From: a virus
Direction: 5' to 3' (one strand)
IMG/VR virus record: IMGVR_UViG_3300043465_002420
DNA: 64,000 bases
Shown: piece by piece, positions 1 through 64,000 of the stretch
Layout of the letters: each line of letters begins with the position of its first letter
How positions within the stretch are numbered: position 1 is the first letter of the stretch
The notes under the pieces: model-generated
The model's input: only the letters and a program-made list of their open reading frames with translations
What the model was told of the DNA's origin: nothing
The model's database searches: none
Made by a program: the position numbers and the translations under genes

Positions 1-66
1 TTTCAATTTATCACTAGCTTTTAATTCAAGCAAAGCAATAAATCTTTCACGATTTTCAAGTGTCAT
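1..66 (-). CDS. hypothetical protein, 5' part (runs off window edge)
   Basis: ATG at 66 with AAAGGAG SD upstream; open frame MTLENRERFIALLELKASDKLK to the edge. Confidence 0.5.
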   Translation of the reverse strand, partial: MTLENRERFIALLELKASDKLK

Positions 67-80
67 CTTTCATTCTCCTT

Positions 81-290
81 TTAGTGAGGTTCGCCTTTTT
101 CTACACAACCAAATGAACTAATCAATTTCTTAACTGTAGATCCCCAAAAGCAACTATTACCTTCAAGATTCCAACCTTCATTCAGAGCAATATATAAACC
201 ATCATCACCTTCATCCCATATCTCTTGAACTTTGGGATTAGATGCAATACGATTCAAAGTCTTGTATTTTGTTCTGTTTTTAGGATGCAC
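81..290 (-). CDS. hypothetical protein
   Basis: GTG start with AAAGGAG SD; co-oriented with the downstream gene. Confidence 0.65.
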   Translation of the reverse strand: MHPKNRTKYKTLNRIASNPKVQEIWDEGDDGLYIALNEGWNLEGNSCFWGSTVKKLISSFGCVEKGEPH

Positions 291-328
291 AAAAATTCTC
301 CTTTTGAAAAGTTACCGATCACAAACAT
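254..328 (-). other. 24-aa leader mini-ORF (MFVIGNFSKG...) resembling the first codons of the sigma-like gene at 60593
   Basis: ATGTTTGTGATCGGTAA vs ATGTTTGTAGTCGGTAA at 60593; stop TGA at 254-256. Confidence 0.3.
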
Positions 329-383
329 AAGGTAAAACCATTTGTCCATAACTCAACCACATTTTTCCCTTCACATATAGTTG

Positions 384-409
384 TTCGTCACTACTCAAGA
401 TTTATTTCA
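384..409 (-). promoter_or_regulatory. ECF-sigma-type promoter TGAAAT-N16-CGAA (copy 1)
   Basis: Same motif and exact 16-nt spacing at 49540-49565 and 60650-60675. Confidence 0.6.
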
Positions 410-435
410 CAGAAAAGTGAAAAAATATTTCGACT

Positions 436-504
436 TTGTGTACTACCTTTTAATCTTGTACTTGTGTACTACCGTTTAATTCCGTTTGTGTACTACCGTT
501 TAAT
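436..504. repeat. three 19-bp direct repeats TTGTGTACTACC(T/G)TTTAAT, putative operator sites
   Basis: Copies at 436-454, 462-480 and 486-504, between divergent genes. Confidence 0.8.
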
Positions 505-542
505 CAAAATGTGAAATTTTATTTTCAATTTAAGGAAAATCA

Positions 543-833
543 ATGTTTAAATGCAATAAAAAAAATGGAAATGGCTTTTTTATCAAATTTGAAAATGGTT
601 ATGAGGTATCTGTTCAGTTTGGAGATGGCACTCACTCAGATAATTGTGAAAAAAATAATTCAGAAATGTTTCTCTCATCCAAAACGGCAGAAGTTGCGAT
701 ATTTGGCCCTTATAGAAACTTTATAAAGCTAGATGATCAAGAATCTGATGTCATTCCTAATGTAAAACCTAATCATTTGCTAGAAATACTACTCAAAGTC
801 TCTCAGATAAATGATTTTTATCCGCAAATTTGA
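543..833 (+). CDS. conserved phage hypothetical protein
   Basis: AAGGA SD, ATG; GFFIKFENGYEVSVQFG motif. Confidence 0.7.
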   Translation: MFKCNKKNGNGFFIKFENGYEVSVQFGDGTHSDNCEKNNSEMFLSSKTAEVAIFGPYRNFIKLDDQESDVIPNVKPNHLLEILLKVSQINDFYPQI

Positions 834-915
834 CTTTACTCTGTTTTTATTTATGGTATTGTCAGTAGGCCTTCTATTTGGCACTTGAAATCAATTGAAG
901 TGTAAAGATTGTTCT

Positions 916-1167
916 TCATTGTGGCAATCTTTTTATATTACCAAGTGTGGCAACCTTGGATCTGGCACAGATTTCTGCCAAGTGTGTGATTGTGTGCGGG
1001 TCGAATTCGTGGGTTTCAATTGTCCACGCTCCTTTGAGACTAATACTCTCGCCCATACGCCCTAGCTTATCGAAGTCAGGTTCGGACTTTGAGCATTCAC
1101 AAACAAATAGAACGGAAAAAGGAATAAGTTTACTGGTCTTATTCCTTTTTCCTCTTTTTTTTCTCAC
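916..1167 (-). CDS. hypothetical protein (start uncertain; A8 tract near the start)
   Basis: Co-oriented with the PspC-domain gene; GTG start, or ATG 1174 if the A8 tract slips. Confidence 0.4.
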   Translation of the reverse strand: MRKKRGKRNKTSKLIPFSVLFVCECSKSEPDFDKLGRMGESISLKGAWTIETHEFDPHTITHLAEICARSKVATLGNIKRLPQ

Positions 1168-1281
1168 TACTCATTTAAATCGCATTAAATAACTAAATTT
1201 TACACCTTACTCAAAGTAAACCTTTGGGTCATACTCGTAATAAAGTCGCAAAATAGACCATGTATAGGCCTTTTAAAGCTA

Positions 1282-1452
1282 TTACTCTTTCTCCATCATC
1301 AAAGAAAGTATAATATAAAGTAAAATTCCTATTCCGAAGTGTAGAAATGCAATAACAAATATCAAACGAATCCAAAATGGCTCAATATTAAAATGTTTTC
1401 CTAGACCTGCACACACTCCACATAGATTTGCCCTGCTCATATCTTTCTTCAT
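1282..1452 (-). CDS. PspC (phage shock protein C) domain membrane protein, 56 aa, not in the ORF track
   Basis: Translated by hand: MKKDMSRANLCGVCAGLGKHFNIEPFWIRLIFVIAFLHFGIGILLYIILSLMMEKE; GVCAGL..F....RL.F...G..LYII is the PspC signature; AAAGGTG SD. Confidence 0.85.
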   Translation of the reverse strand: MKKDMSRANLCGVCAGLGKHFNIEPFWIRLIFVIAFLHFGIGILLYIILSLMMEKE

Positions 1453-1692
1453 ATTCACCTTTTTTAATTTAATATGTTACTCACAATATAATTTATTCTT
1501 TATTGTCAAGAAAAATGAAATTATTTTTTCAATTTTTGTTTTTAAAAGGGTTGTGGGGTAAGTTTCTACTTATTGTTCGCAAAGGAAAGGGATCTTATGA
1601 AACTTTTCCTATCACGACATTCTCAAATATAAAATTCTAACACATATATTCTGATATTTTTTACTAGACCGATAATAGCTTAACTATAAATT

Positions 1693-1700
1693 TATAAATA
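1693..1700 (+). promoter_or_regulatory. T4-type late promoter TATAAATA upstream of the noncoding repeat region
   Basis: Exact T4 late consensus; AT-rich context lowers specificity. Confidence 0.35.
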
Positions 1701-1759
1701 TATGTCTTACCCCACAAACTAAAATAGTACACTCACATTAATTTTTACAATTTATTTTC

Positions 1760-1825
1760 TGGAGACCTTTCACCGCACAATAGTCTACCTTCGAGGTGTT
1801 TAATATGCGTTGTGAAAGGTCTCCA
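1760..1825. repeat. 14-bp perfect inverted repeat TGGAGACCTTTCAC/GTGAAAGGTCTCCA enclosing an inner hairpin
   Basis: Arms at 1760-1773 and 1812-1825; inner CGCA/TGCG and ACCT-TCG-AGGT. Confidence 0.85.
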
Positions 1826-1862
1826 AATGCCATAATAGTATACCTTTGAGGTACTCAATATG
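1776..1862. repeat. two 32-bp direct repeats (26/32 identical), each with a TACCT-TYG-AGGT palindrome
   Basis: 1776-1807 vs 1831-1862, 55-bp period. Confidence 0.8.
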
Positions 1863-2059
1863 TTTTTTGTAGATGCGAGGTGAAGTTGAGGGTGGCGTGG
1901 GGTATGTGCGGGGCTAGGCCAAAATTCGGTGAAATTCCAACGCTTTTACCACATTTCATTTTAAACAGAACCTTCACAATACACTTACTCATGCATAATT
2001 TCTTCCCATTTCCTCCCACTTTACTCCATTTCTGTTATTTTTAGTTCATAAAACAGGGG

Positions 2060-2584
2060 TTACTCAGACTTATATGGTTACTCAGACTTATATGGTTACT
2101 CAGACTTATATGGTTACTCAGACTTATATGGTTACTCAGACTTATATGGTTACTCAGACTTATATGGTTACTCAAGCTTATATGGTTACTCAAAATTAAG
2201 ACCTTACTCAAGCTTATATGGTTACTCAAACTTATAGGGTTACTCAAACTGAAGGTATTACTCAGACTTATAGGATTACTCAAGCTGAAGGTATTACTCA
2301 GACTTATAGGATTACTCAAGCTGAAGGTATTACTCAAGCTTAAGACCTTACTCAAATTGAAGGTGTTACTCAAAATTAAGACCTTACTCAAGCTGAAGGT
2401 ATTACTCAAAATAATAGGGTTACTCAAATTGAAGGTTTACTCAAAATAATAGGGTTACTCAAATTGAAGGTTTACTCAAAATAATAGGGTTACTCAAATT
2501 GAAGGTTTACTCAAAATTAATACCTTACTCAAGTTGAAGGTATTACTCAAAATTATAGGTTTACTCAAGCTGAAGGTATTACTG
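2060..2584. repeat. tandem array of 30 units (17-18 bp) with invariant TTACTC core; iteron-like, candidate replication origin
   Basis: Counted 29 TTACTC plus 1 TTACTG; three 17-bp units (at 2420, 2455, 2490) break the reading frame. Confidence 0.9.
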
Positions 2585-2649
2585 AAGATTTACAAATGAG
2601 TAAGAATTGGTATAGCAATTTAAGATTATTTCATTTTATAATAAAAGGC

Positions 2650-3219
2650 ATGAGTACATATGAAAAAGATGGAAAGTTGATGGCAAAGTTCAATTCTTCA
2701 CGATCTGATGCTTTTGATAACAAGGGCAAGCAGTTAGCGATGAAATTTTTTAAAATGCTTGGTGGTGAGTCTTACATTAACGATGTAGACGAAAATAATG
2801 AGCATGACTACACCAAGCCAGACATTCGTGTTTTCTTTCCATTACAAAATAAAACGATCTATGTAGAAGCTGAAGTGAAGTCTGAGAAGAATTGGTCATT
2901 TATAGAAAGTGGGATTGATATACCTATTAGAAAACTTAAGTATGCAGAGAAGCATACAAAAGACGGATTTTTCTTTATGGTAAAAAATGATGAGTCTGAA
3001 GTTTTGCTTATACCGATGAAATATCTTCTGATGGCATCCAATGATTGTGGTAAAGAATTTTTGGGTATGGGTATTATTATGACATCAAGTGGTTTTGTGA
3101 TGCCAGATCATGAATGCCATCGTGTGAGAAAATTATGTAATACTGTAAACAGAAGAGGAGTTGAAGATTTTGTAAGGATTCCAGTAAGGCATGTCTACAG
3201 GTATTATAATCCATTCTAG
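2650..3219 (+). CDS. PD-(D/E)XK-like nuclease
   Basis: PDIRVFF...IYVEAEVK motif; likely start ATG 2650 after TATAAT and AAAGG (track start 2596). Confidence 0.55.
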   Translation: MSTYEKDGKLMAKFNSSRSDAFDNKGKQLAMKFFKMLGGESYINDVDENNEHDYTKPDIRVFFPLQNKTIYVEAEVKSEKNWSFIESGIDIPIRKLKYAEKHTKDGFFFMVKNDESEVLLIPMKYLLMASNDCGKEFLGMGIIMTSSGFVMPDHECHRVRKLCNTVNRRGVEDFVRIPVRHVYRYYNPF

Positions 3220-3226
3220 GAAAAGA

Positions 3227-3382
3227 TTACACTTTGAATTCTTTATATGCTTTTCTTTTAGCTTTTAAGAGTTTTGCGATATTGGTATTAATTGGGTTAT
3301 AGTTTCCATGTGTTTTAAGGTTTAGAGCAATTTGGATGACTTTTTCTTTATTTTGTTGTTCTGTAATATTTGATTCATTCAT
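3227..3382 (-). CDS. 51-aa solo copy of the helicase-associated-like repeat (possible remnant)
   Basis: MNESNITEQQNKEKVIQIALNLKTHGNYNP...LLKAKRKAYKEF aligns with repeats of 3476-5872. Confidence 0.45.
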   Translation of the reverse strand: MNESNITEQQNKEKVIQIALNLKTHGNYNPINTNIAKLLKAKRKAYKEFKV

Positions 3383-3475
3383 TGTGGGTTAGCTCATTAT
3401 GTTAATGGTATTTTATAAAATAACAATATAAGTATAACAATAATTGTTTATAGTTGTCAAGATTGTTTTTAGGTT

Positions 3476-5872
3476 TTATTGGTTTATTATTGTTGGTTGA
3501 GCGAATGTAGGATCGAATTGTGTAGTTTTTAGGAATTCAGATATAAGGTTTTCGAAATCTTTGATCCAATAAGGTATGACTAAAAGTGGGTAGTTATATT
3601 TTTTGCAGAAGTTTAATTTTATGAGGTCGTTTGTTTGAACATATTTTAAATGTTCTTCTTTTATAATTTGTGTTTTTCCGTAGATTGGTTGATAATGTTG
3701 TTCTCCGTTGTATTCTATGAAATAGTGTAAGTTATCTTTATTGAAATAGAAATCAAAAGGTAGGCACAATTTATTGACACAAAGTTTATGTCTGTACTGT
3801 TGTATTGGTTTAATGTTAAATTTTTGGAGTACAAAATTTGTTTTTCTTTCTCCTAATGATGATTTTTGTTTTTTAATTAGCATCCAATCATCTGGTAGTC
3901 CATGAGCTTTAGCGACTTCTATATCTGATGGATACCATTTGAACTTAGATTTAGTTCCATTGGTATAGTGTTTGAATGCTTGTCTTTTAGTGCTTAACAG
4001 TCTTCCATTTGAAAAATAATTGTCTGGGTAGTTTCCGATTTTTTTAAATTCTTGTGCGAGTGCAATTACTTTTTGATTACTTTCCTTTTCAAAATCAATA
4101 AGCAGCATCCAATCATCTGGTAAACCATGAGCTTTAGCGACTTCTATATCTGATGGATACCATGTATATTTTAATTTTGATTTAGTTCCATTGGTATAGT
4201 GCTTAAATGATTGTCTTTTATTATTTAAAAATCTCCCAATCCCAATTTTACCATTGGGATAAATTCCATGTGTTTTAAAGTATTGTGCTATTTTAGTTAC
4301 TTTTTGGTTACTTTCTAATTCAAAATTATTATTGATAATCCAATCATCTGGCAGACCATGAGCTTTGGCAACTTCCATATCTGAGGGATACCATTTGTTT
4401 TTACTTTTCGTGCCATTATTGCGGTATTTAAATGAGTGTCTTTTATTGTTTAAAAATCTTCCAAGTATGGTGTTACCATTGGGATAAATTCCATGTGTTT
4501 TAAAGTATTGTGCTATTTCCTTTATTGATTGATTGCTTTCTAATTCGAAACATTTACTTATAACCCAATCATCAGGAAGTCCATAAGCTTTAGCGACTTC
4601 TATATCTGATGGATACCATTTTAAATTAGTAAAAGTATCGTTATTGCGTTGTTTAAATGATTGTCTTTTATTATTTAGAAATATTCCAAGCATGGTGCTA
4701 CTATTGGGGTAAATTCCATGTGTTTTAAAGTATTGTGCTATTTCAATTACTTTTTGGTTACTTTCTAATTCAAAATTATTATTGATAATCCAATCATCTG
4801 GTAGACCATGAGCTTTAGCGACTTCTATATCTGAAGGATACCATTTTAAATCATGCTTCATACCATTAGTGTGTTTTTTATACATTCTTTTTTTATTTGA
4901 TAATGAAACTCCAATTTTACAAGTGTAATCAGGATAAGTTCCATGTGTTTTAAAGTATTGTGCTATTTCAATTACTTTTTGATTACTTTCCTTTTCAAAA
5001 TCAATAAGCAGCATCCAATCATCTGGTAAACCATAAGCTTTAGCAACTTCTATATCTGAAGGATACCAAATAATATTTTTTATACCATTTGTATATTTTT
5101 TATATATGTGTCTTTTAAATGCTAATAGTTGTCCGAGTTTAGTATTGCGATTAGGATAATCTCCAAGTCTTACAAATTCTTGTGCAAGTTCTTTTATTCT
5201 TTCGTTACTTTCAAATTCACGATCAATTAGTAACATCCAATCGTCTGGTAGACCATGAGCTTTAGCGACTTCTATATCTGAAGGATATATTTTACCTTGA
5301 CTGGATCGTTTGCTAGATAAGTGTGTGCCTAATAATGTTTTTCTAGAAGGATAAGTTCCATGTTTTTTAAAATATTGTGCTATTTTAATTATTTTTTGGT
5401 TACTTTGAAACTCATTGGTAATGGACAGCCAATCGTCTGGTAGTCCATAAGCTTTAGCGACTTCTATATCTGAAGGATATATTTTAGATTTACTTTTAAT
5501 GGATTTACTTTTAAAGACTCTTCTTTTATTATGTAAAAAATAATATAAATTTGAATTTTTTTTGTAGCATGGGTAATCATTATTTTTTCTATAAAATAAA
5601 GCAAGTTTCTTTACCAAGTTATTACTTTTCAATTCCTGTTCATTGGTAATGGACAGCCAATCGTCTGGTAGACCATGAGCTTTAGCGACTTCTATATCTG
5701 AAGGATATATTTTAGTAATGGAGTTTCTTTTCTTATGTAAAAAATTATATAAATTTAAATTGTCGTTACAGGATGGGTAGTTATTGTTTTTTCTATAAAA
5801 AAAAGCAAGTTTCTTTGCCAAGTTATTACTTTTCAATTCATGATTAGATATTTTGTTCATCGTAATCCACAT
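3476..5872 (-). CDS. nine-repeat (helicase-associated-like) protein with C-terminal DUF559/Vsr-like PD-(D/E)XK endonuclease
   Basis: 9x YPSD(I/M)EVAKA(H/Y)GLPDDW; C-terminal SLGE...LPFDFY...IEYNGEQHY...LLVIPYW. Confidence 0.75.
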   Translation of the reverse strand: MWITMNKISNHELKSNNLAKKLAFFYRKNNNYPSCNDNLNLYNFLHKKRNSITKIYPSDIEVAKAHGLPDDWLSITNEQELKSNNLVKKLALFYRKNNDYPCYKKNSNLYYFLHNKRRVFKSKSIKSKSKIYPSDIEVAKAYGLPDDWLSITNEFQSNQKIIKIAQYFKKHGTYPSRKTLLGTHLSSKRSSQGKIYPSDIEVAKAHGLPDDWMLLIDREFESNERIKELAQEFVRLGDYPNRNTKLGQLLAFKRHIYKKYTNGIKNIIWYPSDIEVAKAYGLPDDWMLLIDFEKESNQKVIEIAQYFKTHGTYPDYTCKIGVSLSNKKRMYKKHTNGMKHDLKWYPSDIEVAKAHGLPDDWIINNNFELESNQKVIEIAQYFKTHGIYPNSSTMLGIFLNNKRQSFKQRNNDTFTNLKWYPSDIEVAKAYGLPDDWVISKCFELESNQSIKEIAQYFKTHGIYPNGNTILGRFLNNKRHSFKYRNNGTKSKNKWYPSDMEVAKAHGLPDDWIINNNFELESNQKVTKIAQYFKTHGIYPNGKIGIGRFLNNKRQSFKHYTNGTKSKLKYTWYPSDIEVAKAHGLPDDWMLLIDFEKESNQKVIALAQEFKKIGNYPDNYFSNGRLLSTKRQAFKHYTNGTKSKFKWYPSDIEVAKAHGLPDDWMLIKKQKSSLGERKTNFVLQKFNIKPIQQYRHKLCVNKLCLPFDFYFNKDNLHYFIEYNGEQHYQPIYGKTQIIKEEHLKYVQTNDLIKLNFCKKYNYPLLVIPYWIKDFENLISEFLKTTQFDPTFAQPTIINQ

Positions 5873-5920
5873 GGTTAGGTTTACGATTATTATAAGTTTG
5901 GATAAGATCTTCGGGCAAGT

Positions 5921-6889
5921 TTAATTAAAAATCAAATTATTCAAAAATTTATCAGTAGCGATATCCCAACTATATTGTTCAGCATGTTTTCTGCATTCTT
6001 GAACATTTAAATTAGAAAATGCATTCAAGATAGCTGTATCTAATATTTCATCACAGAATACTGTTTTTTCATCTTGTAGGTCTAAAGCCCCATTAATTGG
6101 GTAAGCAGCTACAGGTAGTCCGCAAGATAGGGCTTCAAGCATAACAAGACCATAGGTATCTGTTTTAGAGGGGAACACAAATACATCTGCATTATGATAT
6201 GCTTGGATTAGTTCATCTCCAATTTTTTTGCCTAAGAAATAAACATCTTTATATTTTTGTTTGTAATAAGGAAGAAGAGGCCCATCACCTACCACGATTT
6301 TTTGTATAGGAAGAGTAGATTGACAGAATGCATCTAGGTTTTTTTCTTTTGATACTCTGCCGACATATAGTGCAGTATTGTTATTGGTTGGATTGCTTTT
6401 ACATTTAAAGAAATCAAGGTTTACTCCTTTTGGAGATACTTTCATATTGTTATGATTTAGCCAAGATGTTTTATTTATCAAGTTATTAGTGCAGCAAAGT
6501 ACTTTGGATGATTTGCTATGAAACCATTTAAAATAAGTTCTTGTGATGAATAGTGGTATACTGGTGTAGGACTTTATATATTCTGGGAACATAGTAAGGT
6601 AAGATGTGGTGAATTTGATATCATTTTTCAAGCAGAAATTTCTTGTAGCTAGTCCTAGAGTGCCTTCTGTAAAGATATGTACAGCGAAGTTACCAGTGAA
6701 TAGGTCTTTATCAAATTTAACATTATAAGCGAGTTTAACATCATTGGAGAAAGGGCAGTTAAATGATTTGAATTCATGGCTTGACAAGAGGCATGATTCT
6801 TTGATGTTAGCTTGATAGTTGCTTATGGTGGTAGCAACTCCATTGACATCTGGGTAGGAGGTATCAGATACTAGTATAATTTTCTTCAT
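5921..6889 (-). CDS. GT4 family glycosyltransferase
   Basis: DTSYPDVNGVATT, YVGRVSKEKNL, FPSKTDTYGLVMLEALSCGLPV; start MKKIILVSD at 6889. Confidence 0.9.
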   Translation of the reverse strand: MKKIILVSDTSYPDVNGVATTISNYQANIKESCLLSSHEFKSFNCPFSNDVKLAYNVKFDKDLFTGNFAVHIFTEGTLGLATRNFCLKNDIKFTTSYLTMFPEYIKSYTSIPLFITRTYFKWFHSKSSKVLCCTNNLINKTSWLNHNNMKVSPKGVNLDFFKCKSNPTNNNTALYVGRVSKEKNLDAFCQSTLPIQKIVVGDGPLLPYYKQKYKDVYFLGKKIGDELIQAYHNADVFVFPSKTDTYGLVMLEALSCGLPVAAYPINGALDLQDEKTVFCDEILDTAILNAFSNLNVQECRKHAEQYSWDIATDKFLNNLIFN

Positions 6890-7541
6890 ATTTTTCCAAT
6901 GTAATAGTGCCATTATTGACTAACAAGAATGTTGGTGTTTTTTCAGTCCAGCATCCTGAGTTGAAGTAAGTTCCGTTATTTGCTTCTGGGCAATGTGTAT
7001 GTCCAACGCAGATCAAGTCACATTTCATTTTATCTTTATATTTAATTGCTTTGGCTTTAACTTTTTCGATACATTTCAAAAAAGTTTTGCTACTCATTTT
7101 AGCTAATTTGGCCCAATAGAAATCGTTATCAAGTTTTTGGAGGAAGTGGTATAGGTAATCTGCTATTGCTACTGTTATTGGGTAGTCGGTTATAAAGTCA
7201 TCAAATTTATCGCCATGGGTACATATGATTTTTTTGTCACCTGATACAAAAATATATTCTTCATGTACATTAGATCCTAGTAGGTGAGATACTATTTCGC
7301 TAGGGCCATCATGATTACCATGAATCCAGATTACATCAATTAGAGTGGATAGGTGTCTTAGTTTTGCTAGTATTTTGAAGTGGCTACTTTTGAGTCTTCT
7401 GAAATCCCAAGAGTCGAATACATCACCATTGAGTATAAGTTTTTTGGTAGTTGGTAGATTATCAAGAAAGTGGTTTAGATCTTTAGCTTGGCAATTATCG
7501 CTACCTAGGTGAATATCAGATATAATGATTGCATCTGTCAT
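6864..7541 (-). CDS. calcineurin-like metallophosphoesterase, UDP-2,3-diacylglucosamine hydrolase (LpxH)-like
   Basis: SDIHLG, NGDVFD, GNHD, THGD, GHTH motifs. Confidence 0.85.
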   Translation of the reverse strand: MTDAIIISDIHLGSDNCQAKDLNHFLDNLPTTKKLILNGDVFDSWDFRRLKSSHFKILAKLRHLSTLIDVIWIHGNHDGPSEIVSHLLGSNVHEEYIFVSGDKKIICTHGDKFDDFITDYPITVAIADYLYHFLQKLDNDFYWAKLAKMSSKTFLKCIEKVKAKAIKYKDKMKCDLICVGHTHCPEANNGTYFNSGCWTEKTPTFLLVNNGTITLEKYEENYTSI

Positions 7542-7621
7542 ACAATATTTACATTAGTTAAATTAGAATATGTTATGTTGTTGAGTATTATTCAAAGTAT
7601 CTTCACAATTGTTGGTAGTTA

Positions 7622-8032
7622 TTATTTGGTGATTTCCGATACTGTTCCTGTTAGTTTGATATTTTGGATTGGATGCCAATCAGTAATATCATTGCTCATA
7701 GCTGGTTTACCTCCAGCGAGTGTATTAACTGCTATAGTTACATGAGGTATTTTGTTATTGCTTTTGAATCCATTTACTTTAACGGCAATAGCCATATTAC
7801 TTATTCCTATTTCCGATGCTATTAGATTAACTTCTTGGTTGATAAGAGAATCTTCTGGTGGGTTAAGTTTTCCCAAATTGATAGTCATATGGTGAGCAAA
7901 AGTCTTCCAATTTTCTGGTATATATTCTTTAAGTTCATCCAATAATTTTTCATGGCTTTGTTGGTTTAAGACAATGGCAGAGTAGGATACTTTTTTATCT
8001 TCTCTGTTTTCAATCCAGTTTTTGAAGTTCAT
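7622..8032 (-). CDS. 2H phosphoesterase (cyclic phosphodiesterase, tRNA-ligase CPDase-like) with MNFKNW leader
   Basis: Two HxT motifs: HHMTI and PHVTI. Confidence 0.75.
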   Translation of the reverse strand: MNFKNWIENREDKKVSYSAIVLNQQSHEKLLDELKEYIPENWKTFAHHMTINLGKLNPPEDSLINQEVNLIASEIGISNMAIAVKVNGFKSNNKIPHVTIAVNTLAGGKPAMSNDITDWHPIQNIKLTGTVSEITK

Positions 8033-8036
8033 TGGG

Positions 8037-8129
8037 TTACTTTGCAGCTATTGTTTGAGTTAAGTATTTATCGATTAGTTCTTGTATTTCTGGTGTTTTC
8101 TTTGTGTAATATTTTACCAGTTTAAATAT
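8037..8129 (-). pseudogene. orphan C-terminal tail of an ART-solenoid paralog (IFKLVKYYTKKTPEIQELIDKYLTQTIAAK*)
   Basis: Near-identical to the tails of 8770, 10171 and 15428; in frame directly after the TAA of 8130-8726. Confidence 0.8.
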
Positions 8130-8726
8130 TTAAACAGTAACTGAGTACCCTATCGATAGACAAAAATCATTAAATTTTGAATAATTTTTGTATTTTATGA
8201 AATCTTTATGTTCAAATTTTGTTCTTCCACGAACATGTTTTTTGCTATTGATATCAACTGGTTTTTTATATTGAATGCCAAGATAATCACATAAAATTTC
8301 GAGTTGATCTTCTATTCTTATTTTAAGTTCAACTCTTGTATGGTTTTGAATTTTCTGATATCTTTGAATCAAATTTTCCATAGCAGAATTAACATCAAAA
8401 ACTTCTCCATGATTAATTTGAATGCACAAATGACTATTTAAAACAGAAATTGGATTCCTATAAATTAGAACTATGGGCAATTTTGAAATAGGTTCATAGT
8501 TACAATATTCCATAGCAGTGTAATTACTTTCTCCTTTTGCTATTTTGTATAATGGAATTCCATCATATTCAATCATTCCATTTGGTCCGTAATTCCAAAT
8601 TGAAGTAACTGGATTATAATGTAGCATTTCATGGCAACAAGGAAAGCCGCAATATGTCAAATAATTAGCGGTAAATGAAGTTCCTCCACCGTAATTTCCA
8701 CAAAAAATATGTGTTAAATTATTCAT
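8130..8726 (-). CDS. sulfotransferase-like P-loop protein
   Basis: GNYGGGTSF 5'-PSB-like loop, CHE, IYRNPISVLNS; related to 40992-41717. Confidence 0.6.
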   Translation of the reverse strand: MNNLTHIFCGNYGGGTSFTANYLTYCGFPCCHEMLHYNPVTSIWNYGPNGMIEYDGIPLYKIAKGESNYTAMEYCNYEPISKLPIVLIYRNPISVLNSHLCIQINHGEVFDVNSAMENLIQRYQKIQNHTRVELKIRIEDQLEILCDYLGIQYKKPVDINSKKHVRGRTKFEHKDFIKYKNYSKFNDFCLSIGYSVTV

Positions 8727-8733
8727 AATATTC

Positions 8734-8766
8734 CTATAAAATTTTTATAATTTGTTTAAAGTTCAT
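8734..8766 (-). pseudogene. N-terminal stub MNFKQIIKIL* of a lost paralog
   Basis: ATGAACTTTAAACAA follows the AAK-stop junction exactly as the intact paralogs do. Confidence 0.65.
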
Positions 8767-8769
8767 GAT

Positions 8770-10167
8770 TTACTTTGCAGCTTGTGTTTGAGGTAAGTAT
8801 TTATTGATTAGCTCTTGTATTTCTGGTGTATTTCCGTGGTATGTTGTTATTAGGTTTGCCATTTCTTTTTTATCGGTTGTATAGTGAAATAGATAATAAG
8901 CAATGAGAGGAGATATTTTTAATTTAGATACAATCCATTCTATCATTGCTTTGTCATATCTTTCAAACACATAACGAATTAAGTCGATAATGTTGCTTTC
9001 GTAGAATTTTGATTCTTTAGCAATAATTAATTCTATTGTTTTTTTTGCATAAATTGGTTTAATATCATGAATAAGATCTTTAATATTTTTATAAGATATT
9101 TTGGGTTTTTTATTTATTATAAGTTTTTTAATTGGTTCTGGATAGGTTGAATATAAAGTCAAATGTCTGACATCATTATCAGAAAGTTCTGGTTTATAAT
9201 TTACAATTAATTGTGCTATATGATCATTATGACTACCTGCATATCCAAGAAGTTTCAATACATTATCATCAGAAAGGTTTGTTTTTTTCTTTAGGATTAG
9301 TTCTGCAATTTTAACTTTACCTTCGTTTGTTGTATAAAAGGCCAAATTTTTAATATCATTATCAGAAAGATTTGTTTTTTTATTGATGATTAGTTCTGCC
9401 ATTTTGTCTTTATCTGTTGTATTTTTTAGAACTCCTTCAATATTTCTATGAGATTGAAGAATTGCATCCAGTTGTTGGTCAGAAATTTTATTTGGGTTGT
9501 ATTTTTCTCTTTTGACAATTTGTCCTTTTTTATTTTTATCGATGATATTATTGTCGATAGAGTATAAGACTTTTAAGGCATCTTTTGCGAATACCACACC
9601 TTGAGTTGATTCTTGAGGGTGGATTGTGCCAGTTCCATGATCTACGAATCCATCGACACCACATTTTCTAAGATTAGAGTTCCATTCTGATGGTTTGTCA
9701 TTTGCGATTGCTTTTGTTACAAGCCATAGCATAGAATAATTGCTACGAAGATTATATTCATCTTTTTTTATTTTATCTTCAGCCTCGTAAACTTTTTTGA
9801 GCGAGAAAACATTACCACTATAAAGTATATCCATACCTTTTTGTTCTTCATCACTAGGATTCATATGTAATATTTTTTGTGGTCTTGTGAATTCGCAGAC
9901 ATTGAGATAAGGTTGATCTCCTGCGAATGGAACATCCATTTCATTTTCAATGACATAATTTAATGGATAAAAATAAATTCCGATTGGTGTTTTATATTCG
10001 CTTTTTGGATTGATCCCAACTTTATCGATTGCGGTATAAGTTACGACAAGGTTTTCTGGATTGGGATGAGTTTTTTGAATATGTTGTAGTGCGAGAAGGG
10101 GATCACGAAATTCTTGATCCTTTATCATTATCTTTTCAGTTAGTATTAGCCATTGTTTAAATTTCAT
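8770..10167 (-). CDS. type-B ART-like domain plus helical repeats, capsid-leader protein
   Basis: TPIGIYFYP and GFVDHGTGTIHPQESTQGVVF; ~29-aa repeats; ends QAAK; paralog of 13527. Confidence 0.6.
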   Translation of the reverse strand: MKFKQWLILTEKIMIKDQEFRDPLLALQHIQKTHPNPENLVVTYTAIDKVGINPKSEYKTPIGIYFYPLNYVIENEMDVPFAGDQPYLNVCEFTRPQKILHMNPSDEEQKGMDILYSGNVFSLKKVYEAEDKIKKDEYNLRSNYSMLWLVTKAIANDKPSEWNSNLRKCGVDGFVDHGTGTIHPQESTQGVVFAKDALKVLYSIDNNIIDKNKKGQIVKREKYNPNKISDQQLDAILQSHRNIEGVLKNTTDKDKMAELIINKKTNLSDNDIKNLAFYTTNEGKVKIAELILKKKTNLSDDNVLKLLGYAGSHNDHIAQLIVNYKPELSDNDVRHLTLYSTYPEPIKKLIINKKPKISYKNIKDLIHDIKPIYAKKTIELIIAKESKFYESNIIDLIRYVFERYDKAMIEWIVSKLKISPLIAYYLFHYTTDKKEMANLITTYHGNTPEIQELINKYLPQTQAAK

Positions 10168-10170
10168 AGT

Positions 10171-11646
10171 TTACTTTGCAGCTATTGTTTGAGTTAGGTA
10201 TTGATTGATTACTTGTTGAATTTTTGGTGTTTTATTTGTGTGGTATTTATTTAGTATTTGTGCCATTTTTGGTTGGTCTTTTTCATAATCAAGTAAATTT
10301 ATAATGTTCTGATCAGAAAGTTTGTTTATATTATCTGTTCCTAATAGTTTTGCTATTTGTTCTTTATCTATTGTATGTCGAAGTAAAGTAATAACATCGG
10401 CATCAGAAATTTCTGTTTTGTGTTTTATAATTAGTTCTGCTATTTTATCTTTGTTTATTGAATTTATAAGCAGATCATAAACACTTTGATAAGAAAGTTC
10501 TAATTTTTTATTTATAATTGCTTCTGCTATTTTATCTTTATCGGATGCACTATAAAGTAAAAGTTGGATTATAGTGCTAGAAAAGTTTGTTTTTTTGTTT
10601 ATAATTAGTTTTGCTATTTTATCTTTGTCTGTTGTAGTTTGTAACAAATCAACAACATTTGTATCAGAAAGTTTTGTTTTGTATTTTACAATTAGTTCTG
10701 CTATTTCGTTTTGTTTAGTTGAATTTTTAAGAAAAACTTTAACATTAGTATCAGAAAGTTTTGTTTTGTACTTTATGATTACTTCTGCCATTTTGTCTTT
10801 ATCTGTTGACTTTTTAATCAAAAGACTGACATCAAAATCAGAAAGTTCGTTTAGATTTGATCCTAAATATTTTGCTACTGCTTCTAAATTTTTAGAATTT
10901 AACAATTTATTAAAAATGCTTTTACCGATTTCGTAATTGTAACCAAATGAAAATTTTTCTCTGTTTGGTGATTTATAAATACTTTTCATACTTGCCTTAT
11001 CGGTGGAGGTAATCCAGCCAATATTACTCTTTAGATCTTTCATTTTTTGTTCATCGTTTGCATCTGCTTCTGCAACCGCATAACCCAACATTGTTATTGT
11101 TTCATCTTTAACTGGTTGATATTTAACTAAGCAGTAGCCATCATTTGCTCCATAATAGATAATTCCTTTAATTGATTTTTCTATCCAATCATTTTGGTCG
11201 TAGAATTTTTTTGCTAAAATTGCCGAATAGGTTTCTTTTTCTTGTAGTTCATCGTAGTGTTTTAAGTTGTCGCCTTTTTGACCACCAAATTCCCCTTTAG
11301 TTACTTTGTTTAGTAGTCCAAATTTCTTTAATTGACTGCTTATTTTGTAATCATTGCCATGGATTTTTTTTGCTTCAGATAATTCAAATATGAGGTACTT
11401 GTCAAGGTCTGTTACTTTAAATTTGACTAATGTTTCGCCATACATTTTCATATAATCGGTAAATTGACTTTCTATTTTATAAGTAGTATAAAGACCACAA
11501 CCATACCAACAACCTTTACCTGCTCCTGATTTGAAATCAGATGTGAGTATATTTGATACAGAGTCAACATTTGTCCTATGATAGACAGTTGCAGTCTTAT
11601 TTTGAGCATAAATTTCTTCAGATATTAGCCATTCTTTAAAGTTCAT
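10171..11646 (-). CDS. type-A PARP-like (H-Y) ADP-ribosyltransferase domain plus helical repeats
   Basis: VYHRT...ILTSDF...YGCGLYTT resembles the PARP HGT...GF...FG.GIY pattern; ends TIAAK. Confidence 0.65.
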   Translation of the reverse strand: MNFKEWLISEEIYAQNKTATVYHRTNVDSVSNILTSDFKSGAGKGCWYGCGLYTTYKIESQFTDYMKMYGETLVKFKVTDLDKYLIFELSEAKKIHGNDYKISSQLKKFGLLNKVTKGEFGGQKGDNLKHYDELQEKETYSAILAKKFYDQNDWIEKSIKGIIYYGANDGYCLVKYQPVKDETITMLGYAVAEADANDEQKMKDLKSNIGWITSTDKASMKSIYKSPNREKFSFGYNYEIGKSIFNKLLNSKNLEAVAKYLGSNLNELSDFDVSLLIKKSTDKDKMAEVIIKYKTKLSDTNVKVFLKNSTKQNEIAELIVKYKTKLSDTNVVDLLQTTTDKDKIAKLIINKKTNFSSTIIQLLLYSASDKDKIAEAIINKKLELSYQSVYDLLINSINKDKIAELIIKHKTEISDADVITLLRHTIDKEQIAKLLGTDNINKLSDQNIINLLDYEKDQPKMAQILNKYHTNKTPKIQQVINQYLTQTIAAK

Positions 11647-11650
11647 AAGG

Positions 11651-11658
11651 TATTTATG
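11651..11658 (-). promoter_or_regulatory. T4-type late promoter CATAAATA
   Basis: Ends 4 nt upstream of ATG 11646; the same octamer is at 37403-37410. Confidence 0.55.
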
Positions 11659-11744
11659 TGAGTTTAATCGGGAAATAAGTCTTGTGTGTAATAAAAATTT
11701 TGTTATATTTTAAATTAAATTAATTGTGTTATTCCTAACAGGAA

Positions 11745-12683
11745 ATGAACATGGAACCAAGAATTATCGGTTATTGCAGGGTAAGTGGCGATGGGCAACA
11801 TGGAAATGATCAAGATGGCGTACCCCGACAACATCGAGTCATAGAGTCTTGGGCAAAAAAGAACAAACAACGAATTAGCGAATGGATTGAAGATCTTGGT
11901 GTAAGTGGAACTTTAGCGTTTGCTGATCGACCAGAATTATCGAAATTACTTGCAAACATTTATCCTGCTGGAATTTTCGTTGTGGAAAAAGCTGATCGTC
12001 TTGCAAGGGATCTCATTGAAGGCGAATTAATCATTCGGCATTTTAGTAGAGCAGGTTGGAAAGTCATTTCTGCTGAAACTGGTGAAGACTTAGCAAATTC
12101 AGAATCACCAACTGCAATTCTAATGCGACAGCTTACAGGGGCAATAGCGGAATTTGACAGAAGGAACACTGTTGCAAGATTGCGAGTTTCGAGGGAAAGA
12201 AAACGAAAAGAAACGGGCAAATGCGAAGGACGAAAAGCCTTTAACAATCAAAGTGTTCTTATGCGAATCAGAAAACTTATGCGAAAGAAAAATGGCACTA
12301 AGCCCAGTTTGCAATGGGTTGCTAATCAATTAAATGCAGAAGGAATGATAACAGCTAGTGGGAAAATGTGGACTACTGGAATGGTTTACCACTTCGTTCA
12401 TGGTGCTGGCTCTAAAGTTAAAAGAGAATCTGGAATATTGTCGCCATCTACACAAAACAAGGAAATTAAAATGGCAAAGAAACTTGTGGTTAAAAAAATA
12501 CAAGTAAATAACAAATATACTTACATATGTGATAAACCAGTAAGGATAGGAAGTGAGGTTAAATTACCAACTCCTCATTGGATGCGTGAATTTCAAGATG
12601 ACACATGGATTGGTAAGGTAACTGATTTAAAGAGTGATTACGATGGTGTGTGTGAAAGTGTAATTGAAGTATTAAAAAAATAG
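11745..12683 (+). CDS. serine recombinase (resolvase/invertase family) with C-terminal fused ~70-aa ORF
   Basis: GYCRVS catalytic Ser, DLGVSG, DRPEL, EKADRLARD; helical DNA-binding region; internal AAGGA-ATG (MAKKLVV). Confidence 0.9.
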   Translation: MNMEPRIIGYCRVSGDGQHGNDQDGVPRQHRVIESWAKKNKQRISEWIEDLGVSGTLAFADRPELSKLLANIYPAGIFVVEKADRLARDLIEGELIIRHFSRAGWKVISAETGEDLANSESPTAILMRQLTGAIAEFDRRNTVARLRVSRERKRKETGKCEGRKAFNNQSVLMRIRKLMRKKNGTKPSLQWVANQLNAEGMITASGKMWTTGMVYHFVHGAGSKVKRESGILSPSTQNKEIKMAKKLVVKKIQVNNKYTYICDKPVRIGSEVKLPTPHWMREFQDDTWIGKVTDLKSDYDGVCESVIEVLKK

Positions 12684-12725
12684 GATTCATTTAATAGATA
12701 TAATAACTTTCAATGGAGATTTAAA

Positions 12726-13016
12726 ATGAAGTCTTTAATTTTGTTTTTGGTTATGTTTTTGGGTATTAGTAGTGTTGCTGAAGCACAGTTCATTGTTGTT
12801 TATCCACAAGTTAGATATTACAACAATTATGGTTACAATTACAACAACTACAATTACAATAACTATGGTTATAGAAACTATGGTTACAACAACTACAACA
12901 ACTACAATTATGGTTACAACAATAACTGGAATAGGTATGTGACACCAAGTGGATACATGCCATTTAACAATCCATATTTTCAGATGGCTACACAGGGAAT
13001 TGGTAGAGGTTGGTAG
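12726..13016 (+). CDS. secreted Tyr/Asn-rich low-complexity (prion-like) protein
   Basis: GGAG SD; signal peptide ending AEA-Q; YNNYNY repeats; C-terminal NNPYFQMATQGI. Confidence 0.75.
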   Translation: MKSLILFLVMFLGISSVAEAQFIVVYPQVRYYNNYGYNYNNYNYNNYGYRNYGYNNYNNYNYGYNNNWNRYVTPSGYMPFNNPYFQMATQGIGRGW

Positions 13017-13057
13017 TTATTGTTTAAAATATATTTTTCAAAAAATTAAGGTACAAA

Positions 13058-13591
13058 ATGAAATCTTTTTATGAATATGTAAAAGTGCGTGATATTAATG
13101 AAGATTACTATGATTCTAGAAAACCCGTTGAAGGTTATGTTGATGCTAATGATTTAGTAGGACAAAGACTCTGGTTTCACACTAATAGAACTCATAAAAT
13201 TCAGGGTTTAAATGGCATGATTGGTATTTATCAAACTACACCAAGCGGTAGAAAAAAAGGATTGGCTGGCAAATATACAAATGAAGTAAGATTGTCGGAA
13301 CCTATTTTTTTTCAAACATCGGAATCTGGTGCCAAACAAATTATGGAAAAAGATAAAAGAACTTTAATTGCTGGTGTTTCTGGAAAAGTTGTTCCTACTA
13401 ATAATGATACAAGCGGTATGGTAAAGATTACTTATAATCCATTCAATGAAGATGCACCATGGTTTCATGCCATTGATGATTCAGAAAATAAAGAAATTGT
13501 GTCTGCTTCTGAAGTTTATTTCAATGCTACTGAAAATGGTCAGTGGGATATATGGGCAAAGAATCCTGTTCATGCTTTAAAAACTCTTTAA
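13058..13591 (+). CDS. hypothetical capsid-leader protein
   Basis: MKSFYEYVKVRDINE leader. Confidence 0.7.
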   Translation: MKSFYEYVKVRDINEDYYDSRKPVEGYVDANDLVGQRLWFHTNRTHKIQGLNGMIGIYQTTPSGRKKGLAGKYTNEVRLSEPIFFQTSESGAKQIMEKDKRTLIAGVSGKVVPTNNDTSGMVKITYNPFNEDAPWFHAIDDSENKEIVSASEVYFNATENGQWDIWAKNPVHALKTL

Positions 13592-14978
13592 TTTTTTCAT
13601 TTTTATTTTTATGATATTTTTCTATAATTTGTATTATTTTTGGTTTATCTTTTTCTGGAACTTTTTCATGTAAAAGTGTGATAGAAAACCAATTAAGTCT
13701 ACTTATATTATCTTCTCCTAATTTTTTTGCTATTTTGTCTTTATCAATTGCATAAGTTAGAATATTGATCATATTTTTATAAGTCATTTCTGGTAATCTT
13801 TCTATAAGAAGATTTGCCATCTTGTCTTTATCAGTTGCATATTGAAGAAAATTTTCGACATTATTATCAGTAAGTTTTGTTTTATAATCAATAATCAATT
13901 CTATGATTTTATCTTTATCGTTTACGAGTGAGATCATATATGAAACATTACTATCTGTAAATTCTGGGGTTTTTTGAATAATCATTTTTGCCATTTTGTC
14001 TTTATCTTTTGCATGATAAATCAAATCTTCAACATCGACATGAGAAATATATGTTTTATATTTTATGATTAGATCTGCCATTTTTTCTTTTTCTGTTGTA
14101 TTTTTAAACAAGTTTGTAAGATCTAAAGATCTACGAGATTGCAATAAGCCTATAATTTGTTCATCTGACATCTTATTGCTATTATATTTATCTGTTTTTT
14201 TGAAGTATGTTGAGTTGTCAATTGAGTGAAGTAGTTTCAAGGCACTGGTAGCAAAAACAACGCATTGGGTTGGTTCGCTTGGATGAATTGTTCCAGTTCC
14301 ATGATCTACAAATCCATCTATTCCACATTTTCTAAGATTGGCGTTCCATTGTGTGATTTTTCTATTTGCAAGTATTCTTGTTACGATCCACAATTTGGAG
14401 TAATTGCTACGAAGTTGGTATGCTGCTCCTTGCAATTCATCTTTTACATAATCATAATAAGTTTTGGCATCAATATACTTTTTATAAAGATCATCTTCTT
14501 TTTCTTGATCATATTGAAGATTATTCAGTTTGGTTTTTTTGTGATCTGATAATTTTTGAGCTTTATTGAACATGTCTACTGATGGATTAATTTCTTTAAT
14601 AGCTTGATCTACTTGTTCTTTTGGAAAAACATTGAGTAGTTCCATTCCATCTTGTTTAGACACATCGGGATTCATATGTAATATTTTTTGTGGTCTTGTG
14701 AATTCGCAGACATTAATATAAGGTTGATTTGCAGCGAATGGAACATTCATTTTCTTTTCAATTACATAATCTATAGGATAGAGATAAATGCCAAGTGGTG
14801 TTTCATATTTGCTTTCTGGATTAAGACCAACTTTATCGATTTTGGTAAAAGTTACGGCTAGTGTGTTGGGGAAAGGGTGATTTTTTCGAATATATTGTAG
14901 TGCAATAAGAGGCTCACGGAATTCTTGATCCTTTATCATTATCTTTTCTGTCAGTAGTAGCCATTCTTTAAAGTTCAT
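13527..14978 (-). CDS. type-B ART-like domain plus helical repeats (native tail replaced)
   Basis: TPLGIYLYP, HPSEPTQCVVF; tail diverges after IKEFLK and overlaps 13058-13591. Confidence 0.6.
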   Translation of the reverse strand: MNFKEWLLLTEKIMIKDQEFREPLIALQYIRKNHPFPNTLAVTFTKIDKVGLNPESKYETPLGIYLYPIDYVIEKKMNVPFAANQPYINVCEFTRPQKILHMNPDVSKQDGMELLNVFPKEQVDQAIKEINPSVDMFNKAQKLSDHKKTKLNNLQYDQEKEDDLYKKYIDAKTYYDYVKDELQGAAYQLRSNYSKLWIVTRILANRKITQWNANLRKCGIDGFVDHGTGTIHPSEPTQCVVFATSALKLLHSIDNSTYFKKTDKYNSNKMSDEQIIGLLQSRRSLDLTNLFKNTTEKEKMADLIIKYKTYISHVDVEDLIYHAKDKDKMAKMIIQKTPEFTDSNVSYMISLVNDKDKIIELIIDYKTKLTDNNVENFLQYATDKDKMANLLIERLPEMTYKNMINILTYAIDKDKIAKKLGEDNISRLNWFSITLLHEKVPEKDKPKIIQIIEKYHKNKNEKIKEFLKHEQDSLPIYPTDHFQ

Positions 14979-15424
14979 TGGGTTATCTTTTTTGAAAAAA
15001 CACTTAATATAAATTCTTTTATGTATGGAACAAAATCATAATTATTTATTTCATCTTTTGTAATAAATTTATAATTTGAATTTTCATAATCTAATTTTAT
15101 ATTTTGACTTTCTAATTCTCCATAAAAATAATAAATCTCTCCAGCATCAACAGTCATTATTTTATGATCAAAAGAAACATTATTTGGTTTTAATCCTATT
15201 TCTTCAAGGCACTCTCTTATTATGGCTTCTTTTGGGTTTTCTCCTTCTTCAATTCCGCCACCTACTAAGCTCCATTTGTTTGGCATCCAAGGAGCAGTAG
15301 ATCCTCTTTTTAGTATTAAGACTTTATTATCATTTAAAAGTCCTATTACAGATGTTTTAAATTTAGAATGATCTGTATCAGTTGATGTCTCTTCTTTCAG
15401 TATTAGCCATTCTTTAAAGTTCAT
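14975..15424 (-). CDS. NUDIX hydrolase with capsid leader
   Basis: GGGIEEGENPKEAIIRECLEEIGL Nudix box; MNFKEWLILKEE. Confidence 0.9.
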   Translation of the reverse strand: MNFKEWLILKEETSTDTDHSKFKTSVIGLLNDNKVLILKRGSTAPWMPNKWSLVGGGIEEGENPKEAIIRECLEEIGLKPNNVSFDHKIMTVDAGEIYYFYGELESQNIKLDYENSNYKFITKDEINNYDFVPYIKEFILSVFSKKITQ

Positions 15425-15427
15425 GGT

Positions 15428-16993
15428 TTACTTTGCAGCTATTGCTTGAGGTTCAAGGTATTTATCGATTAGCTCTTGAATTTCTGATGTTTTATTTGTG
15501 TGATATTTGTTTATGATTTGTGCGATTTTTGGTTTGTCGGTTACAGCAACAAGCAAACGATAAACACCATCATCAGAAAGTTCTGGTTCCTTTTTCATAA
15601 TATATTCTGCTATTTTTTCTTGGTCTTTTGCATATCGAATCAAATCACGAACACCATTTTCAATATCTATTTTTGATAGTTTGTTTATGATTAATTCTAT
15701 TATTTTGTCTTTGTCGTTTGCTTTAAAAATAAAATAATAAACATTATCCTCAGAAAGCTCTGGTTTGTATTTTATGATTATTTTTAACATCTCGTCTTTG
15801 TCATTTACTCTTGCAATCAAATCACGAATAAGAAGATTAGAAAGTTTGCTTATATTGTCTTTTTCTTTTTGCAATATTTCTGCTATTTTTTCTTTATTGT
15901 TTGCCTTAAGAAGCAAATAATAAATATTATCATCAGAAAGTTCTGGTTTCTTTTCAATAATTAGTTCTGCTATTTTGTCTATGTTATCTGCATAAGAAAG
16001 CAAATGAAAAACATTATGATCAGAAAGTTCTGGTTTCTTTTCAATAATTAATTTTGCTATTATATCTTTTTCCTTTGCATTCATAATTGAAGTGCTGACA
16101 TCTTTGTCAGAAAGTTTTGTTTTATACTTTATAATTACTTCTATCATTTTTTCTTTATCGGTTGCCTTATAAAGTAAAACGCCAACATTATCTTGAGAAA
16201 GTTGGTTTAGATTTGATCCTAATTTTTTTGCTGTGTATTCTACATTTTTAGATTTTAACAATTGATTCATAATATGGACATTGTCATCTTCGCCAAATGA
16301 AAATTTTTCTCTATTAGATATTGGTGATTTATAAATACTTTTAATACTTGCCTTATCGGTGGAAATAATCCAATTTTTTGATTTTGGATTTTTAAGTTCT
16401 TCCATCTTTTTCATATCATCATATTTTGCAACTGCATAGGCCAACATGGTTATTGTTCCATCTTGGACTGGTTCATATTTAACTAAACAATAACCATCAT
16501 TTGCTCCATAATAAATAATTCCTTTTACCGAATTTTCTATCCATTTGTTTTTTTCGTAGAATTTTACCGCCAAAACCGATGAAAAGCTTTCTTTTTCTTG
16601 TTGTTCATCGTATTCTTTCAACTTACTTTCATCTACTTTGTTTAATACTCCTAATTTCTTTAATTGATCGCTTATTTTGTAATCCTTGCCATGTATTTGT
16701 TTTGCCACAGATAATTGAAATATAAGATATTTATCGAGATCTGTTACTTTAAATTTGACTACTGCTTTACCATAAGTTTCCATGTAATTAGTAAATTGGC
16801 TTTCTATTGCAAAAGTAGTGTAAAAACCACAACCATACATACAACCTGAACCAACTTTAAAATCTTTTGTGAGTATGCTTGATACAGCTTGAACGCTTTT
16901 TTCTTCATCGCAACCAGGACAAGTTCTATGATAGACAGTTGCAGTCTTATTGGGGAAGATTTCTTCAGATATTAGCCATTCTTTAAAGTTCAT
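15428..16993 (-). CDS. type-A PARP-like ART plus helical repeats
   Basis: VYHRT, YGCGFYTT, GIIYYGANDGYCLVKY; ends AIAAK. Confidence 0.65.
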   Translation of the reverse strand: MNFKEWLISEEIFPNKTATVYHRTCPGCDEEKSVQAVSSILTKDFKVGSGCMYGCGFYTTFAIESQFTNYMETYGKAVVKFKVTDLDKYLIFQLSVAKQIHGKDYKISDQLKKLGVLNKVDESKLKEYDEQQEKESFSSVLAVKFYEKNKWIENSVKGIIYYGANDGYCLVKYEPVQDGTITMLAYAVAKYDDMKKMEELKNPKSKNWIISTDKASIKSIYKSPISNREKFSFGEDDNVHIMNQLLKSKNVEYTAKKLGSNLNQLSQDNVGVLLYKATDKEKMIEVIIKYKTKLSDKDVSTSIMNAKEKDIIAKLIIEKKPELSDHNVFHLLSYADNIDKIAELIIEKKPELSDDNIYYLLLKANNKEKIAEILQKEKDNISKLSNLLIRDLIARVNDKDEMLKIIIKYKPELSEDNVYYFIFKANDKDKIIELIINKLSKIDIENGVRDLIRYAKDQEKIAEYIMKKEPELSDDGVYRLLVAVTDKPKIAQIINKYHTNKTSEIQELIDKYLEPQAIAAK

Positions 16994-17010
16994 AGTTTAC
17001 AACCTAGTAA

Positions 17011-18516
17011 TTATGTAAATGATCCAGTTGATAGAACTTTTTTACCTAAATTTAATTTATATCCGCTGCTGTATTTATCAATGAATTCTTGAATTTTTGG
17101 AGTTTTCTTTGTGTGGTATTTGTTTATTATTTGTGCTATTTTGTCTTTATCGTTTGCATCATCATGAAATAAATCAATAACACTTTGATCATCAAGCTTG
17201 CTTATGTTGTCTTCTTTTTCTTGTAATCGTTCTGCTATTTTTTCTTTATCGTTTGCAAAATTAAGCAAATATTGAACATCGAAATAAGAAAGTTCTGGTT
17301 TATTTCCAATAATTAGTTCTGCTATTTTGTCTTTATCTGTTGCTTTACGAAGCAACAATTCAACATGTTTACCAGAAAGTTTTGATTTCTTTTCAATAAT
17401 TAGTTCTGCTATTTTATCTTGTTTGTCGGTTGCAAACTGAATCAAGCTATAAATATTCATATTAGAAAGTTCTGGTTTATTTTTAACAATTAATTCTGCT
17501 ATTTTGTCTTTGTTGGTTGCAGTACGAAGCAAATTTTCAACATTCTCATCAGTAAGTTCTGTTTTATATTTTATAATTAGTTCTGCTATTTTGTCTTTGT
17601 CGGTTGCATAATGAAGCAAATGAAAAACATTCCAATCGGTAAGTTCTGTTTTATATTTTGCAATCACTTCTGCCATTTTGTCTTTATCTTCTGCATGATG
17701 AAGCAAACCAGAAATATTCTCATCAGAAAATTTGTCTAGATATAATCCTAATTTTTTTGCTGTTTTTTCTAAGTTTTTAGATGTTAAAAAAATATTTTTG
17801 ACATTTTCGATTTCGCTATAATCTCCAAATGCAAACTTTTCTTTATTTTCGATTGGAGATTTATAAACATTTTTAATGGGTGTACCTAATATACCAACTG
17901 ATTTAATCCAACCAATATTACTTTTCAGTTCTTCCATCTTTTTCATATCATCATATTTTGCGACTGCATAGCCCAACATGGTTATTGTTTTATCTTGAAC
18001 TGTTGGATATTTAACTAAACAATAACCATCTCTTGATCCATAATAGATAATTCCTTTTACCGACTTTTCTATCCAATTATTTTGTTCATAGAATTCATAT
18101 GCCAAAACTGATGAAAATTTTTCTTTTTCTTGTCGTTTATCGTAATATTCTAATTTACTTTCATTTACATTTGGTTTGTTTAGTAGTCCTAATTTTTTAA
18201 ATTGACTGCTAATTTTATAATCATTGCCATGTATTTGTTTTGCCTCAGACAATTGAAATATGAGGTATTTATCGAGGTCTGTTACTTTAAATTTGACTAA
18301 TGCTTCGCCATACATTTCCATATAATCGACAAATTGGCTTTCTATTTTATAAGTAGTATAAAGACCACAACCATAAGAGCAACCTGCACCTGCACCTGCT
18401 TTAAAATCAGATGTGAGTATGCCTGATACATCTTTGAGACTTCTTGTTCTATGATAGACTGTTGCGGTCTTATTGGGGAATATTTCTTCAGATATTAACC
18501 AATGTTTAAAGTTCAT
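17011..18516 (-). CDS. type-A PARP-like ART plus helical repeats (tail altered)
   Basis: Same motifs; tail KYSSGYKL... replaces KYLxQxIAAK. Confidence 0.65.
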   Translation of the reverse strand: MNFKHWLISEEIFPNKTATVYHRTRSLKDVSGILTSDFKAGAGAGCSYGCGLYTTYKIESQFVDYMEMYGEALVKFKVTDLDKYLIFQLSEAKQIHGNDYKISSQFKKLGLLNKPNVNESKLEYYDKRQEKEKFSSVLAYEFYEQNNWIEKSVKGIIYYGSRDGYCLVKYPTVQDKTITMLGYAVAKYDDMKKMEELKSNIGWIKSVGILGTPIKNVYKSPIENKEKFAFGDYSEIENVKNIFLTSKNLEKTAKKLGLYLDKFSDENISGLLHHAEDKDKMAEVIAKYKTELTDWNVFHLLHYATDKDKIAELIIKYKTELTDENVENLLRTATNKDKIAELIVKNKPELSNMNIYSLIQFATDKQDKIAELIIEKKSKLSGKHVELLLRKATDKDKIAELIIGNKPELSYFDVQYLLNFANDKEKIAERLQEKEDNISKLDDQSVIDLFHDDANDKDKIAQIINKYHTKKTPKIQEFIDKYSSGYKLNLGKKVLSTGSFT

Positions 18517-18519
18517 AGT

Positions 18520-19092
18520 TTATTTTGCAGCCATTGGAATTTGTGGGTATTGTTTTTTAAACCAATCCATATATTTTTGATTAACAATAACTTTTTTATT
18601 TACATCTCCAACTCCAATAACATGAGCTTGTACATCACCAGAATCATTTACACTTAGGTTTGGTATAAACATTGCCATCATTTTCATAGTTTCTGGTGGT
18701 GGCACTATAAATCCTCTTTTTTCTGCCATGCTTGCTATACTATCACTTACAGCACCCCAAACAGGTTTGTTGAGATTATCAACAAGACTTAATCCTTTTA
18801 GAATAGCTCTAGTACTTCCTGCAACTCCTGTTAATTTTACTAAACCTGAATTTTGAAATCTAACACAAACAAATCCTGCTGCTGGATCATGTTCAGATTC
18901 TGGTGGTATTCCAAAAAAAGTCCATGATCTTGATCTTCCAAGGAATGTGTTCATATCCCATGCTTTTCCTGTTGATTTAAGATAAGACTCAACAAAAATA
19001 TTGTAAACCCATTCTGGCACAATGTTCTTATCACTTAATGTAAAACTTTGTGGTTCTGTATTTTCTAATAACCATTCAATAAATGTAATCAT
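18520..19092 (-). CDS. capsid-leader protein, possible GNAT-like fold; ends AAK
   Basis: MITFIEWLLE; GFVCVRF...VKLTGVAG...PVWGAVS...EKRGF pattern. Confidence 0.5.
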   Translation of the reverse strand: MITFIEWLLENTEPQSFTLSDKNIVPEWVYNIFVESYLKSTGKAWDMNTFLGRSRSWTFFGIPPESEHDPAAGFVCVRFQNSGLVKLTGVAGSTRAILKGLSLVDNLNKPVWGAVSDSIASMAEKRGFIVPPPETMKMMAMFIPNLSVNDSGDVQAHVIGVGDVNKKVIVNQKYMDWFKKQYPQIPMAAK

Positions 19093-19108
19093 ATATAATT
19101 TTTCCTAT

Positions 19109-20677
19109 TTATTTTTTAGGGGTCGGCAAACTATCAATAAAGTCTGAAACTTCTTGGCCTTTATAATTAAAGATATCTCGTGGATCATCTGTGACTACCT
19201 TCGCTGCCGCCTTAACTGCTGGTGCCACTACATCTAATGCACTTTTTGCAACACTACCACCAGAATTTTTAATTTCATCAGAACTAAATATAAATGATCG
19301 AAGGGTATAACCAGCACTAACAGCCTCCCTTCTTGCATCTTCAGCATCTTTTGGATTTAGTCCAGAATCTCCAGCAGCAGAAGATAAAGCTTTTAATTTC
19401 ACGAAAATACCATTTACAAAAGAATTGTGCTTCAATTGATATTCATTAAAACGATTCATTAATTCAGAACTATTGTAGGTTGATATAACATCTTTTAAAT
19501 CTGCTATTCGGTCTTGATCATTTCCCATTTTAAACAATAAATGCCACAAAACATCTTTCGCCTTGTCAGATTTTTCAGTTATTGCTTGTTTTAATATTTG
19601 TGCATGAAGCGTATTATCATAAAAATCTGTTTTCTTCATTGCATCTATCAAATCTGGATTTCTAATCAAATTTGATATCTTTGATGGATCAAGAGAATTT
19701 GCAGCATTCTGAAGTTTGTCTCCCAATATATCATCAGTTTCTTTTTGTGGAACCCCAACTTTTTCAGCAACTTTTCTAATATCATCACTTTCGGCTGCTG
19801 ACAATTTTCCTTGAATCATATCTGTGACTTTTTCTGTTGCTTTAGCTCCAAGTTTACCGACATAATAACCTATGATTACACCGAACAAGACTTTGCCAGT
19901 AGCTACCGGATTGTTTGCTATCATTTTCATAACACTAGAAAATAATTTGGCGATACTAGAAATTGAATTTGATATAATGCTAACTCCAGCACCAGCACCA
20001 TAACCAAGACCTTTACCTAAAAATTCTCCAACTCCTCTTGCATCTTCTTGGTACTCATTTTCCAAATAAATTTTTTGGTATAAGTTTATATCTTTATTTC
20101 TTAAGAATGAATTGAATGAGTCAAATGAATCTGCAACTACTTTAGGAGTTGCGGCTGTTGGGTTTTTACTTTTCCAATCTACCCACATTTTATCTAATTC
20201 TTCGACTGTTTTGCCAGTTAGTTTTTCCCATGCTGTATCATACATTTTGTTGGCTAAATTTGTCGCAACTCTTCTTAGTGATAAAGCGAGAATATATGCA
20301 GGAAGAGCAGCGGGTGCAGTTGCTGCAATACCAACAATCATAGCTGCTGTAACTGGTGATATCCCAACTTTGTCTGCAAATTTTTGTGACACATTTGCGA
20401 CTATTTCAATAGTTTTTAAAATCCCTGGGGTAAGAAACTTTCCAAGTTCCTCAACATCTTTGGCACCTTTGTCATATCCTTGCTTTAGACCTGTAGAAAG
20501 TCCACCTGCAAAGTTCTTAGCACCTTGAAGAATTGGTGATTTAGATGGATCGAGAAAATCCATTTCATTTAGATCAACGCAATAAGATTCTGAATAAGTA
20601 GTTTGTCCTATTTGACTTCTTAAGCTATTCCACCATTCTTGTTCTGTAATAATTCTTTGATTTGTGTAGTGTGACAT
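19109..20677 (-). CDS. Gly/Ala-rich protein with hydrophobic hairpins, putative membrane-inserting virion protein
   Basis: VSPVTAAMIVGIAAT...LRR and GKGLGYGAG segments; paralog of 44535 and 28017. Confidence 0.6.
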   Translation of the reverse strand: MSHYTNQRIITEQEWWNSLRSQIGQTTYSESYCVDLNEMDFLDPSKSPILQGAKNFAGGLSTGLKQGYDKGAKDVEELGKFLTPGILKTIEIVANVSQKFADKVGISPVTAAMIVGIAATAPAALPAYILALSLRRVATNLANKMYDTAWEKLTGKTVEELDKMWVDWKSKNPTAATPKVVADSFDSFNSFLRNKDINLYQKIYLENEYQEDARGVGEFLGKGLGYGAGAGVSIISNSISSIAKLFSSVMKMIANNPVATGKVLFGVIIGYYVGKLGAKATEKVTDMIQGKLSAAESDDIRKVAEKVGVPQKETDDILGDKLQNAANSLDPSKISNLIRNPDLIDAMKKTDFYDNTLHAQILKQAITEKSDKAKDVLWHLLFKMGNDQDRIADLKDVISTYNSSELMNRFNEYQLKHNSFVNGIFVKLKALSSAAGDSGLNPKDAEDARREAVSAGYTLRSFIFSSDEIKNSGGSVAKSALDVVAPAVKAAAKVVTDDPRDIFNYKGQEVSDFIDSLPTPKK

Positions 20678-20735
20678 AGATCCTCATATTTGTTGATAAT
20701 ATGGTATCTATGTGGTTCGATGAAGGAAATTAATG

Positions 20736-21146
20736 TTACATATGCACTAATTTTTCTATAATTTTGCTATCTTTTTCTAATAGCCATTGTAGTCCAAAAT
20801 GAATGGGTGATGGCCAATTTCCAAATTCGACCCATTTATAATCTTGAGTTTCCCAATTTAAACATGGAGTGAATTCTTCATCTATTATTCCCAAGAAATT
20901 GTGATATTTAAATACAAACCAATTCATGGTTGATAATTTGATTAGTTCGATATTTCCATTATATCCAGATTCTTCTCTTAGTTCTCTTTTTGCTGTTTCT
21001 TGTGGAATTTCATCAGGGGAAGAAAAACCTCCCCAAGTTCCCCAAGTATTTGGTTGACCAACTTGCTTAGACCTATGAGGAAGCAGTATTTTTTTTGTGT
21101 TTTTGGCCAAAATGATACATCCAGAACCTTGTTTTACAAATTGCAT
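20736..21146 (-). CDS. NUDIX hydrolase
   Basis: GG...DEIPQETAKRELREESGY Nudix box. Confidence 0.9.
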   Translation of the reverse strand: MQFVKQGSGCIILAKNTKKILLPHRSKQVGQPNTWGTWGGFSSPDEIPQETAKRELREESGYNGNIELIKLSTMNWFVFKYHNFLGIIDEEFTPCLNWETQDYKWVEFGNWPSPIHFGLQWLLEKDSKIIEKLVHM

Positions 21147-21213
21147 GTTTTTCCCAATACTGTTAAAAATAAATTACCTAAGTAACTATAGCAATTAATT
21201 TTTGATAGTAAAG

Positions 21214-23385
21214 TTAGTCGAAGTCACTACTGAAGCGAATTCTTTTTCTTCTTTTTAGTTCTTGGTTTATCATATCTTGTACTTCTGGCGATTTCTTATA
21301 TCTAAAGGCATCCAAACTAGTGAGTGATTTCAAAAATGAATATGGCTTATCAATCAATTTTACCATTTCATTTATATCTTTTGCATTTCTGATCAAAATA
21401 GAAGCTTCTTCAAGACTGAGTTGTTTTTTAATTTTAATCAAGGTCATTGCCATTTTTAATTTGTCTGTTGCGTATTGAACAAAATATTGAAATGCCACTA
21501 TAGAAATTTCTTGATTTTTTTCTTTTAGAATTTGGATAATATCATTTATAGTTTTATCTTTATCTTTTGATCTGTCGAAAATCCATCCTATGACTTTGTC
21601 ATGAACTGGATATTTACTTTGTCTTAAATTATTTAAAATAAGTTCTAAAATTTCAGTATTATCTTTTAGATTAGAAGTCAAATAAGAAACATCATCACCA
21701 GAAAGATTTTCTTTATATTTTATAATTATTTTTGCCATTTGTTCTCTTCTATCAATTGCATTATCAAGCAAAGAAGAAATATTTTTATCAGAAAGTTTGC
21801 TTATATTATCTGATCCTAACCGTTCTGCTATTTTGTCTTTATCTTTTGAATAAAAAAGCAAATGAAAAACATTACTATTAGAAAGATTTGTTTTTTTGTA
21901 TCTTATAATTAGATCTGACATTTTGTCTTTATCAGTTGCAGTACCAAGTAAACTATAAACATTGCTATTAGAAAGTTCTGGTTTTTTTCTTATAATTAAT
22001 TCTGCCATTTTTTCTTTGTCATTTGCCTTAAGAAGCAAATTTTCAACAGTATCATCAGAAAGTTTTGGATTTTTGTTTAGAATTATTTCTGCTATTTTTT
22101 CTTTATCATTTGCAAATTGAATCAAATTAAAAACATTATTATCAGAAAGTTCTGGTTTCTTTTCAATAATCAATTCTGCTATTTTTTCTTTGTTGATTGC
22201 AGCATAAATCAAATCACCAACATTTTTGTCAGAAAGGTTTGATTTCTTTTGGATAATTAGTTGTGCTATTTTGTCTCTGTCTTTTGTATTTACAGCCAAA
22301 CTATAAACATCACTATCAGAAATTTCTTGATGCTTTTCAATAATAAGTTGTGCTATTTTGTCTTTGTCAGTTGAATAAGAAATCAAATGATAAACATTAT
22401 TACGAGAAAATTTTGGGTTGTAGTTTATAATTAGTTCTGAAACTTTGTCTTTGTCTTTTGCATTTCTAAACAATGAAACAAGAATTTCGCCATAAAGTTC
22501 TGGTATGTATTTTATAATTACTTCTGCCATTTGGTCTTTGTCACTTGCTCTATCAAGTAAATCAGAAATATCTTTATCAGAAAGTTTTTTTAAATTTGAT
22601 TCTAATTTTTTTGCTGTTCGTTCTAAGTTTTTAGAATTCAAAAAAATACTTTTGACATTTTCAATTTCAGTATTGCTGCCAAACGCAAGTTTTTCTTTCA
22701 TTTTTTCTGGAGCCTTGTAGGTAGTTTTAAAAGCTGTGCCTAATGTTCCAACCGATTTTATCCAACCAATATTACTTTTTAGTTCTTCCATCTTTTTCAT
22801 ATTATTAGGTTCTGCGACTGCATAACCCAACATAGTTATTGTTCCATCTTTAACTGTTGGATATTTCACTAAACAATAACCATCATTTGCCCCATAATAG
22901 ATAATTCCTTTTACCGAATTTACTATCCAACCATTTTGTTCATAGAATTGTTTTGCTAAAGCTGATGAGTATTTTTCTTTTTCTTGTTGTTCATCGTAAT
23001 ATTTTAATTTAATTTCATTTACATTTGGTTTGTTTAGTAGTCCTAATTTCTTTAATTGATCGCTTATTTTATAATCCTTGCCATGTATTTGTTTTGCCAC
23101 AGATAATTGAAATATGAGATATTTGTCTAGTTCTTCCACTTTAAATTTGACTACTGCTTGACCATATGTTTGCATATAATTGGTAAATTGGCTTTCTATT
23201 GCAAAAGTAGTATAAAGACCACAACCGTACATACAACCTGAGCCAACTTTGTAATCTTTTGTGAGTATACTTGATACGGCTTTGACGCTATCATCTTTAT
23301 TGCAATCTTGACATGTTCTATGATAGACAGTTGCGGTCTTATTGGGGAATATTTCTTCAGATAGTAGCCAATGTTTAAAGTTCAT
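21214..23385 (-). CDS. type-A PARP-like ART plus the longest helical-repeat tract
   Basis: Start MNFKHWLLSEE at 23385 (track start 23433); same ART motifs; more than 10 repeats. Confidence 0.65.
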   Translation of the reverse strand: MNFKHWLLSEEIFPNKTATVYHRTCQDCNKDDSVKAVSSILTKDYKVGSGCMYGCGLYTTFAIESQFTNYMQTYGQAVVKFKVEELDKYLIFQLSVAKQIHGKDYKISDQLKKLGLLNKPNVNEIKLKYYDEQQEKEKYSSALAKQFYEQNGWIVNSVKGIIYYGANDGYCLVKYPTVKDGTITMLGYAVAEPNNMKKMEELKSNIGWIKSVGTLGTAFKTTYKAPEKMKEKLAFGSNTEIENVKSIFLNSKNLERTAKKLESNLKKLSDKDISDLLDRASDKDQMAEVIIKYIPELYGEILVSLFRNAKDKDKVSELIINYNPKFSRNNVYHLISYSTDKDKIAQLIIEKHQEISDSDVYSLAVNTKDRDKIAQLIIQKKSNLSDKNVGDLIYAAINKEKIAELIIEKKPELSDNNVFNLIQFANDKEKIAEIILNKNPKLSDDTVENLLLKANDKEKMAELIIRKKPELSNSNVYSLLGTATDKDKMSDLIIRYKKTNLSNSNVFHLLFYSKDKDKIAERLGSDNISKLSDKNISSLLDNAIDRREQMAKIIIKYKENLSGDDVSYLTSNLKDNTEILELILNNLRQSKYPVHDKVIGWIFDRSKDKDKTINDIIQILKEKNQEISIVAFQYFVQYATDKLKMAMTLIKIKKQLSLEEASILIRNAKDINEMVKLIDKPYSFLKSLTSLDAFRYKKSPEVQDMINQELKRRKRIRFSSDFD

Positions 23386-23457
23386 AGATTTATTTACACA
23401 ACAAATAAGATAAAATCCACTAAATAATGTCATTACAAGTTAAGAGTGGGGATAATT

Positions 23458-24678
23458 ATGAAATTCAAAATTTGGTTAGAAAATGACGAAAATAATGATG
23501 CCATTAAGAAAATGGAAAAATATGCAATTGAAGGTAAATTTGAAAAGTTAAAGCAATTATATGAAGAAGCATTAAGTGCAAATCATCTTACAAAAGATCA
23601 GTATAGAAAGTTGAAAGATACATTTGAAGATTCAACTAGTGATCCATATCTTGAAGAGTTTGCAAAATTTTCCAAAGAATATGATAAAAGAGAATATGAA
23701 AAAAATAAATTAGATCCCACTAATTATGCTCCACATTTCATATTAAAATCTAATCTGGAACATGTTTTTATAAGCGACTTAAGGTGGGCAAGCGGTTCTA
23801 AGAGATATAGTTTGCTAACTAAAAAATCAAATCAGAAATATATTGATTCATTCCCAGAAGAAGTGCAACAAGCCTGTAAGGGTATGTTGGCATATTCTAT
23901 GGATTATATAGAAGCCAAGAAAAAGATAGATGATCTTAAAGAAAAAGTAAAGACTCCAGCAGATTTTAAAGCGATGAAAAAAAGTGAAGATGAGGAACGC
24001 AAGAAAAAAGAATTGTTCATGAGACCTCTAGCATCAAAAATGGCAATGGGCAAATTATCGACTCAAGTCGAACAAGTGCTAGAAAGCAAACAACAAGAAT
24101 TTATCGAAAGTTATAAAAACGATCTATTAAATAAATTTCAAATTAATTCTGAAAAAGTAAAAAATTACAAAATTTCAAATAAAGATGATATGGTAAAGAT
24201 AATGCGTCAATTTATGTATTTTAATATTTTAGAGCTTTTCAAATTTGACTATAAAAATTTGACTATAGAAAAAGTAGAAAATACAAATGAAATTGTAAAT
24301 AAGCTATCAAAAAATAGATGGGATTCAATGTCGGGATTTTTCAAATCGAGAATGATCAATAAAATAGGCCCAATTGTTGATAAGAAGGCCAAAGACAATA
24401 GTGATTTTACAATGAAAACAATAGAAATTTCTATTGATGGTGGAAAACTTGTAGGTAGATTTAATTTCAATTTTACAGACCAGTCTTCATTCAATGTAAA
24501 ACATCAAGTTGTAGGTTATATTAACAAAAACAATTTAGGATTTTATAGATTCCCAACACACTTTCAAAATATAAAAACTGCTGATGGAACTGCATATAAC
24601 TTTTTGTCAGAAGAAGAAATGTACAAAAAGTTTGCAGACATTGAAAAACCAAAAGAAATGCCAGAGGAAAAAATCTAA
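23458..24678 (+). CDS. hypothetical capsid-leader protein
   Basis: MKFKIWLEN start at 23458; CTAAATA at 23420-23426. Confidence 0.7.
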   Translation: MKFKIWLENDENNDAIKKMEKYAIEGKFEKLKQLYEEALSANHLTKDQYRKLKDTFEDSTSDPYLEEFAKFSKEYDKREYEKNKLDPTNYAPHFILKSNLEHVFISDLRWASGSKRYSLLTKKSNQKYIDSFPEEVQQACKGMLAYSMDYIEAKKKIDDLKEKVKTPADFKAMKKSEDEERKKKELFMRPLASKMAMGKLSTQVEQVLESKQQEFIESYKNDLLNKFQINSEKVKNYKISNKDDMVKIMRQFMYFNILELFKFDYKNLTIEKVENTNEIVNKLSKNRWDSMSGFFKSRMINKIGPIVDKKAKDNSDFTMKTIEISIDGGKLVGRFNFNFTDQSSFNVKHQVVGYINKNNLGFYRFPTHFQNIKTADGTAYNFLSEEEMYKKFADIEKPKEMPEEKI

Positions 24679-24714
24679 CAAAAAATAGATTCTACTTTAA
24701 TATTTCCATTACAA

Positions 24715-25059
24715 TTACATGGAAAAAGAACTGCCACATCCACAAGTAGACTTAGCTTGTGGATTGTCTATTTTAAATCCACGAGAATTCATATCATCAA
24801 TAAAATCTATAGTTGCATCTCCGATATACATAGCACTTCTTTTATCGACTATTACTGATATGCCTTTGATTTCATATAATTCGTCTAATTTTTGATTTAC
24901 CTCTTTTTCTATTGTTAGTTTCGATTGGAAGCCAGAGCATCCACCACCAACAACTTTTACTCTTACATGAAGCTTTTCTTCTGTAGCTCCTTGGTTTCTT
25001 TCTTCTTCAATTGCAAGATTTATTTCTTTTACTGCTTTTTCTGTTATTTTAATTGCCAT
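24715..25059 (-). CDS. iscA: A-type Fe-S cluster carrier (IscA/SufA/HesB family)
   Basis: GGGCSG and CGCGSSF motifs. Confidence 0.95.
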   Translation of the reverse strand: MAIKITEKAVKEINLAIEEERNQGATEEKLHVRVKVVGGGCSGFQSKLTIEKEVNQKLDELYEIKGISVIVDKRSAMYIGDATIDFIDDMNSRGFKIDNPQAKSTCGCGSSFSM

Positions 25060-25200
25060 TTTATTTCCTTTACAATAATTCTTTTAACTTTTGTCTATTA
25101 TTCATTTCAATAACTTAATCAAAACCTTCTTCTGGTGCGATTTGTTAAAAATAACTCATCATCCTATCTAAGACTTATGATAGAATATTTTTTATCAATT

Positions 25201-25983
25201 TCATAGCAATTTATTTTTCAATAAAACAAAAGGATCGTTAATATAAATGTCATCAGTAAGCTTAATTCCATTTGTTCTATTTAATTCGCCAAATGAATCG
25301 CCAAATGGAAAATCATCACTTTCTGCATACTTAGTCTTGAAGTAATTAGAATAAATCATTTTCATTTGAACTATTTTATCATGAACAGTATCTGCGTAAG
25401 TTGTATGATGCATTATTGCTTCTTGTGTTATTCCGCCATGAGGTCCATTTATAAAAAATTCTCTTGGCATCAAAGCGTGATTTACATTTGCATCGTGAAT
25501 AATCTCATTTAAGATATCTTGGTCGGCATATTTAGGTTTTTTTAATTTTAATTCTTCTTTTATAGAACATATAAGTTTAATTATATTTTTAGTGTTTCTT
25601 AAAATGTAATAACCACCGTTGTATTTATCGGAGTCAAATTCCTTTGTTCCACAGAAATCTAATTTTTTACATTCCATAAAATCTAAAACTCTAAAAGTAT
25701 TCATTGGGTTTAAATATTGAATATCCAAATCATTAAAGACCAATAATTCTCCCTCTCTTAATTCGTTTAAATTTTTTATTATAAAGTCTAATTTTTGCAC
25801 CGCAGCTTCATACCAAGAAGGAGTTCCAAATCCAAATACATTAAATTCTTTTAAATCAATTTTACACAAACAAACTTCAAAATAATCTAAATATTTTTCT
25901 ATTGATTTATTGTAAATGTCATAAATATTTTTAAAATTATCAGACCAAACACCCACAAGTTTTATTTTTTTGTTCATAATCAC
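25201..25983 (-). CDS. nucleotide-diphospho-sugar transferase (GT-A fold, GT77/GT34-like)
   Basis: FNDLDI DxD motif, YNGGYYIL, DQDILN. Confidence 0.7.
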   Translation of the reverse strand: MIMNKKIKLVGVWSDNFKNIYDIYNKSIEKYLDYFEVCLCKIDLKEFNVFGFGTPSWYEAAVQKLDFIIKNLNELREGELLVFNDLDIQYLNPMNTFRVLDFMECKKLDFCGTKEFDSDKYNGGYYILRNTKNIIKLICSIKEELKLKKPKYADQDILNEIIHDANVNHALMPREFFINGPHGGITQEAIMHHTTYADTVHDKIVQMKMIYSNYFKTKYAESDDFPFGDSFGELNRTNGIKLTDDIYINDPFVLLKNKLL

Positions 25984-26061
25984 CTAAAAACATGAAATTA
26001 AGTTTTTGTAGATGTATTATAGTTAGGTATTTTTTATTGTACATGTTAATTTCCTTTTGTT

Positions 26062-26778
26062 TTAAAACAAAGAATCTATAATTGGTGGTGGCTCATCCCA
26101 TGCTGAAGTCTTAGATGTAGTTATTGGTTTTGGTTTAGAATAAACTTCTGGTTGTTTATCTTTTAATTGTTTTTTATTTGATTTTGGCTTTGGAAATTTT
26201 GCAAAGAATGCATCCAATTGATTGTTGTTTTCCCCGCCATCGATAAACTCATATTTTCCTCCCTGACCCAATTCTTGTTGCAATATTTGAGTAGCAGTCT
26301 TTCCTTCGATTGGCTTAATATCTGCAATTTTTCCATCAACAATTATATATCTTATTCCGTCTTTAAGTTCTTTACCAAATGGAGCCACTACAATGAACGC
26401 CCCATCTCTGTAAGCTGTTGAAGCTCCAAGTCCCGATCCTACTCCATTTATATTATTTGTTAGTGGTGCTGTATGATTTGGTGCCTTGTTTCTTTTAAGC
26501 ATTTCTATTAGTGACTTTATTTGAAAACCAAGACTAATTTTAGCTAATCCATGTGCATCCAACTGTACATTCAAATCATCATATTTTGGCAATAAGTAAA
26601 AAAGAGTATCTTTATCGCTGTATCGATTGTAGTTACCGACAGATCTCATCAATGGCTTTAAATTATCTGGTAATTCTTGGTTCCATATTTCAGAAACATC
26701 AATCGATTCATAATATTGATTCTCTGTAATAATACCAGCTAGGTACAATTTGTAATTAGGATAGTTTTTATTGTACAT
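26062..26778 (-). CDS. hypothetical protein
   Basis: Likely start MYNKNY; KLYLAGIITE motif. Confidence 0.6.
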   Translation of the reverse strand: MYNKNYPNYKLYLAGIITENQYYESIDVSEIWNQELPDNLKPLMRSVGNYNRYSDKDTLFYLLPKYDDLNVQLDAHGLAKISLGFQIKSLIEMLKRNKAPNHTAPLTNNINGVGSGLGASTAYRDGAFIVVAPFGKELKDGIRYIIVDGKIADIKPIEGKTATQILQQELGQGGKYEFIDGGENNNQLDAFFAKFPKPKSNKKQLKDKQPEVYSKPKPITTSKTSAWDEPPPIIDSLF

Positions 26779-28015
26779 TGAAGAAGTTGTCCTTTTCCAT
26801 TTGATCAAGTTTATCGCTTATATCTTTTCCTTTTAATCCAAGGTGTGCCACATCTGCACCAGTGTATTTAGGCTTGTGTTCAAATAATCTCTTAGATTCA
26901 TTCTCAAATCCGAAATGACTCATGAATGATTCTATGGACTTATAAGTAACTCTCTTCATTTCTCTGGATATATCATGAATTTTGTATTCGTGGCTCATTG
27001 GATTCTTGAACATGTTATATGCTTTTAAAATTATGATCGCAGGAGTAAGAACATCGTGTTCGAATTTGTATTGTATCAGCATATCAGACAGCTTCCTATT
27101 AGGAACTTCTTCACTAAGGATGTAAGCAATCATAGCAGAAAGATTATTGTTCATTTGATCAAGAGGTTCCAATTTTGGAATTTTTATTCTTTCTGGCATG
27201 ATATTATGAATGAGATCCAAATCTTTTAAAGACTTGATGAAATTAGCTGGAGATTGACTTTGCTTTAAACCAGAAAGAAATTCTTTGTTGATTCTTTCCT
27301 TGCTGACATTTTCTAAGTTTTTGAATTCAGCTATTGCCATTTTGGTTTTATCGTCAAGATGACTCATTATATTGTCACGATTGTATCTGTTAAAGAATCT
27401 AACTACACGCAGAACTCTAAGTTTGTCTTCATAGAATCTTTGGAATGGATCTCCGACCACACTTGTGTGTTTGTTCTTTATGTCTTTAATGCCTTTTCCG
27501 TCATTATAATCTTTTACTTTTTTGTTTATTGTATCATAGAACAAAGCGTTATAGTTCAAGTCTCTTCTTTTAGTATCTTCTTCTGGTGTCGCTCCAAATT
27601 CTGTTTTTTCTGGTGTTCTTGAATTGCCAGAATAGACTTCCTTTCTGAAAGTTGCTATTTCAAATTCATCTTTCTTTTTTCCATCCATGTCTTTAACAAT
27701 GATGGAAAGGACTCCTTGGTCTATTCCCTTCTCGAATATTTCTAATTTAAATCTTCCATTGGCTATGGTTGTATTATGAATTATTTTTCTTGTTTCTTCT
27801 GGAAGTGCGTCTGTTGCTAGATCATAGTCGTTTATGTCTTTTTTCATGTCGTGAAAATGATTAAAGAGATGATCCCTTACAGCACCACCGACTACATAGC
27901 ATGTTTTGCCATGTGCATTCATGATGTGTGCTATTTCTTCTAATTCCTCTGGGATCGACATTTGAGTGTCTATAGTTTCTAATTCTTCAGAAAATAACCA
28001 TTGTTTAAATTTCAT
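26768..28015 (-). CDS. cca: class II tRNA nucleotidyltransferase (CCA-adding enzyme) with capsid leader
   Basis: GGAVRD, DYD, EIATFRKE, EDTKRRD, EDKLR (EDxxR), VSKERI; MKFKQWLFSEE. Confidence 0.85.
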   Translation of the reverse strand: MKFKQWLFSEELETIDTQMSIPEELEEIAHIMNAHGKTCYVVGGAVRDHLFNHFHDMKKDINDYDLATDALPEETRKIIHNTTIANGRFKLEIFEKGIDQGVLSIIVKDMDGKKKDEFEIATFRKEVYSGNSRTPEKTEFGATPEEDTKRRDLNYNALFYDTINKKVKDYNDGKGIKDIKNKHTSVVGDPFQRFYEDKLRVLRVVRFFNRYNRDNIMSHLDDKTKMAIAEFKNLENVSKERINKEFLSGLKQSQSPANFIKSLKDLDLIHNIMPERIKIPKLEPLDQMNNNLSAMIAYILSEEVPNRKLSDMLIQYKFEHDVLTPAIIILKAYNMFKNPMSHEYKIHDISREMKRVTYKSIESFMSHFGFENESKRLFEHKPKYTGADVAHLGLKGKDISDKLDQMEKDNFFNVQ

Positions 28016-28016
28016 G

Positions 28017-28862
28017 TTAAATTTCTTGACTCACATTTTTAAGTGCTGACAAATTTGGTAACTTGCTAGGCAAATGAGGAGCAGCATGCAAACCAATATC
28101 GACTCCTTTAGAAACCTCGTTACCAACATTTTTCATGATTGAAAGTAATTCACTTTGATCAACACCTCCAACACCAGCAAGAGAAGATGCGACAGAATCT
28201 AAACTATCTTTGGCATAAAAATTAGTTGCATTTCCAATACCCGATCCAATCACATGTCCAACAGCAAACAAAAATAATGCTTTTGCCAAATATCTTTTGT
28301 TATTTCCTAAAAACAACATAATATCACCAATAGATTTTTCTGCCATTGTTCTTAATTTTGAATAGTATTTACTTGTTTTTCCAGCAATGAATCCAGCACC
28401 GCCACCAATTGTTTCGCCAGCTTTATCCATAGCACCAGAAATCATTTTTCCAGTTCTATCAATAAAAGATGATTCTGCCATTGCTGGAACTTTTCCAACT
28501 GTCATATCAGTAACTTTATCGAATCCTTTTGCAGCGTAATGAATTATTTCATCACTTACAACTTTTGATAATAAAGCAATTGGAATTGCAGCAGCACCAC
28601 CAGTCATACCAGCAGCTATTAAAGTGGCAGCAAAAGGCAAAGACAAACCAAGCTTATTTAATTTATCGGACATTGACTTTCCAACATTTATTGCTTTATG
28701 TGCAATTTCTTTTGCTTTTTTATATTGCTCATCTGTTTGGCTTGCGTTTTCTTTTTCATCACCTTTTGCACTTTGATAAGATGCTTGAAATCCTTGTTTC
28801 ATTTTATCAAAAAAAGCTTCGTTAACATTACGATGTTCAATATATTGTGAAAATGTTTTCAT
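28017..28862 (-). CDS. capsid-leader Gly/Ala-rich membrane-inserting-like protein
   Basis: MKTFSQYIEHRNVNE; LPFAATLIAAGMTGGAAAIP; paralog of 19109 and 44535. Confidence 0.6.
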   Translation of the reverse strand: MKTFSQYIEHRNVNEAFFDKMKQGFQASYQSAKGDEKENASQTDEQYKKAKEIAHKAINVGKSMSDKLNKLGLSLPFAATLIAAGMTGGAAAIPIALLSKVVSDEIIHYAAKGFDKVTDMTVGKVPAMAESSFIDRTGKMISGAMDKAGETIGGGAGFIAGKTSKYYSKLRTMAEKSIGDIMLFLGNNKRYLAKALFLFAVGHVIGSGIGNATNFYAKDSLDSVASSLAGVGGVDQSELLSIMKNVGNEVSKGVDIGLHAAPHLPSKLPNLSALKNVSQEI

Positions 28863-28876
28863 ATTTATCCTAAAAA

Positions 28877-29332
28877 TTAATTGGCTAATTTATATACAAA
28901 TTTATCTAATTCTTTTTTTGTTTCTGGGTTTTTTTGAACAAATTGATTTAACATGTTCTTGGCCTTTGGATCTTTTGATATTTCTTCTAATTGTTTGATT
29001 CTTATTTCATCAAACTTAGACATAGTTTTTCCAATACCAGTTTTCAAACCAGAATAAAATGGTTCTACTATTTTTTTCAAAACATTCATGGTTCTGTCGA
29101 AGCTTGTGTCTGTAGGTATTTCACGATTATAATTTCTTTCGAATTCATAACCAAAAGCATAATCAGCAGCTTTCAAAGAATTGGTTGAAAGTTTTTTAAC
29201 GAAATCCCAAAGTCCAGAACCGACACCAGAAATTCCAGATTCTATTCCAGCAGTTGCTATATCCATAAGTGATTCGTCATAAAACTTAGGATCTCTTTGT
29301 TCTAAGAACTTTTTAAATGTATATTCTTTCAT
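28877..29332 (-). CDS. capsid-leader hypothetical protein
   Basis: Start MKEYTFKKFLEQRDP at 29332. Confidence 0.65.
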   Translation of the reverse strand: MKEYTFKKFLEQRDPKFYDESLMDIATAGIESGISGVGSGLWDFVKKLSTNSLKAADYAFGYEFERNYNREIPTDTSFDRTMNVLKKIVEPFYSGLKTGIGKTMSKFDEIRIKQLEEISKDPKAKNMLNQFVQKNPETKKELDKFVYKLAN

Positions 29333-29363
29333 AAATTTATATATAAAATAAAAGGAAATAAAC

Positions 29364-30209
29364 ATGAACAAATTATTGACAATTGGCTTTTTAACTTTTG
29401 TTTCAAATTTTGCTATATCTCAAGAACCAAGATATAGATTTATATTACCTCCTGCTCCGCCAGCACCACCAGCATTAAACAATACAGTTAAAGCACAGAT
29501 TTCTAATCAAAACATTAATTTCAATACTGGAAGTAGTAGTGGATTTGGTGGCGGTTTTGGAGGTGGTGGCTTTCAACAAAATACAGGTGGGATTCAAGGC
29601 ACTGCCCAATACACACAAAATAATACCCTAGGCATGCAAATCTCGCAACTTTATCAAATTCCACTTTCTACAGGTGGTAGTAACATGGGTGGCGGTTTTG
29701 GTCAATTTGGTGGTGGTCAATTTGGTGGTGGTCAATTTGGTGGTGGTCAATTTGGTGGTGGTCAATTTGGTGGTGGTCAATTTGGCGGTGGTCAATTTGG
29801 CGGTGGTCAATTTGGCGGTGGTCAATTTGGCGGTGGTCAATTTGGCGGTGGTCAATTTGGCGGTGGTCAATTTGGCGGTGGTCAATTTGGCGGTGGTGGT
29901 GTCAATACAACTATGGGTGGTGGATTCGGTCAAGGTGGTGGATTCGGTCAATTTGGAGGCACTGGCGGCCAAGCTGTAGGTATGAACAATCCTTTTTATC
30001 AAATGGCAATGCAGGGTATTATGTCTGGTGTAGGTGGTTTAGCATTTCAGAGTGGTAGCGGTGGGAATATGGGCGGACAAAATATGCAAGGTCAATTTGG
30101 TGGTGGGAATATGGGTGGTGGATTTGGTCAATTTGGCGGTGGAAATATGGGCGGTAATGGATTTGGTCAATTTGGTGGTGGTTTCAACAATGGTGGAAAT
30201 GGTTTATAA
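29364..30209 (+). CDS. secreted Gly/Gln/Phe-rich low-complexity protein
   Basis: AAAGGA SD; signal peptide ending AIS-Q; QFGGG repeats; NNPFYQMAMQGI. Confidence 0.8.
   Translation: MNKLLTIGFLTFVSNFAISQEPRYRFILPPAPPAPPALNNTVKAQISNQNINFNTGSSSGFGGGFGGGGFQQNTGGIQGTAQYTQNNTLGMQISQLYQIPLSTGGSNMGGGFGQFGGGQFGGGQFGGGQFGGGQFGGGQFGGGQFGGGQFGGGQFGGGQFGGGQFGGGQFGGGQFGGGGVNTTMGGGFGQGGGFGQFGGTGGQAVGMNNPFYQMAMQGIMSGVGGLAFQSGSGGNMGGQNMQGQFGGGNMGGGFGQFGGGNMGGNGFGQFGGGFNNGGNGL
29700..29894 (+). repeat. 13 tandem 15-bp repeats GGTCAATTTGG(T/C)GGT encoding (G)QFGG
   Basis: First 5 units have T and the next 8 have C at the variable position. Confidence 0.95.
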
Positions 30210-30752
30210 TTATTTTTCGATTTCTTTATTCAACTTTTGTTTGATAGATTCTTTTTCTTCTGGATTTATATTTGCCAATTGATTGTTTCCGAAGTTAGCA
30301 ATATTTTGTTTATAGTAAGCATCAAATTCCTTGATTGAAGAAATCCCTTGTTGTTCTCCCTGTGCTGTTTTTATTTTATAAATTACTTCATCATTATCTA
30401 CAATCCACTTCGCAAATGGCGAATTAAAAATTTCTGGGAATGGCAAATTGTTTTTTGATATCTCATCTTTTTCATCTGCCATGTTTTTTGTATATTTTTC
30501 TTTAAATTGTTTTGCCATTTCTGGTGTTATATGTTGAGAAAAGAATTTTTGATATATTGGCAAGAAGTTATTTACATGAGCGATTCCATTTTGATTTCCG
30601 CCTTCTCCTGCAACTTGATAATGTATTTCTCCATCACCTGCTATAAAGTATTTGCCAAAACTTCCATATGCTAATGGCGGAAATTGAAAGGCATCAATAT
30701 TTATCTTTTCTATTAAAATTTGTTTTTTTAAAAAAGACTGAAATGTAATCAT
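30210..30752 (-). CDS. capsid-leader hypothetical protein
   Basis: MITFQSFLKKQILIE. Confidence 0.65.
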   Translation of the reverse strand: MITFQSFLKKQILIEKINIDAFQFPPLAYGSFGKYFIAGDGEIHYQVAGEGGNQNGIAHVNNFLPIYQKFFSQHITPEMAKQFKEKYTKNMADEKDEISKNNLPFPEIFNSPFAKWIVDNDEVIYKIKTAQGEQQGISSIKEFDAYYKQNIANFGNNQLANINPEEKESIKQKLNKEIEK

Positions 30753-30761
30753 ATCGCCTCA

Positions 30762-31556
30762 TTAATTACTTTTAAAATTTAAAATATTTGGATCTAATTT
30801 TTTTTTGTCTGAGCCAAAAGTATCTTTTAATCCATCCCAGTCTATTGGTTTTGGGCTTTCTTTTGGTGTTAAAACAGTACGCTGATTGCCTTGCCAATCT
30901 TTTTCTTGTGGGTTTTCCCAAGGATTACCACCATCGGGATTCCCAAATGTTCCACCAGTTTTCTTAAATAAATCCTTCATATATTGACCTACTTTTTCCA
31001 TTTGATCTTCCGCAAGCTCTCCAGTTTTTGAAACAATAGCACCAATATAATCACCAATAGCACCAGCAAAATCTTTTATTGCATTCCAAGCTTCCATTAA
31101 TATTTTCCAAATGGTGTTTCCTCCAAGACCCAAAATATACATCAATGCTTTGTAAGCCATTTGCCCCGTCCAACTGAGTAAATCTGTGATAACTCCATGT
31201 TGCAATCCAAGATATAACAATGCTCCAACAACTACAACTATACCTAATTTTTTTACTGCACTTTTCAAAAATTCTTTGATAACAATTTTTTTATCTTTGT
31301 CTTTAATTTCTTCTTCTATTTTTTGGGGTTTTATTCCAATTATTTTTTTTAAAACTGACATTCCGAATTTCGTTACATTATATGCTGCTGACAAACCAGC
31401 CTTTGCCGTTTTGTACGCACCAATTGCAGCTAACGATAGAATTTCATTTACTTGATCTGATTCATTCAAACAATAGATATCTTTCATTTTTAAAGAGTTT
31501 AATTTAACGAATTGTTTCTCAACCAAGTACAAATTAAAACTTTTCATATTAATCAT
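30762..31556 (-). CDS. capsid-leader protein with hydrophobic segment
   Basis: MKSFNLYLVE; LGIVVVVGALLYLGL. Confidence 0.65.
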   Translation of the reverse strand: MINMKSFNLYLVEKQFVKLNSLKMKDIYCLNESDQVNEILSLAAIGAYKTAKAGLSAAYNVTKFGMSVLKKIIGIKPQKIEEEIKDKDKKIVIKEFLKSAVKKLGIVVVVGALLYLGLQHGVITDLLSWTGQMAYKALMYILGLGGNTIWKILMEAWNAIKDFAGAIGDYIGAIVSKTGELAEDQMEKVGQYMKDLFKKTGGTFGNPDGGNPWENPQEKDWQGNQRTVLTPKESPKPIDWDGLKDTFGSDKKKLDPNILNFKSN

Positions 31557-31624
31557 ATTGCCTCATCAATTATTTTTTAGATATGTTATCTAGCCAACAA
31601 TGGTGGAAATGGTTTATAAAATAT

Positions 31625-32059
31625 TTAAAAATCTTCCATGTAAGTATCAAATGATTCTGGATCACTATCTATTCTGCTAACAACAATGTCATCATTGTCG
31701 AATTTAACATTAGGTATTTTTTTCCAAGTATAAGCTGCACCAGTCTCATATGTGCTTGGATAAATATCAATTTCATAAACACCCTCTTGAAATTTTCCAA
31801 TTGTGTAAACATGTTGTGTTCCAACTGTAGCAGAAACTGTAGCTGCATCAATTCCATTATCATTTAAAACACTTGCGATTTCATCTGCGATATTATGACA
31901 AATGCCACCACCACCATATTCTTCATCATGTCCTTGATCATCTTGTTTCCAATTATCATAAATATGTTGAGCTTTTGATATTATCATTGGCTTTAAAGAT
32001 TCTATTTCTTTTATAGATTTTAAAGGTTGTTCGCTTTCAATCCAATTTTTAAAATTCAT
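31625..32059 (-). CDS. capsid-leader protein, possible papain/transglutaminase-like Cys-His-Asp enzyme
   Basis: GGICHNIA...QHVYTI...IDI; MNFKNWIESE. Confidence 0.45.
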   Translation of the reverse strand: MNFKNWIESEQPLKSIKEIESLKPMIISKAQHIYDNWKQDDQGHDEEYGGGGICHNIADEIASVLNDNGIDAATVSATVGTQHVYTIGKFQEGVYEIDIYPSTYETGAAYTWKKIPNVKFDNDDIVVSRIDSDPESFDTYMEDF

Positions 32060-32556
32060 GATTTTTCCTCAAAGTTTCTTTTAGTAATGTCTCCTGTAAG
32101 AACCAATGGATCTCCATTACTATTATTAGCAAGTGTCATGTAAAAATATTTTCTTTCTTTGTTAGGAACTTCTAACTTTCTCCATATCTTTGAAACATAA
32201 TTGTGAAAATCTTCTTGATTAGATATATCTGCAATAACAAATTGATTTCCATTATGGCGAGTAATTACAACTTGTCTTCCAAAGACTGGCTTTGGCAAGT
32301 CTTGCAATTCTGGATAATCTTTTTCTAATAGTTCTTTAATTTTCTTTTTAAATTCTTGCATTTCGCTAGGATCTATTAATGTTATGTGAGGGTTGCTTAT
32401 TTCTGTTGCACCTTCTGGTAATGATTCTATTGGTGGATTTTTAGTCTTGTAAACTAATCCATTAGAGCTATCCAATACACTTACAGCCCTTTTACGATTA
32501 GGATGCATAAAGACATTATCGAAATTTTCATTAAACCAATTTTTAAAGCTTTTCAT
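32056..32556 (-). CDS. 2H phosphoesterase-like (Acb1/57B-like) with degenerate second HxT
   Basis: PHITL and FYMTLAN; start MKSFKNWFNE at 32556. Confidence 0.55.
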   Translation of the reverse strand: MKSFKNWFNENFDNVFMHPNRKRAVSVLDSSNGLVYKTKNPPIESLPEGATEISNPHITLIDPSEMQEFKKKIKELLEKDYPELQDLPKPVFGRQVVITRHNGNQFVIADISNQEDFHNYVSKIWRKLEVPNKERKYFYMTLANNSNGDPLVLTGDITKRNFEEKS

Positions 32557-32612
32557 AATTTTATATATTGTTTTGATCATATATAAAATCAAATATTAAG
32601 AAGGGAAAAATT

Positions 32613-33785
32613 ATGAATTTTAAACAATGGTTTTTTAACGAAATGGAGATAGCCACATTAGATAAAGAGAAAATTTATCCTTATGGGTCTTCCGATGAAA
32701 TAAAATTGGGTCAGCCAAAAAGCAGTAAAGTAAGTGGTTTTTGTCTACACAATCCAGAAATAAATGCATTTGCTCAAAAAAATTCAACAAATATGTTTAT
32801 AGTTTTTGCATTTGTTTTTTACACAATTCAAAAAGAGTGGCAGATAGTTCATCAAACATTTCCAGATTTTTTAAAATGGGTTTTTGAAGATGCGATACAT
32901 AAAACAAAAAAAAATAAGATAAATGCTTGGGATTATGCTGGCCAATCGTTTGCAAAACAGGCAAATCTACTTGGTTCCAAAAAAGGAGAAAGTAAGGCGA
33001 GATATCTCGAAGAATTATGGGAAAAAAAAGATACTATTTATAATGGTATAACATCGCTCATGAATAAAGGTGAATCTACTTCCTTATCAGATTCTTCTGA
33101 TTTTAAAATTTTCGAGTATATTGTAGACAACATAAAAGGACTTGCTGCTGTAAAAGCTGCTTTTGCAACTCAATTAATCATAGGAAAATATGGATGTGTA
33201 GATTCTGTTAATATGAGAGCGTATGACAAAATGATTCGTGCCGATATAGAAAAAGACCCAAAAAAATCTGGCTTTAGTTTAACCACTAAAAAAAGTAAGA
33301 CCAAAAAAGACGCTCTTGGTAATTTTGTAAATATAACCGACAAAAAAGGTAATACCGTCACTGATACAAATGTAAAAACAAGTGGTATTGGTTTGAAAGG
33401 ATATGTTAGTTTTCTTGATGCCTTGCAAGACTTATATGGCGATAGCATTTCTAAAATCATGTGGGATGATTGGTGCAAAATAGTAAATGACAAAATTATA
33501 AAATCTAATGACATTGGCGATTCAAATAAAATAAAATTAAATGTTAATGATCAAGAATTTAAAATAAACCCATACAAAGTAAAAAGCAATACAAGAGACA
33601 TGATTGACAAAGAAAAGGGATTTTTGCAAAAAGTAGATCCAGAAGGTACAGGTTCTGGAATTAGTTTGGCCCATTTGCAATCAATCAAAGCTGGAGAAAA
33701 GTATGGAGAAAAATTCGATATTGCAAAAGTATTGGAAAAAATTAAGATTTTAAAAGAATATATATTATCACAAAACATTCTATAA
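32613..33785 (+). CDS. capsid-leader protein, possible helix-hairpin-helix DNA glycosylase-like
   Basis: IKGLAAVKAAFATQLIIGKYGCVDSVN HhH-like segment; MNFKQWFFNE. Confidence 0.45.
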   Translation: MNFKQWFFNEMEIATLDKEKIYPYGSSDEIKLGQPKSSKVSGFCLHNPEINAFAQKNSTNMFIVFAFVFYTIQKEWQIVHQTFPDFLKWVFEDAIHKTKKNKINAWDYAGQSFAKQANLLGSKKGESKARYLEELWEKKDTIYNGITSLMNKGESTSLSDSSDFKIFEYIVDNIKGLAAVKAAFATQLIIGKYGCVDSVNMRAYDKMIRADIEKDPKKSGFSLTTKKSKTKKDALGNFVNITDKKGNTVTDTNVKTSGIGLKGYVSFLDALQDLYGDSISKIMWDDWCKIVNDKIIKSNDIGDSNKIKLNVNDQEFKINPYKVKSNTRDMIDKEKGFLQKVDPEGTGSGISLAHLQSIKAGEKYGEKFDIAKVLEKIKILKEYILSQNIL

Positions 33786-33797
33786 AAAGGAAAAGTC

Positions 33798-34202
33798 ATG
33801 AGTCAATATTTTAATCAAAAACCTATCAGTGAAGCGACATGGTGGGCAAGTGTGATGGATCAACTTGGAAATGTAAGCAAAAATCCTAATTTGTACGAAG
33901 ATATGGACGCACCAGCACCATCACCATCACAATCACCAGAAGATGAAATGAAAATAGGTCATGGTTTAGACAGAAAGTTAAAAATATTTTTAGATGGATT
34001 AGATAAAACTGATTTAACTAGAGCAAATTTAAAAAACTTGGCAAAAACCTTGATAAACTCATTACACAAAGCAATGGTAGATGATGAAGGAATTCAAGAT
34101 TCAAGTGCAAGAACTATGCTTATGAAAGAAATTAAAGCAGCTTTTCAAGAAGTTCCAGAAGAAGAATCAGCAGAAGAAGGTCAAGAATTTAAAGGACAAT
34201 AA
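33798..34202 (+). CDS. hypothetical protein sharing its N-terminus with 19109-20677
   Basis: MSQYFNQKPISEATWW vs MSHYTNQRIITEQEWW; AAGGA SD. Confidence 0.7.
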   Translation: MSQYFNQKPISEATWWASVMDQLGNVSKNPNLYEDMDAPAPSPSQSPEDEMKIGHGLDRKLKIFLDGLDKTDLTRANLKNLAKTLINSLHKAMVDDEGIQDSSARTMLMKEIKAAFQEVPEEESAEEGQEFKGQ

Positions 34203-34210
34203 CCTCAACG

Positions 34211-34573
34211 ATGATATCATTTATCAAAAATCTATTCGGACTTAGGTCTAGTATCAGAAATCTATTCGATCTTAGATCCGGTAGGTGGAATGGTCGTAGA
34301 AAAAAATGGCTGACAGAAAATGATAGTTGTATAGCTTGTGGAAAAAAAAGTTCACTTCATGTACACCATAAGATTCCGGTTCATATTGATGAAAGTAAAG
34401 AGCTTATTGAAGATAATCTATGTACTTTGTGTGCAACATGTCATTTTGTTTTTGGCCATTCGCACAACTGGTCACTTTATAACCCTTTTGTAATAGAAGA
34501 TTGTGAAAATCATTTAAAAAGGGTAAAAGAAAATCAAAAAATTAATCAATCCTTGCAAAAAAAACAATATTAA
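34211..34573 (+). CDS. HNH endonuclease
   Basis: CIAC...LHVHHK...NLCTLCATCH. Confidence 0.85.
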   Translation: MISFIKNLFGLRSSIRNLFDLRSGRWNGRRKKWLTENDSCIACGKKSSLHVHHKIPVHIDESKELIEDNLCTLCATCHFVFGHSHNWSLYNPFVIEDCENHLKRVKENQKINQSLQKKQY

Positions 34574-34587
34574 AATCAGTGAACTAA

Positions 34588-35688
34588 ATGCGTCATAAAA
34601 ATTTAAAAAATCAAGTAAAAATACAAGAGGCATTAGCGAAAAAAGCTAATAATCCATATCTTCGTATAATCCCAGAAAATGCAAAGATATTTCAGAAAAA
34701 TAAAAAAATAGAAATTCATAATAATGTAAGAAATAAAAAATCTATTTTTACAAATTTAGAATCACAAAATCAGAATTTCAAAAGAGAAAAAGAAATTCAA
34801 TTCTTAACAACCATACCATCTAAAATGGTAAGGCTTGATTTGCCAGAAGCTGGTAGCTTTAATGCGGGAATATTAGATTTAGGCAATAAAATATTATGCG
34901 TTTATAGATCAAATGAATATGAATTCGTAGCTTGTTTTTTAAATTATGAATATAAAGTTATAAACAATTTTTATTATAAATTTAAAATGTATGGTGTTAC
35001 CGATCCAAGAATAATTAGAACTCCTGATAATAAAGTTCTAATGTCTTATTCAATGAAATTTGACAATTGTAATGCTGAAAGTATTGCAGGAACAATTATA
35101 ATGGATCTAAGTAAATCAGATACTGAAATTTTTGAAGCTGAAACAATTAGGATAAGCCCAAAAGAAATTGTAAGAAGGCAAAAAAATTGGATGCCTTTTG
35201 TTCATGAAAAAAAATTATACTTTATTGCAAACATACATCCACATGAGATTTATGAAGTCCACACAGGAAGCATCATAAAATCAGAAAAAAAATATGTAAC
35301 ATCATTTAAAAATAAATGGTTTATGCAGACTGAATTGAGAGGTAATACAAATGCAGTTATCTTGCCAGATGGCAATTATTTGACAACATTTCACACAGTT
35401 GCAAGAAACAAAAATTTACATTATTATGATAATGGTTTTTATATTTTTGAAGGCAAGCCACCATTTGTAGTGACGCATATGTCTGAAAAAACATATTTAA
35501 AAGCAGAAGATGCTACAGAACCTCATTATAGAAAATCTGGTCTTATACTGTGTACATTTCCAATTGGAATGATCCTTAAAGATAACAAAGTCATTATAAG
35601 TTATGGCGACAATGATTCTTGTGTAAAAATACTTGAATCATCCTTAGATGATGTCATGAGCATGATGGTTAAGGTAAACGACAAATAA
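34588..35688 (+). CDS. five-bladed beta-propeller glycosidase/phosphorylase (GH130/GH32-like)
   Basis: FNAGI, TDPRI, QKNWMPF, LRG, FPIGMI, SYGDND. Confidence 0.75.
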   Translation: MRHKNLKNQVKIQEALAKKANNPYLRIIPENAKIFQKNKKIEIHNNVRNKKSIFTNLESQNQNFKREKEIQFLTTIPSKMVRLDLPEAGSFNAGILDLGNKILCVYRSNEYEFVACFLNYEYKVINNFYYKFKMYGVTDPRIIRTPDNKVLMSYSMKFDNCNAESIAGTIIMDLSKSDTEIFEAETIRISPKEIVRRQKNWMPFVHEKKLYFIANIHPHEIYEVHTGSIIKSEKKYVTSFKNKWFMQTELRGNTNAVILPDGNYLTTFHTVARNKNLHYYDNGFYIFEGKPPFVVTHMSEKTYLKAEDATEPHYRKSGLILCTFPIGMILKDNKVIISYGDNDSCVKILESSLDDVMSMMVKVNDK

Positions 35689-35699
35689 ATCAAAAATTT

Positions 35700-36299
35700 T
35701 TAGTCTGGTTTTTCAAAGTAAAAGCTATAACCTTCCCATCCAGAACCATAAACGGCTCTTTTTGGTGAGTTATCATCCGAAGTATGAAATAATTTTATTC
35801 CCTTTGATGCAGTAAATTCATCTACGGATCTTTTTACATTATAGCTTTCATCAGGTCCAGAGGCATAGTCATGACCAGCAAAAATTCCACCCTTCTTAAT
35901 CTTAGGATACCAAATGTTTAAATCGTTGAGACAACCTTGATAACTGTGATTTGCATCTAAATAAATAAAATCAATATGGTTGTCATAAAACTGATTTACA
36001 GCAACATTTGACCACATTTTTAAAAATGAAACATGTTTGTGATTCTTAAAATCTTTTAAAACTTGGTGATATCTTGTAATTTGAACTTCGTTCGATAAAT
36101 TACATGGGTCATTGTATCCTTCACTTTGATTTTCCCAAAAATCAATTGCAAATAACTTTTGACATGTTTTCCAAGAATCAACAATTTGCTTTGTAAAGTG
36201 ACCTGCTGCAACGCCAATTTCTACTCCAATCCCATTTGGAAATTTTTTATCGATATACTCAAGTAGTTCTACTCTATTTTTAAAATTTTCACTTAACAT
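35700..36299 (-). CDS. class I SAM methyltransferase (Methyltransf_24-like)
   Basis: VEIGVAAG, DFIYLDANHSY, GGIFAGHDY. Confidence 0.9.
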   Translation of the reverse strand: MLSENFKNRVELLEYIDKKFPNGIGVEIGVAAGHFTKQIVDSWKTCQKLFAIDFWENQSEGYNDPCNLSNEVQITRYHQVLKDFKNHKHVSFLKMWSNVAVNQFYDNHIDFIYLDANHSYQGCLNDLNIWYPKIKKGGIFAGHDYASGPDESYNVKRSVDEFTASKGIKLFHTSDDNSPKRAVYGSGWEGYSFYFEKPD

Positions 36300-37395
36300 A
36301 ATATCTCCCGTTTGTCCAAGAATCGTTATAAATATCTACTTTTTCTTGAATTGTTTTGCCTTTCATATCTTCTGCTAATATTTGTAAATTCCTGCCTATT
36401 TTATATTTAGGTATAATAGTTGATTTATAAGAACTTTTATTTCGAATAAAATCATATGATTCAGAAAAATCATTGTGCCAAATGAAAGAAGACAAATGAC
36501 ATTTTTTGCAGATCCAGATTTGATCTTCCTCAAAAATTTCTATTTCTCCTTTTTCTATTCTATTTTTTATATCAAATCTATTTGGCTCATAAGTATATTG
36601 TGCTTTATCGCAAGCCTCACATGGCTTTTTAAATACATGATCAGGAACAATATTAGATCTACCAGAATGTGATCCGTAATAATGATGCAATCTAAACATT
36701 TTTTTAGAAAATCTTGCACAAGTAGACCCAAATTTTCTTGCCCTTAAGCAAAAATCCTGATCTTCCCAATGCTCATTATTTGTAAATACTTCATCACAAC
36801 CATTAATTTCCAACCATTCATTTCTAAAAATCATATAATTGCCATAACAATTAAGTGGCATTAATTTCGCTGATTCATTAATTTCGCTATGTTCTGTCCA
36901 AGAGCATCCAGATTCATTTATCTTTGGAATAGAATTCCAATTAACATTATCGCTATTCATATCCCAAATGGAAATAGAATGACCCGTTTGTGGGTGAGCA
37001 TCCAATACGCTCTTAGGTTCGCAATTGTGAAAATAAAAATCGCAATTAGTGGTTGATTCGGCACAAATTTTTGTGAAGTCTGGTGTTACAAATCTCCAGC
37101 AAGACAATCTTACTATTCTATTTGATTCCGAATACACATATGGAGCATTAAATATTGCACAGTCTAATCTTTTAGCTATATTCAAATTAGGTTTGTAAGG
37201 AACATGAATGATGTTTAATTTATAATGATTTGCATATTGCGGAATAAGATCTTTTCTTTTAGAGTAGTGAGGGTCTATAGCATAAACATCAAAATCTTTA
37301 TAATTTTGTTCAGACAAGCATTTCAATTGTGCTTTAAAAAGATAATCTCCTTCAAAGAAGAAAGATGGTGTCATTCCTACTGTAAGATTTGTCAT
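36289..37395 (-). CDS. GT2/GT7C-like glycosyltransferase
   Basis: INGCDEVF...WEDQDFCLRA; CATAAATA late promoter at 37403-37410. Confidence 0.7.
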   Translation of the reverse strand: MTNLTVGMTPSFFFEGDYLFKAQLKCLSEQNYKDFDVYAIDPHYSKRKDLIPQYANHYKLNIIHVPYKPNLNIAKRLDCAIFNAPYVYSESNRIVRLSCWRFVTPDFTKICAESTTNCDFYFHNCEPKSVLDAHPQTGHSISIWDMNSDNVNWNSIPKINESGCSWTEHSEINESAKLMPLNCYGNYMIFRNEWLEINGCDEVFTNNEHWEDQDFCLRARKFGSTCARFSKKMFRLHHYYGSHSGRSNIVPDHVFKKPCEACDKAQYTYEPNRFDIKNRIEKGEIEIFEEDQIWICKKCHLSSFIWHNDFSESYDFIRNKSSYKSTIIPKYKIGRNLQILAEDMKGKTIQEKVDIYNDSWTNGRYYVK

Positions 37396-37495
37396 AATAA
37401 CTTATTTATGTAGGCTAATCAAAAAAATATAATTTTTAAAAAACAAAAAAATATGATACAATAATGATAACTAATTCTTAATTGGGCAATAAAGG

Positions 37496-38167
37496 ATGTC
37501 CTTCCAAATTTATAAAAATTTGGTAAATCAAGCAACAATGACATTTTCTGAATTTATTAAAAATGAACACAAAAAAATTCTTGGTTGGTGCGATGAAGAT
37601 AAGGCACAAAAATTTTACGATATCATTACAGAATCTAAGGCAAAATTATGTGTAGAAATTGGAGTTTTTGGAGGTTCGTCTTTAATTCCACAAGCTCTTG
37701 CGATGAAAGATAATAATGATGGAATCGTAGTTGGTATCGATCCTTGGACACATGATGCTGCATTAGAAGACATGGAAAAAGATGAGAATAAAGAATGGTG
37801 GTCAAAAATAAATCTAGATGAAATTTATAAAAATTTTACTAGCCAATTAAAATTTTATAAAGTGGATTCATTTTGTAAAATCTATAGAGATAAATCAGAA
37901 AATGTAATAAATGAATTTAAAGATGAATCTATTGATATTTTACACATTGATGGAAATCACTGCGAAAAACTTGCCTATCAAGACTCTGTAAGTTATTTTC
38001 CAAAGGTTAAAAAAGGTGGATACATATTCTTTGATGATACATCTTGGAGTGAAAACGGAAAAAATATATCAACAGAAAAAGGTTTAAATTATTTATTGCA
38101 ATATTGTGAAAAGGAATGTATTGTTGGAAAAGATTGTGTAATCTTAAAAAAAAATAATTACAGATAA
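37496..38167 (+). CDS. class I SAM methyltransferase (Methyltransf_24-like)
   Basis: VEIGVFGGSS, GIDPW, IDILHIDGNH, GGYIFFDD. Confidence 0.9.
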   Translation: MSFQIYKNLVNQATMTFSEFIKNEHKKILGWCDEDKAQKFYDIITESKAKLCVEIGVFGGSSLIPQALAMKDNNDGIVVGIDPWTHDAALEDMEKDENKEWWSKINLDEIYKNFTSQLKFYKVDSFCKIYRDKSENVINEFKDESIDILHIDGNHCEKLAYQDSVSYFPKVKKGGYIFFDDTSWSENGKNISTEKGLNYLLQYCEKECIVGKDCVILKKNNYR

Positions 38168-38187
38168 GATTTTTTTGCGTTGAACAT

Positions 38188-38445
38188 TCATTCGGAAATA
38201 TAAAGAACAGAATAGAAAATTTTCATTTTTTCTTCATATCCATGACCAAGAGGATGCCACTCTTCAGAAGCTTGCATTTGAACAACTTTTTTGCACATAG
38301 CAGCATCTGGAATCCTGTTAAATTTACTTTTGCAAAATTTTATGAAATGAGTTACTAAAACTTCCAAGGAATAAAAACAACCAAGAACAGATACTTCGTT
38401 ATTCTTTTGGATGGCCAACACATATACACTTTTCTTGTTACTCAT
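38188..38445 (-). CDS. hypothetical protein
   Basis: ORF with AAGG SD. Confidence 0.5.
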   Translation of the reverse strand: MSNKKSVYVLAIQKNNEVSVLGCFYSLEVLVTHFIKFCKSKFNRIPDAAMCKKVVQMQASEEWHPLGHGYEEKMKIFYSVLYISE

Positions 38446-38523
38446 GAAACCTTATGCTTTTCATAAATTGATTGATTTTCAAAAAATAATTGTAATTTTA
38501 TTGTAACATTATGTCAATGTTAA

Positions 38524-38829
38524 TTATTTGCTATTCCAAGCAGCATGACTTTCTTCTCTTCTTTTTTTCAATTCAATATCAATATAACTATTTATTTGTC
38601 GATATAAAGGCAAAGATTTGCAAGCAAGCATTAATGGAATTGTTAATTTTTCTATTTTGACTTTATCGTTTTTCAATTTAGCTTGGACATAATCCTGCAA
38701 AATAGTTACTGGCACATTTTTAAATTGTGCTATAGTTTTGTTGATAAATTCATCATCCATAGCCCTAATTGGGTTCACATGTGGTGCAAAGTCAAACAAT
38801 CCTTCAAGATACTGATAAAAAGTTTTCAT
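38524..38829 (-). CDS. capsid-leader hypothetical protein
   Basis: MKTFYQYLE; GAGGA SD. Confidence 0.65.
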   Translation of the reverse strand: MKTFYQYLEGLFDFAPHVNPIRAMDDEFINKTIAQFKNVPVTILQDYVQAKLKNDKVKIEKLTIPLMLACKSLPLYRQINSYIDIELKKRREESHAAWNSK

Positions 38830-39371
38830 TATGTTATCCTCGTTTAAATATATATAATATTTTTAACAAAAGATTTAAATCGTTTGACGCTAAATTATTG
38901 AATATGAATAAAAATTATTGGTCAATTGAATTGTTGCATCCATACTCGCCATCTTACGAGGATGTAAATACATATAAAGACAATAGAAAAAAAGGAACTA
39001 CACTTTTACTTGGATGCACTCATAAATTGTTACCATTGAGCGACTTTCAGATGGACATAGATCCTTGGTATGAAGCACCTACTGTAATTGTCAAAGATTG
39101 GGTCGATAATGATAATTTCTACAACAATATGATTGGCGATGGAGTTTTGAACTTTACTAAAGATTTGACAGAAAAAATCATTAAAATGTCTCAAAGATAT
39201 ACTGAGGCTTTAATTGTTAGATCTTTCAATAAGAAATTGCCAAATATGAAAATCGCAAATTATTTCCCAACAGAAAACGACTTCGCATTGAAACCAAGTA
39301 AAATCTTAAAACATCAAGATTACAACTTTTTTATATGGAATTTTAAAAATGAATCAAATGGAAGAATCTGA
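38769..39371 (+). CDS. hypothetical protein (true start probably near 38902)
   Basis: Overlaps the next gene in an operon-like arrangement; LLLGCT...NMIGDGVLNF may be a degenerate MTase fold. Confidence 0.55.
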   Translation: MGSHVVQSQTILQDTDKKFSLCYPRLNIYNIFNKRFKSFDAKLLNMNKNYWSIELLHPYSPSYEDVNTYKDNRKKGTTLLLGCTHKLLPLSDFQMDIDPWYEAPTVIVKDWVDNDNFYNNMIGDGVLNFTKDLTEKIIKMSQRYTEALIVRSFNKKLPNMKIANYFPTENDFALKPSKILKHQDYNFFIWNFKNESNGRI

Positions 39372-40383
39372 TCTTAAAGTAACCTTAGAAAAATTCGAAA
39401 TAGGTCAATGGTCATATAAGCCAAACTTCAACATCATTTCTAAATTTCCAATCATGAGTAAAGAATGTCTTCGAAAAGTAGAAATGAAAAAACATCTATT
39501 TACATGCAGCACATCTGGATCTACAGGAGAACCAGTATCGGTAGAAAAAACATATGAAGATTACATCTGGTATATGGCAACTACAGTAAGAGAATTTCTT
39601 TGGCGTAAGTGGGATTTCACAAAAAATGTCGCAATAATTAGAGGCGACAATAAAGTGGAAGATTTAGAAACTTGGGGATTACCAAAATTCATAGCACCGA
39701 TACAAGGCATGACATACAAAATGAATTTCGCACCTATAAGTGTAATTCAATCTTGGTTGGAAGAAAAAAATCCACATTACATTCACTGTTATCCATCTAT
39801 TTTAAAACAAATCGATTTATCAAAAGTAACAAATCTAATTGATGTAAAAGGCACAGGAGAATTAGGCGGAACTATGTTTTCATCCGAAGAGTGTGGAACT
39901 ATAGCGATACAATGTCCTGATAACAAAAACAATTATCATGTCATGGAAAATCAAATGGTTGAAGTCGATACTGATGGTAGCATGATTATAAGTACCATGA
40001 CAAACCCTTACATTAGAAGATATAAAAATGGCGATCATATAGAGCTTGGAGAATGCACTTGTGGAAGAACATTACAAACCATTACAAAAATAAATGGAAG
40101 GGTAAGAAATATGTTTGTGCTTCCAAATGGAGATAAAAAATGGCCATTAATTGGAAGTAGAGACTACCATAGTAGATTTGGTATAAAAAAATACAAAGCA
40201 ATTCAAACATCGATTGATCAATTGGAATTGCAAATCATATGTGAGCCACTTGAAGAAAAAGAAAAAGAATTAAAGGATTTAATTTTAGAATGGTTACAAT
40301 CGCCAATAAATATAACTATTAAATATGTTTATTCTTTTCCAAACTATAAACATGAGGAGTTTATTTCTTTGGCGGACAAATGA
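39349..40383 (+). CDS. phenylacetate-CoA ligase-like adenylate-forming enzyme
   Basis: STSGSTGEP loop; RYKNGD...CTCGRTL...INGR. Confidence 0.8.
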   Translation: MNQMEESDLKVTLEKFEIGQWSYKPNFNIISKFPIMSKECLRKVEMKKHLFTCSTSGSTGEPVSVEKTYEDYIWYMATTVREFLWRKWDFTKNVAIIRGDNKVEDLETWGLPKFIAPIQGMTYKMNFAPISVIQSWLEEKNPHYIHCYPSILKQIDLSKVTNLIDVKGTGELGGTMFSSEECGTIAIQCPDNKNNYHVMENQMVEVDTDGSMIISTMTNPYIRRYKNGDHIELGECTCGRTLQTITKINGRVRNMFVLPNGDKKWPLIGSRDYHSRFGIKKYKAIQTSIDQLELQIICEPLEEKEKELKDLILEWLQSPINITIKYVYSFPNYKHEEFISLADK

Positions 40384-40961
40384 AAAATTTTGAAGAATTA
40401 TGGGATTACATTAAAGAAGACAATTTGATGGGCTATGAGAAAAGTAAAAATCTTTACGATGAATTGAAAACTACTAAAAATTTAAATGGAAACACAGCAG
40501 AAGTAGGAGTATACAAGGGAAAAACTTCAAAATTAATACATTTATTCCATGAAGATAAAAATCATTATTGTTACGATACCTTTGAAGGTGTAGCTCTTTC
40601 AGACTCTAATATAGATTTTCATAAAAATGGAGATTTTAATTGTTCGATAGAAAAAACGAAAGATTTCCTCGGAACCGATAATGTCATATATAAAAAAGGA
40701 ATTTTCCCTTTTACTTTCAAAGAAGAAAAAGAAAAATTTATTTTTGTCCACAGTGATACTGATACTTATGCTGGGGCAAAAGCAACATTAGATTGCTTTT
40801 CTAAAATCATTGTTCATAATGGTATAATTTTATTTGATGATTATCATTTTAAAGGCATTGAAAAAGCAATTTATGAATTTTTTCTAAAGAACAAAAATTT
40901 TTCATTTAAACAATCTCAATATCAATGCGTTCTTACCAATAAAAATATAAAATTGATTTAA
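40380..40961 (+). CDS. TylF/MycF family O-methyltransferase
   Basis: AEVGVYKG, YDTFEG, FVHSDTDTY, GIILFDDY. Confidence 0.85.
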   Translation: MKNFEELWDYIKEDNLMGYEKSKNLYDELKTTKNLNGNTAEVGVYKGKTSKLIHLFHEDKNHYCYDTFEGVALSDSNIDFHKNGDFNCSIEKTKDFLGTDNVIYKKGIFPFTFKEEKEKFIFVHSDTDTYAGAKATLDCFSKIIVHNGIILFDDYHFKGIEKAIYEFFLKNKNFSFKQSQYQCVLTNKNIKLI

Positions 40962-40991
40962 CAAATCGATGAAAATTGATATAATAATATC

Positions 40992-41717
40992 ATGAAAATA
41001 AATTTAAAATACATCATAAGTGGAACTGGTCGTTGTGGAACAGTTTATATGGCTAGATTTTTCACAGAAATTGGGATTAATTGCGGTCATGAAGCCATTT
41101 TTGATAACCATGGCCTAGACATAGCACTTAAAAGAATTAATGGTAATGCTTCAATTGAGACGAGTCATTGTTCTAGATTTGACCTACTGAGATCTAAGCC
41201 CATAGAAAATTGGTTTTCTGCAAATAACATAATGGCGGAATCAAGTTACTTGGCTGCTCCTTTTCTGAATCATTCATGTTTTTCTGATGCTAGATTAATT
41301 CATGTTGTTCGCAATCCTTTAAAAGTTTTAAGTTCTTTTTTTCTAGATGCTAAATTTTTTGATCCTAAATCTGAAGGTCAGAAGCCTTGGAATTCTTTCG
41401 TTTACAGGCATATGCCACATATTGAAATGGAAAAAACCATAATTGAAAAAACTTGTAGGTATATCATAGATTGGAACAGGATGATCGAAAAAAGTAAAAT
41501 TGAAAAAATAAAAATAAGAATTGAAGATTATCCATATGATTCACTTGCTAACTTCCTTAGATCTAATGCAAAAATAATAAAAAACAATAAAATAAATTCT
41601 TGGAAAAATCGTGAAAAAGAGTTAACTATTTTTGATATACCAAAAGGAAAAACAAGAGATGAATTTGTATTCTTTATGAAAGAAAACAAATACACTGTCG
41701 ATATGGTTACAATTTAA
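40992..41717 (+). CDS. sulfotransferase-like protein
   Basis: GTGRCGT, GHE, HVVRNPLKVLSS. Confidence 0.7.
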   Translation: MKINLKYIISGTGRCGTVYMARFFTEIGINCGHEAIFDNHGLDIALKRINGNASIETSHCSRFDLLRSKPIENWFSANNIMAESSYLAAPFLNHSCFSDARLIHVVRNPLKVLSSFFLDAKFFDPKSEGQKPWNSFVYRHMPHIEMEKTIIEKTCRYIIDWNRMIEKSKIEKIKIRIEDYPYDSLANFLRSNAKIIKNNKINSWKNREKELTIFDIPKGKTRDEFVFFMKENKYTVDMVTI

Positions 41718-41719
41718 AA

Positions 41720-42031
41720 TTATTTCGTAATAATGATTCTATTTATTTCACTAATTTTAGACCTTAAAGATTCAACTTCGGAAATAAGATCTATATTTTC
41801 GGATTTCAAATCCATAGATTGATTTTCAATTTCAACTTGTAAATTTAATTTATCTTTTTTAAGAATTTCTATTTTTTCATATAAATCATTTATTTGAAGA
41901 TTCAATCTTTCGATTTCATCGTGTAAAGACAAACTATCACTTTTCAACTGTTCGTTTTCATTTTTTAAAGAATTAGATTTGTTGATTTTACTTTGAAAAA
42001 AGTTTTTTACTGTTGAAATCATAATAATCAC
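41720..42031 (-). CDS. coiled-coil hypothetical protein
   Basis: Heptad-rich sequence. Confidence 0.55.
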   Translation of the reverse strand: MIIMISTVKNFFQSKINKSNSLKNENEQLKSDSLSLHDEIERLNLQINDLYEKIEILKKDKLNLQVEIENQSMDLKSENIDLISEVESLRSKISEINRIIITK

Positions 42032-42204
42032 CTTTTTTATTGAAAAAATAAGATAATTTAAAGTAGTATCAAATATTTTTAATTTTTGTTAAAAAAGACA
42101 TAAAGTGTAATAACTACTATTAGGTATTTTTAATACAGGAGAAATATTAGTCTCCTTTATTTATTGTAAATTTAAATTAACATAAGTGAAATTTGAGGTA
42201 TAAA

Positions 42205-42819
42205 ATGAGAATGAAGTCTTTCCATGAATATGTCGAAATGCGTGATGATTATAATGTAGATGAAAGTATGTTTGGTGGCCTTGTTGGTGCTGCTGGTGCT
42301 GCTGCCCAAGGATTAGGCTCTGGTCTTTTGGGTGCTGGAAAAGCAGCACTAAAAGGTGCTGGGGATGTAGGAAGAGCAGCACTAAATCTTGGTGATAAGG
42401 CCATTTCTGCAACTGGACAAACTGTCATTCAAGGTGCTAAAGACTTTGCTAAAGGTACAGCAGATGCTTATAGCAAAATTGATCTAAACAGAGTAAATGA
42501 TATCATCAATAAATCTACAGACCCAGCATTCAAGTTGTTTATGGGTTCAATTGTTAAAAATTACGATAAGCATTATAAGGCAGCTAAAGATCATTTAGAC
42601 AAACAACAACAGACTGCACAAGCTAAGTCTGCTGGTGCAAGTAAGCCTGGACAAAATAAAGCGATTCAAAAGAGTGCAGATGATTACTTCACCAATGCAG
42701 CAAAAGGAAGACCACCTGCTGCTCGTGCCTCTGCACCTGCTCCATCCAACATTTCATTCTCTAGAGGAGTGTCAACAGGAGCAGAACAAATGCCACAACA
42801 AGGTAGAGTTGCAAGGTAA
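42205..42819 (+). CDS. capsid-leader Gly/Ala-rich protein
   Basis: GAGG SD; MKSFHEYVEMRD...VDE then GGLVGAAGAAAQG. Confidence 0.7.
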   Translation: MRMKSFHEYVEMRDDYNVDESMFGGLVGAAGAAAQGLGSGLLGAGKAALKGAGDVGRAALNLGDKAISATGQTVIQGAKDFAKGTADAYSKIDLNRVNDIINKSTDPAFKLFMGSIVKNYDKHYKAAKDHLDKQQQTAQAKSAGASKPGQNKAIQKSADDYFTNAAKGRPPAARASAPAPSNISFSRGVSTGAEQMPQQGRVAR

Positions 42820-42848
42820 TATTGGTAAAGAATTTAAAAACCGTTCAC

Positions 42849-42891
42849 AAAAATACACCTAAATCTACTTGTGAGATTTAGGTGTATTTTT
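42849..42891. terminator. bidirectional intrinsic terminator
   Basis: 18-bp arms AAAAATACACCTAAATCT/AGATTTAGGTGTATTTTT, 7-nt loop, between convergent genes. Confidence 0.85.
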
Positions 42892-42970
42892 TAGTTTTAA
42901 AAAAAAGCTAATTTATACCTTTTTACAAAAAAATTTCATTGTTATCAACACAAACTTTTTTCGCTGTTAA

Positions 42971-43483
42971 TCAATGTTCAAAAACTATTCCAAATTGGTG
43001 TATTTTTTTATCATTCAATTTATCTACCCAAATACTAAAAAATTCACTTTTTTGCATCTTTCTATTGTCTTTGCTTTTATAATAAGGATCTTTAAAATAA
43101 ACAAATTTTTCATCTACTTTGGTAACAATAACATAATGGCCACTATTAAATAATTTTTTATTTTTATCATTGCCCCAAGATTGAATTGGTACTAATACTG
43201 GCTTTTTTTGATTTGTAAAATCTTGCAACTTATTCAAACTCATCTTATTATATTTATTTACCTTTAGGCCGAAATTTTTAGCTACTGCTATAATATTATC
43301 AGGGCTAGTTCCTTTGTTTTTATTTGTTTTGCACAATGAAACTAACTTTTTATATTCGATTTTTTTAATATTAAAATAAGATAAAATAGAAAAAAGAGCA
43401 GCAGGACCGCAATCATGATCATGTGATTGTTTTTTAATTCTAATACTAATTTCTTCTTGAAGTAACCAATTTTTAAATTGCAT
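42971..43483 (-). CDS. C39 family cysteine peptidase with capsid leader
   Basis: QSHDHDCGPAAL, GTS, GHYVIV, DPY; MQFKNWLLQEE. Confidence 0.9.
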   Translation of the reverse strand: MQFKNWLLQEEISIRIKKQSHDHDCGPAALFSILSYFNIKKIEYKKLVSLCKTNKNKGTSPDNIIAVAKNFGLKVNKYNKMSLNKLQDFTNQKKPVLVPIQSWGNDKNKKLFNSGHYVIVTKVDEKFVYFKDPYYKSKDNRKMQKSEFFSIWVDKLNDKKIHQFGIVFEH

Positions 43484-43544
43484 AACTTATTTAGATTTAA
43501 CAAACAATTTATTCATGTTGTTAAAATAAAAAATTAATTTACAT

Positions 43545-44468
43545 TTAAGACAATTCTTTTATTACATTTGTAAAATCGGCCAAAGGTATTTGATCTGGTG
43601 TTGTTACTGTTGATGAAATCCTATGTTTGTCCAACAGTGACAATTTTAAAAATGAAGACTTCCTTTTTTCTATAGTATTCTTAAATGCAGAAAAGAAATT
43701 AGGCACAACAAAATAAGCCTTTGCAAAATCTAATCTTTTATTTTTTGAGATGAAATAAAACTTGACGACCACAAATTCATCTTCCATTTTTACACCAGTT
43801 GGAACTATAACAAATGGTTTTTTGGGAAAATCTTTGTCTATCATTCCAGTATGTGCAATTTTAGATGGATCTAAAGTTATGTATTTTTTTACAAAATTGT
43901 TTTGTAACAAAGGTAGACTTTTCAAAAATCTTTGAATAACCCTTTTGGTTTCCTTTGCTTCTCCAGCTATTGTATCCCAATCTTTTAAAGCTTTTTCTGA
44001 TTTTTCTTTATTTTTCATTCTGTCAAAAAGATCTTTTCTAAGAAATAAGCCATATTGAACTATCGGATACATGTCTTTCATATATCTATCGTAAAATCTT
44101 TTATACATAACTTCCATATTTGGATCAGAAGACAAGAAAGAAATAAGTTCTGGTTTAAATTGATTTACAAAAGCCAATACTATCTTAACCAAGCTTGAAT
44201 AAACGGCAGATGGGTTTCTACTTTTATTAGTAAGATTATAACCGCCATAAGGATCTGTAAGATTGACATCATAACACTTCATATTTGGAAAGCCAGTTCT
44301 ACTCTTTTCAGTAAAAAAGATAGTATGTTTGCCATCATCAGAAACAAAATCTGATTTATAGCCACTTTCTCCACTTCTAGACATATAAGTATCAAATTTA
44401 ACGGAAGATGTATCAGCTTTAAATGGGTCTTCTAATTCATTTATAATTATCCAATTTTTAAATCTCAT
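43545..44468 (-). CDS. capsid-leader protein (paralog of 53491 and 54542; possibly GNAT-like)
   Basis: NPSAVYSSL...KPELISF...MYKRFYDRY. Confidence 0.6.
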   Translation of the reverse strand: MRFKNWIIINELEDPFKADTSSVKFDTYMSRSGESGYKSDFVSDDGKHTIFFTEKSRTGFPNMKCYDVNLTDPYGGYNLTNKSRNPSAVYSSLVKIVLAFVNQFKPELISFLSSDPNMEVMYKRFYDRYMKDMYPIVQYGLFLRKDLFDRMKNKEKSEKALKDWDTIAGEAKETKRVIQRFLKSLPLLQNNFVKKYITLDPSKIAHTGMIDKDFPKKPFVIVPTGVKMEDEFVVVKFYFISKNKRLDFAKAYFVVPNFFSAFKNTIEKRKSSFLKLSLLDKHRISSTVTTPDQIPLADFTNVIKELS

Positions 44469-44534
44469 TTTTATCTTTCAATATTGTAATTCAATAATAT
44501 ATATATTTAGTAACTTTTATATATTGGACTAAAA

Positions 44535-46115
44535 ATGAATACATTTTCTGAATTTTTTATAGCACAACAAAAAAATGATGTGACATTTTTTCTAGAAAGT
44601 AATCATCAACAATTTGAAGATTCCAAAGAACTTTTCTATAACATGATTTGTAAATTTGGAAATGATCCAATCATATTAGAAGCATGGGGCGATTGGTGGA
44701 ATAAAGCCAAGGAATATGCTGGAAAGGCATGGAATTGGGCCAATAATAAAGATATGAGTTTACAGGATATTGCCACAGGAACTGGGAATTTGGCAAAAGG
44801 TGTGGTTACTGGATACAAACAAGGTTATAAAGCCACAGAAGGCGAAGCTGGAATAAAGAAAATAGAAAGTATTGCAAAAGAAGTATCAGAATTAGCAAAA
44901 TCTTTTTCACAAAAATATAAAGTCGATCCAGTAACAGCAGCGGTTCTTATTTCTGCTGGTGCTACTGGTGGTCTTGGTGCAATTCCAATGATGGCAATAG
45001 CAATAGGATTAAGAAGAAGTGGATCATGGTTAGCCGATAAAGGATTTGAGAAAGTTTGGGAAAAATTAACTGGTACGACTGTAGATCAAGCTGATGCTGC
45101 ATGGCAAGGAAGCTCTGCCTCTGCTCCAAAGATGGCAAGCCCTGCTTCTTCTCCAAAGATGGCAGATCCTGCTGGAACATTTAATGTAATGAACCCCTCA
45201 GCAAATTCCGCATCAATTAAAGATCATTTTCAAAATTCTGGAAATCTTACATTTGAACAATACATCATGTCTAGAGATCCAGAAATGTACATGGAATTAA
45301 CAAGTTGGTTAAAACAACTTGTTGGTAAAGGTGCAAAGAAAGCTGGTGAATTTGCTGGTAATGTTGCACAAGGAGCAAAGGATTATGCAAAAGATGTCGG
45401 AGAAAGAGGATTTGGAACTGCAACTGGAGAAAGGGCTGGAAGAGTTTTGGGAAAAGGTGCTGGAACTTTTGTAAACATTTGGAGCGTACTTAAAAAGAGT
45501 ATTGCAAATGTTGGTAAGTTTATGGCCAACAATCCAGTTAAAACATCTAAATTGGTATTGGCTATTGCTGCTGGAAGTATGATTGGTCATTATGGAACAC
45601 AAGCAATCAATAATTTCATTCATAAGCCTTCATCTGACCAAATAGGAGAAATTACAAAAGCCGCTAAAGACTCTGGTGTTTCTGATACTGACATAAATGA
45701 TATTCATAAAGATACTGGATATTCTGGTAAAGGTGGAGATTTCAGTAATGCTATTGGTGCAAAAATTAGTTATGGCAATGCAGTCGCACAAGCCAAAGCA
45801 GATATCGTTCAAAGCATTAGAGATGGAAATATTACAGATTATGAAACTTTACAAAAAGCAATTAAAGATGCACATAATAAATTTTTCCCACTATTAGATC
45901 CTATTGGAAAAAGAGTTTTTGACAGTAAATTAGATATGCATATCACAAGCTTGGCTGGCAATGGTGCTACAGGAAATGCTGCCGAATTAACAATGAAAAT
46001 CATTAAAAATGCTGGTGGAACTCCAAATATCGAAGCCCTTTCAAATATGGGGCAAGCAATAAACAAAATTAAATCGTCATTAAATACTGATCAGATTGGT
46101 ATTGACAACTATTAA
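44535..46115 (+). CDS. capsid-leader Gly/Ala-rich membrane-inserting-like protein with internal second leader
   Basis: MNTFSEFF; VDPVTAAVLISAG...LRR; internal LTFEQYIMSRDPEMYME. Confidence 0.65.
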   Translation: MNTFSEFFIAQQKNDVTFFLESNHQQFEDSKELFYNMICKFGNDPIILEAWGDWWNKAKEYAGKAWNWANNKDMSLQDIATGTGNLAKGVVTGYKQGYKATEGEAGIKKIESIAKEVSELAKSFSQKYKVDPVTAAVLISAGATGGLGAIPMMAIAIGLRRSGSWLADKGFEKVWEKLTGTTVDQADAAWQGSSASAPKMASPASSPKMADPAGTFNVMNPSANSASIKDHFQNSGNLTFEQYIMSRDPEMYMELTSWLKQLVGKGAKKAGEFAGNVAQGAKDYAKDVGERGFGTATGERAGRVLGKGAGTFVNIWSVLKKSIANVGKFMANNPVKTSKLVLAIAAGSMIGHYGTQAINNFIHKPSSDQIGEITKAAKDSGVSDTDINDIHKDTGYSGKGGDFSNAIGAKISYGNAVAQAKADIVQSIRDGNITDYETLQKAIKDAHNKFFPLLDPIGKRVFDSKLDMHITSLAGNGATGNAAELTMKIIKNAGGTPNIEALSNMGQAINKIKSSLNTDQIGIDNY

Positions 46116-46200
46116 TCTAAGCTACTTTGACTAATAAAATATGCAATTCAAATTATTCAATGATTTGTCTTCTAATAGTTTACTTTCGGTTGTATTACTT

Positions 46201-46413
46201 CTATTTATCAATTCCATGTGTGATGATATCGATTTCTTGTTCAAGCATTTTCTTTTCTTGATTTAAGAAATCTATTTCAGATTTAAGGTCTGACATTTTT
46301 CTTTCTTGAGTCAAAATGCAAGAAATGGAAAATAATGAGATTAAAAAGCAAGTAAGACAAACTCTTGCTTGAATTGTACATGCCATAACAAAAATTTTAT
46401 CAAACATATTCAT
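46201..46413 (-). CDS. small membrane-anchored coiled-coil protein
   Basis: Hydrophobic N-terminal half and charged C-terminal half. Confidence 0.5.
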   Translation of the reverse strand: MNMFDKIFVMACTIQARVCLTCFLISLFSISCILTQERKMSDLKSEIDFLNQEKKMLEQEIDIITHGIDK

Positions 46414-46672
46414 TCCAATCTATATCATCTTGCATAATTATTGGAGTACCATCACCAAGATATGCTCCCCTTATGTTGAATTCGAAGAATTCTTCGGCTT
46501 CCTCATGGTTCATATCTTTTTCCAAATTAGCTATTATTTTAGAATAGCTATAAACGATCTTTATGCTGTTAAAGCATGTTGAGATACCCATAATGGCATT
46601 GTCGTGTCCATCGAGCAATAAAGCCCCTTCAATGCCATTTTCTTCACAGTAGTTGTCAATCATTTTTCTCAT
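46400..46672 (-). CDS. conserved phage hypothetical protein
   Basis: LLDGHDNAIMG...EAEEFFEFNIRGAYLGDGTP; start MRKMID. Confidence 0.7.
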   Translation of the reverse strand: MRKMIDNYCEENGIEGALLLDGHDNAIMGISTCFNSIKIVYSYSKIIANLEKDMNHEEAEEFFEFNIRGAYLGDGTPIIMQDDIDWNEYV

Positions 46673-46716
46673 GATGTTACATTTAATCTTTTTCAAAATT
46701 AAATGCAATATCAGAT

Positions 46717-49494
46717 TTAATCTTTTCTGATAACCAAATTCCAAATCCCCGCTTTCTTAAACATTTTTATTGTGGACTCGTATGGCGACCTACCCTCTTT
46801 GATTTTGTGTCTTAGTCCGCTAACACACACTCCCAATGGAGAACTGGTTGATGGTATGTGTCCATGTTTTTTATGATACACGCAAATTTTTTCAGCCGCT
46901 TTGTTCTCTCTGATTTCGTAAGTGTTGATACAACTTATTTCCTCCCATATCCCCGCTTTCTTTAGAATTTTAACTGTGGATTTTTCTGGTGATCCACCCT
47001 TTTTAATTTTAGATCTTAATGATCCGATCCATTTTCCCAATTTTAATTTAGTTGATGGCATGTGTCCATGTTTTTTATAATAAACACAAATCTCTTCAGC
47101 TATTTGATTCTCTTTAATTTCATGAATGTTAAGACAAATAACCTCTTCCAAAATACCAGCCTTCTTTAGAATTTTTACTGTGGATTCGTATGGCGACCTG
47201 CCATCTCTGATTTTTTTTCTTAAGCCACTAATCCATCCTCCCAACTTAGAACTGGTTAATGGGATGTGTCCATGTTTTTTATGATAAGCACAAATCTTTT
47301 CGGCCATTTCATTCTCCCTAATTTCATGCATATTAATGCAAGTGACTTCTTCCAAAATCCCATCATTCTTTAGAATTTCAACTGTGGATTCATATGGTGA
47401 TCCACCTTTTTTTATTTTAAATCTTAATCCACCGATCCATTTTCCCAATTTTAATTTAAATAATGGGAGGTGTCCATGTTTTCTATAATATAAACAAACT
47501 TGTTGAGCCATTTCATTCTCCCTAATTTCATGAATGTTCAAAGAACTGACCTCTTTCCAAATTCCAGCTTTATTAAACATTTTTACTGTAGATTCGTATG
47601 GTGATACGCCTTCTCTAATTTTTTTTCTTATGTATGAAATACACCTGCCAATTTTAGAACCAACAGATGGAATGATTCCATGTTTTTTATAATAATCGCA
47701 AATTTCTTCGGCCATTTTATTTTCTTCTGTCTCCCCGCTATTCATTCTTTCTCGTAGCAATTTTAAAGAATCTTTGTCCACTAAAGAGCTAATGTAGTGC
47801 TGTACAAAACCAGATGGGTTTTTACATTTTTCAATCATATCCCAATCAATATTTGAAACATTTTCATTCTTCATCTTCAACGACCTCCTTGAGAGAATCG
47901 AAAATATCTCACACGAAATTTCTTCGATTTCACCTTTTGTAATTTTGTTTGCACCAAAAAATTCAACAACACACTTTTTAATTTTTCCAATGACATTTAC
48001 AGAATCGTCTTTAGCATCATATTTTGAAAAAATGTATTTAAAAACATTGTTCAAAAGAGATATTTTTCTATTTTCATCTAACTTGCTTAAGGCAGATTCA
48101 ACTTTGTCATTTCTTTCTTTTCGATCAACACTTAATGGTGAATCTTTAATTTCCGAAACTGGATTCATCGCATTTTCCATTAACATGTTGACTGCAATTA
48201 ACTTAAAATAAGTATTAAGTTTATTTTCCATTTCGTCATCTAACATAAGAGGCATGATGTGCATAATCTTTGCAGTCGGCTTGCCTTGCTTGTCTCTGAT
48301 TACACGACCAACCATTTGAATCAAATCAGTAACAGATTCTTTAATGCCTGTTATTATCATGCCATTTGCAAATTCCCAATCACAACCTTCCTTGAACATG
48401 TTCAATGAAATGATGCAATCAAGAGCATTTTTATCGTTGTTTATATTAACACCACCAATGACACCAGAAAAATAATCTTTTCTTAAGTGTCTATTTTCTT
48501 CGCTTACAAGATCTAGTATTTTGTATTTTTCTCCTTTTTCATTTATCAATTCTATGATCCCATAATCATTAGTTTTTATTTTTTTTGCACCAAATTTCTT
48601 AGCAAGCATTTTCACAATACTTCGTACTTCGTTTTTCTTGCAATCAGTTTTCATTTTGTTCATTCTGTTGGGAATGTAAATTATGATTTTTTTATGATCA
48701 GAAGAAAAAAGAGAGTCAATGCAATTTCTTACTGAAGACAGATAGCTTGTTGTTTTGGCTGTATTAGATCCAAAAACAAAATCATAAGAAAAGTTTTTAA
48801 AATGTTTCATTTGATTTATCCACACATCGAGCGGGAGACTATATTTTGAAAATTTAGATGCTAGTTCAGCAGATATAATCTGTTGCTTGTCGCCACGGAA
48901 AAAAGTTGCGGTAACTAAAACAATGTCATTTTTATGACTGAGTTTTTCGACAACTTCTCCAATTCTATTCGAACTATGCTGCACATGGTGTGCTTCATCT
49001 ACCACAAGAACTAAATTATTCCAAATCTTTTCATTTCTGAATTTTTCCCAACATAAAACCAATGTCTGACGGCAACAGATGATTACTCTTTCGTTAATGC
49101 CATTGATTTCTTTGGAACTCAAAAACGACAGAAGCTCTCCAATAGTTCTGATGCCTTTTTTGTTACATAGATTAGTTTTTGGATTCCAATCTATTTTAGT
49201 TCCATCAGTCAATTGGACTTTAATATTTTTGCCAAAGCTCGATGCGATAAGAGTTTCTGGAACACAAATAATCACTTTCTTGTTACTGTTTGCAGCCTTT
49301 TTCCAAGCGAGGCTGGCGATGACAATACTCTTACCAGACCCAGTGGGAGCATTTATAACAGCCAATTGTTCGTTTTGAAGCTGTTTTCGGCAATCTACCT
49401 GCCAATTTCTTTCTTTGACATATTCATCGTTATTTTCGATGATTGTAGAGTGATTCAAAGACTTCCAATTAAATCCATCAATCTTATTAGACAT
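46717..49494 (-). CDS. SF2 DEAD/DEAH-box helicase with C-terminal helicase-associated repeats
   Basis: APTGSGKS, DEAHH, TAT, QMVGRVIR; five ~65-aa repeats YKKHG.P...LG.WI...PYEST. Confidence 0.85.
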   Translation of the reverse strand: MSNKIDGFNWKSLNHSTIIENNDEYVKERNWQVDCRKQLQNEQLAVINAPTGSGKSIVIASLAWKKAANSNKKVIICVPETLIASSFGKNIKVQLTDGTKIDWNPKTNLCNKKGIRTIGELLSFLSSKEINGINERVIICCRQTLVLCWEKFRNEKIWNNLVLVVDEAHHVQHSSNRIGEVVEKLSHKNDIVLVTATFFRGDKQQIISAELASKFSKYSLPLDVWINQMKHFKNFSYDFVFGSNTAKTTSYLSSVRNCIDSLFSSDHKKIIIYIPNRMNKMKTDCKKNEVRSIVKMLAKKFGAKKIKTNDYGIIELINEKGEKYKILDLVSEENRHLRKDYFSGVIGGVNINNDKNALDCIISLNMFKEGCDWEFANGMIITGIKESVTDLIQMVGRVIRDKQGKPTAKIMHIMPLMLDDEMENKLNTYFKLIAVNMLMENAMNPVSEIKDSPLSVDRKERNDKVESALSKLDENRKISLLNNVFKYIFSKYDAKDDSVNVIGKIKKCVVEFFGANKITKGEIEEISCEIFSILSRRSLKMKNENVSNIDWDMIEKCKNPSGFVQHYISSLVDKDSLKLLRERMNSGETEENKMAEEICDYYKKHGIIPSVGSKIGRCISYIRKKIREGVSPYESTVKMFNKAGIWKEVSSLNIHEIRENEMAQQVCLYYRKHGHLPLFKLKLGKWIGGLRFKIKKGGSPYESTVEILKNDGILEEVTCINMHEIRENEMAEKICAYHKKHGHIPLTSSKLGGWISGLRKKIRDGRSPYESTVKILKKAGILEEVICLNIHEIKENQIAEEICVYYKKHGHMPSTKLKLGKWIGSLRSKIKKGGSPEKSTVKILKKAGIWEEISCINTYEIRENKAAEKICVYHKKHGHIPSTSSPLGVCVSGLRHKIKEGRSPYESTIKMFKKAGIWNLVIRKD

Positions 49495-49539
49495 TCTTTG
49501 CCCTTTCGAAAAACATTATGATTGTAAACCTATATGTCT

Positions 49540-49565
49540 TTCGTCACATCCATATTAATATTTCA
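49540..49565 (-). promoter_or_regulatory. ECF-type promoter TGAAAT-N16-CGAA (copy 2), upstream of the helicase
   Basis: Exact motif and spacing. Confidence 0.6.
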
Positions 49566-49600
49566 CAAAATTATCCAAAAAAACAAAAATAAAACAAAAA

Positions 49601-49624
49601 ACCACGATTTTTAAAAATCGTGGT
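49601..49624 (-). terminator. 24-bp perfect palindrome followed by a T-tract on the minus strand (intrinsic terminator)
   Basis: ACCACGATTTTT-AAAAATCGTGGT, downstream of 49659-50153. Confidence 0.7.
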
Positions 49625-49658
49625 AATGAAATATACTTAAAAAAAAGGCAAAGTAAAG

Positions 49659-50153
49659 TTAGTTGTAAGAATAAGTTCCAGTAAAAAAGCTTCTATGGAA
49701 TTTATTTAGATGGTAGTCAATATCTTTTAGCAACAATGTAATTTTTTTCCTGACTTCGACCACATCTTCTTCTTTATCGACATTAATTTGTGAAATATCA
49801 TAAATTTTATTGAATAAATCTTTAAAAATGAATTCTTCTTGCATGTTTTTTCTTTTTTTCTTCAATAATTTAAAAACATTCATTGCAATTTTATACAACT
49901 TGTCCATAAATTTATTTTTATCTGTATTGGATGAACTACTCATATCATCGAATGAATCTACCGCATCCTGTACTTTGCGACTTAAATCAGATAGTTCTTT
50001 TTTGGTATCTTCGCTTGATACCAAATCGCTCTGATCAATAATACCATCTTCATTTTCATCTGACACTTGTTTTAGGTCTGGATGGTACATCAAACCAGAC
50101 GATTCCAAATAAACATATTCTTTATAAAGCTTATAAAACCTATAATCAATCAT
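49659..50153 (-). CDS. hypothetical protein with EF-hand-like loop
   Basis: DENEDGIIDQSD; AAGGA SD. Confidence 0.6.
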   Translation of the reverse strand: MIDYRFYKLYKEYVYLESSGLMYHPDLKQVSDENEDGIIDQSDLVSSEDTKKELSDLSRKVQDAVDSFDDMSSSSNTDKNKFMDKLYKIAMNVFKLLKKKRKNMQEEFIFKDLFNKIYDISQINVDKEEDVVEVRKKITLLLKDIDYHLNKFHRSFFTGTYSYN

Positions 50154-50217
50154 ATTATTCCTTAATCTACATCAAAAAAACATATGCTTTATATATGTTT
50201 TTTTATAACTAATAAGT

Positions 50218-50532
50218 ATGACAAAAAGAAAAAACATTGCATTTTGGTTTTTATTTACAATGATATTATCAATAAGTGCATTAGATCTGTATCTTATAAT
50301 AAGATTTCAAAATGTGCTTATACATGAAGAAAAGAACATAGTAGGCATTTGGCTAATAAGGCTAGATTCTGGGTCGGTTGCTTTATTTTCAGCGGTAAAA
50401 ATGTTTGGAACATGTTTAAGTTTAATGATTTGGAAAAAAATATTGATAAGCAATCAAAAATATGGATTTACGATTGGAATTAGTATTTTGGCATTTCAGA
50501 TATTTTTATTTTGTTGGCTACTATTCTTTTAA
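50218..50532 (+). CDS. small membrane protein
   Basis: Three hydrophobic segments. Confidence 0.6.
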   Translation: MTKRKNIAFWFLFTMILSISALDLYLIIRFQNVLIHEEKNIVGIWLIRLDSGSVALFSAVKMFGTCLSLMIWKKILISNQKYGFTIGISILAFQIFLFCWLLFF

Positions 50533-50855
50533 TGGCTGTGAAAACCTTTTAACAGAATAAATCCCAAGATGATAAAAATCAATCCAAACATTTGAAAATA
50601 GTTGAATGAGAATTTAAAAATCATTAAGGGAATGCAATATCCAATTACCAAAATCATAAAATCCCAATATATGCTATTAATGAGAATTTTTTCTTTATCA
50701 TCTAAAGATTTAACAAGCGTAAACCAAATTACACTTCCACAAGTGTTTAAAAGAATTGAAACAATGAAAAACCAATGGCTTTTTCTGGTTGAATCAAAAA
50801 AAGTCAAAAACATTACCAGCGTGTAAAAAATACCAGCAAAAATGTAATGCCACAT
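50529..50855 (-). CDS. small 4-TM membrane protein (SMR/DMT-like)
   Basis: Four hydrophobic segments; C-terminal GLIFIILG. Confidence 0.55.
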   Translation of the reverse strand: MWHYIFAGIFYTLVMFLTFFDSTRKSHWFFIVSILLNTCGSVIWFTLVKSLDDKEKILINSIYWDFMILVIGYCIPLMIFKFSFNYFQMFGLIFIILGFILLKGFHSH

Positions 50856-50874
50856 GACTTATATATGGTTCAAA

Positions 50875-51945
50875 TCATGTGTTAATATCCATTTTATTTT
50901 TAGATTCTTCTAAGCTAAATCCAAGTTGTTTGAATTCTTTCAATCTAAGAATTTGATCCAAATTTAAGTTACCAGCGGATTCAGCCCAGTCTTCAATTAA
51001 TTTAGTTTTTAATTCCAAATCTGGGTTTGAGAAACATTTAACATATTTAAATCTGCTAGGCCTACTTCTTAAAGCCTCGTCTATTTTTTCAATGTTATTT
51101 GCAGTCAATATAAAAACAACTTTTTCATAAGAGTTATAAACACCATCTAAACAATTAAGTATTACATCAAATGTAAACTTGATTCCCATATTGTTACTTC
51201 CGTTATTGCCTTCTCCTATGATGCACTTTCTGCCATCAAAGTAATTATCAAAATCTTCCAAAAGAACAATCGTACCTGATGATATCTGAGAAAACATGAA
51301 CATGATGTCTATATTCGTAAATTCGGGAACGAATGTGATAATTGTTATTGGCAAATTATGTTTAACCGCAAGGTATTTTACATAAGAAGTTTTTCCATTA
51401 CCTGGTTCACCATACAAAATAGCTCCTGTTTTAGAGTTGTTCAACAATATATTTCCTATCTCATCATCAAAGTCTTTCCATAAACTTTCTGGGAATATAG
51501 GATTATTGGCGTATTTAATAGCTCCAATTTTATCTGTGTTCCATGGAGTTGCTATTCTAACTGGTACACCAAACAAATTAATTTGCAATTCCTTGAGACT
51601 AACTTCTAAAAAAGTTTTTATATTTTTGTAATTCCAGCGAGTACACATTATAGAAGTAACTAAGTCCTTGCCTTGAAATCCAGCTTGAAGCAATCTCTCG
51701 TAATGACTAATGTAAAACCATGGGAAATTTTTATTGAAACAAAAAGCCCTGTAAACTACCGGATGTCTTATCTCGGTAAAAAACTCTTCATCAATTATAA
51801 ATTTTTTTTCATCTTTGCAAATGTCATAAAGAGTTCTGAATGTGTTATTGTCGATTCTTATTTCTACTAAAATCAAATATCTAATTACTGCCCATATACC
51901 AACAGCAATTCCACTCAATGCCAATATCGGTGTCATCCAGTTCAT
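50875..51945 (-). CDS. membrane-anchored BCS1-like AAA+ ATPase
   Basis: N-terminal TM; GEPGNGKT; LLEDFD; LNCLDG; ALRSRPSRF. Confidence 0.8.
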   Translation of the reverse strand: MNWMTPILALSGIAVGIWAVIRYLILVEIRIDNNTFRTLYDICKDEKKFIIDEEFFTEIRHPVVYRAFCFNKNFPWFYISHYERLLQAGFQGKDLVTSIMCTRWNYKNIKTFLEVSLKELQINLFGVPVRIATPWNTDKIGAIKYANNPIFPESLWKDFDDEIGNILLNNSKTGAILYGEPGNGKTSYVKYLAVKHNLPITIITFVPEFTNIDIMFMFSQISSGTIVLLEDFDNYFDGRKCIIGEGNNGSNNMGIKFTFDVILNCLDGVYNSYEKVVFILTANNIEKIDEALRSRPSRFKYVKCFSNPDLELKTKLIEDWAESAGNLNLDQILRLKEFKQLGFSLEESKNKMDINT

Positions 51946-51947
51946 AT

Positions 51948-52370
51948 TTATTTCCTCAAATCTAATCGAAAATTTAACTCATGTTGGAAAAAACCTAGAT
52001 TTTTATAAAATCCAATATTTTTTTGATCGGTAGAAAGAACTAATTTATAGCAAGTCTCTCGTTTGGCTTGAAGAATAACATAATCTAATAAAATTTTTCC
52101 AATTCCTTTTCTTTGAAAGTCTTCGGCCACGCAAACATCTTCAATGTGACCACACTTTTCTTTATAACGAAATTTAGATTCTAACAACAAACTGGCTGTA
52201 GCTACAATCCTATTATCGCATTCAACAACAAAAGTTTTAATTCCACATTTGCTTCTATGTTTTAAAATTTGAGAAATATCACTAGATTCAGAATATATTT
52301 CTCCCAAAACCTTAAGGCAATCCATGAATCCTTTGTTTAAATCTGATTTTCTAAATAATCTAATTTCCAA
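51948..52370 (-). CDS. GNAT, glucosamine-6-phosphate N-acetyltransferase (GNA1-like)
   Basis: ATASLLLESKF...GHIEDVCV...QRKGIGK...CYKLVL. Confidence 0.8.
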   Translation of the reverse strand: MEIRLFRKSDLNKGFMDCLKVLGEIYSESSDISQILKHRSKCGIKTFVVECDNRIVATASLLLESKFRYKEKCGHIEDVCVAEDFQRKGIGKILLDYVILQAKRETCYKLVLSTDQKNIGFYKNLGFFQHELNFRLDLRK

Positions 52371-52458
52371 TTTAAAAATCTCCTCTTGATCAAATCAAAA
52401 TAATCATGCATATTGTACAGAAATAAATGAGTCACTGTCAAACTGATAATGGACTGCG

Positions 52459-53496
52459 ATGAAATACATAACACACATAGGTCGCAAATTTTTAAGGAAT
52501 GGTGGTGCTGAAATCCTTTTAAGAAGCATTTCATCACATGAGATGTTTCAAGGCGATTTGCAATTCAGACAAAGTTTATGCATCGATAGAAATTTTTATG
52601 ATAAAGAATTTTGCGAAACATTTCCTCATCCTGTATATCTTGGTGGAAAAAACGAAATAACTAAAGCAATTGAAAATGAAGATATAATTTTATTTTGGGG
52701 AGACATCCAATTAAATAATCTAGATATTCCAAAACCAAAAGTTTGCATATTGTTCGTGTGCAGCGAAGAGCCTAATATAGTTTCCAATAATTCAAGCTAT
52801 ATTACACATTGCATTGCGACATCAAAGAGAACGGCACTTAATTCGTGTGGCAATATACCATATACAGTAATTTACCCTGGATTTGATGAAATAAGACTAA
52901 CGCCAACAGAAACTAGAGATTCGCAAAGAAAAAAAATGGGTCTTGGCGATGATGATTTTTTAGTTGGTATGATTTCAAGAATTGGAGAAAACAAAAGACA
53001 ATTTTGGCTTATGGAGGCAATTCAAAAAATAAATTCAGAAAAAATAAAAGCAGTTTTTGTTGGTGGAGGAAAAGATTTAAAAAAACTTAAAAATATGAAT
53101 GTAAGAAATTGTTTGTTTGTCGGTCATCAAGATGATGTTGCAAATTGGTATCTGGCCATGGATGCTTTTTGTATATTGTCAAGAAGTGAAGGAGGGCCAA
53201 CAACCTTATTCGAATCATCTTATATGAAAGTTCCGTTGATATATACAGATTGCGGATTTACAAAAGAATTGTGCAATAGTTACAATTCTTTCTTTGTAAG
53301 AGATGTTAAAGATTTAATAGAAGTTATAAAAATCATGCATTCATTAGGAAAAGAAAATTTAAAAAGATATACAAATAATAATTATAGCATATATGAAGAG
53401 TTTGGATCTATAGAAAAATCGGCCAAAAATTGGTACAAAACAATTAAAGATGTAGTGGCAAAAAAAGAAAGGGAAAATTGCAGATTACTTTCATAA
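52459..53496 (+). CDS. GT4 family glycosyltransferase
   Basis: GMISRIGENKRQ, SRSEGGPTTLFE. Confidence 0.8.
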   Translation: MKYITHIGRKFLRNGGAEILLRSISSHEMFQGDLQFRQSLCIDRNFYDKEFCETFPHPVYLGGKNEITKAIENEDIILFWGDIQLNNLDIPKPKVCILFVCSEEPNIVSNNSSYITHCIATSKRTALNSCGNIPYTVIYPGFDEIRLTPTETRDSQRKKMGLGDDDFLVGMISRIGENKRQFWLMEAIQKINSEKIKAVFVGGGKDLKKLKNMNVRNCLFVGHQDDVANWYLAMDAFCILSRSEGGPTTLFESSYMKVPLIYTDCGFTKELCNSYNSFFVRDVKDLIEVIKIMHSLGKENLKRYTNNNYSIYEEFGSIEKSAKNWYKTIKDVVAKKERENCRLLS

Positions 53497-54108
53497 TCCA
53501 ATTCTTTTTATTCTTTTTAAATTTTTAATGTTAGAAGAACTTTTTTCATAATCTTGTTTGATCAGATCCATAAATTTTTCTTTTAAATTTTCTGGTATAG
53601 ACATTAAAATCTTATCAATTAATTTATAATCGATGTAAAAAGTTCCTAACTTTACAAGTCCAAACTCACTAGAAAACCTTTTGTAAAAATCATGATACAT
53701 AATTTTCAAAGATGCAAATTCAGTGCTAAATTCTAAAGCAACAGGATTTTCCTTGTCTATTACAGTCTTTATTGACTTCAAGGCTTCTGAATATACTTTA
53801 TATGGATTCATGCTTTTTCCACTAGGAGAAAGTTCATCTTTAGCACCTTCTAATGTCATAAAAACAACATAGGTTGGTCTTGTTAATTCGTCTTTAAATT
53901 TGTTTTCATATTTGAATAAGTCTGGCATTTTTTGGAATAGAAAGTCTTTGACTCCTCTTGGATGCCTTATAAAATTCATTTTATATTTTTCATTTTCAGA
54001 AGCATAGAAATGGTAGTCGTATTGCCATTTACTTCCTTGCAATGCCACTGGCTTGAAATCTGATAAAACAGACCGCAATTCATTTATATATTGATAAAAC
54101 GATTTCAT
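53491..54108 (-). CDS. capsid-leader protein (paralog of 43545 and 54542)
   Basis: Start MKSFYQYINE at 54108; NPYKVYSEA...ENPVALEF...MYHDFYKRF. Confidence 0.6.
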   Translation of the reverse strand: MKSFYQYINELRSVLSDFKPVALQGSKWQYDYHFYASENEKYKMNFIRHPRGVKDFLFQKMPDLFKYENKFKDELTRPTYVVFMTLEGAKDELSPSGKSMNPYKVYSEALKSIKTVIDKENPVALEFSTEFASLKIMYHDFYKRFSSEFGLVKLGTFYIDYKLIDKILMSIPENLKEKFMDLIKQDYEKSSSNIKNLKRIKRIGL

Positions 54109-54150
54109 GAATGTATATATATTTAACCAAGGCATTCTCAAGAGGTTATA

Positions 54151-54540
54151 ATGAAAAGTATTAATGAATTTAAGGCAAGCGGAAAAATTAAAGACTTAGT
54201 TTATAAATTATTTGAAGCAAGACAAGTCTCTCATACTGCTCATTTACAAACAAAAAGTTATGCCGAACATAAAGCTTTAAATTCTTTTTACAACGACCTA
54301 CTTGATTTAGCAGATACATTCATTGAAACATACCAAGGCCAATATGGAATTATTAGTGGGTATGAAAGCATGAGTATTGAAAAAGAATCAGATATTGTCA
54401 AATACCTTGAAGATTTTGCCAATGTAATCAAATCGAATAGAAAAAACTTAAATGAAGATGACACTCATTTGCATAATATACTTGATGAGATTATGGGTTT
54501 GACTTTTCAAACTATTTACAAATTAAAATTTCTAAAATAA
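54151..54540 (+). CDS. ferritin/Dps-like four-helix protein (DUF5856-like)
   Basis: HTAHLQTKSYAEHKAL..FY..L.DL.D.FIETYQGQYG. Confidence 0.7.
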   Translation: MKSINEFKASGKIKDLVYKLFEARQVSHTAHLQTKSYAEHKALNSFYNDLLDLADTFIETYQGQYGIISGYESMSIEKESDIVKYLEDFANVIKSNRKNLNEDDTHLHNILDEIMGLTFQTIYKLKFLK

Positions 54541-54541
54541 A

Positions 54542-55300
54542 TTATGATATTGAAGATGCTTTATTTTTATGAGACATTTTAAATTTTCTTATTTTAGAAA
54601 CATAAGATTTCTTTTCTAAATCTACATCTTGTATTATTTTAATGAGTTTATCTGGTAAAGATTGATCTATTTTTCTTGAATCTCTTATTATGCTATCAAT
54701 TTTTTCTTTCTTTATATAAAAGTCAGATCCAACAAAAGCGTATTGGGTGTGAAGATAATGTTTGTAAAATCTATCATATATTGATATTAAGCTTGGGTCT
54801 TGATCACTGGGAGATATCCAAAACGCATCAGGATTCTTTTCCTCGATAACCTTTCTGGTTGCAACAATCACATTGGCATATACAAATAATGGATCGCTTT
54901 CTTCAAATTTACCAAATTTTGGAGTAAAATTACTTTTTTCGCTATATAAATCTAATTTGAAAATTGATTTTAGATTATTTAAAAATATATCAATAATTTT
55001 TTTACCTAAATCAGAATTCTTATCGATTGAAAGTTTTGCGAGAAATATCTTAGCAATTTCAGCCGATAATCTTCTGCCGAAATTTTCAAATTGAACTTCA
55101 TAATTGTCAGAATGCTCAATATCATATTCTTTTGATTTAAATTGATATCCAAAACCAGTACCAAAATTAGACAACTTGACAGAATTAAGTGGTGCTTGCA
55201 TCGCTGGATATGTTTTCCCAGTTATGGGATCAGTCCAATTAAACGAAACTTCTTGCAACAAATCTTCAATAAGGTAATTTTTAAAATTCAATTTGAACAT
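54542..55300 (-). CDS. capsid-leader protein (paralog of 43545 and 53491)
   Basis: NFKNYLIE; DPLFVYAN...KNPDAFW...IYDRFYKHY. Confidence 0.6.
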   Translation of the reverse strand: MFKLNFKNYLIEDLLQEVSFNWTDPITGKTYPAMQAPLNSVKLSNFGTGFGYQFKSKEYDIEHSDNYEVQFENFGRRLSAEIAKIFLAKLSIDKNSDLGKKIIDIFLNNLKSIFKLDLYSEKSNFTPKFGKFEESDPLFVYANVIVATRKVIEEKNPDAFWISPSDQDPSLISIYDRFYKHYLHTQYAFVGSDFYIKKEKIDSIIRDSRKIDQSLPDKLIKIIQDVDLEKKSYVSKIRKFKMSHKNKASSIS

Positions 55301-55303
55301 ACA

Positions 55304-55828
55304 TTATTTATCTAATATTTTGTATTTTTCTTGCAAATAAGCAAGCAATTCTTTTTGTTCTTCATCCAAAGTCTTATTTTTGTCGAAAAGTATTTCATAT
55401 CTTTTCTGCATTTCTTGGAATGTTTCTCTTTTTTTCTTAATTGGAAATTCAGTTTTATAGTATTGGATATCATCTGCTATATCAATGGAATCTAAAAAGG
55501 CACTATAATCTACGGCAAAACCTATTCTTTTTTCAGAATATTTAAGAACTTTCATATCAACATTTTTAGTTGGTATCTTTCTAATTTCTGCAATAGTGTA
55601 TTTAATTTCATTAGTTGCAATTGATGGTTTTGAATTTGTCTTTTTATTGAATTCATGGATCAAATCATTGAATTTAATCCAATAATTTTTAGTTGAAACC
55701 TCAACAGCAATAGGGTTTTCAATTTTATCTTGCGACAACAATAGAAATATAACTGAAAATAAAGAACACATAATAATTCTCCTTGAGTTTGTTTTCATAA
55801 GAATAATTTGATTTGTTTCATTTGTCAA
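55304..55828 (-). CDS. membrane-anchored hypothetical protein
   Basis: N-terminal hydrophobic segment. Confidence 0.55.
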   Translation of the reverse strand: MTNETNQIILMKTNSRRIIMCSLFSVIFLLLSQDKIENPIAVEVSTKNYWIKFNDLIHEFNKKTNSKPSIATNEIKYTIAEIRKIPTKNVDMKVLKYSEKRIGFAVDYSAFLDSIDIADDIQYYKTEFPIKKKRETFQEMQKRYEILFDKNKTLDEEQKELLAYLQEKYKILDK

Positions 55829-55886
55829 TCGATCTTGCTTTAATATTAGAAATGATTTAAAATCTCTTCATTCAAAGGAGAAAATT

Positions 55887-56405
55887 ATGAATGAACTTGA
55901 AAATCCAGTGGCATTAGGAGTCACAATAACTCTTGATCCAACCGAACAGTTAATCTGCAAGGCTATCGCCAAAAAAAGATATCAAAATTCAAGAAGTATG
56001 AATGTCAAAAACTCTAAAATTGGCGATCAATCTAATGAGCAGACTGATCTTGAAGGAGTTTCATCTGAATTGGCGTTTTGTAAGATGTTCAATGTATATC
56101 CCGATCTAACTGCACAAGTAAAATCTTCAATAGATGGTACAGATCAAGGCGATGCTGTGCTGCGTGATGGAAGAACTGTCGATGTAAAAAGCACAAGATA
56201 TTTAACAGGAAGACTACTTGCTGTGAGATGGAAGAAACAAAATGTCGATTTGTTCGCTTTGATGATAGGAACTTTCCCAACATATACATTTAAAGGATTT
56301 ATGAAAAGTGAAGAGCTTTTAAAAGAAGAAAGAATGGGTAATTTAGGTCACGGAAATAGCTACATAGCACAACAGCATGAACTTAAAGATCTTGAAAATA
56401 TTTAA
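55887..56405 (+). CDS. hypothetical protein, PD-(D/E)XK-like
   Basis: AAAGGAG SD; GVSSELAF...GDAVL...VDVKST. Confidence 0.55.
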   Translation: MNELENPVALGVTITLDPTEQLICKAIAKKRYQNSRSMNVKNSKIGDQSNEQTDLEGVSSELAFCKMFNVYPDLTAQVKSSIDGTDQGDAVLRDGRTVDVKSTRYLTGRLLAVRWKKQNVDLFALMIGTFPTYTFKGFMKSEELLKEERMGNLGHGNSYIAQQHELKDLENI

Positions 56406-56417
56406 AATAGGAGTCGA

Positions 56418-56918
56418 ATTATCAATAGTTTATTTAAAATTTCTTTTTTTTTTACATTATTTTTATGTGGTTGCCCAAAAACAACTAATGATAATTCAAA
56501 TAAAATAAAGCAAAATCCTGTAGAAGAAAAACCTAGTCAAAATATAGATTATAAAAATGAATATTCCGAATCAAATCTAAAGCTCTTAAAGCTGCATAAT
56601 AAACAAAGAGAGTACAAAGGCAGGGTTGGATTAGATTTAGATAAAACTCTTATAAATTACGCACAAAAGCATGCTGAATGGATGGCTAAAAAAAACAACC
56701 TTACTCATTCTGATATATCTGTTTTAATGGGTAAATATCATACTGCTGGTGAAAACATAGCTTGGAATCAAGAAGACGAGGATGAAGTGACAAATTCATG
56801 GATGAATTCTTCTGGTCATCGTGCAAATATCCTGAATAGAAGTTTTTCCAAAGTTGGATTTGGTGTCGCATCAGCAAAAGATGGAAGTCTATATTGGTGT
56901 ACTGTTTTTGGTGACTGA
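56418..56918 (+). CDS. CAP/SCP-domain lipoprotein, apparent ATT start
   Basis: Frame open from the in-frame TAA at 56403; AGGAG SD; lipobox LCGC; LHNKQR...AQKHAEWM...GENIA...WMNSSGHRANIL. Confidence 0.75.
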   Translation: MINSLFKISFFFTLFLCGCPKTTNDNSNKIKQNPVEEKPSQNIDYKNEYSESNLKLLKLHNKQREYKGRVGLDLDKTLINYAQKHAEWMAKKNNLTHSDISVLMGKYHTAGENIAWNQEDEDEVTNSWMNSSGHRANILNRSFSKVGFGVASAKDGSLYWCTVFGD

Positions 56919-57347
56919 TTCCATTTTTAAATATAAATTCTTAGGTGGTTCTTTGTAATAAAACTTTATATAAGGACAAATCCAAGCCCCTTGATCAGAC
57001 ATCATACCTTTGAGATTTTCCTCATGGACATCATAAAGCCAACCATCATACAATGGCTCTTTGTAAATCATTTTAACATCACATGATGGAAAATAATTAT
57101 CTGATACCAAAAGAATAAAGCCATTTTTATAATCTGATAATTTTTTAAGCTTGCATCCTATATTTATCAATCTGTCTGTTCCAACAACCACTGGAGATAA
57201 TGCCATATCTGTAATTTGTGCTGGTGCAAAATCATAAAATTCTCCATTTTTTTCAAACATCCATCTATTGTCTCTTTTCAAAACAAAGAATGTTCTTACT
57301 CCAATTTTTTCGTAATCACTATTATCAAATTCATTTAAAACACTCAT
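56889..57347 (-). CDS. DUF6717-like phage protein
   Basis: GWLY...GAWICPYIKFYYKEPPKNLY. Confidence 0.55.
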   Translation of the reverse strand: MSVLNEFDNSDYEKIGVRTFFVLKRDNRWMFEKNGEFYDFAPAQITDMALSPVVVGTDRLINIGCKLKKLSDYKNGFILLVSDNYFPSCDVKMIYKEPLYDGWLYDVHEENLKGMMSDQGAWICPYIKFYYKEPPKNLYLKMESVTKNSTPI

Positions 57348-57781
57348 TAGCAGTCCTTAAATTTGTTTTGTGTTATCTTTATTTTTTCAATATCTTTAGC
57401 TGGTCTAGAAAAAACTTTCAGAACCACTTCTTCTTTTCTATAATTGAGTACAAATATAATCATATCGCACTCTAAAGATTTACTTTTAGATGCGTATAAA
57501 ATATTATGAATTTCAATCTTTTTTGATATTAGATTCTCGATACAACCAGCAACATCGAAGGCAAAATTGTAATAGAATGTTTTGCCATCTCTTGCTCCTC
57601 CAACAATTTCATTTCTCGATGGACAAGCAAGCAATTCTATCCTTTTCGTATCTTCGTCAAAGGTTACTTTGGTGTGAATATTAGTTTCCATATCAGATTC
57701 TTTTCTTTTTGCCTCTCCTATATAGCACCAATTGATGTATACGCTTTCAAATATTTTTTTATATATTGGTTTAATTTTCAT
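57347..57781 (-). CDS. hypothetical protein
   Basis: Translationally coupled within a minus-strand operon. Confidence 0.6.
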   Translation of the reverse strand: MKIKPIYKKIFESVYINWCYIGEAKRKESDMETNIHTKVTFDEDTKRIELLACPSRNEIVGGARDGKTFYYNFAFDVAGCIENLISKKIEIHNILYASKSKSLECDMIIFVLNYRKEEVVLKVFSRPAKDIEKIKITQNKFKDC

Positions 57782-58029
57782 TAATTGTACCCTGCCTTTT
57801 TGTCTATTTCGATAATCATCTTCAATACTTTTTCTACCTCACTAAGCATCTCTGCTTTAGTTCCGTAGAATCTAAAATCTCCAAAATCATGGGCAACATC
57901 CCAAGGATAATTGGGTGACAACCTCTCTGCTTCGACATGAACACCATCTGAGGTATCAAAAATTATTTTTTTCATTTTCATTTCTCTAAAAGGGTAATTC
58001 GTCAATTGTAAAAAACTTTGGAGGAACAA
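57781..58029 (-). CDS. hypothetical protein (start probably 57979)
   Basis: Operon context. Confidence 0.55.
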   Translation of the reverse strand: MFLQSFLQLTNYPFREMKMKKIIFDTSDGVHVEAERLSPNYPWDVAHDFGDFRFYGTKAEMLSEVEKVLKMIIEIDKKAGYN

Positions 58030-58249
58030 CTTTGTATTCTTCTCCTATAAAATCAAGTATTTGTTGCTTTCTTTCATCTGGTAAAAAATCAAAAGTTAAT
58101 GCCAACAAATCAATAGCTACATTAACTTCATCTTCTTCATTTGATGATGCTGATTTTATAATAGAATTTAAAAAATTCATAATCTTCTTTTTGATTTCAA
58201 GATTATTTTTTTTCACAGTATAAACTCCATAATTATACCATACCAACAT
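57986..58249 (-). CDS. hypothetical protein (start probably MNFLNS)
   Basis: Operon context; TGGTATAAT extended -10 upstream. Confidence 0.5.
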   Translation of the reverse strand: MLVWYNYGVYTVKKNNLEIKKKIMNFLNSIIKSASSNEEDEVNVAIDLLALTFDFLPDERKQQILDFIGEEYKVVPPKFFTIDELPF

Positions 58250-58276
58250 TTCACGAACAGTAAAGAAGACTAATAG

Positions 58277-59125
58277 TCACCAAGAATAAAAATCAGATTT
58301 ATACAAATCAAAATTAAAATCAAATATTTTCCTTTGCAAGTTTTCGGCAAAGTGTTCTGGACTTATAATGACATTAATATCGCAATTTTTAATATTTTCT
58401 TTAACAATGCTAGTCACACCATCAATAAACTTTACAGTTCCAAGAAGTGGCATTGTTTCTAAAAGTTGCAAAAAGCATTCATCAGAAATTAATTTGTTAA
58501 CTAAAAGATATTTGCATAATTTTTTCATTTTCGTTGAAGCGTCACACCAATCAGGGTGTTTTGCCGAAATCAAGTCAATGATAAACAAATCATATTTGGA
58601 AGACACGAAAGAATAAACACTTCTAATATTGTGCAAATACTGTCTATCTTCGCTGAATCCAATACGGTTCAAAAAAGCAGAGTCATCTTGGTCTTCTGGC
58701 TTTGATTTTATAATACTTTGTATTAACAACCATGAATTCTTATTTTCCAGATTGATTGGAGATTCATCATTCCAAGTTATTTTGTAATCACTATCGCATT
58801 TATAATCAAAGCATTTTCCATCAAATGAATTGTCGTTATAAAACAAAATCGAAAATGACGAATCTTTTTTTTCTGTATTGATATTTCCATCAACACAAAT
58901 GCACACTTGATCTATTGAGGCACCAACTTTGAACAGTTTGACAATTGATGCAATCTCATAATCATTTTTAGAAAAAACAATACAAGACGGAGAACCTTTC
59001 TTTCCAAATATTAAAAAAGAAGGTGTTGAAATTGATTTAGAGTGCGATGACCAATATTCTTTAAATTTCTGGGCAAAATTAAAAATATTTTTTTCTTCCG
59101 TGAAAATAAAATCAAACATAATCAA
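58277..59125 (-). CDS. hypothetical protein
   Basis: Long ORF, coupled to the upstream gene. Confidence 0.7.
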   Translation of the reverse strand: MIMFDFIFTEEKNIFNFAQKFKEYWSSHSKSISTPSFLIFGKKGSPSCIVFSKNDYEIASIVKLFKVGASIDQVCICVDGNINTEKKDSSFSILFYNDNSFDGKCFDYKCDSDYKITWNDESPINLENKNSWLLIQSIIKSKPEDQDDSAFLNRIGFSEDRQYLHNIRSVYSFVSSKYDLFIIDLISAKHPDWCDASTKMKKLCKYLLVNKLISDECFLQLLETMPLLGTVKFIDGVTSIVKENIKNCDINVIISPEHFAENLQRKIFDFNFDLYKSDFYSW

Positions 59126-59340
59126 CTCGGTGGTACTAAGTTCTGTAACTGTAAGCCAAAAGCCATAATAGCTGGATTAGTAGATTTGCAAGCCACAATA
59201 AAATCCCCAATGTCTAAAGCCAGATTAAGATCTAAATCGACATCAACACGATGCTTAATGGAAAATGATGGATCTTTAGGCTTATTTCTATTGTCTTCAA
59301 AATCATTATTTTTTTTGGATCTAGGGTTAAATTCATTCAT
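59122..59340 (-). CDS. hypothetical protein
   Basis: Coupled overlaps on both sides. Confidence 0.6.
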   Translation of the reverse strand: MNEFNPRSKKNNDFEDNRNKPKDPSFSIKHRVDVDLDLNLALDIGDFIVACKSTNPAIMAFGLQLQNLVPPS

Positions 59341-59656
59341 AGTTCAGACCTTTCACTGTTACATATAAAAAATCAATATTAGGAAGTTTATCCTGCAACT
59401 CTACAGGAAGTTTTATAACATTAGATTCAGTAGCATACAATATGAAATTATCATTTTTGGAAATAAGCTTAATGAACATATCGTAATTAGGAATTTTTCC
59501 CGATGATATCACTAATGAAATACCATCATTGCACACTTCCTTTGAATGTTCAATAAATATTTTAAAAATTTCAGAATCAAGTTGGATATTCCACTCAGGA
59601 AATATCCAACTATCATTCTTTCTGATGATTGGAACCACAGCTAAACTATTACTCAT
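59333..59656 (-). CDS. hypothetical protein
   Basis: GGAG SD; coupled overlaps. Confidence 0.6.
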   Translation of the reverse strand: MSNSLAVVPIIRKNDSWIFPEWNIQLDSEIFKIFIEHSKEVCNDGISLVISSGKIPNYDMFIKLISKNDNFILYATESNVIKLPVELQDKLPNIDFLYVTVKGLNYE

Positions 59657-60593
59657 TTAAACTCCAATGTTTTTTTATTACACTTACAGCCGTTTTAAAC
59701 GCATGTGTAATGGTCATTTTTGAGTAAGGTCTTTTGGTAGAAGGATTAACCAATGATCTTGCAAGTTCTGACTTCCATCCATGCTTACCATTAAGGGAAG
59801 CGATGATACATTTACGCTCTAAATCTGATAGTGGCAAATTATCGATTTCAGAAACATTAAATGTAACTTCCGATTCATTTTGCCTTGCAACCGGATCAAA
59901 CCTTAGACCATCAGAATCATACAAGCTCTCAACCACACACTTTGTGATATGACTATTTACATTTCTTCTTTGTTTGGAGTTAAGTTTTAAATCCTCAAAA
60001 ACATCTTCTCTCGTTTTATTTGGATTTTGAAGCATATTTTGTTCAACTATATTCTTAAGCACATAATGCCTAGAAGGAGAAACTATAAGACGATTCTTAT
60101 TGATATGGTGCGATCTATATCTTGAAGCAACCCTACGCAAAAATGAAGTTATTTCTTTAGTTTCATCCGTAAAGTAATAAAGAGCAAAGATGGACTTTAG
60201 AAACAATTCTTGCATGATATCTGCATCGCCATATGACCATTTGTACAGCAAAGGAATATGTCCTTCAATAACTGCAACTTCGATAGTCTTATTTCCTAAT
60301 TCTGAGAATATTACCTTTTTAGGAATTAAGATTGTTTTGCGATCATTTTCAAATTCTGCAATTAAATTTTCTGGAATTTTATCAGTGTTTGGCTTATCGC
60401 TTAGTACTGACCATCTGAAAGCTACTTTTTCCTTACGAGGATAAAAAGATGACCATTTTTTCATTAATTCTGAGCTTTTCTTTATCTTTTCTTTTATGAA
60501 AGACTTATTTTCCTCAGAAAGAATATTATATTTGTAACTCATTGCTGCTTCAACCAACCTTTCTTGTTGTGATTGTTTACCGACTACAAACAT
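59649..60593 (-). CDS. sigma-70-like RNA polymerase sigma factor
   Basis: Region-2-like VIEGHIPLLYKW...DIMQE...AL..F; region-3-like TREDVFEDL; region-4-like LSDLERKCII...ELAR. Confidence 0.55.
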   Translation of the reverse strand: MFVVGKQSQQERLVEAAMSYKYNILSEENKSFIKEKIKKSSELMKKWSSFYPRKEKVAFRWSVLSDKPNTDKIPENLIAEFENDRKTILIPKKVIFSELGNKTIEVAVIEGHIPLLYKWSYGDADIMQELFLKSIFALYYFTDETKEITSFLRRVASRYRSHHINKNRLIVSPSRHYVLKNIVEQNMLQNPNKTREDVFEDLKLNSKQRRNVNSHITKCVVESLYDSDGLRFDPVARQNESEVTFNVSEIDNLPLSDLERKCIIASLNGKHGWKSELARSLVNPSTKRPYSKMTITHAFKTAVSVIKKHWSLNE

Positions 60594-60640
60594 AAGGTAA
60601 AAAGATTTGTCCGAAACTCAACCTGATCTTTTACCCTTAC
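60594..60640 (-). promoter_or_regulatory. conserved structured 5' leader (stem-loop ending at the AUG), also at 329-375
   Basis: AAGGGTAAAAGAT pairs with ATCTTTTTACCTT around a GGTTGAGTTNNGGACAA loop. Confidence 0.5.
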
Positions 60641-60649
60641 ATATAGTTG

Positions 60650-60675
60650 TTCGTTGTTGCTGCCAATTTATTTCA
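60650..60675 (-). promoter_or_regulatory. ECF-type promoter TGAAAT-N16-CGAA (copy 3), upstream of the sigma-like gene
   Basis: Exact motif and spacing; CGAACAACTATATGT identical to copy 1. Confidence 0.6.
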
Positions 60676-60726
60676 AGAAATTTATCCTAATGATAAAAAT
60701 TTTTGACAAATTGATTTTAAAAACTT

Positions 60727-60734
60727 ATAAATAA
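60727..60734 (+). promoter_or_regulatory. T4-type late promoter TATAAATA
   Basis: Exact consensus ending 4 nt before ATG 60739. Confidence 0.6.
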
Positions 60735-60738
60735 AGCC

Positions 60739-61143
60739 ATGAACATTATTCATTTTTTTGAGTGGGAACAGCCAGATATAATAAGCTTTGACTTTGACGA
60801 TACTTTATGCTTAAAATATGGCGTTCCAAATGAAGAAATTGTTAAAATTCTCAAAAATTACCATCGTGAAGGCTGTACATGCATAATAGTAACCGCAAGG
60901 AATCATGAGCATGAATCAGAGGAATGGTGGCAAGAAAATCAACCAAATCGTACTACTATAATTAAATTCTTAAAAAAACATCAAATACCAATTGAGAAAA
61001 TATTTTTCACCAACCATGAGCCAAAAGGCCCAATTTTAAAAAAATTAAATGTAAAATTGCATTATGACGATAAAGATGAAGAATTAGAAAGTGCCAAAGA
61101 TCACGGCATAAAAACTATAAAAGTGGAATATAAGGAAGTTTAA
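60739..61143 (+). CDS. HAD-superfamily phosphatase
   Basis: ISFDFDDTL, IVTAR, K, HYDD motifs. Confidence 0.85.
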   Translation: MNIIHFFEWEQPDIISFDFDDTLCLKYGVPNEEIVKILKNYHREGCTCIIVTARNHEHESEEWWQENQPNRTTIIKFLKKHQIPIEKIFFTNHEPKGPILKKLNVKLHYDDKDEELESAKDHGIKTIKVEYKEV

Positions 61144-61832
61144 TGGAAAGAGTAAGTTTAATTGAAGGCCAAATACCAGTAGTTATTTTTGCTCCTCATG
61201 GATTTCAAGGCAATGATGAAAACACTGCAATTATCGCAGAAAACATTGCGAGGCAAATATCTGCATTTGCGGTCATAAACAAAGGATGGGAAAGAGCAGA
61301 CACAGTTGACTGCATCAGAGATAAAGCTGATTGTAACAATGTTGATCATTGCCACACAGAAGTTGTTGATGAAGAAATACTAGAACCTATGCTTAAATTT
61401 ACAAAAAAAGCAAAAGCCCTTGGTGATACAGTTTTTCTTTATAACATTCATGGAATGAGCAATAAGCATAGAAGTAAAATAAATGATAAGATCGATATGG
61501 TCATTGGCTATGGAGAGGGCAATCCAGCAAGCTACAGTATGGATATTTGGAGAAAAGATTTCTTTATGCATAGACTTTTAAGTTTTGGAATTAATGCATA
61601 CGAAGGCAAATCTGGAGGTCCTTTTAGTGGATGGTCAAGGAACAATATGAATCAATTATTTCGCAAATGGAATTTTGACAATAGCGTACAGGCATTACAA
61701 TTAGAAATAGCACATGAATTAAGATCAGATAAAGAAATGTGCATGTTATTTAGTGATTACTTGGCTACTTGCATTAGTGATCTTATTGGTGTGACTGATT
61801 TCGTACCAGATAAAAAATATAAAAGCTATTGA
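61143..61832 (+). CDS. N-formylglutamate amidohydrolase / Zn-peptidase-like hydrolase
   Basis: FAPHG, NIHG, ALQLEI. Confidence 0.5.
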   Translation: MERVSLIEGQIPVVIFAPHGFQGNDENTAIIAENIARQISAFAVINKGWERADTVDCIRDKADCNNVDHCHTEVVDEEILEPMLKFTKKAKALGDTVFLYNIHGMSNKHRSKINDKIDMVIGYGEGNPASYSMDIWRKDFFMHRLLSFGINAYEGKSGGPFSGWSRNNMNQLFRKWNFDNSVQALQLEIAHELRSDKEMCMLFSDYLATCISDLIGVTDFVPDKKYKSY

Positions 61833-62302
61833 TTTTTAATATTTCGATCAATGAAAGACTGATCTTCTGGATTTACAGTTATATTTTCTGGCTTTCTATT
61901 CAAAGACCAATCGTGATTTAAGAAAATGAAGTTTTTTTCTTGGTTGTTTTTTTCTATTATGGAAAAATTTTCATTAAAGCCTATTCCCAAGTTGTTTATT
62001 CTTTGAGAATTTTTTTTCAATTCTGCTTCGATATTTATAATTCTGCCAGTGATAGATTCATCTTTATTTACAATTGTACCAGTGACAGATTCATCTCCAA
62101 TTGGTTTTTTGTTACTTTTAATTTTAAAATGTTCAACAATAAAATATCTAAATTTTTCATTTTTTTTAAAGAGAAGTCCAATTGACATAAAAGAAAGTGC
62201 AATAATTACAAAGTATAAAAAAAAATTACTTTTTTTCTTTACGATAATTTTTTTTGATTTATTTAATATTTCATTTTCAAGTTCTTTTTCCCATGATTCC
62301 AT
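61826..62302 (-). CDS. membrane-anchored coiled-coil protein
   Basis: One TM segment; GGGGG SD-like sequence. Confidence 0.6.
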   Translation of the reverse strand: MESWEKELENEILNKSKKIIVKKKSNFFLYFVIIALSFMSIGLLFKKNEKFRYFIVEHFKIKSNKKPIGDESVTGTIVNKDESITGRIINIEAELKKNSQRINNLGIGFNENFSIIEKNNQEKNFIFLNHDWSLNRKPENITVNPEDQSFIDRNIKNQ

Positions 62303-62314
62303 ATATCCCCCAAA

Positions 62315-63229
62315 TTATTTGTGCCTTAATAGGCTTTTATGTATAGATATGACCATATTGTTATAAATTTGACATTCATATTTTTTCTTATAAGAGAAAA
62401 GAGGCTCTAAATAAATTCCTCTTCTTATATTTCCAATATAATGTAGATTTTTTTTTGGACTATCATACATTGAAATTGCAATATATTTTTCTTTATCTTT
62501 ATACACTGATAAATCACATCTTGTTTTGATGGCATCTTTGGATAAGCTTTTTATGTAATTTTGAGATTGATATTCTTGTGTGTTGATTTTGGTAGAAAGT
62601 TTCATTTTTTCTGCGTCTATGAGATTATGCAATACCTTTTTATCTCCGTATTTATTTTTTTCATAAATTTTTCTTATGTTGTGCAAATTTTCAATTGAAA
62701 TATTTGAATGTCCTTTTAATCCATTGCATATTGAACACATAGTTTGATAATTTGAATGTCTATCTGTTCCTCCCACACACTTAGGTGTAATGTGATCTTT
62801 AGTCAAGAGGACAAGGCCATCTTGACTTTTAGCATAAAGATTAAAATGAGGAGTAACATCATTCAAGTTTTTTTCTAATATGACCTTTGTGCCTTCAATG
62901 CCACAACAAACACATTTATTGTTTTCTCTAAATAGAAAGTATCTCTGCGAGTTCATCTTTACAATGTACTCTTTACCTTGAAATGAAACTTTAAAATTAT
63001 TGTTTGTTTTTTTTAATTTATCTAATATAAAAGACCAAGAATATTCCTTGATCCTTTGAATTTCTATATTATTTTTTAATTCTTCGACTTTTATTTCTAA
63101 ATCAATATTTGGAAAATGCAAATCACGAATGGCATTGGTTAATTCATCAAATGCTTTTTGTTGAACAAATTCTTTAGATTCACCGCTTTTTATTGTCCAT
63201 TTTATACTCGCCTTAATTTCATATTTCAT
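62315..63229 (-). CDS. HNH endonuclease domain protein
   Basis: CVCCG...TKDHITPKCVGG...NYQTMCSICNGLKG. Confidence 0.85.
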   Translation of the reverse strand: MKYEIKASIKWTIKSGESKEFVQQKAFDELTNAIRDLHFPNIDLEIKVEELKNNIEIQRIKEYSWSFILDKLKKTNNNFKVSFQGKEYIVKMNSQRYFLFRENNKCVCCGIEGTKVILEKNLNDVTPHFNLYAKSQDGLVLLTKDHITPKCVGGTDRHSNYQTMCSICNGLKGHSNISIENLHNIRKIYEKNKYGDKKVLHNLIDAEKMKLSTKINTQEYQSQNYIKSLSKDAIKTRCDLSVYKDKEKYIAISMYDSPKKNLHYIGNIRRGIYLEPLFSYKKKYECQIYNNMVISIHKSLLRHK

Positions 63230-63483
63230 TGAAACTCTTCATTCATATGATCTGCTTCGGCCTGACTGTATAAAAGCTCATAGACCATAAGACCACAATA
63301 GGCTGTAATCAATTTGTTTTTATTTATTTTAGAAAACGACCTAATCCATGTGCTTATAATTGGATTTACTTCTTCTATTTCTTTAAGTTTATTTTCAATA
63401 TACAAAACATCATCAGCGTTTTGCAAATTTCCAATTAATGAAAATGTCGTTTCCTTTTTCACCACAGGCAAATACTTTTCCAT
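63226..63483 (-). CDS. hypothetical protein
   Basis: AAGGA SD; coupled overlap. Confidence 0.6.
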   Translation of the reverse strand: MEKYLPVVKKETTFSLIGNLQNADDVLYIENKLKEIEEVNPIISTWIRSFSKINKNKLITAYCGLMVYELLYSQAEADHMNEEFQ

Positions 63484-63491
63484 TATCTTCC

Positions 63492-64000
63492 TTAAGGCAA
63501 TATCTGAAGTACATAATCATTAAACACTTGTGCCATCTGGTGTTCTGGGAATGCTTTGCTGTAGTCATCCCTAGTTATTCTTGATGACACCAATTTGTTG
63601 TCTTTGAAGAAATCTTCAACTAGAGTTTTAACACCATCTTGACTAACGACCTTAAACCTAGCACCATCAAACCATTTATTGTTTTCGTTAATTGGAAAAT
63701 AAGTCTTCTGTTTTATATCACCAATAAGACCAAGCTCCGTCAACTCTTCATCTGTAAAAACTAATTGAACATAAGCTTTATTTAACTTTCTGTACAAATG
63801 AGTTCCATGCCTTGATGAAAAAGGATGGCAACGAACAAATATTTTTGAATTATCATCAACGATTTGACGAATTTTATTTAAAACTTCAACTGGGTTTTCG
63901 GTATGATCTAAAACATCATAAAGCAAAACAAAATCGTAAGGAGCATTTTTTTTAATTTTTTCAAAGTCACTTGTCAATAAAAAGCTTTCTTTTTTTTCTT
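63492..64000 (-). CDS. class I SAM methyltransferase, 3' part (5' end outside the window)
   Basis: YDFVLLYDVLDH...GTHLY; frame is open to the window edge. Confidence 0.75.
   Translation of the reverse strand, partial: EKKESFLLTSDFEKIKKNAPYDFVLLYDVLDHTENPVEVLNKIRQIVDDNSKIFVRCHPFSSRHGTHLYRKLNKAYVQLVFTDEELTELGLIGDIKQKTYFPINENNKWFDGARFKVVSQDGVKTLVEDFFKDNKLVSSRITRDDYSKAFPEHQMAQVFNDYVLQILP

Follow-up and report, generated by a model that had tools for sequence, protein, structure and literature searches.

In the genome of a giant lake phage, of which a stretch of 64,000 nucleotides (the window) was analysed, sequence comparison indicates that homologous recombination at a coding junction shared by neighbouring genes has repeatedly reshuffled, deleted and captured genes. 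We give this reading, jointly with the view that the junction is the meeting place of two conserved coding ends and no dedicated DNA site, a probability of about 0.6, and it is the best explanation that we have. According to it, approximately 50-200 nt of near-identical DNA at every gene boundary would provide homology for the general recombination system of the phage, and non-allelic homologous recombination and gene conversion between copies would keep the junction uniform. The same exchanges would delete, duplicate, reorder and swap whole genes between co-infecting relatives, and a gene joined in frame behind the leader would gain a tag and coupled expression. The outcome would be a hyperplastic locus in which putative virion cargo genes lie between conserved flanks.

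The junction and the layout of the array

The junction is a composite of two halves. The upstream half consists of the last codons of a paralog C-terminal tail (...K-T-P-E-I-Q-E-L-I-D-K-Y-L-x-Q-x-I-A-A-K-stop), the downstream half consists of the first codons of an N-terminal peptide tag, or leader (M-N-F-K-x-W-[LI]-x-x-E), and between them lie TAA and 3-4 nt, and nothing more. When the 27-nt pattern GCTGCAAARTAAAYYATGAAYTTYAAA was scanned on the minus strand, four copies with three or fewer mismatches were found in the window against zero expected from 100 shuffles; those at 8755-8781, 15413-15439 and 18505-18531 have no mismatch and that at 10156-10182 has one. The copies 10150-10182, 15407-15439 and 18499-18531 of a preliminary description of this DNA are these matches with the codons that come after, and its other near-full and partial copies (near 8015, 8755, 14961 and 16976) were all recovered, while further leader copies at 11629-11646 and 23368-23385 were absent from it. 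The tail half GCTGCAAARTAA has five exact copies and is confined to the array. Of the leader ATGAAYTTYAAANANTGG, the window has 14 copies with two mismatches at most (1.6 expected), seven of them outside the interval first described (8015-18531), and the tag MNFK.W..E is also carried by unrelated genes elsewhere in the window.

The array runs on the minus strand from a conserved upstream flank, a 190-aa gene (18520-19092) in which the final ~35 nt are similar to a paralog tail (QYPQIPMAAK vs QYLTQTIAAK). A junction copy (18499-18531) joins its end ...MAAK through TAA and ACT to the start MNFKHW of paralog B501 (17011-18516), which has a putatively ADP-ribosyltransferase-like (ART-like) head, helical repeats and an alternative tail. 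In the partial junction that follows (16976-17010), the leader is intact and the 5' side consists of the B501 tail ...STGSFT* and a 17-nt spacer ending in GTAAACT, after which B521 (15428-16993; tail ...DKYLEPQAIAAK) starts with MNFKEW; the arrangement is the same in the relatives L011 and L015, and agrees with the earlier observation of a new tail at 17011 with the GTAAACT of the junction kept. The next junction copy (15407-15439) comprises the B521 tail ...IAAK, TAA, ACC and the start MNFKEW of the leader-bearing cassette NUDIX149 (14975-15424), whose end ...KKITQ* overlaps the ATG of paralog A483 (13527-14978) as ATGA in another partial junction (14961-14992); there the leader is again intact and the 5' side is AAAGATAACCCA, a variant of AAAGTAACCCA by a 1-nt indel. 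An island on the opposite, plus strand (11745-13591) carries a serine recombinase (11745-12683), a 96-aa gene (12726-13016) and an L5 gp82-like gene (13058-13591).

Beyond the island, the leader start of paralog B491 (11629-11657, minus strand as are all features below) has CATAAATACCTT on its 5' side instead of an AAK tail, with a late-promoter-like ATAAATA 4 nt before the ATG. The predicted model of B491 (10171-11646) comprises a disordered leader, an ART/RES-like N-terminal domain and a helical solenoid. Its tail ...IAAK, TAA, ACT and the start MKFKQW of paralog A465 (8770-10167; tail ...NKYLPQTQAAK) form the junction copy at 10150-10182. After the A465 tail, a feature at 8734-8781, present likewise in L013 and L014, consists of the junction copy 8755-8781 running on into a 10-codon remnant ORF, MNFKQIIKIL* (8734-8766). 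Judging from its sequence, this ORF is what is left of the 5' end of a paralog, the body of which has given way to the 198-aa gene (8130-8726); that gene carries no leader, has its own AGGA ribosome-binding site and lies inside the skeleton of the former paralog. A non-coding fossil of a paralog 3' tail (...TKKTPEIQELIDKYLTQTIAAK*) with a junction follows at 8033-8114, where L013 has an intact 468-aa paralog; this junction copy (8015-8048) has a 4-nt spacer (TAACCCAATG). The fossil lies directly 5' of a 2H-like phosphodiesterase gene (7622-8032; leader MNFKNWIENRE), the conserved downstream end of the array. The leader copy at 23368-23385, with TAAATAAATCT on its 5' side, lies inside an ORF called at 21214-23433 and is likely, from its sequence, the true start of a further B-type paralog.

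Five to six members of the paralog family sharing the tail and the repeats are found in the window, each composed of a putatively ADP-ribosyltransferase/RES-like head and a body of variable helical repeats. A B-type paralog model (pLDDT 88-89) aligned with MbcT (6fkg_B; Z 7.7, rmsd 3.9 over 138 residues), and Foldseek listed MbcT, diphtheria-toxin, PARP and ExoA domains with a best E-value of only 0.014; a Pfam scan of the B-type head gave no match. The view that the junction is common to unrelated proteins stands for NUDIX149 (Pfam NUDIX match, E 5.6e-17) and, through a weak Pfam match (E 3e-4), for the 2H-like gene, but the label "GNAT-like" for gene 18520 was confirmed by neither Pfam nor PHROG, in which the 190-aa protein ending ...MAAK has no match. 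Across the loci compared, the leader is present on 14 gene-family clusters. Among 120 homologues (30-88% identity) the leader is kept while C-termini vary, residues F3, K4, W6 and E10 are invariant (E10 in 46 homologues), and the AAK tail is limited to the closest subfamily.

Array variation and footprints of probable exchange

The junction is also present in the relatives L004, L005-8 and L011-18, and the JGI metagenomes yielded it in no more than about 10 contigs, all from lakes. Every relative compared has its own number and order of array genes, while the flanks (190-aa gene ... 2H/Metallophos) are conserved; the comparisons are of assemblies, and some contigs end inside the array. NUDIX149, for example, is found next to three different genes on its upstream side and three on its downstream side. 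The cassette variation proposed in the preliminary description is seen in every more distant relative, whereas the fixed order that would speak against it is found in 23 further near-identical contigs, in which neighbouring genes and their order are unchanged. Because these contigs have the same neighbouring genes, rearrangement is, on the sequences compared, not frequent at the strain level. The difference between L005 and L006/7 sits at a contig end and could be an assembly artefact. Some indels of the locus are away from the junction, such as a methyltransferase gene between 2H and Metallophos.

Identity blocks (90% or more) form a mosaic between the window and its relatives. Array rearrangements between related phages begin and end in the junction region: 39 of 63 block boundaries (62%), which are not independent of each other, lie within -120..+75 nt of a leader ATG against 8.3 expected (p<=2e-4). 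This statistic is an association at sequence level and the crossover itself is not demonstrated by it, because the junction is conserved everywhere and block ends must fall there whenever neighbours differ. The ends are scattered over about 200 nt with no single crossover point. NUDIX149 is 96% identical to its L011 counterpart over window positions 14958-15496, in a block that ends 72 nt before the NUDIX149 ATG and 20 nt after the next ATG, and the flanks are not orthologous. A483 is 93% identical to the copies of L004, L005 and L015, with identity beginning exactly at the ATG, and its tail has been replaced via a 59-nt direct-repeat deletion (window 13569-13627).

The leaders themselves carry genome-specific marks. 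In L011, Ile8 is encoded by ATT in 4/4 WLISEE leaders, one of which is on an unrelated cytidylyltransferase gene that has 36 identical nucleotides in common with B-type leaders of the same genome, and in four other genomes Ile8 is ATA in 8/8 WLISEE leaders. Codon 2 is AAC in the array and AAT, AAA, CAA or AGA outside it. As read from these codons, the Ile8 and codon-2 patterns are concerted evolution of leaders.

These footprints bear on another account, which we consider improbable, that the array arose by tandem duplication alone under purifying selection at both termini, the junction having no role in recombination and gene-breaking recombinants being lost. The leader peptide is indeed conserved over deep divergence and across unrelated genes, and gene order is stable in the near-identical contigs. 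Third-codon positions in the junction are highly conserved, but they are no outlier in comparison with the rest of these genes, which favours this account. However, no more than 3-4 nt are truly intergenic, and dozens of rearrangements still end cleanly there with the flanking ~100 nt retained. Two genes of L013 are absent from the window exactly between direct repeats: the 468-aa paralog between two repeats of ~120 nt made of tail, junction and leader, and a 489-aa gene between repeats of 59 nt. The Ile8 variant on non-allelic leaders, including that of an unrelated gene, and the 36 nucleotides of the cytidylyltransferase gene also stand against this account. Protein-level selection on both termini plus gene conversion, previously offered as the alternative to recombination, is the likeliest reason for the conservation of the junction and is no rival to recombination.

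Proposed type of recombination and candidate expression signals at the junction

The preliminary description had left room for site-specific exchange via the embedded serine recombinase, with the array acting like an integron for virion payload. A junction serving as target of such a cargo platform, run by the recombinase at 11745-12683 or by another phage enzyme, seems highly improbable to us. The recombinase is intact (RVS motif; Pfam Resolvase, E 2.5e-26; PHROG invertase/integrase) and lies inside the array, in the same place in L015-L017, and the units are cassette-like and bounded by a repeat. In L013, however, the array is kept with a recombinase truncated to 174 aa and without the catalytic domain, and an unrelated 218-aa gene takes its place in L004, L005 and L018, which have the largest arrays, all junction-linked. 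When five junction copies were folded as single strands, the folds did not improve on those of shuffles (z-scores 0.06 to 1.40), and within 7000-21500 neither meaningful inverted repeats nor the paired crossover sites of a serine-recombinase invertible or excisable element were found. The central spacer changes in sequence and length, block ends range from -120 to +75, and deletions also occurred via repeats other than the junction. In Pfam scans of all genes in 2596-24678, the Resolvase was the sole recombinase, and no IntI-type tyrosine recombinase or phage-integrase domain was present.

Because the junction has no hairpin, its spacer is least conserved and relatives retain the array with a truncated recombinase or with another gene in its place, the sequence evidence supports homologous recombination or gene conversion and not an integron-like site-specific system. 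What holds of the earlier proposal is a homologous hot spot for swapping, deleting and acquiring genes, which fits the block boundaries, the variation in order and the unrelated genes behind the same leader; its integron-like part, for which IntI, an attC-like fold and a single crossover point are all lacking, does not.

A Shine-Dalgarno-like motif was found in 2/52 junction contexts and in 33/63 non-leader genes. Promoter-like sites were not above the count in shuffles and none was at a junction; two terminator-like sites were found in 17 kb, with 6 expected from shuffles, and neither was at a junction. Since TAA plus 3-4 nt holds no Shine-Dalgarno motif, promoter or terminator, the array genes probably share a single transcript translated by termination-reinitiation, or else have leaderless mRNAs with ATAAATA 4-5 nt before the ATG. 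We have weighed, as an unlikely alternative, that the junction is mainly a cis expression signal for the downstream gene and recombination is incidental. In one version, the tail codons I-D/N-K-Y (ATC-RAT-AAA-TAC = ATAAATA) would contain a late promoter and the junction would serve as the 5' UTR; in another, TAAAYY-ATG-AAC-TTT-AAA would be the context for a leaderless start or for termination-reinitiation.

Besides the scarcity of Shine-Dalgarno motifs, this alternative draws on ATAAATA, which lies 3-6 nt before the ATG in 13/52 contexts and also ~33 nt upstream in most AAK tails, on GTAAACT, which is kept before the ATG even after unrelated tails, and on the rare codons AAC, AAG and GCT, which are almost fixed in the junction. 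Non-coding tail fossils (window 8033-8114, L013 8910-9006, L004 13941-13961, and L024/L029) persist before genes where the upstream paralog has been lost, carries a frameshift or stops early; they are equally expected as scars of homology-guided exchange. Against a cis signal, the least conserved junction positions are the 2-3 nt just 5' of the ATG, several tails lack ATAAATA (for example ATCAATCAATAC at 10167, GATAAACAC in MDKHL tails), leaders outside the array keep the peptide with other codons, and synonymous conservation is alike in many other parts of these genes. The retention of the fossils nevertheless weighs against the preferred explanation, homologous exchange between coding ends, since it may point to a cis function of DNA or RNA, which under that explanation would be secondary.

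The peptide tag and comparison with known systems

A motif [LIVM]-x-E ends at residue 10/11 in 51/62 leaders, 19/28 AAK tails have [IV]-[QK]-E at a distance of 13-19 residues from the C-terminus, and leader residues 1-9 are disordered in the predicted model. Internal proteins of phage T4 have a capsid targeting sequence, a tag of roughly 10 N-terminal residues that ends in [L/I]-x-E and is carried by unrelated proteins (Mullaney and Black, 1996; PMC9026906), and T4 Alt, an ADP-ribosyltransferase, sheds N-terminal (ITE-6) and C-terminal (LTE-619) propeptides (Ali et al., 2017; PMC5694885). By analogy with both, the tag may have a capsid-targeting or propeptide role, and the two peptide ends may serve as signals for packaging or processing. 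The likeness to the T4 capsid targeting sequence includes the N-terminal tag of ~10 residues, its [L/I]-x-E end and its unrelated carrier proteins, and that to Alt would be a putatively ART-like protein with candidate signals at both ends. The genes, as those of T4 internal proteins, vary between related phages. The tag differs (MNFK.W..E), and far more genes are tagged here, in a far larger tandem array with 3-nt spacing.

We tentatively consider, at a low probability, that the coding junction is itself a selected gene-capture device, in which an invariant tail-stop-start-tag module at every boundary maintains a recombination platform. A gene entering via the ~12-codon leader would at once be translationally coupled and capsid-addressed, and the whole would act as an in-frame "integron" for injected proteins that is driven by homology, perhaps with the aid of a dedicated phage recombinase and excised circles. 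If junction shuffling is true, a functional peptide tag, by analogy probably for capsid packaging, would double as a homology arm recruiting new genes. This would explain the large and fast-changing sets of putative injected enzymes in huge phages, here ART-like proteins, NUDIX hydrolases, a 2H phosphodiesterase and a cytidylyltransferase, and MNFK.W..E behind ...AAK-TAA would be a simple sequence handle for candidate cargo genes in lake viromes.

By analogy, the closest known system is the modular shuffling mediated by PeSLs (promoter-early stem-loops) in hyperplastic regions of T4-type phages (Arbiol et al., 2010, PMC2839356; Comeau et al., 2014, PMC4122927). The PeSL is a non-coding linker composed of a sigma-70-like early promoter and a GC-rich stem-loop terminator; homologous recombination by the phage's own machinery is the proposed mechanism, minicircles have been demonstrated, and the authors compare the system with integrons (PMC2839356; PMC4122927). 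In both cases, a conserved sequence of ~100 bp is repeated at gene boundaries of a variable region, relatives differ by insertions, deletions and replacements bounded by the repeat, and the linker brings expression signals to a captured gene. The linker here differs in having no promoter-like excess and no stable stem-loop, and it is mostly coding (C-terminal tail, stop, 3-4 nt, next N-terminal tag), so exchange must be in frame and transfers a peptide tag, not a promoter. If our reading is true, linker-mediated modular shuffling, known from the non-coding PeSL, extends to a coding linker.

Integrons use the tyrosine recombinase IntI, attI and attC sites and a Pc promoter, attC being imperfect inverted repeats that fold as a hairpin. 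The array resembles them in its mostly promoterless genes of the same orientation, its repeated boundary element and its variable content between conserved flanks; it differs in having no IntI and no attC-like folded site, in its coding, unstructured boundary and in crossovers at no single point. With the concerted evolution of tandem families by unequal crossing-over and gene conversion, it has in common genome-specific homogenised ends, changes in copy number and hybrid and fossil copies, and it differs from such families in that unrelated genes (NUDIX, cytidylyltransferase, 2H and others) have been drawn in via the shared ends.

Junction copies and the genes that carry them

In the minus-strand array at about 7622-19092, the junction consists of the C-terminal tail of one gene (ending AAK-stop), a 3-4 nt spacer and the start of the next gene, MNFK.W..E, which we call the leader. 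The sequence GCTGCAAARTAAAYYATGAAYTTYAAA is found on the minus strand exactly at 8755-8781, 15413-15439 and 18505-18531 and with one mismatch at 10156-10182, against no match in 100 shuffles. All gene starts in 5900-21200 were read to check the copies, and the other ones of the preliminary description are also present on this strand, namely that at 8015-8048 with a 4-nt spacer and partial ones at 14978 and 16993, which keep the leader half with an incomplete upstream half. The repeat is therefore real, while its interpretation as a recombination hot spot for swapping cassettes is supported in part only. Next to the copy at 8755-8781 is a 10-codon stump. Leader copies at 11629-11646 and 23368-23385 (minus strand) are new to this analysis. 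Within the window, the upstream half is confined to the array, and the leader half occurs 14 times at two mismatches or fewer, seven of these beyond the interval described previously.

The window has a G+C content of about 30% and numerous ORFans and phage-type genes, and one of its proteins is also found on a 260-kb contig. Five array genes are paralogs of one family, and their heads are of two kinds, A-type (8770-10167 and 13527-14978) and B-type (10171-11646, 15428-16993 and 17011-18516), all on the minus strand, and a sixth member probably starts at 23385. Since all paralogs share a tail, ...KYHTNKTPEIQELIDKYL.Q.IAAK, after a body of helical repeats of about 30 residues, the AAK of the junction is mostly plain paralogy. 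Nearly all of 120 database homologues (30-88% identity) have the leader, while C-termini are variable, and the AAK tail marks the closest subfamily only. For the minus-strand ORF 21214-23433, the true start is probably the internal MNFKHW (ATG at 23385), after TAAATAAATCT, rather than the upstream ATG; start calls of its homologues are divided between MTLFSEFYLICCVNKSMNFK... and MNFK.... The helical repeat unit of about 87-90 nt (DKDKIAELII..K.ELSD.NV..LL; e.g., 10200-10900, 15500-16200 and 17100-17750) differs in number among paralogs and relatives (proteins of 379-741 aa), and its copies, mutually 65-75% identical, provide additional internal recombination substrates.

The sharing of junction ends by unrelated proteins was borne out. 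The leader is present on a NUDIX gene (NUDIX149, 14975-15424) and a 2H-like gene (7622-8032), and in relatives also on a cytidylyltransferase, several ORFans and a possible methyltransferase; the 190-aa gene (18520-19092) ends in QYPQIPMAAK, its final 35 nt or so being similar to the paralog tail. The 198-aa gene (8130-8726, minus strand) has no leader. What remains of a former paralog encloses it, with 15 nt of the 5' end (the stump MNFKQ...) on one side and an 82-nt fossil of the 3' end (...TKKTPEIQELIDKYLTQTIAAK-stop) on the other.

A confident AlphaFold model of one B-type member (pLDDT 89) has residues 1-9 disordered, followed by a 200-residue head and a helical solenoid. Because the helical-repeat half dominated the matches of the full-length Foldseek search, the head was modelled separately. 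This model resembles the NAD-cleaving toxin (NAD+ phosphorylase) MbcT (Z 7.7) and, weakly, the catalytic domains of diphtheria toxin, PARP and ExoA, which is suggestive, not conclusive, of an ADP-ribosyltransferase-superfamily fold. The B-type paralogs may be injected NAD-using enzymes like Alt of T4. The head occupies residues 16-208 or so in 10171-11646, 15428-16993, 17011-18516 and 21214-23385 (minus strand), with H23, R24, Y53 and Q61 invariant and S60 nearly so.

Array order and rearrangement ends in related phages

Megablast of window 8000-19100 gave no match in phage GenBank records. In IMG/VR, a protein-guided scan gave three distant loci only, none with the junction, and a DNA-pattern scan for the junction found no copy. 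In JGI metagenomes, a scan by DNA pattern detected the junction on about ten contigs, all from lakes; a further match, L022, was rejected as chance or unrelated. In 24 contigs whose B501 protein (gene 17011-18516) is identical to that of the window, the neighbours are mostly the same in all but one truncated contig, and therefore array order is fixed at the strain level. The junction sequence is the same in more distant relatives, which come from several lake metagenomes, and their arrays differ, so the predicted variation in cassette order is found at this distance and not among the B501-identical contigs.

All arrays have the same flanks (upstream B-type 739 / NUDIX136 / 522 / 190; downstream 2H / Metallophos) and a common inner reverse-strand landmark gene, and the number of leader genes is about 8 in the window, about 12 in L011 and L015 together, and at least 18 in L018 and L005 together. 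NUDIX149 has B521 (15428-16993) and A483 (13527-14978) as its neighbours in the window; in L011 these are a paralog of 512 aa and a cytidylyltransferase, and in L018 the 190-aa gene and a paralog of 661 aa. In the comparison of L005 with L006 and L007, an additional leader gene of 185 aa, starting about 20 nt past an ATG, was not counted as a proven variant because it is at the end of a contig.

Identity between genomes is mosaic. NUDIX149 of the window and L011 are 96% identical in a block from 72 nt 5' of its ATG to 20 nt past the next ATG, with non-orthologous genes on its sides, and A483 is 93% identical to its copies in L004, L005 and L015, beginning exactly at the ATG. Among distinct ends of blocks with at least 90% identity in seven loci, which are not independent, 39 of 63 fall within -120 to +75 nt of a leader ATG, against 8.3 by chance (p<=2e-4); with a junction that is conserved throughout, any difference in neighbours necessarily places an end in it, and assemblies may have misjoins at repeats. 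These caveats notwithstanding, random breakage would rarely strike the 3-nt intergenic gap so cleanly.

Two genes of L013 are absent from the window. A 468-aa paralog precedes the 2H gene, and window 7995-8114 (120 nt) aligns with both repeats flanking it, a signature of direct-repeat recombination. A 489-aa gene lies between 59-nt direct repeats of the tail region (...IEKYHKNKNEKIKEFLKHE...; L013 183-241 and 1864-1922), of which the window has one copy (13569-13627), leaving A483 with an odd tail that overlaps a gp82-like gene.

Other differences were also observed. A 216-aa Methyltransf_24 gene lies between the 2H-like and Metallophos genes in relatives (L013 10835-11485, L004 21104-21754) and is lacking between 7541 and 7622 of the window; the junction is not involved in that indel. 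Arrays of relatives have a Mom-family gene (PF25680) on the opposite strand (L005 755-1432, L015 4995-5561, L018 14772-15449), which the window lacks; 5' of the array gene that follows it lies a short tail fossil with CAATAAATAAACT at its end. In L004 (13941-13961), a 667-aa paralog stops prematurely (...DKYLQP-stop) through a change of CAA to TAA, and the final 21 nt of the tail plus the junction are intact but non-coding.

Constraints on the junction

Judged from the sequences, the leader is clearly under peptide-level constraint: the peptide persists in deeply diverged homologues and, spelled with different codons, on unrelated genes. In 51 of 62 leaders, residue 10 or 11 is the last of a motif [LIVM]-x-E, and I/V-Q/K-E occurs 13-19 residues from the C-terminal end in 19 of 28 AAK tails. 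The N-terminal ten residues of the T4 protein IPIII are enough for targeting to the capsid, and gp21 removes them; T4 Alt is shortened by six residues at its N-terminus, at ITE, and by 63 at its C-terminus, at LTE (PMC9026906, PMC5694885). By analogy, both peptide ends of the array proteins may be propeptides.

The Ile8 codon is ATT in all four WLISEE leaders of L011, including that of the unrelated cytidylyltransferase gene, and ATA in all eight of four other genomes; codon 2 is AAC in array leaders and not in non-array leaders. This private synonymous change and the array-specific codon 2 support gene conversion among leaders. Protein-level selection plus gene conversion, previously offered as the alternative, is the most likely cause of the conservation of the junction and does not compete with recombination there. 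The synonymous-site check did not decide the matter. Where residues are identical, the junction has a codon identity of about 0.9-1.0, even for the rare codons AAC, AAG and GCT, versus a gene-wide mean of 0.79 and 0.52 expected from codon usage, but many other columns and the entire first 60 nt or so of A-type genes are equally conserved.

A cis-regulatory role of the junction DNA is a serious and partly overlapping alternative, since SD-like motifs are scarce (2 of 52 junction contexts vs 33 of 63 non-leader genes), (N)ATAAATA lies 3-6 nt 5' of the ATG in 13 of 52 contexts, those preceded by a gene other than a tail-bearing paralog, and tail fossils are kept as non-coding DNA 5' of several genes. 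The tail codons D/N-K-Y also spell ATAAATA, about 33 nt 5' of most junction ATGs. A sigma-70 promoter and terminator scan of the array gave no enrichment above chance, and no conserved RNA or DNA structure was found at the junction.

(N)ATAAATA is found 4-5 nt 5' of the ATG without a Shine-Dalgarno motif at window 11647-11657 and at the starts of 36289-37395, 54542-55300 and 60739, and at many further sites in L004, L005 and L011. Four of 76 window genes have it at -11 to -14, against about 0.2 expected by a rough estimate. It looks like a T4-type late promoter set for leaderless mRNA.

Comparison with known recombination systems

The clustering of block ends at leader ATGs favours the hot-spot proposal, and its site-specific, integron-like form, in which the embedded serine recombinase would act on the junction, is not favoured. 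There is no hairpin at the junction, nor convincing inverted repeats for an invertase; the stop-to-start spacer is the least conserved junction part and variable in length; block ends are scattered over about 200 nt; and no tyrosine integrase was found among the genes scanned with Pfam (2596-24678). The serine recombinase (11745-12683, plus strand) is intact in the window and L015-17, whereas L013 has kept no more than a C-terminal piece of 174 aa (2820-3344). L004, L005 and L018, which have the largest arrays, carry at this position a 218-aa gene that is unrelated to it. The 96-aa gene next to this position has been conserved in every one of these loci.

Functionally, the array would work like the PeSL-mediated modular shuffling of T4-type phages, in which the phage recombination system acts on conserved promoter/stem-loop linkers of about 100 bp, and which the authors themselves already likened to integrons (PMC2839356, PMC4122927). 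The array linker has neither promoter nor stem-loop and so is not itself a PeSL. Unlike a PeSL, it is coding, and because of this an exchange would have to be in frame, and the incoming gene would receive from it both a peptide tag and coupled translation.

Follow-up and report, generated by a model that had tools for sequence, protein, structure and literature searches.

The window analysed here, 64,000 nucleotides of DNA, comes from the genome of a huge lake phage that has not been cultured, and positions 7622-55300 (48 kb) were scanned for genes sharing an N-terminal tag of about 10 residues. The strict pattern M-x(0-3)-[FY]-[KSYIQEHNT]-x-[WYF]-[LIVFMW] was matched by 25 open reading frames (ORFs) of at least 60 amino acids, each starting no more than 29 codons from the upstream stop, and a looser version is present on two further genes. 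All starts take the general form M-x(0-3)-[FY]-x-x-[WYF]-[aliphatic], mostly with a Glu within the next 4 residues; the commonest version is MNFKxWLxxEE. The sequence-only reading of this DNA had counted about 25 proteins with a shared T4-like leader, in agreement with our 25 strict and 2 looser ORFs, and the seven N-termini that it quoted were all found at the genes named. The carriers, about 30% of the genes in the 48 kb, are:

7622..8032, minus strand: 2H phosphoesterase-like protein, MNFKNWIENRE, HxT motifs at residues 48 and 97
8770..10167, minus: ART-fold subfamily 2 with C-terminal 29-aa repeats, MKFKQWLILTE; AlphaFold2 (AF2) pLDDT 85
10171..11646, minus: ART-fold subfamily 1, MNFKEWLISEE
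13058..13591, plus: Phage_L5_gp82-like domain protein, tag MKSFYEYVKVRD, domain from residue 63
13527..14978, minus: ART-fold subfamily 2, MNFKEWLLLTE
14975..15424, minus: NUDIX hydrolase, tag MNFKEWLILKEE, domain from residue 25
15428..16993, minus: ART-fold subfamily 1 (the modelled one), MNFKEWLISEE; AF2 pLDDT 91, residues 1-10 pLDDT 49
17011..18516, minus: ART-fold subfamily 1, MNFKHWLISEE
18520..19092, minus: tagged protein, MITFIEWLLE
21214..23385, minus: ART-fold subfamily 1 with about 10 29-aa repeats, MNFKHWLLSEE; the true start is the ATG at 23385
23458..24678, plus: tagged protein, MKFKIWLENDE
26768..28015, minus: CCA-adding enzyme/PolyA_pol family, MKFKQWLFSEE, domain from residue 39
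28017..28862, minus: Gly/Ala-rich protein with a hydrophobic segment, MKTFSQYIE
28877..29332, minus: looser-tag protein, MKEYTFKKFLE
30210..30752, minus: tagged protein, MITFQSFLKK...LIE
30762..31547, minus: tagged protein, MKSFNLYLVE
31625..32059, minus: tagged protein, MNFKNWIESE
32056..32556, minus: tagged protein, MKSFKNWFNE
32613..33785, plus: tagged protein, MNFKQWFFNE
37538..38167, plus: Methyltransf_24 enzyme, a doubtful carrier, MTFSEFIKNE from an internal Met only
38524..38829, minus: small tagged protein, MKTFYQYLE
42211..42819, plus: Gly/Ala-rich protein, MKSFHEYVE
42971..43483, minus: stand-alone C39 cysteine peptidase, MQFKNWLLQEE, domain from residue 15
43545..44468, minus: tagged protein, MRFKNWIIINE
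44535..46115, plus: Gly/Ala-rich protein, MNTFSEFF, a tag without Glu
53491..54108, minus: tagged protein, MKSFYQYINE
54542..55300, minus: looser-tag protein, MFKLNFKNYLIE

The motif stands at the gene start in 25 of 82 non-overlapping genes, whereas only 3 of 385 internal Met residues (distinct sites) are followed by it (Fisher p = 9e-18). A Glu lies within 4 residues after 24 of the 27 tags, whereas the same holds for 5 of 27 copies of the core motif at internal positions (p = 3e-7); the nearby Glu site is absent from two carriers. The Methyltransf_24 gene has no hydrophobic-x-Glu site and lies inside a glycan cluster, and the Gly/Ala-rich protein at 44535..46115 contains a second, internal tag-like motif at residues 238-250. 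No tag was found on the glycosyl-, methyl- and sulfotransferases, helicase, AAA ATPase, GNAT, resolvase and Fe-S protein of the window. Glycan, replication and other housekeeping genes of the window are untagged, apart from the doubtful tag-like start of the Methyltransf_24 gene.

After trimming of the first 15 residues, the 27 carriers fall into 19 BLAST families, 13 of which are singletons that resemble other carriers in the tag alone, confirming the earlier description of them as otherwise unrelated. Pfam and PHROG domains always begin past the tag (residue 15 in the C39 peptidase, 25 in the NUDIX, 39 in the CCA enzyme and 16 for the PHROG match of the 2H protein). In AF2 models the tag forms a short helix at residues 3-9/10, with a mean pLDDT of 49-52 over residues 1-10, and adjoins a confident domain. 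The NUDIX, CCA/PolyA_pol and C39 domains were recovered at the carriers for which they had been proposed, as were the Gly/Ala-rich proteins; of two proposed 2H enzymes we could find one, supported by a weak PF08302 match and its two HxT motifs, but not the second.

The tag varies in its codons and is kept in its residues. For Ser at position 3 the codons are of the TCN as well as the AGY type, and for Leu they are CTA, TTA, TTG and CTT. In an alignment of 25 sequences (the query and 24 homologues at only 32-63% identity) M1, F3, K4, W6, E10 and E11 are invariant. The tag is retained in 115 of 120 ART homologues at only 31-60% identity, and in 79 of 103 homologues of ART subfamily 2, the distant members of which begin M(K/R)xxEF(L/I)xE, near the T4 sequence MKTYQEFIAE. 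In homologues of the CCA enzyme the tag takes lineage-specific forms of the types FKxWL, FRxFLE and LLREYIxE, and it is still present when these homologues come from distant phages whose GC content differs. This combination of synonymous variation and retention across diverged homologues indicates that selection on the tag acts at the protein level. A 2H orthologue in the tag-bearing contig G001 lacks it, indicating that it is also portable between proteins; of two NUDIX genes in the window, the one at 14975-15424 is tagged and the one at 20736-21146 is not.

The sequence-only reading had counted six ART-like proteins, which is correct at the level of the fold: they form two subfamilies of four and two genes that have only the tag in common at the profile level. 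AF2 models of both subfamilies match ART-fold and ART-PolyVal structures, with modest ART-fold Z scores (7.7 at most). The model of 15428..16993 has ART-fold matches, and that of 8770..10167 both ART-PolyVal and ART-fold matches. The ART-PolyVal domains of polyvalent proteins are structurally closest to both subfamilies, and Iyer et al., as cited in PMC7824862, describe polyvalent proteins as injected. Among solved structures, the one that subfamily 2 matches best (Z 6.8, 158 residues aligned) is the cyanophage A4 pre-ejectosome protein, an ejection protein located inside the capsid (PMC12002296). This type of cargo would fit injection, given the likeness to ART-PolyVal, the A4 match and, by analogy, the Alt protein of T4.

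In T4, the capsid-targeting sequence (CTS) is carried by the internal proteins IPI, IPII and IPIII (MKTYQEFIAE in IPII and IPIII) and is cut off by the prohead protease gp21. In the IPIII tag, targeting depends on residues 4 and 7 and processing on residues 8 and 10 (PMC9026906). At these determinant positions the window tags have aromatics three apart, then an aliphatic residue, then Glu; as in T4, a short N-terminal peptide with this layout is placed on unrelated proteins. A position-specific scoring matrix (PSSM) built from the window tags alone placed T4 IPI 2nd, IPII 6th and IPIII 9th among 798 Met-starts in 100 kb of T4. This ranking is high yet not cleanly first. The cargo provides a further likeness, since it includes ARTs and T4 packages the ADP-ribosyltransferase Alt (annotation). 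The two systems differ in scale, with 25-27 carriers per 48 kb here and three internal proteins (plus Alt) in T4, and in content, the cargo here being mostly enzymes of 100-720 aa whereas that of T4 consists of small basic inhibitor proteins. The form MNFKxWLxxEE also has one residue fewer ahead of its first aromatic, and its Lys and Trp stand in place of the Gln and Phe of T4. The window's phage probably infects a host other than an enterobacterium.

Because the window contains no head genes, the link to a prohead protease rests on relatives, in which a head module of the gp20/gp21/gp22/gp23 type is found. A Peptidase_S77 (gp21-type) gene scoring above the curated cut-off is present in the tag-bearing contigs G001, G004 and G008 and also in LR756511.1, and it adjoins a Glu-rich scaffold, a gp23-like capsid protein and a T4-type portal. 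The capsid protein is 30% identical to T4 gp23 and matched 2562 T4-like records. A 197,541-bp IMG/VR contig with 28% GC has 13 tagged genes in 13 kb (L144), and a metagenome contig of 197,541 bp has the protease (L125), so that tag and T4-type head module probably occur together there. In the recovered sequence of three other long tag-bearing contigs (G005, G006 and G007) no T4-type protease, capsid or portal gene was found; these may be fragments or have a different head type.

Based on these likenesses, we regard it as likely, with some reserve, that the shared N-terminus is a T4-type capsid-targeting propeptide. Given how closely it resembles the T4 head-loading signal, it probably marks an unusually large kit of injected enzymes. 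The tag would be a short flexible amphipathic helix, with two aromatics three apart followed by an aliphatic residue, that binds the scaffolding core during prohead assembly, so that the tagged protein is built into the head. A prohead protease of the gp21 family (Peptidase_S77) would then degrade the scaffold and cut the tags after the conserved Glu, the hydrophobic-x-Glu site ending at residues 8-15, which would leave the cargo free inside the head. At infection the cargo (six ART-fold proteins, NUDIX, 2H, CCA-adding enzyme, C39 peptidase and Gly/Ala-rich membrane-like proteins) would exit with the DNA and act ahead of phage gene expression. The earlier proposal of a portable T4-like capsid tag is partly supported: it stands as regards a real and portable tag, selection at the protein level, the match to the T4 determinants and T4-type heads in relatives; scaffold binding, cleavage, packaging, ejection and an anti-defence role we infer by analogy. 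Weighing against this reading are the large number of tagged genes, which would make for far more cargo species than in T4, the two carriers without a nearby Glu site, the tag-like start on a methyltransferase in a glycan cluster, the imperfect PSSM ranking, the modest ART-fold Z scores and the three tag-bearing contigs in which no T4-type head gene was found.

The tag could instead serve as an address or handle by which some part of the phage apart from the prohead core recognises its carriers. That part might be an AAA+ translocase or chaperone anchored in the membrane, a different compartment of the virion or a protein ligase; a degron that times proteolysis is a further candidate. The AAA ATPase of the window (50875-51945) does have an N-terminal hydrophobic helix and Iyer et al., as cited in PMC7824862, suggest that BCS1-like AAA+ proteins of phages carry folded proteins into the head. 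We nevertheless consider such a handle unlikely: the tag has the layout of T4, with the hydrophobic-x-Glu site that substrates of the gp21 family typically have, it occurs alongside head modules of the T4 type in G001, G004 and G008 and probably also in the 197.5-kb contig, and no result points to a specific partner besides the head core.

Gene duplication and cassette recombination might also leave a shared start as a by-product, the peptide having no targeting role. The joint at which genes are shuffled would then be a conserved junction in which the C-terminal peptide of a gene is followed by the opening codons of its neighbour. Junctions in 7.6-23.4 kb are indeed near-identical in DNA (...QTIAAK*, 2-4 nt, ATGAACTTTAAAGAATGG...), the C-terminal piece also occurs as an orphan copy at 8036-8105, and six carriers are paralogues. 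However, 13 singleton families have the tag as their sole detectable similarity, codons switch synonymously while residues stay, and the tag is kept on homologues at 31-60% identity and on the CCA enzymes of distant phages; recombination would leave the spacing of the aromatics and the rule of a following Glu unexplained. We judge it improbable that the shared start is mainly such a by-product, although junction recombination may well spread the tag, and so the recombination and targeting readings are compatible. It seems very improbable that the first codons are conserved for translation initiation, as an AT-rich unstructured start on weakly led or leaderless mRNAs in a non-Shine-Dalgarno host. 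The tag codons are AT-rich, a Shine-Dalgarno-like motif precedes only 9 of the 27 tagged genes, and an ATAAAT/TATAAA/TAAATA box lies within 20 nt of the ATG in 10 of 27 tagged genes compared to 5 of 55 others; yet Trp (TGG) and the aromatic/aliphatic/Glu pattern are conserved as residues while codons switch (Ser between TCN and AGY), the two sequence classes have the residue pattern in common and not the nucleotides, and most genes of the window do without the tag.

Beyond T4, the putative capsid-targeting propeptide can be compared with three other systems. Polyvalent proteins of phages and conjugative elements are, in the account of Iyer et al. cited in PMC7824862, large injected multi-domain proteins that combine ART-PolyVal with many effector domains. 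Both ART subfamilies are closest to ART-PolyVal and the ART/2H/peptidase repertoire is similar, but here each effector has its own gene and short tag, whereas there the domains are fused in a giant polypeptide. Pfam scans at E <= 0.01 detected no MuF-type head-association domain and no ART-PolyVal on any carrier.

The propeptides of phiKZ-like phages are longer and have a small residue at P3, and to our knowledge they have no common 10-residue N-terminal tag; the window tags differ in their hydrophobic P3, which is like that of T4. A likeness to the ejection and inner-body proteins of these phages lies in the many head-internal proteins of a giant phage and in their maturation by a protease that cuts after Glu (PMC5694885, PMC7411985 and PMC10052503). 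In phiKZ-like giant phages such as SPN3US the head proteins number more than 50, and a prohead protease processes many of these. The A4 pre-ejectosome protein (PDB 9k3a chain B) belongs to a cyanopodophage and is a 1071-residue chain that does not share the tag; its similarity to ART subfamily 2 is weak, and it is the top solved match of that subfamily.

A strict pattern, M-x(0-3)-[FY]-[KSYIQEHNT]-x-[WYF]-[LIVFMW], applied to ORFs of at least 60 aa, retrieves 25 ORFs of the window, each match lying at most 29 codons from an upstream stop, and a looser form of the tag adds two genes (28877-29332 and 54542-55300). Among 82 non-overlapping genes of the window the motif is found at 25 starts, against 3 distinct places among 385 internal methionines (p = 9e-18). 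In 24 of the 27 tags a glutamate is found among the next four residues, compared to 5 of 27 internal copies of the core motif (p = 3e-7), and a hydrophobic-x-Glu site ends at residues 8-15 in 25 of the 27. The tag presents two forms, MNFKxWL(I/L)xEE and MK(S/T)Fxx(Y/W)(I/L/V)xE, which share one layout: an aromatic residue, a second aromatic at +3, an aliphatic at +4 and then Glu. The sequence-only reading had proposed a leader common to about 25 unrelated proteins. All the N-termini it quoted are found in the window, and the 25 strict and two loose carriers fall, once their first 15 residues are removed, into 19 BLAST families. Reading the tag as a signal peptide for secretion was rejected, the tag being acidic and amphipathic and having no hydrophobic core.

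The carriers range from 101 to 723 aa in size, with one recognisable effector domain each. A PHROGs search of the tagged proteins returned nothing for most of them. The identified carriers are as follows.

Tagged carriers identified in the window
NUDIX hydrolase
CCA-adding/PolyA_pol enzyme
C39 peptidase, stand-alone
2H-like protein with two HxT motifs
L5 gp82-like protein
three Gly/Ala-rich proteins with hydrophobic segments
six paralogues with C-terminal 29-aa repeats

The NUDIX, CCA-enzyme, C39 peptidase and Gly/Ala-rich carriers announced from the sequence alone were thus each recognised among the tagged proteins, while of the "two 2H enzymes" we recovered the one with two HxT motifs and not the second. 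Whether the methyltransferase at 37538 carries the tag is doubtful. The glycan-tailoring genes, helicase, AAA ATPase, GNAT, resolvase, Fe-S protein and a second NUDIX are untagged. Among the 27 tagged genes, 10 have an ATAAAT-type box no more than 20 nt away, compared with 5 of the 55 others (p = 0.005); the link between tagged genes and late promoters is only modest.

Several features characterize the tag as a portable peptide under selection. Recognised carrier domains start downstream of it in every case, and in both AlphaFold models residues 1-10 have a mean pLDDT of 49-52 and form a short helix at residues 3-9/10, ahead of a well-folded domain. The codons change while the tag residues are kept: Ser at position 3 is encoded by TCT, TCG, AGT and AGC, and Leu by CTA, TTA, TTG and CTT. 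In an alignment of 25 sequences, consisting of a query from subfamily 1 of the repeat-bearing paralogues (four genes) and 24 homologues of 32–63% identity, M1, F3, K4, W6, E10 and E11 are invariant. The tag is kept in 115 of the 120 listed homologues of subfamily 1 and in 79 of 103 homologues of subfamily 2 (two genes), the most distant of which start M(K/R)xxEF(L/I)xE, close to the tag of T4 itself.

Tag and enzyme can also be followed across lineages. In the related contig G001 the 2H orthologue has no tag and the CCA orthologue is tagged (MKFKLWLENEE). Among CCA homologues the N-terminus varies with the lineage, in FKxWL, FRxFLE and LLREYIxE types, and the catalytic domain starts after this variable part at a conserved IP(M/L)P. 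The same enzyme thus bears a tag that changes with the phage lineage, as expected of a signal that co-evolves with its receptor. Outside the clade, many phage-like CCA enzymes (homologues P0195-P0238) open on a short amphipathic stretch that closes with hydrophobic-x-Glu, of types such as M.LLREYIRE and MTILSKLIRQLVEQ, and phages may widely tag their CCA enzymes.

The closest known counterpart is the capsid-targeting sequence (CTS) of the T4 internal proteins, whose leader is the sole feature common to the Ip proteins (PMC12373910, PMC3012670). The first 10 residues of IPIII are enough for encapsidation, residues 4 and 7 weighing most in targeting and residues 8 and 10 in processing by the gp21 protease (PMC9026906). 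Like the CTS, the window tag is a short N-terminal peptide on otherwise unrelated proteins, and it agrees with the T4 determinants, which are a bulky or aromatic residue at 4 and 7, an aliphatic residue at 8 and Glu at 10. The MK[ST]Fxx[YW][ILV]xE class reproduces those of IPIII position for position, and the MNFKxWLxxE class does so after a shift of one residue. In the T4 record, IPII and IPIII begin MKTYQEFIAE and IPI begins MKTFKEFTS. A PSSM built from the window's tags only, and scanned over all Met-starts with 50 codons or more in 100 kb of T4 (798 in number), ranked IPI 2nd, IPII 6th and IPIII 9th, with a chance probability of about 1e-4 when IPII and IPIII are counted once.

We searched IMG/VR contigs, reached through the ART family described below or through the tag itself, for Pfam Peptidase_S77, the family of gp21. 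One such protease above the curated cut-off is present in each of G001 (137 kb), G004 (44 kb), G008 (181 kb) and the more distant G003, and the scores in G001, G004, G008 and LR756511.1, an uncultured phage of 595 kb, are 88–101 bits against a cut-off of 27. In these relatives the protease adjoins a scaffold-like protein, a gp23-like major capsid protein and a Portal_T4 protein, and G001 and G004 show the succession portal, large acidic protein, protease, Glu-rich coiled-coil scaffold-like protein and capsid protein. Over its 319 residues the scaffold-like protein contains 18 [LIV]-x-E sites. The capsid protein shares 30% identity with T4 gp23 and matches 2562 T4-like records, its best match being LR756511.1 (81%), which also has the protease.

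Tagged genes accompany this head module. G001 carries ten consecutive tagged genes at 92.4-98.3 kb, besides a tagged gene of 120 aa between the portal and head core genes, and in LR756511.1 about 30 of the 1018 genes have a tag-like start, a rate five times that at internal sites. A metagenome scan for the protease gave 112 relatives. The IMG/VR contig L144 (197,541 bp, 28% GC, near the composition of the window) has 13 consecutive tagged genes on one strand within 13 kb; this array, at 259-13000 and mostly of the MNFKNWLL type, is the densest we saw. The metagenome contig L125, also of 197,541 bp, carries the protease and is probably the same contig as L144. Likewise, L060, which has the protease, measures 198,226 bp, as does the longest contig encoding the ART homologue P0104. 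The recovered sequence of three tagged contigs (G005, G006 and G007) contains no T4-type protease, capsid or portal gene; these contigs may be incomplete, which makes the absence uninformative. The tag co-occurs with a T4-type head module in relatives that carry it, and the relatives found are huge phages with T4-type heads. The cultured jumbo phage XacN1, whose capsid is gp23-like (33% identity) and whose virion proteome is partly known, was considered as an experimental bridge and set aside, its virion-packed chitinase, lipase and M23 peptidase having no comparable tag.

The six repeat-bearing paralogues comprise two N-terminal subfamilies which, at profile level, have the tag as their sole common part. 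AlphaFold models reach a pLDDT of 91 for subfamily 1 and 85 for subfamily 2. In VIA-align, ART-superfamily folds make up nearly all of the 50 listed matches of subfamily 1 and fill the top of the list entirely, with MbcT first (Z 7.7), then ParT, cholix, diphtheria toxin and PARPs, and the top BFVD match of this subfamily is a PolyVal ADP-ribosyltransferase (E = 6e-6). Subfamily 2 matches ART-PolyVal-like proteins with E = 4e-6 to 1e-4, and ART folds dominate its list of PDB structures. Among solved structures it comes closest to the pre-ejectosome protein of cyanophage A4 (Z 6.8), which is capsid-internal (PMC12002296). The description of these six proteins as ART-like is therefore sound at the level of the predicted fold. 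H22, R23, Y74 and Q110 are invariant in the subfamily 1 alignment, and Y58 is nearly so. No Pfam ART family is listed for the paralogues at E <= 0.01, and a PDB sequence search with the ART family gave nothing relevant. Repeats of 87 bp (29 aa), in 2 to about 10 copies depending on the paralogue, form the C-terminal halves of these proteins.

Regions of 29-aa repeats
10312-10877
15878-16069
17229-17707
21673-22588

The sequence features of the tag and its genomic association with head genes are what the analysis establishes. The likeliest mechanism is the one known from T4: the tag would bind the scaffolding core while the prohead assembles, the S77 protease would cut after the tag Glu and so free the cargo, and the cargo would leave the head with the DNA. 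In a bolder reading, huge freshwater phages with T4-type heads form a widespread clade whose members would load dozens of enzymes, all encoded separately (ARTs, NUDIX, 2H, CCA, C39), into the capsid, each by means of a 10-residue tag co-evolving with the lineage. The enzymes would amount to a "distributed polyvalent protein", a toolkit that is injected and serves takeover, counter-defence and tRNA repair before any phage gene expression. We would give this reading an even chance of being right.

Three other explanations of the shared start were weighed against packaging. A common optimum for translation start runs counter to the switching of codons and the conservation of Trp, and is very improbable. 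Recombination of gene cassettes finds some support in the array at 7.6-23.4 kb, whose junctions are near-identical: in several tagged paralogues a conserved C-terminal peptide ending in KTPEIQELIDKYLTQTIAAK before the stop lies 2-4 nt upstream of the next tag. An orphan copy of this C-terminal piece, cut off by upstream stops, stands directly before the 2H gene and looks like a recombination scar or a cassette joint.

Junctions and orphan piece of the tagged array
10167/10171, C-terminal peptide/tag junction
15424/15428, C-terminal peptide/tag junction
18516/18520, C-terminal peptide/tag junction
8036-8105, minus strand, orphan 3' coding piece

Recombination accounts for the spread of the tag but not for its conservation, residue by residue, across 19 families and distant phages, and as the source of the shared start we regard it as improbable. 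Finally, the tag could serve machinery other than the head core as a handle, for instance an AAA+ translocase or a ligase, or act as a degron; no result points specifically to such a role, which we consider unlikely, if somewhat less so than cassette recombination.

What was already established is the T4 tag itself and the varying of tagged cargo among T-even phages (PMC3012670, PMC9026906, PMC12373910). What is new here is the scale, with 25–27 carriers in 48 kb, the mainly enzymatic cargo and the setting in huge uncultured phages; the literature we searched holds no description of such a tag in huge phages. Also new is that each effector has its own tag: polyvalent proteins, on the other hand, unite many effector domains in one very large polypeptide.

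Should the tag act as in T4, sequence alone could suffice to predict the set of proteins that uncultured giant phages inject, and this set would go well beyond every one described for T4-like phages, both in size and in enzyme content. The ART-fold enzymes, NUDIX, 2H, CCA enzyme and stand-alone C39 peptidase would then be candidates for takeover and counter-defence in the first minute of infection. Speculatively, the ARTs might serve takeover and the C39 peptidase proteolysis, the NUDIX and 2H proteins could destroy nucleotide signals, and the CCA-adding enzyme could mend cut tRNAs at their 3' ends. The tags would also provide a natural set of short packaging signals for loading proteins into phage heads.

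The window as a whole is AT-rich (about 30% GC) and densely coding on both strands. Its Pfam content includes glycosyl-, methyl- and sulfotransferases, a helicase with HA repeats, an AAA ATPase, a GNAT and a serine recombinase, and many of its proteins have no Pfam match. Among GenBank phages we found no DNA match to the window and no tblastn match to its ART protein, and for the helicase remote matches only; these phages thus offer it no cultured close relative. An exact 58-mer did not retrieve the contig of the window from IMG/VR.

Further features of the window
2057-2590, tandem array with a period of 18/36 bp and about 14-20 copies
2041-2427, minus strand, ORF called across this array, which looks like repeat DNA and not a gene
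11745-12683, plus strand, serine recombinase (Resolvase domain, E = 2.5e-26), on the opposite strand within the minus-strand tagged array
12726-13016, plus strand, small protein that combines a signal peptide with a Tyr/Asn-rich repeat
19109-20677, minus strand, and 33798-34202, plus strand, untagged pair with another common N-terminus, MS(H/Q)Y(T/F)NQ..I(T/S)E..WW
44535-46115, plus strand, protein with an internal tag-like motif, LTFEQYIMSRDPE, at residues 238-250
50875-51945, minus strand, AAA ATPase with an N-terminal hydrophobic helix and PF00004 as its sole match

The architecture of the AAA ATPase recalls BCS1-type translocases, which Iyer et al. (cited in PMC7824862) suggest to move folded proteins into phage heads. 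The small protein at 12726-13016 is 74% identical to the product of an ORF that lies some 7 kb away from the protease in the metagenome locus L080. The internal motif of the 44535-46115 product follows a Ser/Ala/Pro linker containing a 27-bp repeat (45110-45173), and could mark either two tagged units that have fused or a processing site within the protein.

What the first reader, a model, noticed from the sequence alone, without database searches (positions are those of the whole stretch)
8770..23385. Array of six virion-leader ADP-ribosyltransferase-like proteins with variable helical-repeat tails
Seen: four paralogs (10171, 15428, 17011, 21214) share VYHRT...YG.G(L/F)YTT...GIIYYG..DGYCLVKY. 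Two more (8770, 13527) share TP.GIY.YP...HP.E..Q.VVF. All six have different numbers and sequences of a ~29-aa repeat (LS(D/N)xxVxxLLxxAxDK(D/E)KIAELIIxKKPE). Established: H..Y(G.GIY) is the NAD-binding signature of PARP/diphtheria-toxin-class ARTs, and T4 packages and injects the ART Alt. Inference: a diversified family of injected ART effectors in which a solenoid repeat tract picks the target (host defence proteins, RNAP or nucleic acid). I do not recognise this architecture from described phage ARTs. Type A appears to lack the catalytic Glu, as mono-ARTs of the H-Y-hydrophobic class do.
Basis: partly seen in the sequence, partly recalled or inferred. Interest (0 to 1): 0.88.

Follow-up and report, generated by a model that had tools for sequence, protein, structure and literature searches.

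The report
Tagged phage ADP-ribosyltransferase-like effectors with repeat tails
A huge uncultured lake phage carries six related genes, each joining a T4-style capsid-packaging tag, an enzyme domain with the ADP-ribosyltransferase fold and a variable helical-repeat tail, which most likely make proteins injected with the DNA to modify chosen host targets; this is a new, widespread variant of a phage strategy already predicted in the literature.

Summary
Four type A and two type B paralogs lie on the minus strand between 8770 and 23385. Each has the leader M(N/K)FK.WL..E, a ~220-aa N-domain and 5 to about 14 copies of a 29-aa repeat.

Both N-domains fold confidently (pLDDT 87). In an unbiased search of 48,161 solved chains they match almost only ADP-ribosyltransferase (ART) folds, at modest Z (5-7.7). 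Type A has the H-Y-D arrangement of the phage ART-PolyVal family, so it is not a Glu-less PARP-like mono-ART. No Pfam model detects it, although it represents 875 sequence clusters. Type B keeps Tyr and an invariant Glu but lacks the strand-1 His/Arg. Its best match is an ejection protein inside the cyanophage A4 capsid.

The leader resembles the T4 capsid-targeting sequence MKTYQEFIAE. It sits on about 20 of 71 ORFs here, and a related contig has T4-type protease, scaffold and capsid genes. Homologs carry ankyrin, LRV or TPR tails instead, which fits a target-binding role for the tail.

Packaging, catalysis and targets are inferred, not shown. Virion-packaged phage ARTs were already predicted (Iyer et al. 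2017, 2022), so I rate this a new variant of a known kind. First readers of other windows of this genome had already noted the leader.

The parts
10171..11646 (-). Type A paralog A1 (491 aa). Leader residues 1-11 (11614-11646), ART-fold domain about residues 16-213 (11008-11601), eight 29-aa repeats at residues 268-486 (10189-10845), C-terminal cap ending ..QTIAAK.
15428..16993 (-). Type A paralog A2 (521 aa), 8 repeat units. It carries a CxxC insertion after HRT.
17011..18516 (-). Type A paralog A3 (501 aa), 7 repeat units. Its C-terminal end differs from the others (no AAK).
21214..23385 (-). Type A paralog A4 (723 aa from the MNFKHWL start), about 10-14 repeat units. It has a CxxC insertion like A2.
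8770..10167 (-). Type B paralog B1 (465 aa). Leader, ART-fold domain about residues 35-213, then about 5-8 repeat units and the AAK cap.
13527..14978 (-). Type B paralog B2 (483 aa). It has a 50-aa helical insertion in the ART domain and about 5-6 repeat units. Its C-terminus differs and overlaps the inserted plus-strand block.
14975..15424 (-). Leader-bearing Nudix hydrolase directly downstream of A2.
20736..21146 (-). Second Nudix hydrolase directly downstream of A4. It has no leader.
18520..19092 (-). 190-aa leader-bearing protein ending in MAAK. It is homologous to the C-terminal domain of a 737-aa protein of a 735-kb phage that also contains a type B ART-like domain.
8033..8129 (-). Fossil C-terminal cap (..KYYTKKTPEIQELIDKYLTQTIAAK*) of a lost seventh paralog. 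It lies in frame behind the stop of the 198-aa ORF 8130-8726.
   Evidence: repeat family D13
8727..8766 (-). Truncated leader remnant (MNFKQIIKIL*) of the same lost paralog.
11745..13591 (+). Plus-strand block that interrupts the array between B2 and A1: a serine recombinase/invertase, a 96-aa ORF and an L5 gp82-like ORF.
11651..11657 (-). ATAAATA motif ending 4 nt before the A1 start codon. It is T4-late-promoter-like and would give a leaderless transcript.

Best explanation
The six genes encode modular effector proteins of a huge phage that probably has a T4-type head. Each protein has three modules.

1. A ~10-residue N-terminal leader (M-N/K-F-K-x-W-L-x-x-E). It acts like the T4 capsid-targeting sequence: it docks the protein to the scaffolding core of the prohead and is then cut off after the Glu by a gp21-type prohead protease.

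2. An ADP-ribosyltransferase-fold catalytic domain. Type A has the His / Tyr / Asp arrangement of the ART-PolyVal/HYD clade. Type B is a separate, more aberrant family with Tyr and Glu but no strand-1 His or Arg.

3. A C-terminal alpha-solenoid of 29-residue helix-turn-helix repeats. Positions 4, 7, 8, 11 and 12 lie on one face of helix 1 and are hypervariable. This face is proposed to bind the substrate.

The proteins would be made late, packed into the capsid and ejected with the DNA. There they would use host NAD+ to ADP-ribosylate a different host macromolecule per paralog (defence proteins, transcription or translation factors). In design this resembles tankyrase: a repeat array recruits the target and an ART domain modifies it. 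The conserved cap-stop-leader DNA junction and the 87-nt repeats let the array grow, shrink and reshuffle by homologous recombination.

Shown: the sequences, the fold, conservation of the motif residues, leader enrichment and modular tails. Inferred: packaging and cleavage, catalysis, and what the tails bind.
For: Fold. AlphaFold models have pLDDT 86.6 and 87.2. VIA-align against 48,161 representative chains returned essentially only ART-superfamily proteins in the top ~47 rows for type A: MbcT Z 7.7 (rmsd 3.9, 140 aligned), cholix 6.3, ParT 6.3, ExoA 5.8, PARP1/2 5.5. The top ~34 rows for type B were likewise ARTs: cyanophage A4 9k3a_B Z 6.8 (157 aligned), cholix 5.3, ParT 5.2. In the viral structure library, type A hits PolyVal ADP-ribosyltransferase at E 6e-6 and an ART-PolyVal-like protein at E 1e-4. 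Nearest protein-atlas clusters are ART-PolyVal and AcrIF11. There is a weak Pfam match to Tox-ART-HYD1 (E 0.11).

Active site. H23 lies in strand 1, Y53 in strand 2 and D169 just before strand 5. Across 113 representatives that are at most 50% identical, H is kept in 98%, Y in 96%, the G-x-G in 95% and D in 75%. The ART-PolyVal family is described as H / Y / D on strands 1 / 2 / 5 (PMC5512222). The N-domains have dN/dS of 0.30-0.44.

Leader. It is on 19-20 of 71 ORFs against 0.45 expected. It is kept in 113 of 120 type A and 88 of 104 type B homologs. Codons differ between genes while the peptide is kept. The T4 CTS is MKTYQEFIAE and is cleaved after L/I-X-E at residues 8-10 (PMC8442874 and PMC9026906). 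A related contig with the same leaders encodes a T4-type S77 protease (E 2.7e-26), a scaffold-like protein and a Gp23-type capsid protein (E 2.7e-88) in the T4 order.

Virion location. The best structural match of type B is physically located in the pre-ejectosome inside a phage capsid.

Tails. The profile matches designed helical repeat proteins (E 5e-8). Variability is concentrated at positions 4, 7, 8, 11 and 12. Homologs carry ankyrin, LRV or TPR tails on the same N-domains.

Late expression. ATAAATA abuts the A1 start codon and 6-7 other gene starts, against about 0.3 expected.
Against: No Pfam, PHROG or PDB sequence model detects either ART domain. Type B lacks the strand-1 His/Arg that binds NAD in all well-studied ARTs, so it may be inactive or use other chemistry. 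D169 is only 75% conserved. The window's own genome is not held, so its prohead protease and capsid type are unknown. No head gene lies in the window. With about 20 tagged ORFs in 64 kb, the cargo would be unusually large. One array gene (Nudix 20736-21146) has no leader. The tails are about neutral in charge, unlike the basic T4 internal proteins. No cultured relative exists, so there is no proteome.
Confidence: 0.55

Rival explanations
1. The leader is not a capsid-targeting signal. The proteins act in the cytoplasm of the infected cell after ordinary expression. The shared N-terminus would then serve another purpose, such as efficient initiation on leaderless or Shine-Dalgarno-less mRNAs, recognition by a phage chaperone or modifying enzyme, or a recombination handle.
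For: About 20 of 71 ORFs carry it, including housekeeping-like enzymes such as a CCA-adding enzyme, which is many for capsid cargo. No Shine-Dalgarno sequence is visible and several genes look leaderless. At the array junctions the DNA itself is conserved (families D11 and D13). No head genes lie nearby.
Against: Distant copies keep the peptide while using different codons. The leader resembles MKTYQEFIAE, with Glu at the processing position conserved in 99 of 100 aligned representatives. A relative has a T4-type protease, scaffold and capsid module.
Confidence: 0.2
2. The ART-fold domains are not transferases. They would be NAD+ glycohydrolases or phosphorylases, or enzymes that destroy NAD-derived immune signals (MbcT/RES-like), and would work with the adjacent Nudix enzymes to blunt NAD-based defences.
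For: The best solved match of type A is the NAD+ phosphorylase MbcT (Z 7.7), and RES, NatT and VPA0770 toxins rank high. Nudix genes follow ART genes twice. Iyer et al. 2022 link packaged Nudix and ART proteins to countering NAD-derived signals.
Against: The closest viral structures are ART-PolyVal and PARP-like. A long variable protein-binding solenoid, or ankyrin repeats in homologs, is hard to explain for a small-molecule enzyme. Z differences among ART subfamilies are within about 1-2 units.
Confidence: 0.12
3. The proteins are mainly structural internal-head (inner-body or scaffold-like) proteins of a giant capsid. The ART fold would be a catalytically dead binding module, and the repeats would vary only because they are filler.
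For: Giant phages pack many paralogous internal proteins (PMC9026906). Type B lacks the strand-1 His/Arg. Its best match, cyanophage A4 gp27, is a structural part of the pre-ejectosome, and the authors assign it no enzymatic role. Pseudo-PARP domains (TASOR, PARP13) appear among the matches.
Against: In type A the most conserved residues across 113 divergent representatives are exactly the ART motif positions. Type B keeps invariant polar residues (K49, N53, D176, E186, Q189) down to 31% identity. Variation in the repeats is confined to one helix face rather than spread evenly.
Confidence: 0.13

Closest known systems
ART-PolyVal (Pfam PF18760) / Tox-ART-HYD clade: ART domains of phage and conjugative-element polyvalent proteins (Iyer et al. 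2017, PMC5512222)
   Same: ART fold. His on strand 1, Tyr on strand 2, Asp at strand 5. Phage origin, with predicted packaging in the virion and delivery with the DNA. These are the nearest neighbours of type A by predicted structure and by language-model features.
   Different: The Pfam model does not detect the window proteins or their large relatives. Here the domain is N-terminal in a 460-720-aa protein, behind a T4-like leader and before a solenoid tail, rather than embedded in a giant multi-enzyme protein or fused to MuF.
Phage T4 internal proteins IPI-III and Alt (capsid-targeting sequence, gp21 processing, ejection with DNA)
   Same: A short N-terminal tag similar to MKTYQEFIAE with an L/I-X-E site. 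Otherwise unrelated and fast-evolving protein bodies. Alt is a packaged, injected ART that modifies host RNA polymerase and other proteins.
   Different: Alt belongs to the R-S-E clade. The window proteins are H-Y-D (type A) or x-Y-E (type B), and no sequence similarity to Alt was seen. T4 has a handful of tagged proteins, whereas this window has about 20. The tails are neutral, not basic.
Cyanopodophage A4 ejection protein gp27, residues 1418-1609 (PDB 9k3a chain B)
   Same: Best structural match of type B (Foldseek E 5e-5; Z 6.8, 157 residues aligned, 18% identity) and also a match of type A (Z 5.4). It is physically resolved inside the capsid as part of the pre-ejectosome.
   Different: It is a domain of a >1700-aa structural ejection protein of a podovirus. 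It has no leader and no 29-aa repeats, and no enzymatic role is discussed in the paper.
Tankyrase (ankyrin-repeat clusters plus PARP domain) and AcrIF11 (phage ART that disables one host defence protein)
   Same: The design principle: a repeat array recruits specific targets for an H-Y-x ART domain, and some homologs here really carry ankyrin tails. AcrIF11 appears among the structural and feature neighbours.
   Different: This is analogy only. Domain order is reversed relative to tankyrase, the matches are weak (AcrIF11 Z 3.8-4.4), and no target is known.

Membership tests
ADP-ribosyltransferase superfamily (fold level) | Split beta-sheet ART core fold | tested here: met
   Type A and type B models were searched without Foldseek against 48,161 chains. 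The top ~47 and ~34 rows are ART-superfamily proteins, with best Z 7.7 and 6.8. Foldseek lists agree.
ADP-ribosyltransferase superfamily (H-Y-[EDQ] clade) | His on strand 1, Tyr on strand 2, acidic or amide residue at the start of strand 5 | tested here: inconclusive
   Type A: H23 in strand 18-25, Y53 in strand 51-55, D169 before strand 170-176. They are 98%, 96% and 75% conserved. The end offsets of the alignments to diphtheria toxin, cholix toxin and ExoA place H23 on the catalytic His and D169 on the catalytic Glu, but no residue-level superposition was available. Type B: Y65, Y67 and E186 are invariant, and no His or Arg is at strand 1 (T45 is invariant).
ADP-ribosyltransferase superfamily | Binds NAD+ and transfers ADP-ribose | not testable with these tools
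   This needs purified protein.
Pfam PF18760 ART-PolyVal | Sequence score above the family's gathering threshold | tested here: not met
   No PF18760 match was reported at E <= 1 for the first row of A3 (type A) or A4 (type B), PF18760 was absent from the 25 families listed across the 79 and 61 members scanned, and it did not match seven large relatives. The only ART family matched was Tox-ART-HYD1 at E 0.11, 13.6 bits against a cut-off of 25. PF18760 was also absent from two related viral contigs.
Pfam PF18760 ART-PolyVal | H / Y / D active-site arrangement and closest structural neighbours | tested here: met
   Met for type A only: H23, Y53 and D169. Top hits in the viral structure library are PolyVal ADP-ribosyltransferase (E 6e-6) and an ART-PolyVal-like protein (E 1e-4).
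T4-type capsid-targeted internal proteins | About 10-residue N-terminal CTS resembling MKTYQEFIAE, with L/I-X-E ending near residue 10 | tested here: met
   Examples are MNFKEWLISE-E, MKFKQWLILTE-K and MNFKEWLILKE-E. Relatives have MKTFKQFLES and MITFKQFLEN. The T4 sequence and rules come from PMC8442874 and PMC9026906.
T4-type capsid-targeted internal proteins | The genome encodes a gp21-type (S77) prohead protease, a scaffold core and a gp23-type capsid protein | tested here: inconclusive
   These were found in T4 order in a related IMG/VR contig that carries the same leaders and a type A homolog: S77 at E 2.7e-26 and Gp23 at E 2.7e-88. The window's own genome is not held, and no such gene lies in the window.
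T4-type capsid-targeted internal proteins | Presence in the virion with the leader removed, and ejection into the host | not testable with these tools
   No cultured relative or proteome exists.
T4 Alt / VIP2 ARTs (R-S-E clade) | Arg on strand 1, S-T-S on strand 2, E-x-E at strand 5 | tested here: not met
   Type A has H-R-T, G-x-G-x-Y and D-G. Type B has T, G-x-Y-x-Y and E-x-x-Q. R-S-E toxins rank low in the fold searches (Scabin Z 5.0, LT 3.6).

The most novel reading that the evidence does not exclude
Huge T4-headed phages may carry a re-targetable injected ADP-ribosylation system. A short capsid tag loads tandem-encoded effectors into the head. In each effector a hypervariable 29-residue solenoid (or an ankyrin, LRV or TPR tail) aims one of two previously unannotated ART families at a different host defence or takeover target. 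Type B would use a catalytic arrangement without the canonical strand-1 His or Arg.
Probability: 0.3. Interest if true: 0.8.

Novelty: new variant of a known kind. Interest (0 to 1): 0.6.

Why it matters
If the reading holds, it adds a large family that current domain libraries do not see (875 clusters at 50% identity for type A alone) to the set of phage enzymes delivered with the DNA. It gives a simple sequence tag for predicting the ejected proteome of uncultured huge phages. It also offers natural sets of paralogs that differ mainly in a binding surface, which are convenient for finding which host proteins phages must disable first. It extends the T4 internal-protein idea (diverse defence-countering cargo sharing only a tag) to half-megabase phages of probable Bacteroidota hosts.

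Tried and rejected
Sequence searches that found nothing:
- Pfam and PHROGs on the six proteins gave no significant family.
- Megablast of the region and tblastn of type A against 50,697 phage records found nothing. Type B hit only two uncultured 735-kb phage records (LR756501.1, LR756503.1), at 25% identity.
- HMMER profiles against PDB sequences found only designed helical repeats for the tails and nothing for the N-domain.
- PF18760 was searched in two related viral contigs and not found.
- Seven large relatives (1076-1554 aa) had no Pfam domain at all.

Other negative or uninformative results:
- hhalign of the type A profile against the type B profile aligned only the leader, so the two N-domains are not detectably homologous in sequence.
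- The sigma-70 promoter and terminator scan was no better than shuffles.
- No inverted repeats were found, so there is no sign of a recombinase-driven inversion switch around the inserted serine recombinase.
- A polycationic DNA-binding role for the tails was rejected, because net charge is -1 to +9 over 218-477 residues.
- The pN/pS of 1.73 at the variable repeat positions is circular, because those positions were chosen for being variable. I give it little weight.

Tools or data not available:
- The window's genome is not held.


Full report
**Observation**

The window is AT-rich (about 30% G+C). It has no near match among 50,697 phage records, and no whole genome is held for it. Earlier first-stage notes on the same genome call it a roughly half-megabase uncultured lake phage; I did not test that.

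- Type A (four genes): 10171-11646, 15428-16993, 17011-18516 and 21214-23385. They are 57-63% identical over the full length and 68-76% over the N-domain.
- Type B (two genes): 8770-10167 and 13527-14978. They are 50% identical.
- The quoted motifs are all present.
- The fourth type A gene should start at 23385 (MNFKHWL), not at the upstream ATG at 23433.

**Repeats**

A profile built from the 29-residue unit finds 6-8 units in five proteins and about 10-14 in the 723-residue one. At DNA level there are at least 34 copies of an 87-nt unit at 60-84% identity.

The unit consensus is L-S-D-x-N-V-x-x-L-L-x-x-A-T-D-K-D-K-I-A-E-L-I-I-K-Y-K-P-E. Entropy is high only at positions 4, 7, 8, 11 and 12 (and partly 14), which lie on one face of the first helix. 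The second helix is nearly constant.

A profile that includes the tails matches designed helical repeat proteins in the PDB (8vd6, E 5e-8). 8vd6 is a computational design, so the match says only that the tail is an alpha-solenoid. The tails are about neutral in charge.

**N-terminal domains**

Neither Pfam nor PHROGs recognises them. With alignments of 79 and 61 homologs, AlphaFold gave confident models: pLDDT 86.6 and pTM 0.85 for type A, pLDDT 87.2 and pTM 0.82 for type B.

- Foldseek against the PDB gave weak E-values, but the lists consist almost entirely of ADP-ribosyltransferases: AcrIF11, MbcT, diphtheria toxin, PARP10/12/14/15 and tankyrases.
- VIA-align of Foldseek's candidates gave Z 7.7 for MbcT (rmsd 3.9, 140 aligned), 7.0 for cholix toxin, 6.0 for exotoxin A and 5.8 for PARP1 with type A. 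With type B it gave Z 6.8 for cyanophage A4 9k3a_B, 5.5 for cholix toxin and 5.3 for ParT.
- The Foldseek-independent search of 48,161 representative chains is the strongest test. For type A only 71 chains reach Z 2, and about the first 47 rows are ART-superfamily proteins. For type B about the first 34 rows are.

The Z values are middling. I rest the fold assignment on the homogeneity of the lists and the coverage of the whole domain, not on any single score.

In the viral structure library, type A hits a PolyVal ADP-ribosyltransferase at E 6e-6, an ART-PolyVal-like protein of Yersinia phage fHe-Yen9-03 at E 1e-4, and PARP-like viral proteins. The language-model atlas puts both types next to ART-PolyVal and AcrIF11 clusters (scores 0.90-0.94). 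The only Pfam ART match is sub-threshold: Tox-ART-HYD1, E 0.11.

**Active-site residues**

Type A: H23 ends strand 1 (residues 18-25), Y53 lies in strand 2 (51-55, motif Y-G-C-G-L-Y-T-T), and D169 sits in the turn before strand 170-176. The start and end offsets of the alignments to diphtheria toxin, cholix toxin and exotoxin A place H23 on the catalytic His and D169 on the catalytic Glu. This is an inference from alignment ranges, because I had no coordinates.

A profile of eight N-domains finds 875 clusters (50% identity) at E <= 1e-3, 536 at <= 1e-10 and 86 at <= 1e-30. In 113 of these representatives H23 is kept in 98%, R24 and T25 in 94%, the G-x-G in 95%, Y53 in 96% and D169 in 75%.

Iyer et al. 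2017 describe the ART domains of polyvalent proteins as having His on strand 1, Tyr on strand 2 and Asp on strand 5, and place them with the Tox-ART-HYD2 clade (PMC5512222). So type A is an H-Y-D enzyme of that kind.

Type B: Y65, Y67 (strand 2) and E186 (just before strand 188-192) are invariant. So are K49, N53, D176 and Q189, down to homologs at 31% identity. Strand 1 carries an invariant Thr rather than His or Arg. A profile-profile comparison of types A and B aligns only the leader, so they are two separate ART-fold families.

The N-domains are under purifying selection (dN/dS 0.30-0.44).

**Leader**

The pattern F-x-x-[WFY]-[LIFVM]-x(0-4)-E occurs at the N-terminus of 19 of 71 non-shadow ORFs of 90 aa or more (20 with the corrected A4 start). 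About 0.45 would be expected from its frequency inside proteins.

Bearers include a Nudix hydrolase, a CCA-adding-type nucleotidyltransferase, a C39 peptidase and a weak 2H-phosphoesterase-like protein. Distant copies use different codons for the same peptide. The leader is kept in 113 of 120 type A and 88 of 104 type B homologs from other contigs. The Glu at position 10 is present in 99 of 100 aligned representatives.

The T4 capsid-targeting sequence is MKTYQEFIAE (PMC8442874). Ten residues suffice. Positions 4 and 7 matter for targeting and positions 8 and 10 for processing by gp21 at L/I-X-E (PMC9026906). MNFKEWLISE-E fits that pattern, and related contigs have still closer versions such as MKTFKQFLES.

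One related IMG/VR contig carries a type A homolog and many such leaders. It encodes a T4-type S77 prohead protease (E 2.7e-26), a Glu-rich coiled-coil scaffold-like protein and a Gp23-type capsid protein (E 2.7e-88), in the T4 order 21-22-23. This makes T4-like targeting and cleavage plausible for the group. The window's own head genes could not be examined.

The best structural relative of type B is residues 1418-1609 of cyanophage A4 chain B. From the numbering this is gp27 of the pre-ejectosome, which is resolved inside the capsid. An ART-like domain of this kind therefore does travel in a virion in at least one phage.

**Modularity and turnover**

Homologs of both types carry ankyrin repeats instead of the 29-residue repeat: 19 of 79 and 7 of 61 scanned members, with best E 2e-34. 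Remote type B relatives carry LRV or weak TPR repeats. Only 64 of 120 close type A and 72 of 104 type B homologs have two or more of the 29-residue units. Several long contigs appear to hold three to five paralogs each, judging from shared contig lengths.

Gene ends are conserved as ..KYHT.KTP.IQ.LI.KYL.Q..AAK-stop. Three or four bases later comes ATGAA(C/A)TTTAAA.

A seventh unit has been gutted. A truncated leader (MNFKQIIKIL-stop, 8727-8766) and an orphan cap (8033-8129) flank an unrelated 198-residue ORF. A plus-strand block with a serine recombinase splits the array and has replaced the end of B2. The array is therefore in flux, most simply through homologous recombination at the junctions and repeats.

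**Expression**

ATAAATA, the core of the T4 late promoter TATAAATA (from my own knowledge), ends 4 nt before the A1 start codon. It abuts six or seven other starts in the window, against about 0.3 expected. This suggests late, leaderless transcripts. The evidence is modest in an AT-rich genome.

**Interpretation**

The best reading is a set of capsid-targeted, ejected effectors in which an ART domain is aimed by a variable solenoid. Fold, motif conservation, leader enrichment and tail modularity are shown. Packaging, cleavage, NAD-dependent transfer and target binding are inferred.

The rivals are:
- a leader with a non-packaging role;
- NADase or signal-degrading chemistry, given MbcT as top match and the adjacent Nudix genes;
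- catalytically dead structural head proteins, which is most plausible for type B.

**Comparison with the literature**

Iyer et al. 2017 and 2022 already predicted that ARTs, Nudix and Macro proteins are often packed into myovirus heads and deployed at the start of infection, and that jumbo phages may encode ten or more ARTs (PMC5512222, PMC9503650). What is new here is:
- two ART-fold families that domain libraries miss;
- their coupling to a T4-like tag and to exchangeable solenoid tails with a hypervariable face;
- their tandem, recombining arrangement in huge phages.

I rate this a new variant of a known kind, with interest 0.6. Other first-stage notes on this genome had already remarked on the leader, the junctions and the ART-Nudix pairs. 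I re-tested those points within this window.

Noticed in passing
window 8033-8129 and 8727-8766 (minus strand), flanking ORF 8130-8726: Remains of a seventh paralog. A truncated leader (MNFKQIIKIL-stop) and an orphan C-terminal cap (..KKTPEIQELIDKYLTQTIAAK-stop) flank an unrelated 198-aa ORF that has no Pfam or PHROG match.
   Followed up: partly
window 11745-13591 (plus strand): A serine recombinase/invertase, a 96-aa ORF and an L5 gp82-like ORF sit inside the minus-strand array. The block overlaps the 3' end of B2, whose C-terminus differs from the usual AAK cap. No inverted repeats flank it.
   Followed up: partly
window 18520-19092 (minus strand); L005 5587-7800: The 190-aa leader-bearing protein is 31% identical (E 3e-23) to the C-terminal domain of a 737-aa protein of the 735-kb phage LR756501. 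That protein also contains a type B ART-like domain, so this is a fusion link between the two. The domain has a GNAT-like R/Q-x-x-G-x-A stretch, but no family match was found.
   Followed up: partly
window 7622-8032, 14975-15424, 26768-28015, 42971-43483 and about 15 other ORFs: The same leader sits on a Nudix hydrolase, a CCA-adding-type nucleotidyltransferase, a C39 cysteine peptidase and a weak 2H-phosphoesterase-like protein. In all it is on 19-20 of 71 ORFs, against 0.45 expected.
   Followed up: partly
window 11657, 28868, 37409, 51951, 55311 (minus strand); 1694, 60727 (plus strand): ATAAATA lies 0-8 nt before annotated start codons, about 7 times against about 0.3 expected. This suggests T4-late-like promoters that give leaderless mRNAs. 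No Shine-Dalgarno sequences are visible upstream of the array genes.
   Followed up: partly
PDB 9k3a chain B residues 1418-1609 (cyanophage A4 gp27): This ejection protein contains an ART-fold domain (Z 6.8 to type B, 5.4 to type A). The structure paper does not mention ADP-ribosylation or NAD (0 occurrences).
   Followed up: partly
window 15428-16993 and 21214-23385, residues about 26-33: Two of the four type A paralogs have a CxxC insertion right after H-R-T (CPGCDEEK, CQDCNKDD). Together with the conserved C46 and C50 this could form a four-Cys metal site that is absent from the other two paralogs.
   Followed up: no
L008 and L012 (IMG/VR contig behind L004): A relative with the same leaders has a T4-order head module: S77 protease (228 aa), a Glu-rich coiled-coil scaffold-like protein (318 aa) and a Gp23-type major capsid protein.
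   Followed up: yes
window 19109-20677 (minus strand): A 522-aa protein without a leader lies inside the array. It has Gly/Ala-rich hydrophobic stretches and no family match, and could be a membrane-active or ejection protein.
   Followed up: no
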